Assembly (NCBI RefSeq): GCF_020745735.1
Contig: NC_083409.1
Location: 14,851,873-14,915,872, forward strand
DNA from: Hemiscyllium ocellatum
Lineage: Eukaryota
Reading direction: 5' to 3'
DNA: 64,000 bases
Part shown: positions 1 through 64,000 of the stretch, one piece after another
Layout of the letters: every line of letters begins with the position of its first letter
How positions within the stretch are numbered: position 1 is the stretch's first letter
Made by a program: the position numbers and the translations under genes
Notes under the pieces: generated by a model
The model's database searches: none
Told to the model about the DNA's origin: nothing
The model's input: the letters and a program-made list of their open reading frames with translations, nothing else

Positions 1-222
1 ACTGTTGGACAATTACATGACATCACAAAGTCTCGAGCTGAGAAGATCCAACTTACTAATCAAGGATTACAGTTCAAATTGGATGTTGAATCCTGACCCA
101 GGTCATCTTCCAAGAATCGAGAGGAGGAACACAAGACTGTTATCCAATTGGAGACATCTGAAAGAGATGACAGTGATGATGATAAGGAGGAAGTATTATC
201 TCCAGATCTTTGTCCTCGACCT
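1..222 (+). pseudogene. CEP350: CEP350 pseudo-exon: 3' end of the large CAP-Gly-containing exon (runs off the window start)
   Basis: Frame 1 reads TVGQLHDITKSRAEKIQLTNQG...DDDKEEVLSPDLCPRP, matching recalled human CEP350 TVNQLQQIKKTRDEKIQLSNQ...EDEKEEISSPDMCPRP. In-frame TGA at 94-96. Phase-0 donor reads GCAAGT (223-228). Confidence 0.85.
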
Positions 223-1898
223 GCAAGTATTAATTTTGAACCTGTTTTGGGATGGATTTGAATTTCAAGAATTGGAGATGTGTTATTGGTCTCGAAGCAT
301 TGATGCAATTGTTTTATTAATAATTCCAGAGCTGCTTAAATTCCCATGTTTTAACATACTGACAGGATTGTCATTGTTTCTGTCACAATATGTCAAAATA
401 CAACTCCACTTTTTTCAGGCACATTTTGCAGGTCATCATTTTCGGAAATTACCCTGAGTGTTCCCCTTTACTGAGGACACTTTACAAAAAGACTGTTGAA
501 TTGTTAATTATATTTGTGGGTGATAAAATCCAGCTTTGGGCAATATTAATAAAATTTCTGGTGTTTCGGTGTTTTCCACCTTGCCCATCAATTCTCAAAA
601 TATGTGTAAGTATGCTTAATTATTTCTCAAGATTTAGTGACCATTTCCACTGTGTAATTATTGAGTTTAGAACTGAAGGATTGCTTTTGAAATCCAAAAC
701 TTTTACTCTTGCACTTTTCTGTCGTTCCGAAAAGGGAGGAAGTGTTTTTAAAGATGTTCTTTTAAACTAAGTTTTTGATGATGCTTTTCAATCTCTTGCT
801 AAATCAGTTCACACACACTTTATCCAGCGTCGTGTTCTGAAGCAAAGTCCCGAGCCTGAATGACCATCTGATTAGAAGAACAGAAGTGTTTATGGTTTGC
901 ACGTATTAACATTGATTGGACAAGCAGCTCTTTTGATGAAAATGCTTGACAAGTTCTCATACTGTCCATTCCTTTCTGAGCATTCAATGTAGGAAGTCAT
1001 TGAAATAGGTGCTTGAGTCAGTTTGATTTGACACAGCAACATCCTGACTAAACTGACACATGCTTTTCTGATTTGTCAATATTTGTGTTTCCCTGTAAAG
1101 TGCAGGAATAAAAAGGGGTGCAGCAGTCAACTGAAAGTGATCTGATTTTGGAAAGCTGAAGCTCAGAACGTTCAGTCTGAAATCGTTCATTCCCCTAAGT
1201 ACACGACAGTTAGTAGATGAAGAGATTCTCCATACTCCAGGAAAGATTTGAACAGTCTGTATCAATTTCCTAAAATGGACATTATTTTCTCCATGGTAAC
1301 TCGTAACTAGCCATATTTCTTGTGATTGCATTGTTTGAAGGATATTCACGGATTTCATCACAATGTATCTGACCCGAAACTGTTCAAAAGCTGTATTCTC
1401 CCCATCCTCCACACTCCATGATAGTCAGCAGTGGGATCTCTCCCTTTGTGAGCCTCGTGAAGTATTGCTCAGTGTGTTGTGTTCTTTTCATAACAAATGT
1501 ATTTTTAAAGCTCAGGAAGACCACTTGGGATACTTTGCATCTTTGTAAAGATGATTTTTTTTTCCACCACCTTGATCAAGTCAAGTACTTTTAAAAATTT
1601 AAAATGAGTATAAAGCATTTCTCCAGACTCCATTAACTGAATTGTGTATTGAGTTTGAGTACTCAATCTGATAAAATATACTGTTTAATGTCACTCCATG
1701 TGGAAAGCTTAACTTTAATTACATGGCTGAGAATAAATTGGAAATGAATTCCAGCCTGTGTCCAACTCGTCAGACATACTCTGAGATATCAAAAGAAGGT
1801 TCTTGTTTGTTTGTCTCCCTGTTTTCATGCTTTGATTTCAGTTTTGTTCCTGACCTTCAGTTTCTAGATTGACCAACAGTCTGTGTACTTTGCAACAG

Positions 1899-2281
1899 GG
1901 CAGCCCAGTGTTTGGCACAAGTGGGCAGGAAGAATTGGCCAAATGCCTGGCAGAGTTGGAATTGATTCATGAGGCACTCGATGACCTGGTGGATGACCAA
2001 GATTGGTTTGATGAGGACTTTGGGCTGAGCTGCAGCAAAGTGCAGCATCCAGTGCAGGAGGCCCAGTCTCCACAGGATGGGCCTCTGAAAATCCACAGGG
2101 AACCTTACTTTGCTGCAGCTCCTGATGCTTGAGGTTGAGAAGATGGTTCATGCAGTGGCTGAGGAAGTTGAAGGAACTTGGCCACGATCCAGGAAATCTA
2201 CGAATACCCCTACAAATTCTTATCTTGAGAATAAGAAATGGAAAGATGTAGACAGTGTGAGCAAAAGAGTTTTTTTGTGAG
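1899..2281 (+). pseudogene. CEP350: CEP350 pseudo-exon (frameshifted)
   Basis: Acceptor ...tttgcaacAG at 1897-1898. GSPVFGTSGQEELAKCLAELEL...DDQDWFDEDFGLS matches CEP350 ESPVFGASGQEELAKRLAELEL...DDQDWFDEDFGLS. EVEKMVHAVAEE, LKELGHD and DVDSVSKRVF continue in shifting frames. Donor GTGAGC at 2282. Confidence 0.9.
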
Positions 2282-4107
2282 GTGAGCTTCAGCTTTTGCG
2301 TTTGAACACAAAATTATTTTTTCTCAATTAAACAAGAAAGGTGTGAGTTAATAGTGCTCCACAGCAGCTCTGATTAATGATATGCATAACAGAGCATGTT
2401 AAAAACATTATCTCGATCCTGATGACTGCATTGAATTCAATTTACCATTTTGCCCCTTCCATAAAAGTCCAAGGCCCCCTTTCTCCTCCACTGTTTGTAC
2501 TCTCCCATTATTAATTTATCATCATCAACCTCCTCCTCATCCTGTTATTCACTAAATCCCATCTGTCACAACTTTGCCGACTCTGAGAATCTATAGTTTC
2601 TGTTTCTATTTACATAATATCTAGTGTCTCTTCCAGTCACTCATTTTTTTGAATTCTTCTGTATCATCTGTCTTTCCATTGGTTGATAATACAACATATA
2701 ATTATTAATCATCTTCTTAAAACTCTCCAGAATCTTATCTTCCACAGGTCACTCCATAATTTTCAGATGAAGAAAGCCTTAAAGGTTGCACTTTTCTGTC
2801 CGAACTTGTAATGAGGTTCCCAAAATTGACCAAAATATTCTAAGATCTTATGCAACTTAATGTCTTAAATCGTTTGTGTGCAGTTGGATGTGTCAGGTTT
2901 TTTTTAATGGCCGTATCTATCACTTTAAATGGCCTGTATGTTTGAATACTTTGTGGCCTTTTTCTCTGATCTGATTAGGATCTTACCATTTCAGGTGTAA
3001 TCCCTTTTCTTATCCACTTAATGTATTACTTCATCTCACTCTCAACTTCAATTCCATCTTCTGGAAAATGTTCTTCTGGATCTGTCACTGCAGTACAGTT
3101 CCATCTCTGTCCCTTCAACCCAAGTCGGAATCATTTAGTTTCCTTCTCTTAAATTCCCAAGTCAAGATTGTGTTTATTACTATAACAATTAAGGGCAATC
3201 TGAGCATGGGCTCCTGTGGACCCCTTCCATTCTCCACACCTTTCTCATGTGAAATCTTTATTTTACCCCGAACCTTGCATTTTCCCAACCACCTCTATCC
3301 ATTTGACTGTGCTCCCCTTCATTTGAGGTGTTTTTGAGTTTTGCCATTGGTCTTCTCAGAGGTAACTTCTTGAAATAATTTCTGAAAATCCATGTAAAAC
3401 ATGAACACTTCTTTTCGTTCTAATCTGCTCTTTTATTAATACATCCTTGTCAAGTTATTTGGTAGTTCACAACCTGTTAATTAGAAATTCATGCCAATTG
3501 TTCCCGACTAGCTACTGTCTCTTGAAGTGCTCATATTTATCTCTATATTTTTAACTCTTAATTTACCAACAACTGAAGCAAAACTAACTGACTGAGAAAT
3601 TCCTGTTTTTCTTATTTTGATCGAGAAGTTAGCTGCCCGAAAATCCTCTGGTCAAGTTTTAGGAGCTAATAATTGGAGCCATGATAGTTGCTTTCTATTT
3701 CCAGCATGTCGCACAGAAGTCATTCATTTTTCAAAGATTTGCCTCATTTTGTGTTGTGGTGCCTTCCTTAGTTTTATATTAGTAAGCTTGTCTAATACAT
3801 CTGCACCTACCCTTGGTCGTTCTGCAATCCTATTAAACTGCTGTGCTTTTCCAGCAACACATTTTCAGCTCTGATCTCCAGCATCTGCAGTCCTCACTTT
3901 CTCCTAATCCTACTAAACCCCTTCTCTCCTGCAATCAATGATATTCTAAATTTATCCTTGATTCAGATCGTGGAGCAAACAGTTGCTATTTTCTAGATTT
4001 TGAGCAGTATTCCTTCTTGTTTTCCGTGTAGTGATCTAACGAGCTTTTTTGGCGGGGAGGGCGTATCTAATATAATTTTTTCTCTGTTAACCTTTTACTT
4101 CTTCCAG

Positions 4108-4245
4108 CTTGTATTTAACGTGACGAGAGAAATTCTCACTGAGATGTTTTCTGAAGACCCCAGTGCCAGCCAAGCCCCATGGATGAAGTCAAGCCGAATT
4201 AGCTCTGCTTTCTTCAAACGAGTGCGTAATTTAAATGAAGTGAAG
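4108..4245 (+). pseudogene. CEP350: CEP350 pseudo-exon (open, 46 codons)
   Basis: cttccAG|LVFNVTREILTEMFSEDPSASQAPWMKSSRISSAFFKRVRNLNEVK|GT, versus CEP350 AVFDLTKEIFEEIFAEDPNLNQPVWMKPCRINSSYFRRVKNPNNLDEIK. Phase 0/0. Confidence 0.9.
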
Positions 4246-4549
4246 GTGATAATTCCATGTAATTCCTTTGTCCTACTTGTCAGTAATAATGTTGCAAATG
4301 CACTGCTGGTTGGAGTCTCGGATGCTGCCTGACCTGCTGTGCTTTTCCAGCACCGCTCTAATCTAGATTCTGGTTTCCACAATCTGCAGTCCTTGTTTGT
4401 ACCTGGATCTAAAATATGTAGATTGTGTAAATGAGTGACTCAATTTGTAAACAGTGGCCACTATCCTGACTTGGAATTCTGCCACTGCTTCTTGCAACTC
4501 CTTCCCTAATGAGATTGTGGGTCTAGGTTAGCACCATCTTGTCAAGATG

Positions 4550-4720
4550 AGAGTGGTGCTGGTGTAGCACAGCAGGTCAGGCAGCATCTAAAGAGCAGGA
4601 AAAATCAACATTTCGGGCAAAAACCTTTCATCCTCAGATGCTGCCTGACCTGCTGTGTAATGCCAGCACCACTCTAATCTTGACTCTGATCTCCAGTAAC
4701 TGCAGTACCCACTTCCGTCT
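4550..4720 (+). mobile_element. Short Penelope pLTR-derived insertion with 5' inverted arm and decayed hammerhead
   Basis: About 40-bp inverted arms at 4550-4589 and 4636-4675. Decayed GATGAAAGGTTTTTGCCCGAAATGTTG on the minus strand between them. Flanking near-direct repeat ACCATCTT(G/C)TC(A/G)AG at 4533-4546 and 4721-4734. Confidence 0.7.
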
Positions 4721-5599
4721 ACCATCTTCTCGAGGGCAACTAGGAAGGGGCAATAAATGCTAGCCCACATTTATATAAACGCCCACATTCCATGAATGAG
4801 CAAAAAAAATTACTCAAAAGCTCATTGAGCACCAAGGAACTCCATTTTAATTCTAAACTCCTCAATGAACATTTTTTAAATGCCTCCTAGGGTCTGGGCA
4901 TCGCCGGCTGGCCAGCTTTTATTGACCGATTCTAGTTGATTTTGAGAACCTGGTGAGCTATCTTTTGTAACTACTGCAGTCCATGTGCTGTAGGTAGACC
5001 CACAATGCCCTGGGGGGGGGGGGGGGGGGAATTCCAGGGATTTGATACAGCAATCCTGAAGAACCAGTGATATTTTTCTAAATCAGAATGGTGCGTGGCT
5101 TGGAGGGGCTTTTGTAAGTGACAGTCCTGTGTATCTGCTGTTCTGGTCCTTCTTGATCTAAATAGTCATAGATTTGGGAGGATCTGGCTAAATATCTTTG
5201 AATTTATGCAATGCATCTTGTAGATTGTACACACTGCTGTTACTGAGTGGAGGGTTGTGGAGGGCCTGGCTGCTTGCGAATGTGGTGCCAATCAAGTGGG
5301 CGGCTTTGTCTTGGATGTGGTGAGCTTTTTGTGTGTTACTGGAGCTGCACTCCTCCAGGTAAGTGGGGCGTATTCCATCAGACTCCTGACTTGTGCTTTG
5401 TACTTGATGGATTTGCTATGGGGAATCAGGAGGTCAGTTATACACCACAATATTCCAAGCCTCTGACCTGCCCTTGTAGCCTACAGTGTTTATATGATGA
5501 GTCCAGATGAGTTTCTGGTCCATGGTAACCCTCATGATGTTCATAGTGAAGGATACAGTGATGGTAATACCATTGAATGACAAGGGCCGTTGGTTCAAT

Positions 5600-6345
5600 A
5601 TCCTGAGAGTTATAGAGTTGTACAACTCAGAAACAGACCCTTTGGTTCAACTTGTCCATACTGACCAGTTATCCGAGATAAAATCTAGTACCCCTCGCTA
5701 GCATTTGGCCCTTTTTCCTCTGAAACCCTTTCTATTCATATACTCATCTGGATACCTTTTTAAGTATCTTTATACAGTCGCCCCTCAGCTTCCAATGCTG
5801 CATGGAAAATAGCCCCAACCAATTCATCCTCTTCGTATAGCAGAACCTCCCCCCCCCCCCCCCCCCTGGCAACATCCTTGTATAACCCTTTCAAGATTCA
5901 CAAAATCCCTCCGAGAGCAGGGAGTCCAGAATTGCACACGGTATTCTAAAAGAGGCCGAATCAGGGTCATGTACAGCCGCGACGTGATTTTTCAACTTCT
6001 AAACTCAATGCTCTGACCAATAAAGTCAGGCATAACAAACACCGCCTTCACTATCCTGTCTACTTGTGATTCCACTTTCAAGGAACTATGAACATACACT
6101 CCAAGGTCTCTTTATTCAGCAACCCTCCCCAGGACTTTACTATTGAGTAGATACGTTTTGCCCCGATTTGCCTTTACAAGATGTAGCACTGTCCACTGAA
6201 CCTCTATTTTTAGTGTCATCTGCAAACTTACTAACCATACTATGTTCCATGTTCACATCCAGATCATTTATATAAATGATGAAAAGCAGTGAACCCAGCA
6301 CCGATCCTTGTGGCTCACCACTGGTCACAGGCCTCCTACTGGAGA
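5600..6345 (-). mobile_element. CR1 LINE 3' fragments
   Basis: RT remnant [22 protein letters not shown]...SKFADDTK in ORF 6140-6373(-), plus a typical CR1 3' tail. Confidence 0.8.
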
Positions 6346-8027
6346 TGGTCATTGACTGGCAGTTTTGGTGCAAAACTTACTTGCCTCTTGCCAGTCCAAC
6401 CTGCGTATTGTCCCGATCTTGTTGCCTTTGAACATAACCCCTCAGATACTGAGTCTGTGAATGTTACTGAATATTGTGCAACTATCCGCACTTCTGACCT
6501 TATGATGGAAGGAACTGAAGAATCCCATTTTACTCTGGTCTCCCCGATGATCCTCGAGGAACCTCATTTTACTCCCAACTGAAGTCACACAGTAATAGTC
6601 TGAGTGTTAACCATGGCTCAGTGGCACTCTTCCTCAGTCAGCAGAGGGGAGTAAGCAAATACTAACGTGAAATCCTGGATGACAGTCCTGGTGCAGTACT
6701 GGAATATGGTTTTCAAAATGAAACCCTATTTTCCCCCTTGGGTGAGTTTTTTTAAGAGTTTTGATGTGACATTGAAGAGGAGTGGAGTTCTCCCTCATGG
6801 TCCTGGTCAATCTACTACATGAGTCAGTATGGCTCAACGTTTACTGAACCATTTCCCTAATTTGTGGGAACATGCTGTGTGAAAGTTTGTGGCAGCTTTT
6901 GACGATATTATAATAGTGAATATACTTCAAAGGCTGAGAACAACATGCTACAAGTGTGAAATGTGATGTATATTTGCAAGTTGTTTTTGGCAATTTGAGG
7001 TTAAGGTGGATGACTTGAGCTTTGGTTACAAAGTATTGTCCAACACGAAGACCAAGTTCTTTACTATTGCAGCAATGCAACTTCTATTTTACTATGGCAC
7101 TGACATTGAAGTGTACACTGGATGTCTCCTTCCAGTAACTCAGACTTGCAACACTGCAATGTGAACTTTTTACCACGGTCTAAAGTCAACATCAAGCTGC
7201 TCATTGTCTAGCCTGACTTCACTTTGTACACAGTTTGTGAAGTGTTGCACTTTGCCAGGGACTGAGAATGGACATGTGTAAATCAGCTTTTCATTCACAG
7301 AGCAAATTTGGGACTGTTCATTTCCTTTGTTTTGTCTTTTTAACTTGACTGTAATGTGTCTTCAGTCTGAACTGTACTATTTCCCACACCAACATTTCCA
7401 GGCGTGTTACTTGCCTTTGACAAATCTTCCTGTCTGGAGCCACGTGAGGCAGTGGTCAGTGGTTAGATCATATAGTTTTGATGAACTCATCTGTTAAACT
7501 GAGAATGATTTAACCTTCCTGAAATGCTGGGTCCACTGTATGAATCCACGTCAGCCCCAATATTTATTGTGAGACTTCCCATAGCACTGATCTTGAGTTG
7601 TCTGCCTACAGTCTGTGAAAGGCAGAACATTTCTGGAATTCGACAGAGCAGAGGCTTCTTAGAAGGTGCTGTTGGCAAAGTGCTGAACCATGTAATGCAG
7701 TGAATCATTAAATGAAATAATTAATCATTTCTCAGCCAAGGTCTTAGGCAAGAGAAAGTGTCAAACCTTCTCAATCTGGGAGTGTTGCACGCTCCCTTCA
7801 TGTTGTTTTGTATATGTTTCGGATCTCACTGATGCTATTCACTTAAATACTTGAAAACTTAATGATAATTTAGCAGATTTTTGTTAAATAGAACATGCTT
7901 TGAGTTTCATCCAATTTTGCATCTTCATTGAGCAGTTTTAGAGTAGGATAATGGCTTGTGGATTGTTTTGTCTGTGTATTTAGGGTGTTTGTAACAGCTG
8001 CCATTTCTCCTGTGCTGCTATCCCCAG

Positions 8028-8150
8028 ATCTTTATTTCTAATGAAGTTATGATGTTGTTTGGATTTAACCAAGAGAAATAGCAGAAGACAGCTTGGCAGA
8101 AGATGAAGAAATTTGGCAGGAGAAAACGTGATTGAATGACCCGTATTTTG
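8028..8150 (+). pseudogene. CEP350: CEP350 penultimate coding pseudo-exon with two stops
   Basis: ccccAG|IFISNEVMMLFGFNQEK*QKTAWQKMKKFGRRKRD*MTRIL|GTAAGT, versus SFIASEVLKLFSLKKEPNHKTDWQKMMKFGRKKRDRVDHIL. Stops at 8079-8081 and 8133-8135. Confidence 0.9.
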
Positions 8151-8516
8151 GTAAGTGCTTCAGTTTTGGAATTGTTCAGTTTTACATTGTAGCATTGCGT
8201 CACGATTATGAACACTGCATCATACATCTGAACTTTCTATTATTTCAAATGGCAAATGCTTTATCTGTTTTTGGCTTACCTGTCTGGCTCTCCAGCACAC
8301 ATCCAGAAAATGCTTCAACTTTCTGATTGAATTGAAAACTTGGGTCCTCACTGGAGTAATTTGCTGAAAACCAAATCCTACTATTCCTTAGTTGCCAGAA
8401 ACGTTTTAAAAAATATTCAGAAGTACATTGAATTCAGTGCAGTTGGCAAAGTAGGGTCATGTGTAGTTCTTTAATTCCCAATGTTTAATTTCACTTTCTG
8501 TCCATGTTTCCTTCAG

Positions 8517-8662
8517 TCCTATGATGAGTTTGTAAAGAAGACCGAAGCTGAACCCAGTAAAGATCTCGATGTTGCCAGGTCAAACTCAACCAAACCGCAG
8601 ATTAAAGCTCTGTACTCCACTGCTACTGAGAAACCGAAGATTAAACCTCCCTCTCTGCAGAG
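8517..8662 (+). pseudogene. CEP350: Internal CEP350 exon lying out of order (normally upstream of the large exon)
   Basis: cttcAG|SYDEFVKKTEAEPSKDLDVARSNSTKPQIKALYSTATEKPKIKPPSLQ-R|GT, versus recalled CEP350 SYDEFIKKTEAELSQDLETSPTAKPQIKTLSSASEKPKIKPLTPLHR. Open frame, phase 0/2. Confidence 0.85.
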
Positions 8663-9229
8663 GTACTTTCAGTAATGGATGTTAATTGTAACCTTATGAA
8701 GGGATGCCTCTTGTATTTATCTTTTTTACCCGAGTGGAAGCCCTTTTGTCCAAATTAGTTGGTGATGAAGTGGTTCTTTAGTTAAGGAGACCAGTGCTTT
8801 TACAGAGACTTTACAGCAGGGAAACGTGCCTTTTAGTCCAACAGACTCGTGCAGTTATTTCGTCTCCATGCAAGTCTACTCCCACTTTGTTTCATCCCAT
8901 CAGTGCATCCTTCTGTATGTTTCTCCCTGAGGTACTTATCTAACTTCCCCTTTAACAAATTTGTGCTATTCAACTTAAGCATCCCGGCTCTAGCAAGTTT
9001 CATGTTGTCACCTTTCTCAGGGAATAATGTTTTGTTTTGAATTTGTGATTCAATTCGTTAACGTGAACTTCCTGTTCAGTCAGCCTCACAAGTGTCATCT
9101 CCCACCCCCCCCCCTCTAACCAAAAAAATGCCCTCCCGTGTGTTGCTAAGGTAAGGTGTTTCAATTGATATTTCTTGTGTATCGTGTTATTGATTAACAA
9201 TTAGCTGTTAGTTGGTTGTTGAATAAGAC

Positions 9230-12200
9230 CATAAAGAAGTACTAGAAATTATTTAGTTCATAAATTTGTATAAATGAATTAAATAAGTAGAGATGTTTGG
9301 ACAGGTGATGGGCTGGAGCTGCATGGTGTGGGAGCTGGCTGATCCCATTGTGAAGGACAGTGACCACATCTGCAGCAAGTGTTGTTTGCTAAAAAAACTC
9401 CGGATCAGAATCAATGATCTGGAATCTGAGCTTCAAACACTGCGGTACATCCGGGAGGGGGAGAGTTACCTGAACGCTTTGTTTCAGGAGGCAGTTACAC
9501 CCGATAGATGAAGTAATTCAAATTCAGTTCGTGGTCAGGGGCAACAGGGTGTGACTGTAAGTGAGGCAGGTAGGGGGATTCTGAGTTCAGGAGTGGAGGA
9601 GCCTCAGTCCTTGACCTTGTCAAACAGGTATGCAATTTTTGCTTCCTGTATGGGTGAGGAAAAGTGCTGTGGGCAGGATAAGCCAGCTGACCACTGCAAC
9701 ATGGTGCAGAAGGCCATTCAAGAAAGGGAGTAAAAAGACAAGTAGTTGTTACAGGGGATTCGGTAATTAGGGGTAATTTGCAAGCCGGATTGGGAGTCCC
9801 ACATGGTGTGTTGCTTGCCCGGTGCCAGGGTGCAGGACATCTCCGATTGGCTTGAAAGGATATTGGAACAAGAGGGAGAAGATCCAGTTGTTGTGATCCA
9901 TGTTGGCACTAACAGCATAGACAAGGCTAGGCATGTGGGCCTGTGTGGGGAGTATAAAGCACTAGGAAGGAAATTGAAGAATAGATCCTCGAGGGTTATA
10001 ATCTCTGGATTACTGCCCGAGCCACGTGCTAATTGTCATAGTGATAAGAAAATGAGGGAAATAAACACGTGGCGAGGAGATTGGTGTGGGAAAGGAGGTT
10101 TCCATTTCATGGGACATTAGCATCAGTTTTTGGAACCTGGGCGATCTGTACCGATGAGACAGTCTCCACCTGAACCGATCTGGAACCAGTGTTCTGGTGA
10201 AAAGGATAAATTGGGTGGTCACTAGGACTTTAAATTTATGAGTCTGGGGAAAGGGAAAGCAACAGGGAGTATGGAGCCAAATAGAAAGATAAGCAGTGGG
10301 TTAGCATGTGTGCAGGGTTTAAGTTCAAGGCAGACTAGAATTAAGTAAAAAAGAACATTAACTTAGAACATATTAGTAGAGATGTTGAAAATCATGAGGA
10401 TAAGAAAACTAGCATTAAGGCACTTTACTTGAATGCTCATTGTATTCGTAAGAAAGTAGATGAATTAACAGCACAAATCATGGTGAATGATTATGATGTG
10501 GTAGGCATCACAGAGAGATGGTTGCATGGGGGTTCAGGACTGGCAGTTAAACATCCAAGGATTTACAACTTAGAGAAAGAGTGGACAGAGTTGCCTTTTT
10601 AGTTCAGAATGACATAGCGTCAGATGACTTGGATTCTGTGTGGGTGGAGTTGAGGAACCATAAAGGCAAAAAAACCATAATGGGCATTATGTACAGACCT
10701 CCCAGCAGTGTTCAGGACTAGGGGCCCAGATGTACCAGGAAATAGGGCATATCAGAAAGGCAAGGTCACGATGATCATGGGGAACTTCAATATGCAAAGG
10801 ACTGGGTGAATAATGTTGCCAGTGGATCCAAAGAAAGGGAATTCATGGAATGCTTACAGGATGTATTTTTGGAATGTCTTGTGATGGAGCTTACAAGAGA
10901 GCAGGCTGTTTTGCACTTAGTGCGATGTAATGAGCTAGACGTTGTAAAAGATCTTAAAATAAGGGAGCACTTAGGAGGCAGCGATCATAATATAGTCGCG
11001 TTCAGTCTGCAGTTTGAAAGGGAGAAGGAAAAATTGGTTGTAATGGTGTCAAAGTAAAATGAAGGTAATTACAGGGGCATGAGAGAGGAACTGATAAAAA
11101 TCAAGTGGAAGCAGAGCCGAGTGGGGAAGACAGTAGGCAGGAGTTTCTGGGTGTAATTGAGGATGCAGGACAAATGTTCAGCCCAAAAAAAATTATACAG
11201 GGGTGGGGGGAGGGGGGTGGCGGGGGCATTAGACAGCCACGGCCAACAAAGGAAGTCAGGAAATGTATCAAAGAGAGAGCAAGCCTATAAACTGACCAAG
11301 AGCACTGGGAAATCAGAAGATTGGGAAGATCGTGAAAACAAACAAAGAGAGAAATAAAGAAGGAGAGGATCAAATAAACTTGCCAGTAATGTTAGAAATG
11401 ATAGTAAAAATTTCTTTCAATACATAAGAAACAAACAAGAAGCAAAAATAGAAATTGGGGCCATTCCAAATTGACACAGGAAGGCTTGCGATGGGAGATA
11501 AGGCTGAAGAACTTAATCACTCTTCAAAGTGGAAGGCATGAGTAATATCCCAACAGTGAAGGAGAGTTAGGGACAGATTTGAGTATGGTATCCATTCCAA
11601 AAGAGAGAGCGCAAGAAAAGCCAAAAGGTGTAAAAATTGAAAAATCCCCTGGCCCAGTTGGGCTCCATTCCAGATGTTCTGAGAGACGTGTTTGAGGAAA
11701 TAGCAGAGGCGTTGGTTGTCACTGGAGTCAGAGAACGTCCCAGATGATTGGAAAATCGCTTTTGTAACTCCCTTGTTCAAGAAAGGATCAAGACAAAAGA
11801 TGGAAAATTTATAGCTTTGCCCAACCTCGGTTGTAGGAAAATTCTAGAATCCATCGTTAAGGATGAGATTTGTATGTTCTTGGAAGTGCAGGGTCTGATG
11901 AAAACAAGCCAGCATGGATTTAGTAAGGCAAGGTCATGCCTGAAAAACTTGTTGGCATTCATTGAAGAGGTAACAAGTAGGTTAGACCAGGGAAACCCAG
12001 TGGATGTGATCTATCTAGATTTCTAAAAGGTCTTTGGTAAAATGCCTCATGGGAGGCTCCTGAGTAAGGTGAGGGCCCATGATGTTTGAGGTGAGCCACT
12101 GGCATGGATTGAGGTTTAGCTGTCTGAAAGAAGGCAGAGAATTGGGGTAAAAAGTTCTTTTTCAGAATGGCATCTGGTGACAAGTGGAATCCACCAGATT

Positions 12201-13183
12201 CAGTGTTGGGACTGCAGCTGTTCACTTTATATATTATTGATCTGGATGAAGGAACTGGGGGCTTTCTGGTGAAGTTCACCGATGATAAGAAGTTAGGTGG
12301 ACAGGCAGGATGTTCTGAGGAGGTGGGGAGACTGCAGAACGATTGAGACAGTTTAGGAGAGTGGTCCAGGAAATGGCTGATGAAATTCAACGTGAGCAAA
12401 TGTGAGGCCTTGCACTTTGGAAAAAAGAATACAGGCATGGACTATTTTCTAAACGGTGAGAAAATTCCTAAAGCCAAAGTACAAAGGGATCTGGGAGTGC
12501 TAATCCAGCATTCTCTAAAGATTGACTTGCAAGTTGAGGCCGTGGTGCAGAAAGCAAATGTAATGTTGTCATTTATCTCGAGGGTTGGAATATTAAAGCA
12601 GTGATGTGCTTATGAGACTTTATAAAGCTTGAGATAAGCCTCACTTCAAACACTGTGACCTATTCTGGGCCCCACACCTCAGGAAGGACATACTGGCACT
12701 GGAGCGTGTCCAGCAGAGATTCACGCGGATGATCCCTGGAAAAAGTAGGCTGAACATGTGATGAATTTCTGAGGATCCTGGGATTGTATTCATGAGAGTT
12801 TAGAAGGTTGAAGGGAGATCTACAAGAAACTTACAAGACACTGCATGGCTTAGAAAGGGTGGACGCTGGGAAGTTGTTTCCGTTAGGCTGGGAGACTAGG
12901 ACTCATGGGCACATCCTTAGAATTAGAGGGGGTCAATTTAGAATGAAAATGAGGAGACACTTCGTCAGCCAGAGAGTTGTTGGCCTGTGGAATTCATTGC
13001 CGCGGAGGCCGGGATGTTAAATGTCTTCAAGGCAGATTGCAAGATCAAGAATTTATCAAGGTATTAAGGGCTACGAGGAGAGTGCGGATAAGTGGAGTTG
13101 AAATGCCCATCCGCCATGATTGAATGGTGGAGTGGGCTCAATGGGTCGAATGGCCTTACTTCCACTCCTATGTCTTATGGTCT
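9230..13183 (+). mobile_element. Near full-length degenerate CR1 LINE (ORF1 Zn-finger/SGNH esterase; ORF2 endonuclease-RT)
   Basis: ORF1 pieces CMVWELAD...CSKCCLL and CCLPGARVQD...VVIHVGTNSI. ORF2 pieces GGSDHNIVAF, SQHGFSKARSCLKNLL and MKFNVSKCEALHFG. Tail ...cctatgtcttatggtctt. Many stops and frameshifts. Confidence 0.9.
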
Positions 13184-13224
13184 TCATTTTTAAACTTCGC
13201 CATCAAATCTTGTTTTCAAAGTTC

Positions 13225-13950
13225 TCTCTGGTTACTAGTTTATACAGTTAATGGTCGGGCCCTGTTGCTGAGCAAAGAGACCTTGGGATGCAGGTGCACA
13301 GTTTCTTGAAAGAGGAGTTGCCGGTAGAAAGAGTGGTGAAGAAGGCATTTGGCATGCTTGCCTTCAATGGTCAGAACATTGACTGTAGTGGTTGAGGCAT
13401 TGCGTTGCAGCTATACAGGACATTGGTGAGGCCTCGCCTGGAATACTGTATACAGTTCTGATCGCTTTTCTATAGGAAGGATGTTAAACTTGAGAGAGTG
13501 CAGAAAAGATTTACAAGTATGTTGCTGGGACTGAGTTACAGGGAGAGGCTGAATAGGCTGAAGTATTTTTCCCCATTTGCATTGGAGGCTGAAGGGTTTT
13601 TGCAGAAGTTTGTAAAATCATGAGGGGCATGGATGGGGTGAATAGCCAAGATTTTTTTCCCAGGGCAGGGGAGCCATAAACTTGAGGGCCAAGGTTTAAG
13701 GTGAGAGGTGAAGATTTAAAAAGGGCCTGAGAGGTAACGTTTTCAGGCAGAGGGTGCTGTATACATGGAATGAGCTGCCAGAGTGGTGGAGAGGGGTTCA
13801 ATTTTAACTTTTCGAAAGCATCGGGATGGGTACATGAATAGGAAGGGTTGAGAAGGATATGGACCAAATGCTGGCAAAGTGGGCTAGGTCGCATTGAGAT
13901 ATCTGGTTTGTGCGGGTGAGTTGGGTCTGCTGTATAACTGACTCTGTGAC
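13225..13950 (+). mobile_element. CR1 LINE 3' fragment
   Basis: CR1 RT C-terminal and 3' UTR sequence, similar to other copies in the window. Confidence 0.75.
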
Positions 13951-14949
13951 CACTTGCCTTTTGACCCCCATGCTCAATCAATCTTTTGAGATGAAATATT
14001 TCGTGGCCAGAACTGTTTGGAGTTTAACATTGTTTTAAAAAAAATGCATTTGTAATGAAGTCGATCTGTTTATTCTGTATATGACAAAGAAAGAGAATAA
14101 ATCATTATTTTTAAAGATGAAATGTTGGCAGAAGGTTGCATTTGACACAAAATCTGTATACTTGCTGCTGCAGAATATTATATGTTCATATAGAATATAA
14201 TCAGTTCAGTTGGGTGGCTTTTTGAGATGTGCCTTAAAGCAGTCTAGTGGGTGAAAGATTTCTCCAAAGTATTGAGTATTGTTGGAATGGAGAACTGCCA
14301 CATATATTGTGATCCGACCCCCATGGTGAAACTTTTCAAATAATGAAATGGACAAGATCACTGCCCATTCATATTCAATCCCCTTTTATACATGACATAT
14401 GACCTTTGTTTTGCTTCCCACTTCCCTATCTCTATCTCCTGAGGATCTGAAACCTGAATACAGACTGAGGTAACTAGTTGTTGTCAGGAACAACCACTTA
14501 ACCCATGCTGTTAGTGATTTAAGTGGGAATAAAATGGCTTCTCGATGCAAATAATATGACAAAAAGGCTTCTCAGCTGCAAATTGACAATTCTGTTAAAA
14601 GCTGCATAAAATAGCTTTTAGCGCTGTTCGAGCTGCATAATTGACTAATCACAGTCTGCCTCAACAGGATTAGCAGACAATGCTTCCTTTACAGCATAGA
14701 AATAACTAGACTAGATGAGACATTACTGGCCACCCTAACTGACCTTCAAGTGCAGATGGCAAGACTCGGTTAGTGAGGTGAGGGTGGCTTAAATGTTGGA
14801 AAACAAAGTTGGTTCCCAGGAAATATCATTGGAGCGAGTAGCTTTCAATTAAGATTGTTTCATAAGTTAGTTGGTAATTGTCTGAATGTACTATACGATA
14901 ATGGCCTGTACCTTTCTTTAAGAGAAGTATAAAAATGTCTGTTTTAAGG

Positions 14950-15407
14950 GGTATCGGTTTGCTCGCTGAGCTGTAGGTTTGATATCCAGACGTTTCATTA
15001 CCTGGCTAGGTAACATCATCAGTGGTGACCTCCTAGTGAAGCAAAGCTGTTGTCTCCTGCTTTCTATTTATTTCTTCCTCCTGTATGGGGTTCCTGTGGT
15101 TTGTGGTGATGTCATTTCCTGTTCATTTTCTGAGTGTTTGATAGATGGTATCTAGATCTATGTGTATGTTTATGGCGTTGTGGTTGGTGTGCCAGGCCTC
15201 TAGGAATTCTCTGGCATGTCTTTGCTTAGCCTGTTCCAGGATAGATGTGTTATCCCAGTCGAAATGGAGGGTTTTTTCATCTGTGTGTAGAGCTACGAGG
15301 GAGAGAGGGTCGTGTCTTTTTGTGGCTAGCTGGTGTTCGTGTATCCTGGTGGCGAACTTTCTTCCTGTTTGTCCTATGTAGTGTTTGTGGCAGTCCTTTT
15401 ATTTTCT
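14950..15407 (-). mobile_element. Penelope-like element 3' fragment (GIY-YIG endonuclease plus pLTR)
   Basis: Minus strand reads CHKHYIGQTGRKFATRIHEHQLATKRHDP...FDWDNTSILEQ...REFLEAWH, followed by a pLTR containing a hammerhead motif. Confidence 0.85.
14986..15025 (-). ncRNA. Minimal type I hammerhead ribozyme motif (Penelope type C), core intact
   Basis: CCA-CTGATGA-T-GTTACC-TAGCCA-GGTAAT-GAAAC-GTC-TGG: stem I CCA/TGG, 6-bp stem II, palindromic ACGT in place of stem III. Confidence 0.8.
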
Positions 15408-15689
15408 GGTAACAATCAATCCCATCACTAACCTGCAAACCTCCCTTCTCCTTTAACTTCCATTTTCTCATTTTCCATCCAACTGTTCCAGTTATTTTCT
15501 TTTTGAATCATATTCAGGCTGATATTTATCCCTGAACAAACATCACTCAAAATGTTCCTTGGCTCAATGTTACTTGTGGGTACAATCTGGCTTCCACATT
15601 TCCTGCATTCCTTCAGTGAGCACATTTCAAACAAGCCCCACACTGTCTGCAAATGTCTTGGGGACAGCATGGATCAATTCTTTGGATGA

Positions 15690-16075
15690 ACTGGGAGTCT
15701 TTCAGATGTGAAAGATGCCGTTCCAATGTTGCACAGTCCTCCTCCTGAACTACAGTTCCTGCTTTGTCCCTCTCTTTTGTGAAAACAGACCGAAAGTTTT
15801 CATGAGGAACCATTGCTCCATCTCCCACCCCCGCACACAAGTTCCCTTCCTGCTCTCGAATGGGCCTCATACATTCCTTCATTCTCCTATTGTTCTTTCT
15901 GTGATTATAAAACATCACCTGGGATTTCCTTCACTTCATTTGGACACATCTCATCCTGTCAGCTCTTTGCTTTCCTCAGGTCCTGGTTACTTTCCCTCTT
16001 GCATTTTGTCTTTCAGCTCATTTTTACCAAATCATTGCCCAGTTCAGTAAAATGGTTTGTTCCCAAGTGAAAACT
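15690..16075 (-). mobile_element. CR1 LINE ORF2 fragment
   Basis: ORF 15613-15918(-) reads ...PIREQEGNLC...ENFRSVFTKE, typical of CR1 ORF2. Confidence 0.7.
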
Positions 16076-16447
16076 TTTACACTTGCTCCATAGTTCTCTA
16101 TTTCCATCCCTACTCTCAATCTCACTGAGTTCTGATCACTGTCACTGAAATGCTCCCCCATTGATAGCCCTTCCAGCTGCCCACATTCATTCCCTCAATA
16201 ATGGTCCAAGACTGTCTCTTCTCTTTCACTATCACCCTCTCAGGGGAAATTAGGGATGGGTAATGAATGCTGGCCCGACCAGTGACACCCACATCCCAAG
16301 ATGTAATTTAAACAATGTCTGTTCTTTTATGGGGTTTATGAGGAGTTGGCGACAAATGTTCAAAATGGATTGTTTTGCCAGTTCATGTTCGGAGAGTTAA
16401 AATCCCTTCAAAAGGCAGGGATTAAAATTGCTTCTCTTGTCTTTCAA

Positions 16448-16781
16448 CCTGAGAGAACTCTCAGCCCAAGCTGACCCTGCTGCCCCCTCCCCGGAGCAGA
16501 TCAGTACCAAAGGCACTGCCACCCTGGTGTGCCTTGCCAATCACTTCTATCCCGATAAGCTGGCGGTGCAGTGGAAGAAGGACGGTGCAGTCATTTCGGA
16601 CGGGGTTCAGACCAGCAACTACCTGCGAGCTTCGGACAGCACCTACAGTGTCAGCAGCCTGCTGACCCTCTCTGGGTCTGACTGGGAGTCCAACGCTCGC
16701 TTCTCCTGTGCCCTCACGCATGTGGCCCTCCCCTCTACCCTCAGCAAGAGCATCAGGAGATCAGAATGTGTGTGTGTGTGA
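16448..16781 (+). pseudogene. IGKC: Ig light chain kappa (type III/NS4) constant exon, copy 1; canonical acceptor lost; no V/J found upstream
   Basis: SPEQISTKGTATLVCLANHFYPDKLAVQWKKDG...YSVSSLLTLSGSDWESNARFSCALTH...SECVCV*; both Cys and the Trp are present. Acceptor reads ttcAA (16446-16447) where copy 2 has ttcAG. Five C in the LPPS run where the reading frame needs six. Stop shifted by a GT microsatellite. Confidence 0.9.
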
Positions 16782-17299
16782 GACAGTCCACAGAGGAGAC
16801 ACAACTTTAAATAGAACAGCGCTGAGCTGGCAGAACAAAGGTCGTTGTCAGCACTGAATTTCAACTCTCTTCCTTCTTGGGATTGGTTTGGCGACACTTC
16901 TGAGGTTCAAGTGTTAAGGCAGGTCATTGCGATCATCAAAAAGAAGCTCTACTCTCTATCAAACCCCATGCTGTCCCTGTTCTGGGAGTGTTTGACTGGG
17001 GCAGTGATGACCTGTGATGCCAAATCAAACCTATTGAAAATGCTGAAATCTGTCAGCTGTACAAAACAATGTGAACCTCAGAAGTCTCTGCTTCAGTAAA
17101 ACAGACCTACTTCCTGCTCAGCTATCAGTTCCAATTTTAGGTTTTGTCCCTGTTTAAAGGGACATGATTCTTAGGTTATTGAGAAAATCTCCACAAGTGT
17201 TTTCCTCAAGCTCCATTGTGGCTGTGAATTTGTGCAGCTCCCTCTGTCTGGGCTGTTAATTGCTGACTGTTTTCTGTCAATGTCAATCTGGAAAAGGGG

Positions 17300-17305
17300 A
17301 ATAAA
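17300..17305 (+). promoter_or_regulatory. Probable polyadenylation signal of kappa C copy 1
   Basis: AATAAA about 520 nt after the stop, conserved at the homologous position in copy 2 (33173-33178, minus). Confidence 0.6.
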
Positions 17306-18816
17306 GATGAAGAAGATTCAGTCTCTGTCTCGTGTGTGCTTTGGAAATGGCCAGAGCTGAAGCCTCAGGGAAAACTGTGTGAAGTGTTCACCTCCACGCT
17401 CAAGGCCTGGAGAATGAGGGAGAGAATCGAGGGGGCAATGGGGTCCCCGGAGCAGGAGGGCAATGCTACCATTGTGTCCAGAAGGGGCACTTTCAGTAGT
17501 AATGCACAACCCCAAGGAAGTCTTTCCCAATAAATAGGGAAAAGAAGGAAGGCAGAAGAGGACAATGGGGAACACAATAATCTGATGGATATTCCCCATC
17601 AACCCTCACCCATCCCTTCGGCACAGCAAGATTACAAGCCAAGAAATTCAAATCAACTGTTTGGGAGCCAGAGCCACTGGGAACCCTATATTGATGAATG
17701 TGACCAGCAGGACCTTGTTACTCAGAATAACAATTGCACAATAACAATTTGGGAAATAAATATTCCATAAATTAGACCTGGGTTTTCTTTACTCTTCAAA
17801 TGAGATGGAATTGCCCCGTGTGTCCCTGGGGTCAGATTGAGAATGTTCAGTCTGGGGGAGTCTGGGAGTCACGGCTGGGGAGGACAGTCAATGATAAACT
17901 GGTTCCACTTTCTGCTGTCATATTCTGTAGCCCCTGGGCCATCTCAGTGACAACCATCCAGGGCTCAGGGTGGATTCCAGAGCAGCTCATTGTCCTGACT
18001 GTTGTGTTCCTCAGTCCACACGTGGCTCCAGCAATCTCACTCCATGGTTCTCGTACCAGTGGGAACCATGGGGCTGAAATCTTATCCAAACAGACCCTCA
18101 CACAGCGGGGAGGCTGCTGGTGGCTCAGAAACCCCTTGGATTCAGTCCCAGATTCCACTGCGGCTCTTTCATCAAACACAGCATTAGCACACTGACACCA
18201 CATTCAGAGGGCAATCCTGAGATGGGGCAAGTTTGGTTCTTGATTCTAATGTGAGGAAATGGGGGCTGGGTGTGAAATGTCTAGTCTGAAACTGGTGGGG
18301 GTACTTTATAATGAAGAATAGAAACTGATGTCGGAATAAAGTCAGGTGTTGATGGGAATGAGAACTATCTCAGTGATCTGTCTCCAGAATCCACAGACTA
18401 CACACATCCTTCTGTCAGATCCTGTAGTCTGAGAAGAGTCCTTGACATCTAATATTTCTCCAACTTTCCCAAAAAAGGTGAAATATTTTCTGTGTCAGTG
18501 ATTCCCTGGAACAGGACATTTTAAAAAGGGCTGTGGGAAGGGAATCGTTGGCTCTCAATGACAAAGCCAATGGAAGGATGTGGAGCTGGCTCTGTGAAAT
18601 GTTAGGGCACAGAGGATGACACCAGAAACATTTCAATGTTGTCGCTCTCTCCTTTGCAATTGCTAAACTGGTAATAATTGGTATTCCCTCACAATGTGCT
18701 CTCTTGTATTCGATCCATTTGCCTTTCTTGCTTTGCTTCTTTTGACTTTGTTCTGTGGGTAAGTTCCATCAAAACCCAATCTCCTCACACTCATCCAGGC
18801 CCCTGAAGAGATTCAA

Positions 18817-19190
18817 GACAAAGAAAAACTGCAAATGCTGGAGTCCAAGGTTGACAAGCAGGAGGCTGGGAGAACACAGCAAGCCAGGCAGCATCAGAAG
18901 GTGGAGAAGTCAACATTTTGTCTGTAACACTTCTTCAGGACTGGTGGTGGGTGTTGGGGGAGCTGCAGATAAAGGGAGTGGTGGGGGCAGAGTGGTGAGA
19001 TGGGGATAGGTGAAGGTAAGTAGAGGGTAATATCTGATTGGTTGATGGGAGGGATGAATACAAATTAATCTCTCCATCGATTAATCAGGTCATACTCTCT
19101 ACCATTCTCAACCTATCCCTCCCTCAACACCCTGCTCCACCCCATCCCCTTTAAGCCCTTTTCAAATTTTTCCTCATCACACAGCCCATT
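18817..19190 (-). mobile_element. Penelope-like pLTR fragment with decayed hammerhead (type D)
   Basis: Minus strand CTGAAGAAGTGTTACAGACAAAATGTTGAC at about 18909-18941, followed by a typical pLTR tail. Confidence 0.55.
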
Positions 19191-22042
19191 CATTGGGTAA
19201 ATTCATTGGGTAAAACTCCTGTGAACCACCTCCGATGCATTTATATTCTTCCTTCAATAAGGAGACCAAAACTGCCCTCAGTATTTGAGATGTGGTCATA
19301 CCAATGTCCAGGAATAACTGAAACATCACAGTCTCACTCTCTGGTCCTTAAGCACGCCTACTCCGACTTTTACCAGGCTTTTTACTGTCCATCTCTAATT
19401 GCCCTGGACCTGGTGGTGATTAGCTGCCTTCTTGAATCCCTGCAGTCCGTGTGCTGTTGGTAGATCCACAATGTCCTTAGGAAGGGAATTCCAGAATTCT
19501 GACCCAGTGATGATGGAGGAACAGCTTCATATTTCCAAGTCAAACTGGTGAATGACTTGGAGAGGAACTTGCTGGGGTGATGGTCCCGTGTATCTGCTGC
19601 CCTTGTCCAAATATAAGTGGTCATGGGTTTGGAAGCTGTTGTCTCAGGATCTTTGGTGAATCTCTGCAGTGCATCTTGTAAATAGTACACAGAGCTGTTA
19701 CTGAGCGTCGGTGTGGGGGGAATGCATGTGTGTGAATGCGGTTCCAATCAAGCAGGCTAAACATGTTTTGAACAATATTTAATTAAAATAAGATAAAACA
19801 ACATAAAATTAAATATAAATAAAAATTTGCTGGCTTTTAGATAAACCATCACTGAACCCAAAAAGTTAACTCCTCCTCTCCCCACAGAGGCTGCACCTGT
19901 TGCCTTTCTCCAGCATCGCGCTTCTATTTGAGATTTGCAGTATTTTGTTTATGTATCTGTTTTAATGCCATTGGTTATAAGAGAAGCATTGGTCAGCACA
20001 CTGGGGAGAGTTTCCCTGAGATGGTCACAAAGCCCTTATATTCACATCGACCTGAGAGGGCAGTGGTTTAACCGATCATCCAGCAGATGGCGTCTTTGCC
20101 TTTGCCTGTCTGAGGATAGTGCTCCAGTGTCTGGAATGGAGCTTGAAACCTGCAGGTTCAGGTGACGGTGTTATCACTGGGGCCATGTATTCTTTCCTGT
20201 GATGTGGGTGTCACTGGCAAGACCAGCATTTGTTCTCCATCCCTAACTGCCCTGAAACTGAGTGGCTTGCTTGGCCTTATAAATGGTAGGTACCTGGAAC
20301 ACACTGCCAGAGGAGGGGGTGGAAGCAGACACAATAGAAGTATTCAACAAATACCTGCACTAATGCATGAATAGGAAGGGAATAGATGGATATGAGTCCT
20401 GTAGCTGAAGACAGTTTCAGTGAGGTAGGGCAAAATGTGTAAGCACAGGCTGGGAGGGCCGAAGGGCCTGTTCCTGTGCTGTATTGTTCCTTGTTTTTTG
20501 ATCCCTGCTGTTGAATTGGATTCTCGGGAGCCAGCTCCGTATGAAGAGCCTGTTCTCATTCTTTTGTTGGAGTTCATGGGGCAGCTGCTGCTTCCTTGCT
20601 ACGTCACTGATCAAACCAACAATGTGGAAAGCCTCTTGATATTTTAAATAAACTGTCTGCAGGAAAATGTTTGGCCGAGGTTTTAATATTGTTTAATAAG
20701 ATAATGACGTCAATACACCAGTGTTGTTTACAGCTGGGAACATTTACCATCATAGTCCGAGAATTAAACGGACCCTCACTCGTGATAATACAGTTTTTTT
20801 TAAATGTTTCTTTCTCCTTACGTGTTATGAAGTGGTTTGCAAGTTTTGATGAGGACAGTACATCTTCAACACTGATTGATGGAGTGGGCAGCTGTTTGAA
20901 TTCTCACTTGTGATAATACGGTTTTAAATGTGTCAGTGTTACTTTCCCCCCTCTCTGAGTTGGGGGGGGGGTGTCGCTGTCACTGTCACTATCCCTACCC
21001 CACCCTTCACTCTCGGGGTGATACCATTTTTAGCATCCTTTCTGTTTGAGAATGTCCCTATTCTTGTCCCCCCTCTCTCAGGGACGGGGTGAGTGTTTCA
21101 CATGCACCTGGTTTGTTAGTTCCATTTACTGTCTTGTGAACTGGGTAAACATCTTTGAGGCTCATGCCCGAAACGTCGATTCTCCTGCTGTTTGGATGCT
21201 GCCTGACTTGCTGCGCTTTTCCAGCAACACATTTTCAGCTGTGAACTGGGTAATCCCTGTTTTACTCTGGTAACAGTGAGTTAAAGCCCGGCACAGTTCA
21301 CCCTTTATCTCCATCATATCTCAGGACCTAAGGTTGGTCAGTACTGTCTGGCTCCAGAACAATCCCACCACTTCCCGCACTTCTCCTTCTTTTCTGAACA
21401 CCTTGTATCCAGGAATTCCCAGTCCCACCCGATCTCTGTTAAAGCCACAGCATCAGATTTGTACTTGGCAATCTGCATCTGTAACTCCCCAATACTGTAT
21501 TATTGACCCATTTCAGTCTGTTTCCCATCAATCAGGGTCCTTAATCGGCAAAGGCTGCCTTTAAATAATCTCAGTGACTGTGAAGACCTGGTGAGGTTGG
21601 GAAAAATCCGAAGGATCAGTTGTCCCATATCGTATTACATACAGGGCCCGGGATACAACAACCGGTACCCGGGACTCCAGGGGGCCCGTTGTGCTTGGAT
21701 CTGGGACTGAGGAGCAAGAGCGGGGCCTGTAATCTCTGATCTCTGTCCCTGATTTGTGGGTCCTCTCTGATGGAGATCATTGTCAAATCCATTGTCAAGA
21801 TCGCCACCTCTTGGCCTGGAGAAGCAAGGACATGCAGTGCTCGTGGGAATAACCTAAATGTGATCAGAGGACAAGGTCAAAAATCATACGACACCAGGTT
21901 ATAATCCAATAGGTTTATTATAAGACACAAGCCTCGCCCCTTATTCAGGTGCTCAGAGGAGCAAATAAGGTGAATTTAATCAACAGAGAAAACAAACTCT
22001 GCTGTTCATTTCCTTCTCGGTTGACTCCATTCTCCTAAATGA

Positions 22043-22237
22043 GCTGAAAATGTGTTGCTGGTTAAAGCACAGCAGGTTAGGCAGCATCTCAGGAATAGGG
22101 AATTCGACGTTTCGAGCATAAGCCCTTCATCAGGAAACGTCGAATTCCCTATTCCTGAGATGCTGCCTAACCTGCTGTGCTTTAACCAGCAACACATTTT
22201 CAGCTGTGATCTCCAGCATCTGCAACCTCATTTTTTC
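22043..22237 (+). mobile_element. Young Penelope pLTR fold-back insertion with 18-bp target-site duplication
   Basis: Identical 72-bp inverted arms at 22042-22113 and 22134-22205 with a 20-nt spacer. TSD CTCCATTCTCCTAAATGA at 22025-22042 and 22238-22255. Confidence 0.9.
22101..22136 (-). ncRNA. Minimal hammerhead ribozyme motif (type A), core intact
   Basis: TTC-CTGATGA-A-GGGC-TTAT-GCTC-GAAAC-GTC-GAA. Confidence 0.75.
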
Positions 22238-22683
22238 CTCCATTCTCCTAAATGATATGAACAAGAGAAAAGGCAAGAATAAAGAGTATAAGGACACCAC
22301 CAGTGACCTCCTGAAATTCATAAGAACTCTCATCCAGCACTTTGATGAAAAGTAAGAGTATGTGAACAATGCTTGGTGACATTGTCCTGCTTTTTCAATT
22401 TTTAGCATCGATTCAATGCATGAAGAGTCTTTCTTCCTCCTTCCCACCTTGAAACTCTGAGATGATCAAACCCAGCCACAGTTCATGTGACGGGTTGAGG
22501 GGATTGTCTAATGATCAAAAGAGGGGATTGAGAAGTATGGGAGGAGATTTCACTAAAACATTTTAAATTCTCCAGGGCCCTGACAGGGTAGATTTTGGAA
22601 GGATGTGCCCCTACCTGGGGATTCTAAAGCAGAGTCACAGTCTGAGAATAAGAGGTTAGACATTTCGATCAGAGATGAGGAAT

Positions 22684-22860
22684 GGGTGGCACAGTGGCTG
22701 ACACCACTGCCTTACAGCGCCAGGGACCTCGGTTTGATTTCACCCTCAGGTGACTGTCTGTGTGGAGTTTGTATGTTCTCCCTGTATCTGCATGGATTTC
22801 CTCTGGGTGGCCCAGTTTTCTCTCTTCGTCCAAAGATGTGCAGTTTAGGTGGATTGATTC
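22684..22860 (+). mobile_element. HE1-type V-SINE, 5' part
   Basis: tRNA-like head plus V-domain tgtgtggagtttg...ccaaagatgtgcag. Confidence 0.8.
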
Positions 22861-23480
22861 TCATTAATAATACAGTATGTAGTTAAGGCCTCACCACAGA
22901 ATCCTTGTGGAACACCGCTTGTCACTTTCTTTCTCTGTTGTCTGTCACTAAACCAGCCTCTGAACCAAGACAAACATTCATCTTAAATCCCATGGGTTTC
23001 AACTTTGGACAGCAGACTGATTTGTGGGAAATTATCGAGTACTTCTGAAAGTTGATAAAACTATATGCCCTATCGACTATTTTAATTAATGCTTTTGGTT
23101 CATTAGTTAGAACCTACCCATCACAAATCTATGTGGGCTATTTCCAATTCTCTATATGTTCATTCCCTTGGCTGTTAATTGTAGGTTCCAATGAAACCCT
23201 CAAAAGAGATGTTAGATTGACCAGAATGTAATTTCCACAGTTCCCGTTCCCATCTTTCTTGAACCTGTGGAGTTACAGCAGGATATTTTCCAAACTAAAG
23301 GAATGGTTGCTGTTTTGGAATCTTATGGAAAAATCTTCTGAAAATTCTTGCCCCCTTTCCCCCTTTCTTTAAACCCCTGAGGCCCTGCAGATCTGTCAGC
23401 CTTTAGAGCTACTCGTTTTCCAATGCTGTTTTCTGGCATGTATCAAGTTTTGTGAATGCCAGTCTTCAATTGGATTACAT

Positions 23481-23799
23481 GGTGGTTTAATGGTTAGCAT
23501 TACTGCCTCACAGTATTGGGGACCCAGGTGCGATTCCTACGTCAGGTGACTGTGTGGAGTTTGCACATTCTCCTTCTGTCTGTGTGGAGTTCCTCTGGGT
23601 GCTCCAGTTTCCTTCCACAATCCAAAGATGTGCAGGTTAGGTGAATTGATTGCGCTAAATCGCCCATCGTGTTAGGTGCATTAGTCAGGGGTAAATATAA
23701 GATTGGATAATGGGTCTGGGTGGGTTGCTCATTGGAGGATCAGTGTGGACTTGTTGGACCAAATGGCCTGTTTCCATACTGTTGGGAGTCTAATCTAAT
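23481..23799 (+). mobile_element. HE1-type V-SINE
   Basis: Head, V-domain and ...ctaatctaat tail. Confidence 0.85.
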
Positions 23800-25477
23800 T
23801 CACTATTAATAACCCTGGAATGAAAGCTGCATTATCCCGTTCCTTGATTGTGAAGACTGACACAACTAATCATTGTACACATCGGCCATTCCCTTAGTCT
23901 CATTCGTGGAATTCCCAGTTTGTTTTTAAAGGGCTCACATTGCACTGGAGCCCCCTTAATTTTCTAACTTTCATGTAAAATATTTGTGTTATTCTCGTGA
24001 CCCCTTACAGGTCTCTTTCTCCATCACTTTTTTTGTAACTCTTGCTTCGTTTTTGTCTTCCTTTGCAGTTCTTCATATCTTCCTTCAGTTGCCTGAATTC
24101 TCACTGATATTCCCACATTTGAGTGTTCTCACCTTTAGTTTTCTGTTTTCTCTCACTTATTTTATCAGCGATGGTGCTAACAAGTGGGGACCTGTTCCAT
24201 CCTGAGCTGAATACACATCTTTAACCATCTCCCCATCTCATTGGGAGTCCGATCTGACAATTTTGGCTGACACCAATCTCTGTTGCATTCTGTTTTCTGG
24301 GAGGTGGGTGCCACTGGCATCGATCAGCATTTGTTACCCAAGACTAATTGCCCTTGAACTGCTGGCCTTGCTGTGGCCTCTCAGAAGGCACCTAAGAGTT
24401 AACCAGATTGCTGTGGGGCTGGAGTCACATGAAGTCCAGACTGGGTAAGGCTGAGGCTGGACAGCAATCAGGGATCATTATCGTGGTCACCATTAATGAG
24501 GCTTGCTTTGTGATTTGAATTCAAATTCCAGCATTTGTCACTGGGGGAGATAGTACAGTTCGATAGATTGTGGCAGGGCCTCTGTTTTGTATCTCACCTG
24601 AAAGACAACAGCTCCCTCAGTTTTGCAGTGTCAGCCTTGACTGTGTGCTCAACATAGGAATTAGGAGCGGGAGGAGGCAATTCAGCCCTTCGAGCCCGGT
24701 CCGCCATTTAACATGACTGTGGCTGATCTTATCCTGGTCTCAACTCCACTCTCCTGCCTGCTCCCCATCGTTCTTTATCTCACTTTTCATCAGAAACACA
24801 TCTTTCTTGAACCTGTTGATTGATTCTGCATCCACTGCACGCTGGGGCATTGAGTTTCACAGATTCACAACCCTCTGGGAGAAATAGTTTCTCCTCATCT
24901 CAGTTTTGGACCTACCGCCTCTCACTCGATATCGGTGACCTCTTGTTCCAGACTGTCCCACAAGGGGGAGCATCTATTCAACATCCAACTTATCAATCCC
25001 CTTTCACATTTTCTATCCCTCAATTAGATCCCTCCTCATTCTTTTGAACTCCAGCGAGTCCAAATCCAAGCTCTTTAACTGCTCCTCGTAGGACAGCCCT
25101 TTCATCCCTGGGATCAGTCTGGGGAACATGCTCTGAACAGCCTCCAGTGCTGAAGGACTCTATGATCAAAATAGACTCCCCAAAGTTTCTGAGACAGAGG
25201 TGACAGTGCTCCCACTGACCAGGTTCCAGTTTGTACAGGGTTCCACTCTCAGCTGGATGGTTGGGAGTTGGAGCTGAGTTTAAGCTGCATATTGGAGAGG
25301 GGTAAGCAATCTTTCTGATCAAAGCCTCCAGAAATGTGAAGGTGACATTTATGAGCAATTCAGAGCAATGATCTATCAGTTATTTTGCCTCCTGGGGCCT
25401 GCTGAGTACTAAACCTCAGCATTTAGGGATTGCTGAGAAATATCTTCATTGACTTGGACAATAATTGTACTTTTCAG

Positions 25478-25598
25478 GTTCCACAGTTTAATGAAGAGTC
25501 CAGAAGATTATAGCTTTGGGTTATTTCCTGATCTCATTGTTGCTGTCTACAAGGCTGTGAAGGACACAGAGTGGAAGAAGTACTTTCCAAAAAAATAG
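25478..25598 (+). pseudogene. RNASEL: RNase L-like terminal coding exon (open)
   Basis: ttttcAG|g then FHSLMKSPEDYSFGLFPDLIVAVYKAVKDTEWKKYFPKK*, versus recalled human [38 protein letters not shown]. Its phase-2 start splices in frame with the exon ending at 22351. Confidence 0.85.
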
Positions 25599-25843
25599 AG
25601 GCTGCTCCTGTCTTCAAAGGGTTGCCATCTCTTGAGTGGAAATGAGACAGAACCACATGCTTCAGGGCTAGAATGGAAAGAAGGAACTTACATTTGTATC
25701 ACAGAATCCCGATAGTGTTGAAGTAGGCCATTCAGCCCATTGAGTCCACACTGTCCTTTGAAGGTCATTCTACCTAGACCCCTATCCTTTCTCTGTATGA
25801 TTCAATGGCTACTCCACCGAGCCTGCACATCACTGTACACTCT

Positions 25844-26008
25844 GGGCAATTTAGCACGGCTAATTTACCAGCCTGCAGATCTTTGGACTGTGGGAGGAAA
25901 CCCACACAGACAGAGGGAGAATATGCAGACTCCACACAGACCTGCCTGAGGTGGGTCCCTGCCGCTGTGAGGCAGTTGTGTTAATTACTGAGGCACTGTG
26001 TTGCCCAT
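25844..26008 (-). mobile_element. HE1-type V-SINE, partial
   Basis: Reverse complement of the head and V-domain. Confidence 0.75.
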
Positions 26009-28941
26009 TATTGCTTGCTGTAATGTTTGTTTCATGACTTTATTGTTTTAAATAAACCAACTCAGAGAATAATGGATTGATTATAGGACCAGTATGTCAT
26101 GGTGGAAGGCCGGAGAAAACACTGTGCAGATGTGGCCGATTACACAAGCAGCTTAATCTGCAGGTAGAAAATACGAACGACAATCTCCGATTGTGTGAAG
26201 GTGTATGAGGCAACATATGGGCAAAGAAAAAAAGTAGGCCACTTGGCCCTTTGAACGCTACTCCCCCATTCAGTAAGATTGTGGTTGATCTGATTTTAAC
26301 CTCCAATAATGTTCCATCCCTTCAGTCATCAAGAATCTATTTCCCTCGGCCTTAAAAATATCTAAAGATTCTGCATCCACTGCCTTTTAAGGAAGGGAAT
26401 TTCAAAGACTGACAACTCTGAGAGTAAAATCATGTTTCTGAATCTCTGTTTTGAATGGACTCTCCCTTAATTTTAAACTGTGATCCCTAGTTCTGGATTC
26501 TCCCGCAAGAGGAAACATCCTTTCCACATCCACCCGGTCAAGGCCCCTCAGGATCTTTCATGTTTCAATGAAGCCTTGCGTTCAGTTTCCCCTCACAACA
26601 CACCAGAATGTTCTATGAGCTTTCCTGATGACTTGCTGTACCTACGCACTAACCTTCTGTGATTAATGCACAGAGATCCAGATATGGTTCCGGGGACCCA
26701 GGTTCAAATCCCACCACGGCAGATGGGGGAGTTTAAATTCAAGAACAAAAAAAAATCTGCAATTAAAAGTCCAATGATGACCATGAATCCATGTCGATTG
26801 TCAGGAAAACCCATCTGGTTTACTAACGTCCTTTAGGGAAGTAACTGCCATCCTTCCCTTCTCTGGCCTACATGGGAATCCAATCCCACAGCAGTGTGGA
26901 TGACTGTTAACTGTCCTCTGGGACAATTAGGGGTGGGTAATACATGATGTCCTAGTCAGTAATGTCCTCATCCTGTGAATGAATTAAAAAGATAAATCTG
27001 ACTATAAATAATCAACATGATAATTAATTGTAATTAATCATTTGTAATTAATGAGCAGCCTTTGTTCCTGGCCCTCATTATCTCCTGATTTATTCTCTTT
27101 CCCACCATAAAGCTACTGTTAGGAAGCATGGAGACTATTCCCACCAGCTCTTGGATCTCTTCCCTATTTGTGCTGCTTTCCAGAACACAAGCATCTTCCT
27201 GCTCCAGCCTCCATTCCTCACCCTCACACTGTTCTCCATCTCTCCACTCCTGACCTCTCTCACTGTTCTGCAGCCTCCGCTCCTCACCCAGATCTGTTTA
27301 AGACCAGGGGTCATAAGATTAAGATGAAAGTATGTTTTGATCCAGTGTGTGGTAGCTATGTGGAACATGCTGCCTGAGAGGGTGGTGCAGGCTGAAAATC
27401 TCACAACCTTCAAAATACATTTGGATGAGCACTTTTAATTCCAGGAGACAGTAGGCTCCAGAAAACTGCGGGTAAATGGGATTAGTGTAGTTTAGTGGGT
27501 GGTGGTTGGCATAGACTTGGTGGGCCAAAGGGCCTATTTCTGTGCTGTGTGACTCTCGAACCTGTCTCCCTGGCTCTGTGAGGCAGCAGTGCTGTGTCGC
27601 CCATATTGAGGGAGACACACAACAAAATCAGCACAAGGGGCGATAAGAATTCAGCGTTTCCTGTTTTTGAAAGCCCCACCGCCACATCACCCAGTTAGCA
27701 AATTAAAACAAAGGATGGGTTATAAGCACAGCTCCCTGCCGGGGTGGTGAAGGGGAGGCGTGGTTACTGGTCAGATAACAAAGACATCGGAAGAGAGGGA
27801 ATAGACCCAATTAAAATGGAAGGGGAGTGGTGTGGGGGGAATCTGTGAATGGATACTTACCCATCTGACAGAGTGCCCTCCACCTGGCAATCTATTTTAT
27901 GCAATGTAGAAACATAGAGGATAGGAGCAGGAGTAGGCCATCGGCCCCTCCAGCCTGCTCTGCCTCTCAATATGATTGTGGCTGATCATGGAGCACATTA
28001 CTGTAATCCCTCCCTACCCCATATGCCTTGGTTCCTTCGCCACAAGAGCTGTCTCTACCTCCTTCTTGAAAACATAATGTTTTGGCCTCAACCACTTTCT
28101 GTGACAGAGAATTCCACAGACTCACCACTCTCTGGGTGAATACATTTTTGCTCATCTCTGTCCTATAGAGTTTACCTCTTAACCTTAAACTATGAGCCTG
28201 GTTCTGGACTTCCCCACCATTGGGAACATCCTTACTCCATTTGACTTGTCTCATCCTGTTCCAATTTTACAGCTTTCTCCAAGGTTCCCTTCCTTAACTG
28301 TTTTAAACTCCAGTGAACACAATCCTCACCAACTCAACCTCTCCTTATACGTCAGTCCTGCCATCACAGAAATCAAATAGCATTCAGTCATTAATATTAC
28401 TCAGCCCATTGTGGAATGTTGTGGAAATTAAATTGACTCGACTCAACTATTAGCAAGAGCAACCAAAAAGAGCTTCATTTTTTTTAACCTCTGAATTGCA
28501 GGGGAACCACATGCACTTGACAAAAATGCCTTGTGTAAGGGCCCTGAGCATATTTCAGATATTCGCCTTATCCTGTTTCTTATCACACTGTCAAGGACAA
28601 AGACTGTGAAGATTTGAGTTGTTATTCTTTTCATTCCCTTGTTGTGGACAGACTGTTCTTATATTTTTCTCTTGTTGAATATTTACAAAGTTCCTCAGAG
28701 AAAAGCTGCATACTCCTCGACTGCATACTTCAGCAAAGTGTCAGAAAGTTTTAATTTTAGTCAAGCACTGTCTTTTAGATTTCAGAGTAAATGCTAATTT
28801 TGTTAATTTTCTATTACATGGAACACAGACTTTGTAGGTCAGAGTTAGAAGACAATCATTGCCGGTTCTAAAATTCAGGCTTCGGGTGCAGTAATCTCAA
28901 TGGAATCATTGGATGCTATCTTACAACAGCAGAAAGATGAG

Positions 28942-29095
28942 AGGTGTAGATGGAGGGTGCAGACAGCAGTGTAGACAGTGGGTGTAGATGGTGGGTGCAA
29001 ACAGAGGGACTAGACAGTGGCTGTGGATGCTGGGTGCAGACTGAGGGTGCAGACGGTGGGAGCAGATGGTGGTGTAGACAGTAGCGTAGACAAGA
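28942..29095. repeat. Degenerate tandem repeat, unit about 13 bp (GGTGYAGAYRGTG-like)
   Basis: Repeated ggtgtagatggtg / ggtgcagacggtg units. Confidence 0.7.
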
Positions 29096-29730
29096 GCAAG
29101 ATCTTGCGTGGTGACCACATGGGTGGCTGTGTGGAATCACACAGAGAGCAGCCAGTGAGCCTGACACAGTCAGGGACACCCCCTGGTACTGAAGGTCATG
29201 TTGTTGCTGGCAAAGATCGCATTTCAACTGAAACTGCACTTCCTCCCTACACACTCCCCTCTTGTCCCCACATGCCTCACTACAACCCCTGGATTGCCAG
29301 GCAGCACCCTACGCCCTTAGTCAGTCTCCGTTGACCTTGTCTGCATTAGCCTTGACGCTCCTCCCAAGCACTTACTTGGGCCTTCACTGAAGCTTGAGCC
29401 ATTTCCTCTGACCCTTGATCATTGATTTGCCATCTTGGAACTGTCTAGCCTAGTCACCATTAACCTGCACTGCCCTCTCAGCATGGAGCGTAGATTAATA
29501 CAGCACAGAAAAGGCCCTTTGGCCCATTGAGTCTGCACTGGCATAACTACCGCTGAAGGGACTCTAATCCCAATTTCCTGCACTTATCCCAAATCCTTGC
29601 ATGTTATGATATTTAAATGTTGTAAGGTTTCCAGCCTCCACTACCTTCCCTGACAGAGGGTTGTGTGTTTATAATTCATATCACGTCAGGCTCACGGAGT
29701 TTAACAAAAGCTCCTGTTCTTTAATGTGCA

Positions 29731-30050
29731 GTATGGTGGCTCAGTGGTTTGCACTGCTGCCTCACAGCACCAAGGACCTGGGTTCGATTCCAGCCCGAGG
29801 TAACTGTCTTTGTGGAGTTTGCACGCTCCCCCTGTGTCTGTGTGGGTTTTCTCTGCATGCTCCAGTTCCCTCCCACAATCCAAAGATGTGCAGGTTAGGT
29901 GAATTGGCCATTCTAAAATTGCCACAGTGATCAAGAATCTGTCAGTCAGGGGAGATGTTGAGTAAAAGGGTAGGGGAATGTGTCTCAGGGAGTCTGTCTT
30001 CAGAGGGTTGGTGTTGGCTTGTTGGGCCAAATGGCCTGTGTCCACACTGT
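29731..30050 (+). mobile_element. HE1-type V-SINE
   Basis: GGTGGCTCAGTGG A-box-like head, GGTTCGATTCC B-box, V-domain. Confidence 0.85.
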
Positions 30051-30804
30051 GACAGTCTGTGGAGTCTGTGACAGGCCATTCCAGATTCCCATCACCCAGA
30101 ATGCACATCTTATTTCCCAAATCTCATTTGTGACGTTCGTAATGAAACCATTCATTTCGTCTTGTCTCGTTTAGCTCTTGTGCTCCTTGTTTGATAAATG
30201 CTTTTTTTTTCAATAAAATATGAGCCCCTTGATGGGCTTTTAACCTCGTCCAATCAGGGAGCCCTGGCTGACAGATAAAAAGGGGTGTGTCAGAAGGACT
30301 GATACTCTGGGACCTGACTCTGAATAACAAACTGCCAGCCAACCAACCACCTCCTTTGGTCACACCTCAATCTCCCCATGCTTACTCTTGACGCCCCTTT
30401 GATCCAGCCTGTTGCTGCCTTTGGGAGAGGTTGGCCTTCCTTCCATACCTAATGAAGAGCTTATGCCCAAAGTTAATCCACTGCAATCCCTCTTGGGTCT
30501 GCAAGAATTCAACCTCAGTCACTGCTCTCCTCCCTGTAAGGTAATATTGCTGCATCTAGTTTAGAGCTAATTGACCATTGAAATACGACTATGGCTAGTC
30601 AGCATTGGCTGAGCAGACAGCCACTACTGCAATGATCCCAGCTCCAGAAAATCCCCTTGTAATTGGGGAGCACATTAGGGAGCACATTGTGCACTGCCTC
30701 TGAAATCCCTCTCTTCCTGAGAATACACTCTCAGTATTCACCTTTCTCAGCTGCCATCTCAATTTCACTGTAAATTCTGTGAACTATGATCCTGCCCCAC
30801 TAGC

Positions 30805-30839
30805 TGCCTGATGAAGGAGCAGTGCTCCGAAAGCTTGTA
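30805..30839 (+). ncRNA. Minimal hammerhead motif (type B), core intact, in a short pLTR fragment (about 30800-30900)
   Basis: TGC-CTGATGA-A-GGAGC-AGT-GCTCC-GAAAG-CTT-GTA; palindromic AGCT. Confidence 0.7.
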
Positions 30840-31019
30840 CTTCCAAAGAAACCTGTTGGACTATAACCTGGTGTTGTGTGATTTTTAACCTTGGCCACCT
30901 CAATGAGCTGCCATCTCAGACTGAGTTGTTTTTCTCCTGAGATTTGACGACATTAAAGCCTAATCTTCAATCCCCATCACAAAACCCATTCTCTCCCCAT
31001 CACTCGGAGACAAATACCT

Positions 31020-31500
31020 CAGAGACACCGACAGGCAGCACAGAGTAACACACTCACACTCATTGAGGTACAAAGTTAAAAATCACACAACACCAGGTTA
31101 TAGTCCCTCAGGTTTAATTGGAAGCACACTAGCTTTCGGAGCGCCACTCCATCATCAGGTGGTTGTGGAGGACACTCCCTTGATGAAGGAGCGGCGCTCC
31201 GAAAGCTAGTGTGCTTCCAATTAATCCTGTTGGACTATAACCTGGTGTTGTGTGATTTTTAACTTTGTACACCCCAGTCCAACACCAGCATCTCCACATC
31301 ATTGCACTGCCTACAGCCAGTGCAGAATAACACACACACACAGACACCTACAGGCAACACTGAGTAACACACACACTCAGAGAGTCAGGCAGCACTGAGT
31401 AACATGCTCCATGCTGCTTGTAGGTGTCTCTGTGAATAACACACCCACCCTCAGATTGGTACCTCCAGACAGCATTATGTAGTACACTCGCACTCAGAGG
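31020..31500. repeat. Degenerate minisatellite (unit about 38-40 bp) interrupted by the pLTR inverted pair
   Basis: Recurring agacacc(t/g)acaggca(g/a)cac(t/a)gagtaacacac units on both sides of 31068-31300. Confidence 0.55.
31068..31270. mobile_element. Inverted pair of type-B Penelope pLTR fragments
   Basis: Arms about 31068-31158 and 31181-31270. Minus-strand hammerhead 31127-31161 intact (CAC-CTGATGA-T-GGAG..CTCC-GAAAG-CTA-GTG). Plus copy 31180-31211 has TTGATGA. Confidence 0.8.
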
Positions 31501-31668
31501 GACACGCAGCCTGCAGTGTCAGTGATTGGCCTAAGATCACTTCAGGTACAACACAGCATGCAGCAAAGAGTGCAATCCCAGCATCTGAGCCTGGACCACA
31601 GAGTGAAGAAGAATTGCCTAAGATTGTAATTATTGAGTCCTCACAACTTTCTGTTTCTTGGTTAAAAA

Positions 31669-32946
31669 CAAGTACTGCAGATGCTGGAAACCAGAGGCTA
31701 GATCAGAGTGGTCATGGAAAAGCACAGCAGGTCAGGCAGCATCCAAGGAGCAGGAAAATCAATGTTTTGGGCAAAAGCCCTTCATCAGGAATAGAGGCAG
31801 GGTGCCTGCAAAGTGGAGAGATAAATGCGAGGGGGTTGGGGAGAAAGCAGCATAGAGTACAATAGGTGGATGGGGGTGGGGATGGAGGTGATAGATCAGA
31901 GACGAGGCTGTAGTGGGTAGGTGGAAAGGAAGATAAGCAGGTAGGACAGGTCATGAGGATGGTGCTGAGCTGGAAGTTTGGAGCTGGGGTGAGATGGGGG
32001 AAGGGGAAATGAGGAAACTGGTGAAATCCACATTGATGCCATGGGATTGAAGTGTTCCGAGGTGGAAGATGAGGTGTTCTTCCTCCAGTTGTCGGGTGGT
32101 GAGGGAGCAGCGGTGGAGGAGGCCCAGGACCTGCCTGTCCTTGGCAGAGTGGGAGGGGGAGTTGAAATGTTGGGCCACAGGGCGGTGGAGTTGATTGGTG
32201 TGGTTGTCCCGGAGATGTTCCCTAAAGCGCTCTGCAAGGAGGCGTCCAGTCTCCCCAATGTAGAGGAGACCACAGCAGGAGCAACAGATAAAATAAATGA
32301 CATTGGTGAGTGTGCTGGTAAAAATTTGATGGATGTGGAAGGCTCTTTTGGGGCCCTAGATGGAGGTGAGGGAGGAGGTGCGGGCGCAGGTTTTGCTATT
32401 CCTGTGGTGGCAGGGGAGGGTGCCAGGAAAGGAGGGTGGGTTGTTGGGGGGTGTGGACTTGACCAAGTAGTCATGGAGGAAACGGTCTTTGCGGAAAGCA
32501 GGAATGGGTGGGGAGGGAAATACATCCCTGGTGGTGGGGTCCATTTGGAGGTGGCGGAAATGTCATCGGATGATGTGGTTTATGCGAAGGTTGGTAGGGT
32601 GGAAGGGGAGCGCCAGGGGGGTTCTGTCCTTTTTATAGTTGGAGGGGTGGGGTTTGAGGGTGGAGGGGTCGATGTGGACGAGATGCGTTGGAGGACATCT
32701 TTGACCACATGGGAAGGGAAATTGCGGTCTCTAAAGAAGGATGCCATCTGGTGTGTTCTGTGGTGGGAGGAAATATGGCGGAGGCAGAGGAATTGGGAAT
32801 GCGGGATGGCATTTTTGCAAGAGGTGGGTTGGGAAGAGGTGGAATCCTCGGTGTCGGTGGGTTTTGTAAAAAATGTCAGTTTCATTAATAGAGATGGAGA
32901 GTTCCAGGAAGGGGAGGGAGGTGTCAGAGATGGTCCAGGTTGTCAT
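31669..32946 (-). mobile_element. 5'-truncated Penelope-like element (RT C-terminus, GIY-YIG, pLTR with decayed hammerhead at 31757-31792)
   Basis: Minus frames give LPFLELSIS..., KNAIPHSQFL, NVIYFICCSCCGLLYIGETGRLLAERFREH and AQHFNSPSH...LIFHLGTLQSHGINVDF. Confidence 0.9.
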
Positions 32947-33172
32947 TAATGGAGATCTGTTTGGAATCTGGTAACATCCAATGATTCCAGATCAAAGGGA
33001 TAATTTGAAAGTGATTGATGATTGGCTGTCAGTATCCTCTACAACGGATGTGTCATTGATTGACAGGCCAATTAGTCAATTGTGACAATGCCATGCTGAA
33101 ATACAGCCAATCAACTGAATGGAGTGGTCAGTCTCCAAAGCAGACAGACACAGGGACTGAATCTTCTTCATC

Positions 33173-33178
33173 TTTATT
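33173..33178 (-). promoter_or_regulatory. Probable polyadenylation signal of kappa C copy 2
   Basis: AATAAA on the minus strand at the position homologous to 17300-17305. Confidence 0.6.
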
Positions 33179-33704
33179 CCCTTTTCCAGATTGACATTGA
33201 CAGAAAACAGTCAGCAATTAACAGCCCAGACAGAGGAAGCTGCTCAAATTCACAGCCACATTGGAGCTTGAGGAAAACACTTGTGGAGGTTTGCTCAATA
33301 ACATGAGAATCCTGTCCCTTCAAACAGTCACAAAACCTTAAATTGGAACTGGCGGCTGAGCAGGAAGGAGATCTGGTTTACTGAAGCAGAGACTTCTGAG
33401 GTTCACATTGTTTTGTACAACTGACAGTCTTCAGCAACTTCAAGAGATTTTACTTGGCATCACAAGTCAACCCTGTCCCCATTAAACACTCCCAGAACAA
33501 GGACAGCATGGGGTTTGACACAGCGTAAAGCCCTATCTACACTGTCCCAATGAACTGCCATAACCCCTGAAATTCAGAAGTGTCTCTGAGCCAGTCCTGA
33601 GCAGGATGAGAGTTGAAATTCAGTGCTGACAATGACCTTTGTCCTGCCAGCTCAGCCCTGTTCTATTTAAAGTTGTGTCTCCTCTGTGGACTGTCTCCAA
33701 CACT

Positions 33705-33989
33705 CTACACACATTCTGATCTCCTGATGCTCTTGCTGAGGGGAGAGGGGAGGGTCACGTGAGTGAGGGCACAGGAGAAGCGAGCATTGGACTCCCAGTC
33801 AGACCCAGGGAGGGTCAGCAGGCTGCTGACACTGTAGGTGCTGTCCAAAGCTCGCAGGTAGTTGCTGGTCTGAACCCCGTCCGAAATGACTGCACCGTCC
33901 TTCTTCCCCAGGGTGGCAGTGCCCTTGGCATTGACCTGCTCCGGGGAGGGGGGGCAGCAGGGTCAGCTTGGGCTGAGAGTTCTCACGGC
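33705..33989 (-). pseudogene. IGKC: Ig kappa constant exon, copy 2: +1 frameshift and 45-bp deletion
   Basis: Intact acceptor tctttcAG (33991-33990). RENSQPKLTLL, then seven C instead of six. The 45-nt deletion (junction 33907/33908) removes the first Cys through Trp segment. Remainder matches copy 1 and ends SECV*TAG. Confidence 0.92.
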
Positions 33990-34539
33990 CTGAAAGACAA
34001 GAGAAACAATTTTAATCCCTGCCATTTGAAGGGATTTCAACTCTCAGAATATTCATTGATAAAATGTTTGAACATTTGTAGCCAATACCTAACAATCCCC
34101 ATAAAAAAACAAGCATTGTTTAAATTGCTTCTTGGGATGTGAGTGTCACTGATAGGATCAGCATTTATTGCCCATCCCTCATCACCCAGAGGGCAGTTTA
34201 GAGTCAACCACATTGCTGTGGGTCTGGAGTCACATGGTGAGGATGGCAGTTTCCTTCCCTAAAGGGCATCAGGGAATCAAATGGCTTTTTCCTGACCATC
34301 AATAATTGTTTCATGGTCATCATTAGACACTTAATTGCAGATTTTTAAAATTGAATTCACATTCCACCATCTGCTGCGGCAGGATTCTAACCCTGGCCCC
34401 CAGAACATTAATCTGGATCTCTGGATGAACAGCTCAGCGATAGTACCATTAAATCATCACCTCCTTTATCTTATTTTTAGTTGAGTGTGAAAGCAAGAAG
34501 TTTGTTTCTGAACAGGGTGTTTAGGAAAAGCACCTCTGA

Positions 34540-37500
34540 AAGACTCCCAGTTCATCCCAAAAAAGATTAGTTCCTTGAAAGTGGAGTTGCAGGTAGGTAG
34601 GGGAGCGACAAAGTCACTTGGCATGCTTCCCTTTATTGGGCAGTGCATTGAGTATTGGAGTTAGGAGCTGATGCACCTGTACAGGACATTAGTTTGGCCC
34701 CTTTTGGAATACTGTGTGGAATTCTGGCCTCCCTGCTGTAGGAAAAATGTTGGGAACCTTAAACTGGTTCAGAAAAGATTTCCAAAGATGTTGCCAAGTT
34801 GGAGGGTTTGAGCAATCGGGAGAGGCTGAATAGGCTGAGGCTATTTTCCCTGGATCGCTGGAGGCTGAGGGATGACCATATCGAGGTTTCTAACATAATG
34901 AGGGGCATTGATCAAGTGAATAGAGAAGATATTTTGGTCAGAGTGAAGGAGTCCAGAACTAGAGAGCATAGGTGGAAAGTATCAGGAGAATGATTTAAAC
35001 GGGAACTAAGGCATGATGTTTTCCTGCAAGAGTGGTACATTTTTGGAATGAGCTGCCAGAGGAAGTGGTGGAGGCTGGTATGATAACATTTAAAAGGCAT
35101 TTGGGTGAGTATATGAATAGGAAGGGTTTAGAAGGATCTGGACCAAATACTGACAAATGGGACTAGATTAATTTAGGTTATCTGGTCGATATGGACAAGT
35201 TACACAGAAGGATCTATTTCTGTGCTGTACATCTCTATGACACTATGACTCTATGTCTCTGTGGTTGACATGGATGAGTCAGATCGAAGAGTCTGTTTCC
35301 ATGCTGTACATCTCTATGACTCTAATTGTGTTTCAATCAAGCCCTCAGCACCTCAGACTCTCCCAAAGACAGTTACACTTTGCTTGAAAACCAGTCACTG
35401 TTGCAATTTCAGGAAAGGGACAGCCAATTTCTACACAGCAAGATCCCACTGGAAGCAATAAGATCAAAGAGCATTCTTCATGATTTTGGTTCAAGGATAA
35501 ATATTGTCCTGAACTCAACCCAAAGAGAAAGGAATTTGGTTCAGTTGGATGGAAAATGTGAAAATGGAAGGTAAAGGAGAAGGTAGGATTGCTGGTTAGT
35601 GATGGGATTGATTGTTACCAAAAAATAAAAGGAAGGGAGGGAATTTTTGAATATCAAAGATGCCATAAAAGTGCAGGGAAAGTCAAGAATAGATCAACCT
35701 TAAAGATTTTGTGTCTAAATGCACGAAGCATTCCGAGTCAGGGAGACAAAGTGATGCCCCAAATCGAGGTAAATTGAGTTTCCAAGTAACTTAAACTAGT
35801 TAAAGTGGAGGAGGGCTCAGGAGAGGTTAGCAAAGATTCTGGAAGATGTAATAGGACTGAGAGCATGGAAGGGATCAGGAATCAAATGTCAAGCACATCA
35901 GATAAGAGGAACAATGATGAGAAGGAGGGCAGTCAATGCAGGACTGAGGGTGTTGTAATTAAATGGCAGGTACAATGTTGTGGGTATCACAGGGACATGG
36001 CTGTAAGGGGATCCGGGCTGGGAACTAAATATCCAAGGATACATGATCTATCAAAAAGACAGGCAGAAGAGCAGAGGTACAGGAGTTGCCTTGTTAGTAA
36101 GAAATGACTTTAAATCAATAGCAAGAAAGATACAGTCAGAAGGTGTACAATCTGTGTGGGGAGTGTTGAGGAACCCAAGAAATAAAGAATCTGATGCAAG
36201 TTCAGGTCTCCAAGCAGTAAACAGGGTGTGGGGAAGGAAATCAATCAGGAGACAGAAAATCCATTAAAAAAAATGGAGAGGTGGATTGGGTAGCACGTCT
36301 CTCATGGAATGTCTATGAGATGGTTTTTGAAACAGCTTGCGGTTTGGAACAGGCAGTTCTGGATTCAGTGATGTGTAATGAGGCAAACTTGATTAGTGAG
36401 CTGAAGGTGAAAGTATCCTTCTGGATAAGTGACCATAATACGATAGAATTCCCCCTGTAGTTTGAGAGGGAGAAGCTGTAATCAGATGGTACAGTATTTC
36501 AGTTGAGTAAAGGGAACGACAAAGGCGTGAGGAAGGAGCTGGCCAGAGTTGATTGGAAGGGGAGCCGAGCAGGTAAGATGATGTGGCAGCAAACAGCAGA
36601 GTTTCTGGGGGTAATTCAGGAAGCAGAGTAGGAATTCATCCCAAAAAAGAAGAAACACACTAAGGGGAGGACAATGTAACCATGGCTGATGAGGGAGGTC
36701 AAGGACAGCATAAAAGCAAAAGAAAAAGCACACAATGTGGTGGAAAATAGTGGGAGGCCAGAGGGTTAGGAAGTCTTTAAAAACCTGTAGAGGATAACTG
36801 AAAAAACACATTCAGGGTACCGAAGGTGAAATGTGGGGGAAAGCGAGCCAGTAATATAAAAGAAGATTGCAAGAGTTTCATCAGATATATAAAAAGGAAG
36901 ATGGAGGCAGAAATAGACATTGGAAAAAGAATAATAGGAAATGAAGAAAAAGCAGAGGAATTGAATCCATACATTACATCAGTCTGCACAATGGAAAACA
37001 CCAGCAGTGTCCCAGTCCTTCAAGACTGTCAGGGGACAGAGGTGAGAGCAGTGGCCATTATTAAGGAGGAGGTACTGGGGAAGCTGAAATGTCTGAGTGT
37101 GGATAACTCACCCAGACTAGATGAATTACACCAGTGTGTTCTGAAGGAGATCACTGAGGAGATTGTGGAGACATTTTTGATGATCTTTCAGGAATCAATG
37201 GAGTCAGGGTGTGGAGGTATTTTCTAAATGAGGAAAGCCTTTGGAAATCTAAAGCACAAACCTCATTCAGGATTTTCTTAAGGTGAACAGGCAGGTGTGG
37301 TTTGTGCTTGGGAAGGTAAATGAAATATTAGCATTCATTTCAATAGGGCCAGAATACAAGGGCAGAGATGTACTGCTAAGGCTGTGTAAGGCTCTGGTCA
37401 GACTGAATTTGGAATATTGTGAGCAGATTTAGGACCCATATTGTAAGAAACAATGTGCTGGCATTGGAGGGGTTTACAAGAATGATCCTGGGGATGGAGG

Positions 37501-37940
37501 GCTTGTCATATGAGGCATGGTTAAGGACTCTGGGTCTGTACTCAATGGAGTTTAGAAGGACGAGGCGGGATCTTATTGAAATTTACAGAATACAGATAGG
37601 CCTGGATAGAGTGGATGTGGAGAAGATGTTTCCGAAAACAGGAGAGACTCGCTAACCAAGGCACAGCCTCAGAATGAAGGGCCGACCCATTAGACCTGAG
37701 ATGAGGAGGGATTTCTTCAGCCAGAGGGTGGTGAATCTGTGGAACTCATTGTTACAGAGGGCAGGGAGGCCAAGTCACTGAGTGTATTTAAGACAGAGAT
37801 AGGTAGGTTCGTGATTGTGAAGGGGATCGAACATTCTTGTGGAGTAGGAAGACGAATGGGGGTGAGAAGCATATCTGCCAAGGTCAAATGGCAGAGCAGA
37901 TTCAATGGGCTGAATGGCTGATTTCTGCTCCTATTTCTTA
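34540..37940 (+). mobile_element. Stacked CR1 LINE fragments in the J-C intron
   Basis: ILCLNARSI endonuclease start; RT C-terminal pieces (LRTLGLYSMEFRRTRRDLIEIY); CR1 tails at about 35250 and 37938. Confidence 0.8.
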
Positions 37941-38718
37941 AAGTCTTTTGGAGAGTTTCTCCAAAACCCTGGAACACTGAACCCACTGAACACTGGACTC
38001 TGAGCCCTGCTGTAGTAGCTGTTTGTCATCAGAACTTTGCAAAGAGATTATCCAAGAGTGGAGAGAGTGTGCATCCATGTGGGAACTTCAGAATGTTTCC
38101 CAGCTCCTGGAATACCATGAGTACAGGAAGTGTGGTCAGTGACAGCAGTTGGAGCTCCGGTTTTGGAGCTTGAGCAGCAGCTGGTGTCAGTGCGGAGTGT
38201 CCGTGAGGCTGAGAGCTCCGTGGAGAGCACGTTTCTAGATGTGGCCACTCCGCAGCTTCAGAGTATGCAGGGAGAGAGGGAATGGGGAACAGCAGACAGT
38301 CCAAAAGGACCAGGCAGCTAGTACAGGAATCCCCAGACATCCTACTCTCCAACCAGGATTCAGTTCAGAATCCTGATGCGAATGATGGTTCATCTGGGGA
38401 GTGTAGCCAGGGCGAAGTCCCTGGCACCACGGGGGGACCCAGCTGTACAGGGGGGCACAAGGAAAACTGGAAGAGTGATAGTGAGAGGAGATTGGAGAGT
38501 GAAGGCAGTCGATAGGTGTTTCTGCAGCTGCAGATGGGAATCCAGGATGGTGTGTTGTCTCCCTGGTGCCAGCGTCAAGGATAGCACTGAGCGGCTGCAG
38601 ACCACCCTGAGGGGAGAGGGGGAACAGGCAGCAGTTCGTGGTCCACATCGGTCCCAGTGACAGAGGGAGAAAAGGGATGTAGTCCTGCAGTCAGAGGTTT
38701 TGGAGCTTCCGACTTTTA

Positions 38719-38799
38719 AGTAATCTGGGAGCTTCCTACTTTTGAGTTCCTGCTGCTAATTAGTAGCAGGAACTCAAAAGTAGGAATCTCCAGATTACT
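38719..38799. repeat. Near-perfect spacerless palindrome (arms about 40 bp)
   Basis: Centred on CTAA|TTAG at 38759/38760; two mismatches and one bulge. Confidence 0.85.
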
Positions 38800-38820
38800 C
38801 CCAGTGCCCCACGCAAGTGA

Positions 38821-38907
38821 AGAAGGGCTCAGGCCCGAAACGTCGACTCTCCTGCTCCTTGGATGCTGCCTGACCTGCTGCGCTTTTCCAGCAACACATT
38901 TGCAGCA
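38821..38907 (+). mobile_element. Short type-A pLTR insertion starting inside the hammerhead core
   Basis: GTGA|AGAAGGGCTCAGGCCCGAAACGTCGAC. 14-bp TSD CCCCAC(G/A)CAAGTGA at 38807-38820 and 38908-38921. Confidence 0.75.
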
Positions 38908-39305
38908 CCCCACACAAGTGAGAATAGAATCAGGAGGTGAACACAGGTGACTGCTGGGCTGGAAAGAGGATCCATGAGGGAGGGCTTTAGATTTTTGTGA
39001 GGTGGTTTACTACTGTTAGAGAGGGTTTAAACTAACTTGGCAGGGCTGTGGGAGCCAGGGGCAAATATCAGAGAGGAACACCAAGGACCACAGAATCCTC
39101 ACAGCAGTCAATAAGACACCACCCAGTGGGAAGGATGTGGAGGAATACAAATGCAAGGAATTTACAGAGACCTGCAAATATGATAGAGCCCTTATAAATG
39201 GGGGGGGTCTTTAATTTCTGAATATAGTGACCAGACTGGCAAAAGTGTGTTTAGGTGAATTTTCAGGTGGCATTGGTGGCTTAGTGGTGGCTCAGGGGTG
39301 GGGAT

Positions 39306-39620
39306 CAGCATGGTGGCTCAGTGGTTAGCACTGCAGCCTTATAGTACCAGGGTCCCAGGTTTGAATCCAGCCTTGGGTGACTGTCTGTGTGGAGTTTGCA
39401 CATTCTCCCTGTGTCTGCGTGTTTTTCCTCCGGGTGCTCTGGTTTCCTTCCACAGTCCAGAGGTGTGCAGGTCAGGTGAATTGGCCATGCTAAATTGTCC
39501 ATAGTGTTTGATGCATTACTGAGAGGGAAATGGGTCTGGGTGGGTTACTCTTCGGAGATCAGTGTGGACTTGTTGGGCCAAAGGGCTTGTTTCCAAACTG
39601 TAGAGAATCTAATCTAATCA
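39306..39620 (+). mobile_element. HE1-type V-SINE
   Basis: Full head, V-domain and aatctaatctaatc tail. Confidence 0.9.
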
Positions 39621-42030
39621 TTGGCAGTGAAGAAGGCTGTCTAAGAATACAATGGAATATTGACCAACTGGGCCAGTGGGCTGTGGACTGGCAGATGGAG
39701 TTTAATTCAGATAAATGGGAGTGCTATATTTTGGTAAGACACAAGAGATGGGTGAGATCCTGAACAAATATTTTAGGTCAGTATATATTGTGGGGAAAGC
39801 TAGGGAATTTGGAAAAATAGTGATGTCTTGAAAAGAGAACACATATAAATGAGGAGACGCTAAAGATCTTAAAACACATAAAGGTAGATAAACCCGAGGA
39901 CCTGATCAGGTGTATCCCAGAACATTGTGGCAACTGGGGAAGTGATTTTTGGGACCCTTGCTGAGATATATGTATCATCGGCAACCATGGATAAGGTGCT
40001 GGAGAAACAGAGAGGTTGGCTAAGATTATGCCATTATTTCTGAAAGGAAAAGCAAGGGAACTATAGACCAGTGAGCCTGATGTCAGTGCTGGGTAAGATG
40101 TTGGAGTGGATTCTGTGGGACAGGATTTACATCGTTTGGATAATCAGTGTGGCTTTGTGCATAGGAAATCATGTCTCCTGAATTTGATTCAGGAGGTGAC
40201 CAAAAGAATTGATGAAGACAGAACAGTAGACATTGTCAATATGAACTTCAGAGTAAAGTGTTTGACAAGGTTCCACATGATAGACTGGTTGTGAGGTTAG
40301 ACCACATGGGATCCAGGGGGAGCGAGCCATTGGAGTCAAAAAATTGGCTTGAAGATTGGAGGCAGAGAGTGGTGGGAAAAGGTTGCTTTTCAGACTGGAG
40401 ATCTGTGAATAGCTGTGTGCCACAAGGATTGGTGCTGAGTCCACAAATGCTTTTCATCATTTAAAGAAATGATTTGGATGGGAATATAGGAGTTACGGTA
40501 AGTTTGTAAATGACACCAAAATTGGTGGGACAGTGGATAGTGAAGAAGATTATCTCAGGGTACAGCGGGACCTTGATCAGATGGGGCAATGGGCAGAAGA
40601 GTGGCAAATGGAGTTCAGTTTAGATAAATGTGAGATGTTGCATTTTGGAAAGGCAAACCAGGGCAGGAGTTATACAGTTAATGGGAGGGCCCTGTGGAGT
40701 GTTGCTGAATAACAGACCTAGGGGTGAAGATGCAGGTACATTATTCCTTGAAAGTGGGGTCACAGGTAGACAGGGTGATGAAGAAGGTGTTTGGTTTGCT
40801 TGCTTTTGTTCATCACTGCATTGAGTACAGGAGTTGGAACATAATGTTGAGCAGTACAGGAGATTGGTGAGGCCACTTTGGGAATGATGTGAACAATTCT
40901 ATCATCCTGAGGTAGGAAGGATGTCGTTAAACTCAAAAAGCTGCAGAAAAGATTTACAAGGATGTGGCCAGGATTTGGAGGGTTCGAGCTGTCGGGAAAG
41001 GCTGAAGAAACTGGGGCTATATTCTCTGCAGCATCTAAGGCCTCGGGGTGACGTTATAGATGTTTATAAAACCATGAGGGGCATGAACTGGGTGTATATC
41101 CAAGGTCTTTTCCGTGGGAAAGGGATTCCAAAACAAGAGGACATAAGTTTAAGGTGAGAGGCAAAAGATTCAAAAGGGACCTGAGGGGTAACTTGTCACA
41201 CAGAGGGTGGTGCGTGTCTGGATTGAGCTGCCAGAGAAAGTGTTGGAGGCAGATACAGTTACAGCATTTAAAACACATTGGGATGGGTACATGGATAGGC
41301 TGGTTTTCGAGAGATGTAAGCCAAATGCTGGCAAATGGGATGAGATCAGTTTAGGATATTTGGTTAGCATGGACAAGTTGGACTGAAAGGTCTGTTTCCA
41401 CGCGGTATGACTCTGTGACTATGAGTTGCTGGAAAAGCTGAGACTTCTTCCCCTGAAGCGGAAGGTTCTGAGGAGTGACCTTGTAGAGGTTTGGAAAATC
41501 ATGAGGGACATAGATAATGTGAAGAATTCTGGAAGGAGGCGAATGTTTTGTAGCGATGGCAAAAATTGTTCCCAAAGATCATTCCAGGGATGAGGAACAT
41601 CAGTTATGAAGTTTGATTGGAGAATTTGGGACTGTCTTCTTTGGAGAAGGCTGAGAGGAGATTTGTTCAAGGAATTCAGAGTCAGGAAGGGCCTGGACAG
41701 AGTAAATAGGGAGAAAATGTTCCCAATTAAGAAAGGATTCAGACCAAGAGACCACAGATCGAAAGCAATTGGGAAAAGTAACAAAAGTGAGATGGGGAAC
41801 AACATTTTTAGGGTGGTTAAGGTGTGGAGTGCACTGCCTGAGAGTGTGGTGGAGGCAGCTTCAATTAAAACATTCCGAGGGGAATGAGGCTGTTATTTGA
41901 AAAGGAACAATGTGCAGGGTGACAGGGAGAAGGCAGGAGAATGACACTCAGTGAATTGCTCATTCAGAGAGCCGGTCCAGACAGGATGGGTGGAATGGTC
42001 TCCTTGTGCACTGTAACAATTCTGTGATTG
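39620..42030 (+). mobile_element. CR1 LINE RT and 3' fragments
   Basis: NQCGFVHRKSCLLNLI and SCVPQGLVLSP motifs; two 3' tails. Confidence 0.8.
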
Positions 42031-42084
42031 TGTGATTGAGCAGAGTTAAAGCTGGGGGAGGTGGGAGCTCGGTGTCTCACTGTG

Positions 42085-42111
42085 CTGCTGCTGCTGCTGC
42101 TGCTGCTGCTG
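42085..42111 (+). repeat. (CTG)9 microsatellite
   Basis: Direct read. Confidence 0.95.
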
Positions 42112-42485
42112 AGGTCAGTGAGATCAGAGGCTGGGACAGGGAGCCAGAGCTCACATCAAACTCTGCCCTGAGTCTGTCACACTGAGACTGGCAGGAGGCT
42201 ACTCACTGATTTCACTCCATGCTGCAGGAATGGGACCACAGGCTGAAAATGGACAGAGCTCCTCCACACAGTGAGTAAAACTGACTGACTTCTGTCTTGC
42301 TGCTTAAGCGGGGCAATGGAACTAAAGAAGTACAGCTGGACACCCTGTTCGCCACAGTGCTCCTCAATCAACCATTTCATTCACTGCAGCTCCCCACTAA
42401 CACCTTCAACAATTCAGCATTTGTGTTTTAGAAAGTGTGTTTCAGTATTGACAGGGTTAATAACGGATAATTGAGGTTTACTTGC

Positions 42486-42519
42486 TCAGTCTGAGTTTGG
42501 TTCCTTTCCCGAACGTGTA
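42486..42519 (-). pseudogene. IGKJ: Ig kappa J segment (YTFGKGTKLRL) with GC donor
   Basis: FGKG motif. Ends CTG A| so that A plus GC from the C exon gives ...LRLS-RENSQP. Intron starts GCAAGT (42485-42480). Confidence 0.92.
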
Positions 42520-42558
42520 CACAGTGAGAGCTCCCAGTGCAGAGGCTGTATAAAAACC
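42520..42558 (-). other. J recombination signal, 23-bp spacer
   Basis: Heptamer CACAGTG (42520-42526, plus strand), 23 nt, nonamer ATAAAAACC (42550-42558; consensus ACAAAAACC). Confidence 0.92.
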
Positions 42559-43002
42559 TCTGCTCTCTGCTTCCCCCTGTCACTCTCAACCTCTCCCTGT
42601 CTCTCTCTGTCTCTGTCTATTCTTGGTCAATCTCATTCACTCCCTACCCCTCTCTGTCTCTCCCTCATTCATGTGTCTTTCTCTCTCTGTCTTCCGGGGT
42701 TGTGTCCAGCTACTCTCGGGGGTTTGTGAAATTTAGTTTTCATTGTTAAATCTTGCAGCTGTTCTTCACATGTGGCCATGGAGTGTAAGAGGGAAACTTG
42801 AGGCCTTCAGTGAGAGGTGGACACTACAGGGACTGGAATGTGTAGTAGACAGTGACAAACCCAGCATGGGGTAATTTGTTCAATTTACTTTATATATAAC
42901 TGTGGACGTGTCAGTGCAAGAGGTGGGACTATCTGTCCCTTATTATACATTTCATATAACTGTTGGATGTGTCAGTACAGAAGGTGGTGTTGTGCATATT
43001 GA

Positions 43003-43030
43003 GGTTTTTGTATGGCTCTGTATCACTGTA
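43003..43030 (-). other. V recombination signal, 12-bp spacer, defective heptamer
   Basis: Minus strand TACAGTG-atacagagccat-ACAAAAACC; the first heptamer base is T instead of the invariant C. Confidence 0.92.
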
Positions 43031-43326
43031 AAGGCTGCTGCTATACTGCTGACAGTAATAGTCAGTGACATCCTCATTCTGAATGTTGCTGATTGTCAGG
43101 GTGAAACTGGTCCCTGATCCACTGCCGGTGAATCGATCGGAGACTCCTGTGAATCGAGTTGCTGCATTATAGATCAGGAGAGAGGGTTTCTGACCTTCTC
43201 GCGGCTGGTACCAAGCAAGGTTGCTGCTAATGCTTTGACTGGTCATACAGGTGGTGGTTGCAGTCTGGCCCAGTCCCACTGACAGCACCGGGGGAGACTG
43301 GGTCATGATGATGTCCCCACTGATAC
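43031..43326 (-). pseudogene. IGKV: Ig kappa V exon, open frame, unrearranged
   Basis: ctcAG|[27 protein letters not shown]...LAWYQ...[20 protein letters not shown]...[11 protein letters not shown]; Cys-Trp-Cys intact. Called a pseudogene because of the RSS defect. Confidence 0.92.
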
Positions 43327-43512
43327 CTGAGGGGTCAGAGAGAAACACAGTGAAGTCAGAACTGTCACAGAAAGAGCCGGTCAAATGAGAGATTGTTGGA
43401 GACACTGAGCATTCCTCTGGTTTCAGCATTTTCCCTTCAATCACAAGTCAGTGGAATTGGAGTCAAGTGGAGAGCAGCTAAAGATTCAAGGTGGAAGGAG
43501 AGAGATTTGTAC

Positions 43513-43561
43513 CTGCGATACAGAATGCCAGGGGCCAGATTAACTGGATGTGTGAAATCAT
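43513..43561 (-). CDS. IGKV: Ig kappa leader exon MISHIQLIWPLAFCIA(G)
   Basis: ATG at 43561, 49 nt, phase-1 GT donor, in frame with the V exon. Confidence 0.88.
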
Positions 43562-43620
43562 GGTGTGTGCTCCTGTCCCTGTGCCTCGTTCCTGATCAAT
43601 TCTCCCTTCACTGGGCTCTG

Positions 43621-43701
43621 CTTTATAAAGCTGCAGCCTGTGAGAGTCTGACTGGGTGTTCCTCAGTATGTAAATGGCATCAGGCAGAGAGAGCCACGTC
43701 A
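43621..43701 (-). promoter_or_regulatory. V promoter: TATA-like, variant octamer, CRE/E-box-like site
   Basis: CTTTATAAAG at 43621-43630; ATTTACAT (octamer consensus ATTTGCAT) at 43668-43675; TGACGT at 43696-43701. Confidence 0.6.
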
Positions 43702-44649
43702 GCCCCTCACACTTCCTTCTCTCGCTCTCTCAGAGAATCATTGATGTGAACAACATTGAATGAGGCCATTTAGCCCATTGTGTCTGTGTGAGTAAACAAA
43801 GATCTGATGACACTAATCCCATCCTCCAGCTCTTGACCCATCAGCCTGGAGGCTACAGCAACACAAGGGAATATCTAAACACTGCTCCAGTGTCACGAGA
43901 GTTTGTGACTCAACCAGCCTTTCAGGCAGTGAGTTCCAGACTCCCACCACCCTCTGGGTGAAAACATTTCTCCTCAATTCTCCTCTCACTCCAATTTGAC
44001 TGGGCCTGGACTCACTCAAGTTCAGAAGGATGAGAGGGAATCTGATTGAGATGTATAAAATTCTAACAGGGCTGGGCAGGGAGGAGGTTTCCCCTGGTTG
44101 GGAAGTCTGGAATCAGGGGACCCAGTCTCAGGGGGATACAGGGTAGACCATTTAGGACTGAGATGAGGAAACATTTCTTCACTCAAAGGGTAGGACAACT
44201 GTGGAACCCAAGGAACTGAATAAATTCAAGAAAAGGAGAGAGATAATTGTTTTGCATTTTAACAGCATGAAGGGAATGGGGAGAAAGCAGGAATATGGTT
44301 TTGAGATGGAGGATCAGCCATGATCATAATGAATGACAGAGCAGGCTCAAAGGGCCAAAAGGCCTACTCCAGTTCCGAGTTTCTGTGTCCATGTCTGTGT
44401 TACCTGGGACACAGGTTATTGAGTACTTTACTGACATATAAAGTGCCTTCTTACCCACGCTATCACTGCCCCAAATAATCTTATCCCCCTCTATCATGTC
44501 CCCTCTCAGCCTTCACTGCTCCAAGGAAACAATCCCAACCTTTCCAAGATTTCCCCACAGCTGACCCTCCATCCCAGGCAGCATCTTGGTAAATCTCTGC
44601 ACCCTCTCAAGTACAGTCACATCCTTCCCAGAATGTGGTGACCAGGACC

Positions 44650-45100
44650 TATCCACCTCTCTCTCTCTCTCTCTCTGTCTCACATCTGCCACTTCTTTCT
44701 CTCTATCCCTCTCTCTCCTCCTGTTAATCTCATTCATGTTCTCTCTCTCTCTCTCACTCTGTCTCATAGCCACTCTCCCCAATTCACTCATGCTTTCTCA
44801 CTCCATCTCATAATTTTTATTTTTCCATCTCTCACTGTCTCCATAACTCCTTCCCTCTCTCGCTTCAATTTAAATCCTCTGTTATCTCTCCTCTCTATAC
44901 CTCCCTCTGTCTCTCTCCCTCCCTCTCTGTATTCCCAATCTACAGTCGCACTCCCTCCCTCTCTGTCATTCTGTTTCTAATCATACTCATGTCTCTCACT
45001 TTCTCTCTCTCTCTCTCTCTCTGTCTCTCTCACACAAACACACACACACACACATACACACGTACAGACACTCACCCTTTGTCTCTGACTCACTTCTCTC
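44650..45100. repeat. (CT)n/(CA)n-rich low-complexity tract
   Basis: Direct read. Confidence 0.85.
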
Positions 45101-45597
45101 TCTTTCTCACAGTGTCCCAGGTTGTGGCAGTTGAATTCAGGATGAATCTCCCTCTCTCTGCCCCACTCATGGATGTTAACCCTTGACCCCAGAAGCATGT
45201 TTTCTCCGGGAGTAAGGCCCCATTTTCCACATTGACCTGGATTTGGCCTCTCTCAGAAAGATGGCTAGATTCTTGTCAAATGAAGGGCAGTTCTGTGCTG
45301 TTGGCCTGTTCTCACTGGGGACTGGTTTGGACACAAAGCCCATTCCATGGAGGCCCAGCAGAGAGAGGAGATCCTCAGGCCATCAGTGTGAGCTGGGGGG
45401 GGCAGCACAGGCTCTGACCCACTGATCCAGCCTGTCCATTCACAATATTTTCCAATCGCTTCCCCTCTCCTACCCCTCTCTTTCCCTTTCCATGATCAGT
45501 CTCTGAGTCAGGGTGTTTTACTGGGATGTGGGTTGAACCATTACACAGTTACAACAGAAAGGAACTGAACCCCACACTCACCTTGGAGTCCATGATG

Positions 45598-47143
45598 CAC
45601 TGGACTCTCCTACAGAGTCCAGTAAACATGGCCTCCTTCCTGCAAGAGCCTCCACTAGAGACCAGTAAACATTGGTCTCCTTCTGACTGGATCCTCCAAG
45701 ACAGATCAATAAATATGGGCCTCCTAATCACTGGAACTTCCAATGGAGATGAGTAGATGGTTGAGTTTTTGAAGAAGTAAGCAAGAAGATAGGTAAAGAT
45801 GGAGTAGTACACTCTGTCTACATGGAGTTAATACAAGGTTCCCTATGGTAGACTGCTCAGTAAGATTATATCACACAGGATCCAGGGAGAGCTCACCAAT
45901 TGGATATAAAATTGGCCTGATGATAGGAGGCAGAGGCTGGTGAGAGAGGGTTGTTCTTCAGACTGGAGGCCAGTGACCAACTGCCTGTCAAAAGAATCGA
46001 TCCTGGATCCACTGTTGTTCATCATTTATATGAGTAATTTGGATGAGAAAATAGCAGGAATGGTCAGTAAGTTTGTGGCTGATGTTAAAATTGTTGGCAT
46101 AGTGGACAGGGAAGAAGGTTATCCAAGAGTGCAATGTCATCTTGATCAACTGGGCCAGTGGGTCAACATATCCAGATGGAAATTTTGATAAATGGAAGGA
46201 GTTGCATTTTGGGAAGACAAACCAGGGCAGGAATTACACAATTAATGGTAGAGCCATGGGGAGTGTTGTTGAACAGAGAGTCTGAGGGGTACAGGTACAT
46301 AGTTCCTTGGAAGTGGGGTCACAGGTAGACAGGGTGGTGAAGAAAGTATTTGGCATGCTCACCTACACTGGTCAAAGCAGTGAGTACAGGAGCTGGGACA
46401 TCATGTTACAGCTGTACAAGGCATTGGGAAGGCCACATTTGGACACAGTACATTTCTGCTCACCCTGCTATAGGAAGGAAGTTATGACAGTGGTTTGAAT
46501 AAAAGAAAGATTAACAGGGATGTTATCAAGATTGGAGGATTTGAATTACAAGATGAGGATGAATAGGCCAAGATGTTTTTCCAAGGAATGCAGGAGACTG
46601 AGGGGTGACCTTATAGAGGTTTATAGAATCATGAGGGTCATAGATAAGGTGAATAATCAAAGTCTTTTCCTCAGGGTAGAAGAGTCCAGTACTAGAAGGA
46701 GTAACTTAAGTTGAGAGGGGAAAAAATTAGTAGGAAACTGAGGGGCAACATTTTCACACAGAGGTTAGTGTGTATGTGTAATGAGCTGCCAGAAGAATTC
46801 GTAGAGGTGAGTACAATTACTACATTTCAAGGACATTTTTACAGGAACATGGATAGGAAGGATTTAGAGAGAATTGGGCCAAACACATGCAAATGGAACT
46901 AGTTCAGTTTTGGATACTTGGTCGGCATGGATGAGTTGAGCTGAACGGCCTGGTCCCATGCTGTAAACCTCTATGACTCTTTAATGATGTATACATGGAC
47001 CACCTCCCAATAGACACCAATAAACATGGACCTCTTTCCACTGGAACCTCCAATAGACACCAATAAACAGGGACCTCCTTCCCACTGGATGCTCCAGAAG
47101 AGACCAGTAAACATGGCCCTCCTTCCCTCAGGACTATCCAGCA
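45598..47143 (+). repeat. Minisatellite (unit about 44 bp) split by a CR1 insertion (about 45760-46985)
   Basis: Units like cactggaacctccaatagacaccaataaacagggacctccttcc at 45598-45750 and 46991-47143, with CR1 RT and tail between. Confidence 0.75.
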
Positions 47144-48299
47144 CCTGAGCTGCAAACCCCACATCCTTTCCATCACGTATGCCTCTTATTTCAATCTCAA
47201 CAACATTGTCTCTGCACTACCTCGCCCCCTTGACCACAGAAACCCTAATTCCTGCTCGTCCTGCTCCCTAACTCTATGATTCTAATGTCCTCTCCTAGCT
47301 TCCTAAAGCCATATTCCATAAACTCCAATTTGTCTGATATGGAGTGGGCCCTTCCCTGTCTTATCCATCTCTCATTCCAGAATGACCCCTGACCTCACTG
47401 CCAGCCAATTGCCACCATGGCCTCCCTCCGTCTGTGTCCTGCTGCAGACTCACATTCCCTCTCTCCCCCTTCCATCTTCTGTCTCTGGTCTCCTGCCCAT
47501 TGCTGCTTGCTCCGTCCCACCATTGACAGCAGAGCCTTCAGACCCCTACAGCATGCTCTCGGACTTCCTGCCCTTGATCCCTCCCCCTCTGAATGGTTGT
47601 GCTATTGAATATACTGTTCAATCCCATCACTTTTGGTTCACTGTTCCTTTGCCATTGATTTGCTGAATTATTCCTCATCAGTAAATCTAGTCTGGCCTGT
47701 TCCCTGAGTTGGTTCAAGAGAGTTTCCCTTGAGAAAACACTCTTCTGTAAACTGGGTTGTCTGTTTCTCCCAGTCTTTGTGTAAAGGTGAGTCTAAGTAT
47801 GTGTAAGCTCTAAAACAGCACAGACAGAGGTCACTGGGTTAATTGCGACTGTTAGTCAAATGAGTCCAATGAGTCCCATTTCCCCAGCCCTTCCTGTATA
47901 ACCCTGCAATTATTTCCTTTTCAGCTATTTCTCCAAATGCCCTTTTGAAAGTTGCTGTTGAATCCACTTCCACTCACCTTGCAGACCGTCATCATGAACT
48001 CGCTGGATAAAAAATGTTCCTATCTTCTCTCTTGTACTTCAGACCCTTTCTGAAATGTGTGCCCTCTGGTTACTGACCCTCCTGCCTGGAGAAACAATTT
48101 GTCCTGTATTTACTGCATCCAGACTCTCTAACTGTGAACCCCTCATTGAGTGAGACCTATTTCCAGCACAGGGGGAGAACATTCAGCCTGTCAGGGAAAT
48201 GCTGTCATTTCATGGAGCAATCCAGTCAGTCCCACCCCCTCCCCTACTCGACCCCCAGGGCCTTGCAGGTTTATTTCCATTAAGAGCCCATCCAATCTG

Positions 48300-48900
48300 C
48301 CATTGCAATCACTGAGTTTCTTCACCTGTCTCACCTGAATGGGCACTAATTTCCAAGACTTTGACAATTGCTGCTAAAATCAAAGTTCTTTCTGACATTC
48401 CATATCTCTTGCCCAACAGAATGTAAGATAATCTCAAAGGGAAGACAGGATTTTGTCTCCACACGGTCTGTGCTGTGGTCACTCTTACTGATACTGTCAT
48501 GGACAGATACACCAGCAGGCAGATTGGTGAAGGTGATAGTGAGTATGTTTTTCCTTCTTGTTGGTTCCCTCACCACCTGCCCCAGGTCCAGTCTCGCAGC
48601 TGAATCAGGTGGAGCGTGACCAGCTTGCTCAGTAGTGATGCTTCTGAGCAGCTTTTGATGGTGGACTTCGAAGTCCCTTACTCAGGGTATATCCTGCATC
48701 ATTCCCATCCTCAGTGCTTCCTCCAAGTGTTGTTCAACATGGAGGAGGACTGACTGCTCAGTTGAGGTTGGAGCGGAGGGCGGTGCTATGTGATAATCAG
48801 CAGGAGGTTTCCTTCCCCATGTTTGACCTGCTGTCATGAGGCTTCATGGATTCCATAGTTAATGGTGAGGACTCTCAGGGCAACTCCCTTCCGACTGTAT
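48300..48900 (-). mobile_element. Non-LTR retrotransposon endonuclease fragment
   Basis: VREPTRRKNILTITFTN...SISKSDH (APE-like). Confidence 0.65.
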
Positions 48901-50029
48901 ACACCACTGTGTTTTTTCCCCTGCTTGGTCTATCCTGCCAGTTATAAACTGAATGAGGGAACAATTCTGTGCAGGTTTCACAGCTTGGAGACAGAGCAGC
49001 TGCTGGATTCTGTTTCTGATCTCCGAGTGCAGGCGTGTGTGTTTGTGAGAGAATGACTGACACCTTTTCCAAAACTGTGCTGTTTCTGCAAAAAATAAAT
49101 CCTAGAACCAGCCTCCTGTGCTGTCAGATTCCAGGGAGTGCAGATGGTTCACAGTTTTCTCCTGTCTCAGTAACAAACACCCAGCTGCTCTGAGCTCCTT
49201 CTTTCTCTTCCTCTTTTGGTGAAGTTTCAACCTTGCGATCTGACAGCCTTTGCAGTTATTTTTTACACTGGGGCTTTCTGCTGTGGTCAGAATCTCTAAT
49301 AATAAGTGTCTAATCAGTGACAATCACAGCAGCTAAGAGCAGTCAGGACTGAGGTGCCAGGCTCACTGTGAAACATATTGGGAAGATCAAAGCCATCCTC
49401 TTCAGATTCTGGTATAAACTCCATCCCTCTCCCTGAGCACTGTCTGCTGCTCAACCAGACTCTTTACAAACTGGGTCTCATGTTTGAGAATGATCTAAGC
49501 CCCATATCTTCCATATCACAAAGATCAGCCACTGAAAATCTCAGCCAGGTTTATGGGGCTCCAAACATGACCATTCCAATGGCTGATGCACATCACAGCC
49601 ACTGCCCTCCGTATCCTTCAGCTCATCCAAAATTATGCAGCCCGTATCCAAACTTGCACCAAGTCCCGTTCCCACAACCCCCTGCACCTCGTGCCTATAT
49701 TGGCTCCTGGTCAAGCAACACCTCGATTTTCAAATTCTCATCGTTGTTCTCAAATCCCTCTCTGCCCTCCACTCTCCCTATCTCTGTAACCTCCTCCAAG
49801 CTGCCTCACTCCGTGTGGTCAGCAATCTTGGATAATTGGCTCTCTATTCCTTCATCCAAGTCATTGAGAAATATCGTGAAATACTGAGGCCCCTGCACAA
49901 ATCCCTGGGGACACCACTATTCACATCTTGTTTATTGGAGAGCATTATCCCTCTTCTCTGTCTCCTACCTCCAAACTAATTCCTAACCAAAGACAAATAC
50001 TTTTCTATCACTGTCTTGATGATAGGAAG

Positions 50030-50880
50030 CAGAGGTAATATTGGAAGGATGCTTGTCAGACTGGAGGCCTGTGTTGAGTGGAGTGCCTCAGGGCTCAGTG
50101 CTGGCCCCATTACTGTTTGTTATCAATATTAATGATTTGGATGAGAAACTGTAAGGCATGATTAGTAAGTTTGATGTGCAGGTCAGGTGAATTGGCCATG
50201 TTAAATTGGCCATAGTCTAAGGTACATTAGTCAGTGGGAAATGGGTCTAGGTGGGTTACTCTTCAGAGGATTGGTGTGGATTGGTTGGACCGAAGACCTG
50301 TTTCCACACTGGAGGGAATCTAATCTCTAATCTTGTACAGGATGTCAGTGAGGTCGCACTTGGAATATTGTATTCAGTTTGGTCACCTTGTTATAGGAAG
50401 GATATTACTAAACCAGAAAGAGCACAGAAGAAATTTACAAGGATGTTGCCTGGACTCAACATATAGGGAGAAGTTAGGCAAGTTAGGACTTTTTTCTTAG
50501 AGTGTAAGAGACTGGTTGGGAAACCTTTAGAAGTGTATAAGATCATGAGAGACATGGATAGGTTTGGAGAATCGAGGATGAGAGGGCATCAGTTTAGTGT
50601 TAGAGAGAAATGAATAAAAGGGAACCTGAGGGGCAACATTTTTACACAGAGGGTGGCACGCATGTGGAATGAGATGCCAGCTGAAGTGATTGAGGTGGAT
50701 ACATTAACAATATTTAAAAGACATTTGAACAAATACATAGATAGGAAAACATTTGAAGGATATGGGCCAAGTGCAGGGAAATGGGGTTAGCATGGATGGA
50801 AATTTTGGTCAGCACGGTCCATTTTGGGCCAAAGGGCCTGTGTCTGTGCTGTAGGACTCGATGGCTCTAAGACTCTATAA
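50030..50880 (+). mobile_element. CR1 3' fragment with nested HE1 3' half (50173-50331)
   Basis: gagtgcctcagggctcagtgctggcccc RT motif; HE1 tail ctaatctctaatc. Confidence 0.8.
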
Positions 50881-50919
50881 TTCCATATGTTTCCATGTTT
50901 ATGAACAGTCTCTCAAACA

Positions 50920-53900
50920 TAGAAACAAAGGAACTAGGAGCAAGAGGAAGCCATTCAGCCCTTCGAGTTGGCTCTGCCATTCAATATGACTACGGCTGAT
51001 CATCCAACTTAGTCCCCTGCTCCCATTTTTTCTCCATAAAATTTATCCCCTTTAGTCCTAAGAAAATACTTATCCTCTCTTGAAAATATTGAATGTTTTG
51101 GTCTCAACTGCTTTCTGTGATAGAACATTCCACGAGCTTCCCAGTCTCTGGCTAAAGAAATGTCTCCTCAGCTCAGTCTGAAATAACCTTTCCCTTTTCT
51201 TTAAACCATAATTCGTAGTTCTGGATTCCCCAGTCATCAGGAACATCCTCCCTGTGTTGTTCTAGTCTTGTCCTGTTCGGATTTTCAAGGTTACAATATG
51301 ATTCCTTTCAATCTTCTAAGTGCCAATGAATATAATCCTAACTGATCCAGTTTCTCATCAGATCTAAGTGCTGTCTTCCCAGGAATCAGTCTGGTAAACC
51401 TTCACTGCCCTCCCCCCACAGCCAGAACATCCTTCCTCAGTTAAGGAGCCTGAAACTACCCACGACAGAATCAGAAAATCACACAGTACAGAGGAGGCCC
51501 TTCAGTTCATTAACTGTGTACCAGCCACACTACACTAAACCTATACCAGTCCCACTTTCCAACATGAGGCCCACAGCTTGAATGTTATGACATTTCAACT
51601 GCTCACCCAAGTACATTTTAAACTTTGTGAGGTTTCCCACCTCAACTCCCCTCTCAGGCTGTGCATTCCAGATGCACACCAACCTCTGGATGAAAAACAT
51701 TTTCCTTAAAACATCTTGAAGCCTCCTAGCTTTCACATTGAATGTGAGTCAACTTGTTATTGACCCTCCCAAGAAGGAGAACAGCTGCTTTCTCACCTCC
51801 CTGCCAATTCCCCTCATAACCTTATACACCTCTATCAGGTCCCCCCTCCACCTTCTCTGCTCTGAAGAAAACAACCCGAGCTGATCCAATTTCTCTTCAT
51901 CACTGCGAGGTTCCATCCCACACAACATCCTGGTGATTCCCCTCTGCACCCCAACCAGTGCAATCACATCCTTCCTACAGTGTGGTGACCTGAACTGCAC
52001 ACAGTACTCCAGCTGTGGCCTAACCAATGTTCTGCTTAACTGCACCATATCCTCCTGCTTTTATAACCAATACCTGACATGACAAAGCCAAGTGTCCCCT
52101 ATGCCTTCATAACTGCTCTGTTAACCTGTCTTGCCATATTCAGGGATCAGTGGAGAAGCACCCAAGATCACTCTGTTCCTTTGAGCTTCCTCAGTTCAAA
52201 GAACAAAGAGCAACGAAAATTACAGCACAAGAACTGGCCCTTCGGCCCTACTCGCCTGCACTGGTCCATATCCTCCATCTAAACCTGTCATCAATTTTCC
52301 AAGGGTCTGTCTCCCTTTGCTCCCTGCCCATCCATGTATCTATCTAGATATATCTTAAACGATGCTATTGTACCTGCCTCTACCACCTCCACTGGCAACA
52401 TGCTCCAGGATCAATCACTTTCTGTGTGAAGAACTTTCCATACATATCTCCCTTAAATATTTCCACTCTCACCTTGAACTCATGACCCCCGAGTAATTGA
52501 GTCCCCCACTCTGGGAAAAAGCTTCTTGCTATCCACCCTGTCTATATCTCTCATGATTTTGTAGACCCCAATCAGGTCCCCCCTCAACATTTGACTTTCT
52601 AATGAAAATAATCCTAATCTACTAAGTCTCTCTTCATAGCTCGTGCCCTCCACACCAGGCAATCCTGGTGAACCTCCTCTACACCCTCTCCAAAGCATCC
52701 ACATCTTTCTGGTAATGTGGCAACCAGAACTGTACGCAGTATTCCAAATGTGGCCAAGCCAAAGTCTGATATAATTCTAATATGACCTTCCAACTCTTGT
52801 ACTGAATACCACGTCTGGTGAAGGAAGATGTGCCATATGCCTTCTTGACCACTCTGTCGACCTGTGTTGTCACCTCCAGGGTACAATGGACCTGAACACC
52901 CAGGTCGCTCTGGGCATCAATTTTCCCAGGGTGTTCCATTCACCGTACAGTTTACTCCAGATTTGGATCTTCCAAAATTCATCAGATCGCATTTGCCTGG
53001 TTTGAACTCCATCCATCCGTTTCTCTGCCCAACTGTCCAATCTGTCTATATTCTGCTACATTCTCTGACAGTCCACTTCACTATCTGCTACTCCACCAAT
53101 ATTAGTGTCATCTGCAAACTTGCTAATCAGACCACCTATACCTTCCTCCAGATCATTTATGGAGATCAAAAACAAGAGCGGTACCAGCACGGATTCCTGT
53201 TCTCCATTTTGAGAAAGTACTCCCACCACTACTGTCTGTCTTCTGTTGCCCAACCTGTTCTCTACCCATCTAGTGAGTACACTCTGGACCCCATGCGACT
53301 TAAATTTCTTTATCAGGCTAGCATGGGGAACTTTATCAAACACCTTACTGAAGTCCATGCGTATGACATCCACAGCCCATCCCTCCTCAATCAACTTCAT
53401 CAGTTCTTCAAAAAAATCTATAAAGTTGGTAAGACATGACATTCCCTGCACAACTTCATGCTGCCTATAACTGATAAGTCAATTTTCTTCCAAAAGTAAA
53501 TAGATCTTATCCCTCAGTATCTTCTCCAGCAGCTTCCCTACCACTACATCAGGCTCACTGGTTGATAGTTACCTGGATTATCCTGGCTACCCTTCTTAAA
53601 CATTAGTAATTCTCCAGTCCTCTGGGACCCTCATCCATGTTCAGGGTTGCTACAAAGATATCGATTAAGGCCCCAGCTATTTCCTCTCTTGCTTCCCTCA
53701 GTAAGCTGGGATCGATCCCATCCTGACCTGGGGACTTGTTCACCTTGATGCCTTTTAAAATACCCAACACTTCCTCCCTACTTAAATCGACTTGACCTTG
53801 AGTAATCAAACACCTATCCCCAACTTCAACATCTGTCATTTCCCTCTCCTTGGTGAATACCGACGTAAAGCACTCATTAAGAATCTCATCCATTTTCTGA

Positions 53901-55640
53901 CTCCACACATAACTTTCCTCCTTTATCCTTGAGTGGGCCAACCCTTTCTCGAGTCATCCTCTTGCTCCTTATGTATGAATAAAAGGATTTGGGATTTTCC
54001 TTAATGATATTTTGTGACCCCTTTAGCCCTTTTAATTCCTCACTTCAGATTGGTCCTACTTTCACGATATTCTTCCAAAGCTTTGTCTGTTTTCAGCCAC
54101 TTAGACCTTATGTATGCATCCTTTTTCCTCTTAGCTAGTCTCACAATTTCATCTGTCATCCAGCGTTTCCTAATCATGCCATTTCAATCCTTTATTTTCA
54201 CAGGGACATGTCTGTCCTGACTCTAGTCAACCTCTCTTTAAAAGCCACCCACATATCAAATGTGGATTTCCCTTTAAACAGCTGCTCCCAATCCACATTC
54301 CCCAGCTCCTTCCAAATTTTGGGATAGTTGGCCTTCCTCCACTTTAGCCCTCTTCCTTTAGGACCACTCTCATCTTTATCCATGAGCATTCTAAAACGTA
54401 TGGAATTGTGATCATTCTTCCAAAGTAATCCCCGACTGAAATTTCAATCACCTGGCCAGGCTCATTCCCCAACACCAGCCCAGTATGGCCCCTTCCTAAG
54501 TTAGATTACTTCCACATTACTCTGTGAAATCCTCCTGGATGCTTCTTACAAATTCTGCTCCATCTTAACTTCTAACATGAAGTGAATCCCAGTCAATGTT
54601 GGGAAAATTAAAATCTTCCATCACCACCACCTTGTTACTCCTACATCTTTCCATAATCTGTTTACATATTTGTACCTCTATCTCACGTTCACTGTTAGGA
54701 GACTTGTAGGATAGCACCAACATTGTTACTGCATCCTTCCTGTTTCTGACCTCTGCCCATATTGCCCTACTGCTTGAGTCCTCCATAGTGCCCTCCTTCA
54801 CCACACCTGTGATATTCTCTCTGACCAGTAATGCAACTCCTCCATCCCTTTTACTTCCCTCTCGAACGCATCTGATACATCTGTATCCTGGGATATTTAG
54901 TTGCCAATCTTGCCATTCCCTCAACCACGTCTCAGTAATAGCAATAACATCATACTCCCAGATACTAGTCCAAGCCCTAAATTCCTCTGCCTTACCTACT
55001 ACGCTTCTCACATTAAAACAAATGCATCTCAGACCATCTGTCCCTTTGCGTTCATCATCTGCTCCCTACCTACTCTTAACCTTAGTCACACTGACTTCAA
55101 TATCTCGTTCCTGACAGGCTTTAGTTACTCCCTCCTTATTGCCCACTAACCTCCTCATTTGGTTCCCATCCCTCTGCTACACTATTTTGAACCCTCCCCA
55201 AGAGCGTGATCAAACATATCCCACAGGACACTGGTTCCAGTCCTGCCCAGGTGTAGACCGCTCAATTTGTAATTGTCCCACCTCCCCAGGAACCAGTCCC
55301 AATGTCCCAAAAATCTGAACCCTCCCTCCTGCACCATCTCTCAAGCCACGCATTCACCCTGCCTATATTTTCATTTCGACTCTGACTAGCACATGGCACT
55401 GGGAGCAATCCTGAGATTACTACCTCTGAGATCCTACATTTTAATCTGGTTCCTCACTCCATAAATTCTGCTTGTAGGACCCCATTCCATTTATTACGAT
55501 ATCATCAGTCCCTTCATGCACTATCACAGCTAGCTGTTCACCCACCCCTTCAGAATGTCCTGCAGCCGATCTGAGACATCCCTGAGCTGTACAACTGGGA
55601 GGCAACATGCTATTCGTGAGTCTTGTTTTTGACCACAGAA
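50920..55640 (-). mobile_element. Tandem minus-strand CR1 LINEs, including a long ORF2 plus ORF1 remnant (about 52200-55640)
   Basis: MSCLTNFIDFFEE...DFSKVFDKVPH...SKFADDT; YDVIAITETW...VMEDFNFPNIDW. Confidence 0.85.
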
Positions 55641-56490
55641 CCGCCGATCTATTCCCCTTACACAGTCCAAACAAACCATATCCATGGGCCCCCACCTTAT
55701 CAAATCTACTCACTACATCCTCAAACAATTCCAGTCGATTTTTTAAGCATGATTTCCCTTTCGACAATTCATGCCGACTCTGTCCAGTTCTGCCACTGTT
55801 TTCAAAGTGCTAAGCTATAAAATATTTTATAATGAACTTAAGCATTTTCTCCACTGCTGACTTCTGGCTAATTGGTCTAAAATTTCTTATTTTCCCTCTC
55901 TCTCTCTCTCTCTCTTTCAATAGGCGTGTTAAATTAACTCCCTCCATTTTGTAGGACCTATTCCACAGTCGACAAACAGATAACCATCAATATTTCTCGT
56001 ATTTTACAACCACTTCCTGAAGCACTCCTGAAAATAGATTATTTGGCCCTCCTGATTTAAGACATTCTAATTTACCCAGAACCATTTTTCTCCAACAACT
56101 GACTTCCCTCAGCTCCTTCCTCTGATAAAACCCCAAGTTCACCAACGTGTCTGAGATTTATTTGAGAATTCATTTGTGCAGAAAGATCCAGAATATGTTT
56201 ATCTGTCATCTCTTTGTTCCAACGATAACATTATAACACTTGTGCAGAACTTCCTTGAATGTCATCTGGACGTCCATATAAACAACACATTCCCTTATCT
56301 CACACATTAGTGACCTCGTTAAAACATGTAACCAGGTTAGTTAAAGATGTCTGACCCTTTTTAATCCATGCTGACTTACTCTGATCTGTTCACATTTGTC
56401 AGACATTCTGTCTCTAAACAGATTTAATTACTTCCCAACAATAGACGTTCAACAGAGATAAAAACAATGTCTGCAGATGCAGGAAACCAG

Positions 56491-57001
56491 ATTCTGGATG
56501 AGTGGTGCTGGAAGAGCACAGCAGTTCAGGTGGCATCCGAGGAGCAGCGAAATCGACGTTTCGGGCTAAAGCCCTTCATCAGGAATAAAGGCAGTGAGCC
56601 TGAAGTGTGGAGAGATAAGCTAGAGGAGGGTGGGGGTGGGGAGAAAGTAGCATAGAATACAAGCAAATGTGGCTGTGGGAGCGAGTTTGTTTCATGACAT
56701 GGTTGAAGAGCTTCTCTCTACAATAATCTCAGGGAGTCCCTCTCCCACTGCAACTCCCAGGTCATTTCCTCTGCCCTGAAGCTCTTCAAACATTTCATGA
56801 AACAAACTCGCTACCACAGACACATTTGCTTGTACTCTATGCTACTTTCTCCCCACCCCCACCCTCCTCTAGCTTATCCCTCCACGCTTCAGGCTCACTG
56901 CCTTTATTCCTGATGAAGGGCTTATGCCCGAAACATCGATTTCGCTGCTCCTCGGATGCTGGCTGAATGGCTGTGCTCTTCCAGCACCACTCATCCAGAA
57001 T
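56491..57001. mobile_element. Large Penelope fold-back: arms about 224 bp, 63-nt spacer, two hammerhead motifs
   Basis: Arms 56491-56714 and 56778-57001. Minus hammerhead 56551-56586 intact (CTGATGA-A-GGGC-TTTA-GCCC-GAAAC-GTC). Plus copy 56906-56941 has ATC. Confidence 0.85.
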
Positions 57002-57074
57002 TCAGTGGAGATGTTCATTGTGAGTGAGGTTAGTAAACAGCTAGTACTGACACAAGGGGCTGAACAGCCTCCTT

Positions 57075-60000
57075 CTAGAGTCATAGAGATGTACAGCATG
57101 GAAACAGACCCTAAGGTCCAACTTGTCCATGCCAACCAGACATCCCAACCCAATCTAGTCCCACCTGCCAACACCTGGCCCAGTTCCCTCCAAACCCTTC
57201 CTATTCATATACCCATTCAGATGCCTTTTAAATGTTGTAATTGTACCAGCCTCTACCACGTCCTCTGGCAGCCCCATTCTGCACTTGCACCACTCTGTGC
57301 GTGAAAAAGTTGCTTCTCAAGTCTCTTTTATATCTTTCCCCTCTTACCCTAAACCCATGCCCTCTATTACTGGACTCCACCAGCTCAGGGAAAAGACTTG
57401 GTCTCTTTGCCCAATCCATGTCCCTCATGATTTTGTAAACCTCTGTAAGGTCACCCCTCAGCAGGGACCTCTGTAAGGTCACACCTCACTCAAGGGAAAA
57501 CATTCCTAGTCTATTTAACTTCTCCGTATAGCTTAAATCCTCCAACCCTAGTAACATCCTTGTAAATCTTTTCTGAACCCTTTCTAGTTTCACAACATCT
57601 TTCTGATAGGAAGGAGATCAGAATTGAACACAATACTCCAAAAGTGGTTTAGGTGACCTCCCAACACCCATACTCAATTCTCTAATCAATAAAGTAAAGC
57701 ATACCAAATGTCGTCTTCATTATCCTACCTACCTACGACTCTACATTCAAAGAGCTATGAACCTGCACTCCAAGGTCTCTTTGTTCAGCAACACTCCCGA
57801 GAACCTGACCATTAAGTGTATAAGTCCTGCTAAGATTTGCTTTCCTAACTGCAGCACCTTGCATTTATCTGAATTAAACTCCACCTGCCATTCCTCAGCC
57901 CATTGGCCCATCAGATCAAGATCCTGGTGTAATCTGAGGTAACTTTCTTCGCTGTCCACTACACCTCCAATTTTGGTGTCATTTGCAAACTTACTAACTC
58001 TACCTCCTATGTTCACATCCAAATCATTTATGTAAATGACAACAAGTAGTTGCCCCAGCACCAATCCTTATGACACTCCACTGGTCAGAGACGTCCCGTC
58101 TGAAAAACAACCCTCCACCATCACCCACTGTCTTCTACCTTTGAGCCAGTTCTGTATCCAAATGGCTAGTTCTAACTGTATTCCATGAGATCTAACCTTG
58201 CTAACCAATCTTCCATGGGGAACCTTGTTGAATGTCTTACTGAAGTCCGTACAGATCCAGTCTAATGTTCTGCCCTCATCAATTCTTTCTGTTACTTCTT
58301 CAAAAAACTCAATCAAGTTTGTGAGACATGATTTCCCATGCACAGAACCATGCTGACTATCCCTAATCAGTCTTTGCCTTTCCAAATTTATGGACAATCT
58401 GTCCCTCAGGATTCCTTCCAATAACTTCCTCACAATTGACGTCTGGCTCACTGGTCTACAGTTCCCTGGCTTGTCTTTACCACCTTTCTTAAGTAGTGGC
58501 ACCAATTAGTGAACCTCCAGTCTTCTGGCACATCATTTGTGACTATTGAGGATACAAATATCACAGTAAGAGGCCCAGCAATCACTTCCCTAGCTTCCGA
58601 CAGAGTCCTAGGGTATACCTAATTAGGTCTTGGGGATTTATCCACATTTATGCATTTCAAAGACATCTGGCACCTCCTCATCTGTAATATGAACATTTTT
58701 CAAGATATCACCATCTATTTCCCTGCATTCTATATCTTCAATATCCTTCTCCACAGTTAAAGTGAAGCAAAATACTCATTTGGTATCTGCCCCATCTCCT
58801 GCTGCTCCACACAAAGGTCGCCTTGCTGATCTTTGAGGGGCCCTATTCTCTCCTTAGTTACCCTCTTGTCCTTAATGTATTCATAAAACCCCTCTGTATT
58901 CTCCTTAACCCTATTTGCCAAAGCTATCTCATGTTGTTGCCCTCCTGATTTCCATCTTAAGTGTACTCCTACTGCCTTTGTATCCATCTAAGGATTCACT
59001 CAATCTATCCTGTCTATACCTGGCATATGCTTCATCCTTTTTCTCAACCAAACCCTCAACTTCTCTCATCATCCAATATCCCCTACACCTACCAGCCTTT
59101 CCTTTCACCGTAACTAGAATATACTATCTCTGGGCTCAATTTATCTCATTTCTGAAGGCTTCCTATTTTCCAGCTGTCCCATGACCTGCGAGCAACTGCC
59201 CCCAATCAGCTTTTCAGAGTTCTTGCCTAATACTGGCAAAATTAGCCTTCCTCCAATTTAGAACTCCAACTTCTGGATCTGGTCTATCCTTTTCCTTCAC
59301 TATTTTAAAATGAATAGAATTATGGTCGCTGACCAAAAGTGCTCCTCCACTGACACCTCAGTCACCTGCCCTGCATTATTTCCAAGGTTGAGCTTTGCAC
59401 CGTCTCTAGTAGGTACATCCACATTCTGAATCAGAAAATTGTATTGTACGCACTTAACAAATTCCTCTACATCTAAACCCTTCACACTATAGCAGTCACA
59501 GTCTATGTTTGGAAAGTTAAAATCCCCTCCTATAACCACCCCATTATTCTTACTGATAACTGAAATCTCCTTACAAATTTGTTTGTCAATTTCCCGCTGA
59601 CTACTGGAGGGGAGCTATATTATAATCCCAACAAGGTGATCATCCCCTTTTTTCTCAGTTCCATCCGAATAACTTCCCTGGATGTATTTCTGGGAATATC
59701 CTCCCTAAGTACAGCTGTAATGCTATCCCTTATCAAAAATGCCACTCTCCCTCCTCTTGTGCCTCCCTTTCTGTCCTTCCTGTAGCATTTGTATCCTAGA
59801 ACATTAAACAGCCAGTCCTGCCCATCCCTGAACCATGTTTCTGTAATTGCTATGATATCCCAGTCCCATGATCCTAACCACGCCCCATGTTCATCTTCCT
59901 TCCCTGTTGGGCCTCTTGCACTGAAATAAATGCAGTTTAATTTATCAGTCTTACCTTGTTCTCTGCTTTGTCCCCGCCTGCCCTGACTGATTGACTTGCC

Positions 60001-60770
60001 TTTGTTCTCAACTTTACCAATCTCAGGTTGAAATCTCTCCTCACTATCTCCCTGGGTCCCACCCGCCCACCTTACTAGTTTAAATCCTCCCGAGCAGCTC
60101 TAGCAAATCTCCCTGCCAGTATATTAGTCCCCTTCCAATTTAAGTGCAATCTGTCCTTCTTGTACAGGTCACTTCTACCTCAAAACAGCTTCCAAAGATC
60201 TAAAAATGTGAATCCTTCTCCCATACACCAGCTCCTCAGCCATGCATTCATCTGCTCTATCCTCCTGTTCCTGCCCTCACTAGCTCATAGCACCAGTAGT
60301 AATTCAGATATTACTACTCTTGAGGACCTCCTTTTTTAAATTCCTGCCTAACTCTCTGCAATCTCCCTTCAGAATCTCAACCTTTTCCCTTCCTATGTCA
60401 TTGGTTCCAAAGTGTACAAGACCTCCTGCTGGTCTCTCTCCACTTAAGAACATTCTGCACCCTCCCGGAGACATCTTTGATCCTGGCACCAGGGAAGCAA
60501 CACACCATTCTGATTTTTTACTGCTGGCCACTGAAATGTCTGTCTGTACCTCGGGCTAGAGAGTCCCCTAACACAGTCGATTGTTTGGAACCCGACGTAC
60601 CTCCCATTACATTAGAGCCAGTGTCAATACCAGAAACTTGGCTGCTCATGCTAAGTACCCCTGAGTTTCCATCACCCCCTACATTTTCCAAAACAGCATA
60701 CTTGTTTGAAATGGGAATAACCACAGAAGACTCCTGCACTACTTGCCTACCTCTCTTGCCTTTCCTGGAG
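57075..60770 (-). mobile_element. Near full-length degenerate CR1 LINE
   Basis: ORF1 SGNH (LVHFGTNDIG), endonuclease (IGGDFNFPNID), RT (SQHGSVHGKSCLTNLIEFFEE; SKFANDTK) and 3' tail. Confidence 0.9.
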
Positions 60771-61489
60771 TTATGGTAAGAGCCCATGGGATCCAAGGCA
60801 TTTTGGCAAATTGGATCCAAATATGAGGCAAAGAGTGATGGGAGAGGTTTGTCTTTGTGATTGGAAGCCTGTGACCAGTGGTGTAAGACAGGGATTGGGG
60901 CTGGGACCCTTGCTGTTTGTAATGTACATTAACAAATTGACTGTGATTGTAAAATTAGAAAGTTTTCAGAGGCCACATAAATTGGTGGTGCTATTGATAT
61001 TGATTTGATTTTTATTTAAGTTTATTGTCACGTGTTCTCGATTGCAAAAGTATTGGAGTACAGTGAAAAGTATGTAACGTCACCTCACAAGGTGCCATCT
61101 TAGGTACAAGGACCTCAGTACAGAATCGTAAGAACAAGGTAGAAAGAAAGAATAAAGTTCAAGGTTACACGTTGCAGATCTTTTTTAGTTTTAAGTAGAA
61201 AATGAAGAAATAAAGCTGAAAGTTCAAACATTACAGCATTTCTTAAGAACTTAGCTACCATGGGATCATTCTTTAAATCATCATCTCGAGACCGGAAGTC
61301 CACGCTGAGGCCTTCCCGGGTGGAGAGACCACCATATACAGAAAGGACCACTATGTGGGCTGAGAGAGAACCACTCTGGGCCACTCAGAGATCGCTACAC
61401 TAGGCCGAGTGACCATCACGCTGGGCTGAGAGGCCACCACATCAAACAGAGGCCATCATGTTGGACTGCCTCGTTGGGCTGGAAGGTAT

Positions 61490-61585
61490 CCCTGAAGAAG
61501 GGCTCATGCCGGAAACGCCGACTCTCCTGTTCCTTGGATGCTGCCTGACCTGCTGCGCTTTTCCAGCAACACATTTTCAGCTCTG
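61490..61585 (+). mobile_element. Short type-A pLTR insertion starting at the hammerhead core
   Basis: CCTGAAGAAGGGCTCATGCCGGAAACGCCGAC; cleavage triplet decayed to GCC. Confidence 0.7.
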
Positions 61586-61829
61586 GTAGATCTCCCTGCC
61601 AGGCCAGGACACTGCCACATCAAGCCAAGAGGCTACATCATTAGGTCTGCACTGGGTCAGAGGCCTGGCAACTGAGGCTGCGAGTCCGAGTCCGGGAGAA
61701 GAAATTAGGGAGAAGGACAAAAGAAAAACACAAAAGAAAAGGAAAAGAGAAGTGGGATAGAAAGAAGAAAAGGAAACAGATGGAGCAGATGAACTCGGTC
61801 TGAAGTGTCTGACTCTGCGGCCATCTTGG

Positions 61830-63530
61830 ATTACTGGGTCTCAGGCTGCAGTCTGATATTGGTCAGCTGGTAAATTGGGCAGAGCAATGGCAGATGTAAT
61901 TTAATCCTGATACCTCTGAGGTGATCCAACTTGGGAGGTCTAATAAGGGAAGGATATACACAATGAAAGGCATGTACCTTGAGTATCCTTATGCATGAAT
62001 CACAGAGGGTTGGTCTACAGATAAAACAAGCAATTAGGAAGGCAAATGGAATTTTGTCCTTCATTGCTAAAGGGATTGAGTTCAAAAAGCGGGAAGATTA
62101 TGTTGCAGCTGTACAGGGTGCTGGTGAGACCACACCTGGAGTACTGCATGCAGTAATGGTCTCCTTACTTGAAAAAGGCAATACTGGCACTAGAGGGGTG
62201 CAGAGAAAGTTCACCAGGCTGATTCTGGGGTGGAGGGGTTTCGCTTATGAAGGGAGACTGTGTAGACTGGGATCTATTCATTGGAACTTAGAAGAATGAG
62301 GGGAATCTTATAGAAACAAATAAAATTATAAAGAGAATAGATAAGACAGAAGTAGAGAGGATGTCCTCACTGGCAGGTGAAACTAAAACAAGAGGGTTTA
62401 ACCTCAAAATTAGGGGGAGCAGATTTAGGACTGAATTGAGAAGGAACCTCTTATCCAGAGGGTCATAAATCTATGAAATTCCTTGCTCAATGAAGAAATT
62501 GATGCTACTTCAGTAAATGTTTTAAAGCTAAGTAGATTTTTTTGAACAATAAAGGAATTAAGAGATACAGTGAGAGTAAATGCCAAGTCTTGAACTTCAG
62601 AAAAAAGACTACAGGCATGGACAATTTTCTAAACGGTGAGAACATTCATAAAGCCAAAGTACAAAGTGATCTGGGAATGCTAGTCCCGGATTCTCTAAAG
62701 GTTAACTTGCAGGTTGAATCCGTGGTTAAGAAAGCAAATGTAATGTTGTCATTTATCTCGAGCTGAAAAATGTGTTGCTGAAAATGCGCAGCAGGAATGA
62801 AAAAGGGCTTATGCCTGAAACATCAATTCTCCTGCTCCTTGGATGCTGCCTGACCTGTTGCACTTGTCCAGCAACACATTTTTCAGCTCTGATCTCCAGC
62901 ATCTGCAGTCCTCACTTTCTCCAGTTTATCTCAAGAGGGTTGGAATGTAAAATGAGATGTGCTACTGAGACTTTATAAAGCTCTGGTTAGGCCCCATTTA
63001 GTCCACTTTTGTGCCCCACACCTCAGGAAGGACATATTGATACTGGACCGTGTCCAGTGGAGATTCACATGGGTGAGCCCTGGAATGGTAATCCTAATAT
63101 ATGATGAATGGCTGAGGATCTTGGGATTGTATTCATTCGACTTTAGAAGGGGAGATCTAATAGAAACTTACAAGATAATGCATGGTTTTGAAAGGGTGGA
63201 TGCTGGGAAATTGTTTCCATTAGGTGGGAGTACTAGGACCCGAGGGCACAGCCTTAGAGTTAGAGGGGGTCAGTTTAAAACATAACTGAGGAGACATTTC
63301 TTCAGCTAGAGAGTGATGGGCCTTTGGAATTCATTGCCACAGAGCGCACTGGCGGCTGAAATATTAAATGTCTTCAAGGCAGAGATTGATAAATTCTTAA
63401 TCTTGGAATGAATTAAGGGCTACAGGGAGAGTGTGGGTAACTGTCCTTCAATGCCCATCACCCATGATTGAATGACGGAGTGGACTCGATGGGCCAAATG
63501 GCCTTACTTCCACTCCTTTGTCTTATGGTC
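61830..63530 (+). mobile_element. CR1 LINE 3' fragments
   Basis: RT C-terminal ORFs at 61979-62299 and 62959-63285; CR1 tails. Confidence 0.8.
62763..62924 (+). mobile_element. Type-A pLTR fold-back insertion nested in CR1
   Basis: Inverted arm 62761-62795 versus 62854-62888; decayed hammerhead about 62796-62830; TSD TTTATCTC(G/A)AG at 62752-62762 and 62925-62935. Confidence 0.75.
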
Positions 63531-64000
63531 TAATGTGGAGCTGAGTCCATGAAAAGATCAGCCATGATCTTATTGAATGGCAGAGCAGGGTTGAAGGGAC
63601 AGATGGCCTACTCCTGCTCCTAGTTCTTATGTTCTTATGTTCCTTGGGAGTACTGAGGAACAAAGGGACCTTGGTGTACAACTCCATCAATCCCAGAAGG
63701 TATCAGCATAGCTAGACAGGGTGGTGAAGAAGGCATATGGGATGCCCTATTCCCAGCTGAGAAGGTTGTATAGAGAGGGTTTGTTGTATGTCATTCTTGT
63801 ATAAAATTGATTTGTTAAAAGGATGTTGACAAGAACTCACTGATAACTAGAACTAAGCGAGGTTCTGTATTTATCACACCTAATGGATTATACCCAATGG
63901 CAAGTTTTGCTCTGTGGACTTAACAACTCTCCAGTCACATTTGAATGATTATTATGAAAGTGAACAAGGTCACACTCCCCCACATTACACTCCATCTGCC

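Follow-up and report, generated by a model that had tools for sequence, protein, structure and literature searches.

The window analysed here, a 64-kb stretch of Hemiscyllium ocellatum NC_083409.1, is very probably a decayed part of a multi-copy region of immunoglobulin (Ig) kappa clusters (type III/NS4-like) on a hemiscylliid shark chromosome, with a history in which duplications carried passenger sequences along. The broken end-pieces of CEP350 and RNase L that stand beside the kappa cluster were most likely co-copied during cluster duplication. A sequence-only reading of this DNA had reported four components, namely disabled CEP350 exons, a lone kappa constant (C) exon, two RNase L-like exons and an inverted V-J-C cluster; all four have been confirmed as real, well beyond chance. 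That reading had given the span 1-43701, and the exact coordinates come from the present analysis. The window holds no working or new gene and is ordinary duplication debris of moderate synteny interest.

Truncated copies of CEP350 and RNase L

With Chiloscyllium punctatum CEP350 (P0242, 3286 aa) as the tblastn query, five matches were obtained in the window, all on the + strand between 1 and 8.7 kb and with E values ranging from 1e-13 to 1e-38:

1..252, + strand: CEP350 pseudo-exon a, aa 2940-3019 (E 1e-31, 80% identity); one in-frame stop; exon cut by the window start
1896..2290, + strand: CEP350 pseudo-exon b, aa 3014-3141 (match 1899-2274, E 1e-38)
4099..4254, + strand: CEP350 pseudo-exon c, aa 3140-3194 (E 9e-19, 75% identity); open frame with a 3-codon deletion
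8025..8153, + strand: CEP350 pseudo-exon d, the penultimate exon, aa 3191-3233 (E 1e-13); two in-frame stops
8511..8663, + strand: CEP350 exon-equivalent e, aa 2142-2192 (E 2e-18, 84% identity); open, AG and GT retained

Pseudo-exon b, which in phmmer matches CEP350 proteins of about 3,000 aa, shows four frame switches (0>1>2>1>2) in a three-frame read-out and retains its acceptor AG and donor GT. Taken over all its exons, the copy thus carries three stop codons together with four frame switches, in agreement with the earlier description of these exons as disabled. Four of the pieces follow the order of the gene, and the fifth (aa 2142-2192) lies downstream of aa 3191-3233. As exon e is out of gene order behind exon d, a rearrangement junction is located between 8154 and 8510. 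Neither the terminal CEP350 exon nor a match to the CAP-Gly domain was found in the window. In a phylogenetic tree, the copy falls together with the CEP350 genes of Chiloscyllium and Hemiscyllium (support 100/99), on a branch of 0.18 compared with 0.010-0.016 for the working genes, i.e., more than ten times longer. It is a lineage-specific offshoot which branches inside the bamboo/epaulette shark family.

Further downstream, two exons of RNase L are found, the first of which is split by a repeat:

21987..22351, + strand: RNase L penultimate exon (KEN domain); 5' end putative, donor GT at 22352, interrupted by a repeat
22043..22239, no strand assigned: palindromic (hairpin) high-copy repeat of 197 bp, inside the penultimate exon
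25478..25598, + strand: RNase L last coding exon; open, stop at 25596-25598, splice phase fitting the penultimate exon

In a comparison with the whole Protein Data Bank, both exons match pig RNase L best, at consecutive protein positions (residues 625-668, E 0.18, for the penultimate exon; residues 675-711, E 0.004, for the last one), which bears out their earlier assignment. Among 93 + strand pieces, they are also the only matches to the Pfam family Ribonuc_2-5A. Their E values (0.0022 and 0.044) correspond to scores below the gathering threshold because the pieces are short: about 85 C-terminal residues are present, and the last exon aligns to positions 96-125 of the 127 in the family. No match to the ankyrin (Ank) or kinase (Pkinase) exons expected upstream was obtained among 158 + strand reading-frame pieces from 8.7-25.4 kb. 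The 197-bp repeat is flanked by 16-bp direct repeats (22027-22042 and 22240-22255), which represent a target-site duplication. It has a very high word depth in reads and further copies within the window, and it gave no match to the Rfam hammerhead families.

Since the CEP350 and RNase L fragments keep introns and most of their AG/GT splice signals survive, the sequence supports a copying process that would have operated at the DNA level and not at the RNA level.

The inverted kappa cluster and the orphan constant exon

Kappa segments occupy both strands of the window, together with remnants of mobile elements:

9300..14000, + strand: LINE-type retrotransposon remnant between the CEP350 pieces and C1, with a GDSL/OSK esterase-type ORF
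16448..16781, + strand: kappa C exon C1, an orphan pseudo-exon; Pfam C1-set E 3e-21; 92% identity to annotated shark kappa
16235..17345 and 34193-33134: arms of an inverted duplication around C, 83.7% identity over 1.1 kb
31900..33000, - strand: Penelope-like element remnant (GIY-YIG, Pfam E 5e-5), just past the end of the C1/C2 homology
33705..33989, - strand: kappa C exon C2 of the inverted cluster; 45-base in-frame deletion and 1-base insertion
42486..42558, - strand: J segment, coding part 42519-42486 (YTFGKGTKLRL)
43003..43561, - strand: kappa V gene; leader 43561-43513, V exon 43326-43031, open

The LINE remnant is similar to RT-bearing repeats at 40-41, 46 and 57-58 kb of the window.

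Leader, V, J and C are all located on the - strand between 43.56 and 33.7 kb, as had been claimed for the inverted cluster, and at 9.9 kb the distance from V to C is in line with that in annotated working clusters (8.6-9.2 kb). The V exon (Pfam V-set E 3.5e-12) contains the Cys23/Trp/Cys88 framework and all canonical residues, and V is 92% identical to a C. punctatum protein annotated as 'immunoglobulin kappa light chain-like'. Its recombination signal consists of the heptamer TACAGTG (43030-43024), a 12-bp spacer and the nonamer ACAAAAACC (43011-43003); the heptamer thus begins with T at an essential position, in contrast to CACAGTG in the paralogous cluster L002. The J signal comprises the nonamer GGTTTTTAT, a 23-bp spacer and the heptamer CACTGTG, and the J splice donor reads GC instead of GT. 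Both nonamers are of good quality.

C1 is indeed a lone exon, no V or J having been found upstream of it on the + strand. It carries an acceptor changed from AG to AA at 16447, a 1-base deletion in a C-run (5 C, 6 needed) and a 3-base loss at the stop. In all other contigs of four read sets, position 16447 is G, and the extra C is present in some of them; the C1 lesions are therefore private to the window copy. In C2, the deletion removes the VCLANHFYP..VQW strands, including the first Cys and the Trp, and the insertion extends the C-run to 7 C where 6 are needed. Hence, neither C1 nor C2 is an intact, J-spliceable C1-set constant exon. The two exons are 96% identical, compared with 84% for their downstream flank, which suggests that their "dead" status may be recent: either the C exons were selected until recently, or sequence was exchanged by gene conversion.

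For annotation, the window serves chiefly as a warning: its remains of CEP350 and RNase L count as pseudogene fragments and its two C exons as dead, and no gene is to be called from any of them.

Proposed duplication history and alternative explanations

The region upstream of V is shared with other kappa clusters:

43700..51800, - strand: V-gene upstream flank, collinear with kappa clusters L001 and L002 (blastn, blocks of 68-93% identity)

Because this flank is collinear in two other clusters, it is part of the duplicated unit. The same two clusters are also collinear with the window at 16.3-18.8 kb, within the same range of identity. In addition, the interval from C1 to RNase L is represented in the read sets of three organisms by 2-15 distinct contigs per listed site, in several diverged versions. 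The sequence-only reading had proposed that kappa clusters expand by segmental duplications which carry and scramble neighbouring genes. This proposal is largely supported by the decayed, intron-containing CEP350 and RNase L copies among kappa segments, by the shared kb-scale flanks and by the diverged versions in three organisms. Against it stands L001, the sole other complete cluster read, in which the 10 kb around the gene are free of CEP350 and RNase L fragments; passengers are thus absent from some clusters, or placed further off. The read sets contain neither a read nor a contig that bridges the long junctions, so the long-range order is that given by the assembly.

The following mechanism can be proposed. 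Kappa V-J-C miniclusters would have multiplied by segmental duplication at the DNA level, with units of tens of kb copied in tandem as well as in inverted orientation. The founding cluster may have been directly flanked by the parent genes, CEP350 and RNase L, and an early duplicated unit would have included the 3' end of each, so that later copies would carry intron-containing tail fragments as passengers. The window copy would then have decayed neutrally and undergone further rearrangements, in a presumed order: inverted duplication of the C exon would have left the orphan C, a junction would have put a mid-gene CEP350 exon behind the penultimate exon, and the LINE, Penelope-like and hairpin repeats would have been inserted.

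It is very unlikely that the mosaic does not exist as one molecule and was produced by mis-joining reads from a repetitive multi-copy region. The region is multi-copy and repeat-rich, no contig spans a 6-kb test stretch (the longest fitting pieces being a few hundred bases), and in both C1 and C2 one homopolymer run has a length other than that of the intact exon. These C-run changes could be assembly errors, whereas the loss of the C1 acceptor and the 45-base deletion of C2 cannot be explained in this way. Furthermore, the duplicated arms, at 84% identity, are too diverged to be collapsed copies, a contig of 197 bases, present in two studies of the same organism, is identical to 17467-17663, and the V-to-C span is that of annotated clusters. 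Transposon-mediated exon capture, e.g., LINE 3' transduction or pack-type DNA transposons, would instead have moved the CEP350 and RNase L pieces near kappa without their being co-duplicated neighbours. While LINE, Penelope-like and hairpin repeats do lie between the pieces and one CEP350 exon is out of order, kb-scale introns are kept and four consecutive CEP350 exons remain in order over 8 kb, far beyond typical transduced or captured fragments. Neither terminal repeats nor poly-A tails bracket the fragments in the sequence examined, and in four species the parent CEP350 lies on the chromosome that carries kappa genes, which makes capture very unlikely.

A retained function is also distinctly improbable. 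Three forms of it can be considered: the V could rearrange to a nearby working cluster, the orphan C and gene tails could be regulatory or produce non-coding RNA, or a transcribed "mini-CEP350" paralogue could extend upstream of the window. The open V exon with all its canonical residues, the higher identity of the C exons (96%) than of their flank (84%), and the open frames and intact splice sites of CEP350 exons c and e and of the last RNase L exon would be compatible with such a role. However, the CEP350 copy is interrupted by 3 stops and 4 frame switches and its branch exceeds those of its parents more than tenfold, both C exons are broken, and the V heptamer and J donor are off-consensus (T at the essential first position and GC, respectively). 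As the CEP350 and RNase L pieces are, moreover, truncated and disrupted, a protein product from any piece of the window is not likely. Among the listed sequencing runs containing the stretch, none is recorded as RNA, which is weak evidence in the same direction. Duplication of kappa clusters with passenger gene tails, followed by decay, is therefore the preferred reading.

Linkage of kappa with CEP350 and comparison with known systems

In C. punctatum, H. ocellatum, Cetorhinus maximus and Scyliorhinus torazame, the chromosome-scale record with full-length CEP350 has the same length as the one with kappa genes, which places both on one chromosome in four shark species from three orders. As regards CEP350, synteny in these species supports the linkage. 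The sequence-only reading had known of no described linkage between kappa and the CEP350/RNase L block, and our literature search likewise found no paper describing one.

In humans, CEP350 and RNASEL are located on 1q25, which is part of the chromosome-1 MHC paralogous region, and not beside IGK on 2p11. It is conceivable, albeit doubtful, that the principal kappa region of sharks in general arose next to CEP350 and RNASEL or between the two, in a block corresponding to human 1q25; the two genes may instead be neighbours whose shared position in human 1q25 is coincidental. In the former case, kappa would belong with the antigen-receptor genes tracing to the proto-MHC neighbourhood, and the gene tails present in every copy would be built-in markers to date and order minicluster amplification. 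How Ig miniclusters are distributed over shark genomes "is not well known", and IgH and some IgL loci have been placed in a proto-MHC-related complex (PMC12227049). The intron-containing tails, together with the CEP350-kappa linkage in four species, provide a concrete synteny anchor for kappa, and the shared breakpoints and private lesions of the passengers offer a practical route to reconstruct how the clusters multiplied.

Compared with the hemiscylliid CEP350 gene (~129 kb, 3287 aa), the window copy has 75-84% amino acid identity to the last ~300 residues and one mid-gene exon, shares family-specific residues and keeps the exon-intron layout. However, it is reduced to five exon-equivalents with stops, frameshifts and one misplaced exon, and it lacks the CAP-Gly domain and the terminal exon. 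Similarly, the two RNase L exons share a strand, follow each other as in the gene with compatible splice phase, and together correspond to the final part of the KEN domain (pig 625-711). RNase L combines ankyrin repeats, a pseudokinase and the KEN nuclease, whereas the window copy is devoid of ankyrin and kinase exons and its penultimate exon is split by a repeat.

The inverted cluster has the layout of cartilaginous-fish kappa (type III/NS4) miniclusters, with one V bearing a 12-RSS, one J bearing a 23-RSS ~0.5 kb away and one C ~8.5 kb further, and its V is 84% identical to a nurse-shark V-C chain. It differs from cartilaginous-fish Ig light-chain miniclusters in being non-functional (C deletion and frameshift, TACAGTG heptamer, GC donor) and in having an extra orphan inverted C exon beside it. 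At a larger scale, the window is reminiscent of segmentally duplicated antigen-receptor loci, such as human IGK with its inverted proximal/distal duplication and the non-Ig fragments and orphons of IGL/IGK; two large inverted duplications of human IGK have been described (PMC11327106). In both cases, inverted and tandem Ig copies occur with their flanks and truncated neighbour genes and have later decayed. In contrast to human IGK/IGL, the passengers in the window are the 3' ends of CEP350 and RNase L, and the unit is a whole shark minicluster.

Kappa segments and their lesions

As the sequence-only reading had anticipated, the kappa segments of the window comprise a lone C exon on the + strand (C1) and an inverted V-J-C cluster on the - strand. 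In the latter, the leader, V, J and C exon (C2) have all been located.

Kappa exons of the window
16448-16781, +, C1, lone kappa C; C1-set, Pfam E 3e-21
33989-33705, -, C2; 45-base deletion, C-run of 7 bases versus 6 needed
43326-43031, -, V exon; open
43561-43513, -, leader; open

The V exon shares 92% identity with C. punctatum 'immunoglobulin kappa light chain-like' proteins, 79-93% with Hemiscyllium ocellatum kappa light chain-like proteins and 84% with a nurse-shark V-C chain. These identities point to a hemiscylliid (bamboo/epaulette-type) shark as the source of the DNA. The V recombination signal consists of the heptamer TACAGTG followed, after a spacer of 12 bp, by the nonamer ACAAAAACC, whereas the paralogous V of L002 carries CACAGTG (L001 and L002 being further kappa clusters, both taken from an earlier C. 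punctatum assembly). The J possesses a nonamer GGTTTTTAT, a 23-bp spacer and the heptamer CACTGTG; its coding part is normal, and its splice donor is GC in contrast to GT in the paralogue L001. The V-to-C span (9.9 kb) is similar to that of annotated clusters (8.6-9.2 kb). The donor after J (42485-42480) reads GCAAGT and not GTAAGT, that of the L002 J (near 11250) reads GGAAGT, and GCAAGT in place of GTAAGT is also found after the first CEP350 piece, exon a (222-228). The two GCAAGT donors could reflect either decay or the use of GC-AG introns.

Upstream of C1, no V or J was found on the + strand. This exon is 92% identical to a working kappa C and exhibits three lesions: its splice acceptor is AA in place of AG (at 16447), its C-run has 5 bases versus the 6 needed by the reading frame of reference proteins, and 3 bases are lost at the stop. 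When public contigs of four runs from three organisms were aligned to 16400-22360, position 16447 was G in every covering contig, in all runs and organisms, and an extra C after 16482 was present in some contigs of each of the four runs. Judging from these contigs, the C1 lesions are private to the window copy. In C2, the 45-base deletion takes out the strand bearing both the invariant tryptophan and the first disulphide cysteine. Homopolymer errors could account for the C-run length changes in C1 and C2 but not for the other lesions of the two exons.

C1 and its flanks (16235-17345) are an inverted copy of C2 and its flanks (34193-33134), with 83.7% identity, and a further inverted-copy block pairs 15394-15561 with 35633-35465. 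The exons themselves (16448-16781 versus 33989-33705) are 96% identical, as against 84% for the downstream flank. This contrast suggests that C1 and C2 were constrained for much of their history and lost function recently, or that they were homogenised by gene conversion between the inverted copies. A Penelope-like remnant with a GIY-YIG motif, identified with Pfam (31900-33000, -), sits exactly at the end of the downstream-flank homology.

Fragments of CEP350 and RNase L

An open 92-residue piece (1854-2129, +) was compared with 1.84 billion representative proteins. Its matches fall in the C-terminal part of proteins of ~3,000 amino acids (best E 1.4e-17), named centrosome-associated protein 350 in their sources. 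With the C. punctatum CEP350 protein (P0242) as tblastn query, five + strand exon-equivalents were delineated; the disabled CEP350 exons claimed earlier were thus recovered, with stops, indels and one piece out of order.

CEP350 pieces of the window
1-252, +, exon a, aa 2940-3019; one in-frame stop
~1896-2290, +, exon b, aa 3014-3141; frames 0>1>2>1>2
4099-4254, +, exon c, aa 3140-3194; open, 3-codon deletion
8025-8153, +, exon d (penultimate), aa 3191-3233; two stops
8511-8663, +, exon e, aa 2142-2192; open

The frame changes across exon b imply four indels. Exon e is located 358 bp beyond exon d, yet it belongs ~1,000 codons upstream, which places a rearrangement junction between 8154 and 8510. 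The terminal CEP350 exon was searched across the whole window and is absent. Since the acceptor AG and donor GT are mostly kept and the introns are kilobases long, the pieces are DNA-level copies and a retrocopy origin is ruled out. No shark protein turned up when shorter 'mini-CEP350' gene models were sought with P0121:2200-3248 as query. A maximum-likelihood tree (344 columns) nests the window copy within the clade of Chiloscyllium plus Hemiscyllium, with support 100/99, after the divergence of this clade from zebra and whale shark, on a terminal branch of 0.18 versus 0.010-0.016 for working genes. This placement and branch length indicate that the window copy is a lineage-specific duplicate which has since been evolving without constraint.

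The two exons likened to RNase L proved to be consecutive in the protein, on one strand and in the correct order, and they are the only Ribonuc_2-5A matches among 93 + strand pieces.

RNase L pieces and inserted repeat
22122-22352, +, best Protein Data Bank match RNase L residues 625-668, E 0.18
25437-25595, +, sole Protein Data Bank matches pig and human RNase L, residues 675-711, E 0.004
22027-22255, 197-bp near-perfect palindrome with 16-bp target-site duplication; related copies near 21159-21243, 38818-38906, 61493-61585 and 62798-62895

Donor (22352) and acceptor (25476-25477) are compatible in phase. None of 158 + strand pieces from the 8.7-25.4 kb interval matches an ankyrin or protein-kinase domain; the last two RNase L exons are all that is present. 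C1 and C2, inverted relative to each other, lie on either side of this tail, which is oriented tail-to-tail with C2. The penultimate exon is split by the palindromic repeat (22043-22239), flanked by two copies of the direct repeat CCATTCTCCTAAATGA, and a continuous RNase L frame is regained once the 197 bp are removed in silico. The repeat has a very high abundance in read sets, with further copies inside the window. By eye, a CTGATGA...GAAAC motif can be read on its - strand; Rfam returned no hammerhead in 21.9-22.4 kb with the E cut-off relaxed to 1, the sole hits being miRNA-type hairpins below threshold, and no hammerhead or other family for the whole window at gathering level.

Duplication of the kappa unit

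The window is gap-free vertebrate DNA (G+C ~38-51%) in which LINE-type, Penelope-like and short hairpin repeats are abundant throughout. A SINE-like family, also present in L001, is interspersed, in either orientation, between the gene fragments (22584-22883, 23373-23800, 29610-30120 and 39306-39620), its copies translating as similar 'PHS..DLGSIP..GDCLCGVC' strings.

Two parts of the window align collinearly with L001 and L002 at 68-93% identity, namely 43.7-51.8 kb, upstream of V, and 16.3-18.8 kb, downstream of C1; the duplicated unit thus extends over many kilobases of flanking DNA. Within 10 kb of the L001 gene, neither RNase L nor CEP350 pieces were found, and these passengers are therefore not beside every cluster. 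A 64-base match of 21871-21932 to L001 was discarded as an RNase L exon marker, being a common short repeat, and protein P0352, considered as a cluster member, is actually a bacterial SlyX on a bacterial contig and irrelevant. In L001 (C. punctatum scaffold BEZZ01000502.1), V and J are germline-joined in one continuous open exon (10232-10585) whose end consists of FGKGTKLQLS followed by a GT donor, with an intact C exon ~3.5 kb downstream.

Across the 6-kb interval that reaches from C1 to the RNase L exon, contigs with a similarity of 85% or more cover 30/30 bins in 4/4 runs, and the non-repeat parts of the interval show 2-15 distinct contigs per listed site; two studies of one organism share an identical 197-base contig. 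Contig depth does not equal copy number, and these data are read as several diverged copies of the interval in each of the three organisms. The window may nonetheless be mis-assembled, as its long junctions are spanned by no contig of the four runs, but copies this diverged speak against collapse. Collectively, the inverted C arms, the L001 and L002 flanks, the contig variants and the CEP350 tree support well the earlier proposal that kappa clusters have spread by segmental duplication, carrying broken pieces of neighbouring genes. The window locus itself is non-functional debris, of interest for synteny and for its fragments as markers of amplification history.

CEP350 and kappa genes on shark chromosomes

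In full-text literature searches for CEP350 or RNASEL with shark and immunoglobulin, no linkage was described, in agreement with the earlier statement. A 2025 paper on elasmobranch antigen-receptor linkage describes the genomic distribution of miniclusters as not well known, and its examined parts mention neither CEP350 nor RNASEL (PMC12227049). For the kappa and CEP350 genes, look-ups in chromosome-scale assemblies listed no neighbour within 10 kb. In each of four species, full-length CEP350 and kappa genes are assigned to records whose lengths are identical.

Length of the record shared by CEP350 and kappa genes
C. punctatum, 135,915,806
H. ocellatum, 116,467,424
Cetorhinus maximus, 105,773,345
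Scyliorhinus torazame, 323,493,442

In S. torazame, several 'centrosome-associated protein 350-like' models (P0233-P0235; 3259, 2535 and 2539 aa) share the 323-Mb record with kappa genes, and CEP350 may also be duplicated in this catshark. From the identical record lengths, CEP350 and kappa genes are on the same chromosome in three shark orders. The ancestral 1q25-like block postulated in the sequence-only reading, tested for CEP350 only, can reasonably be inferred.
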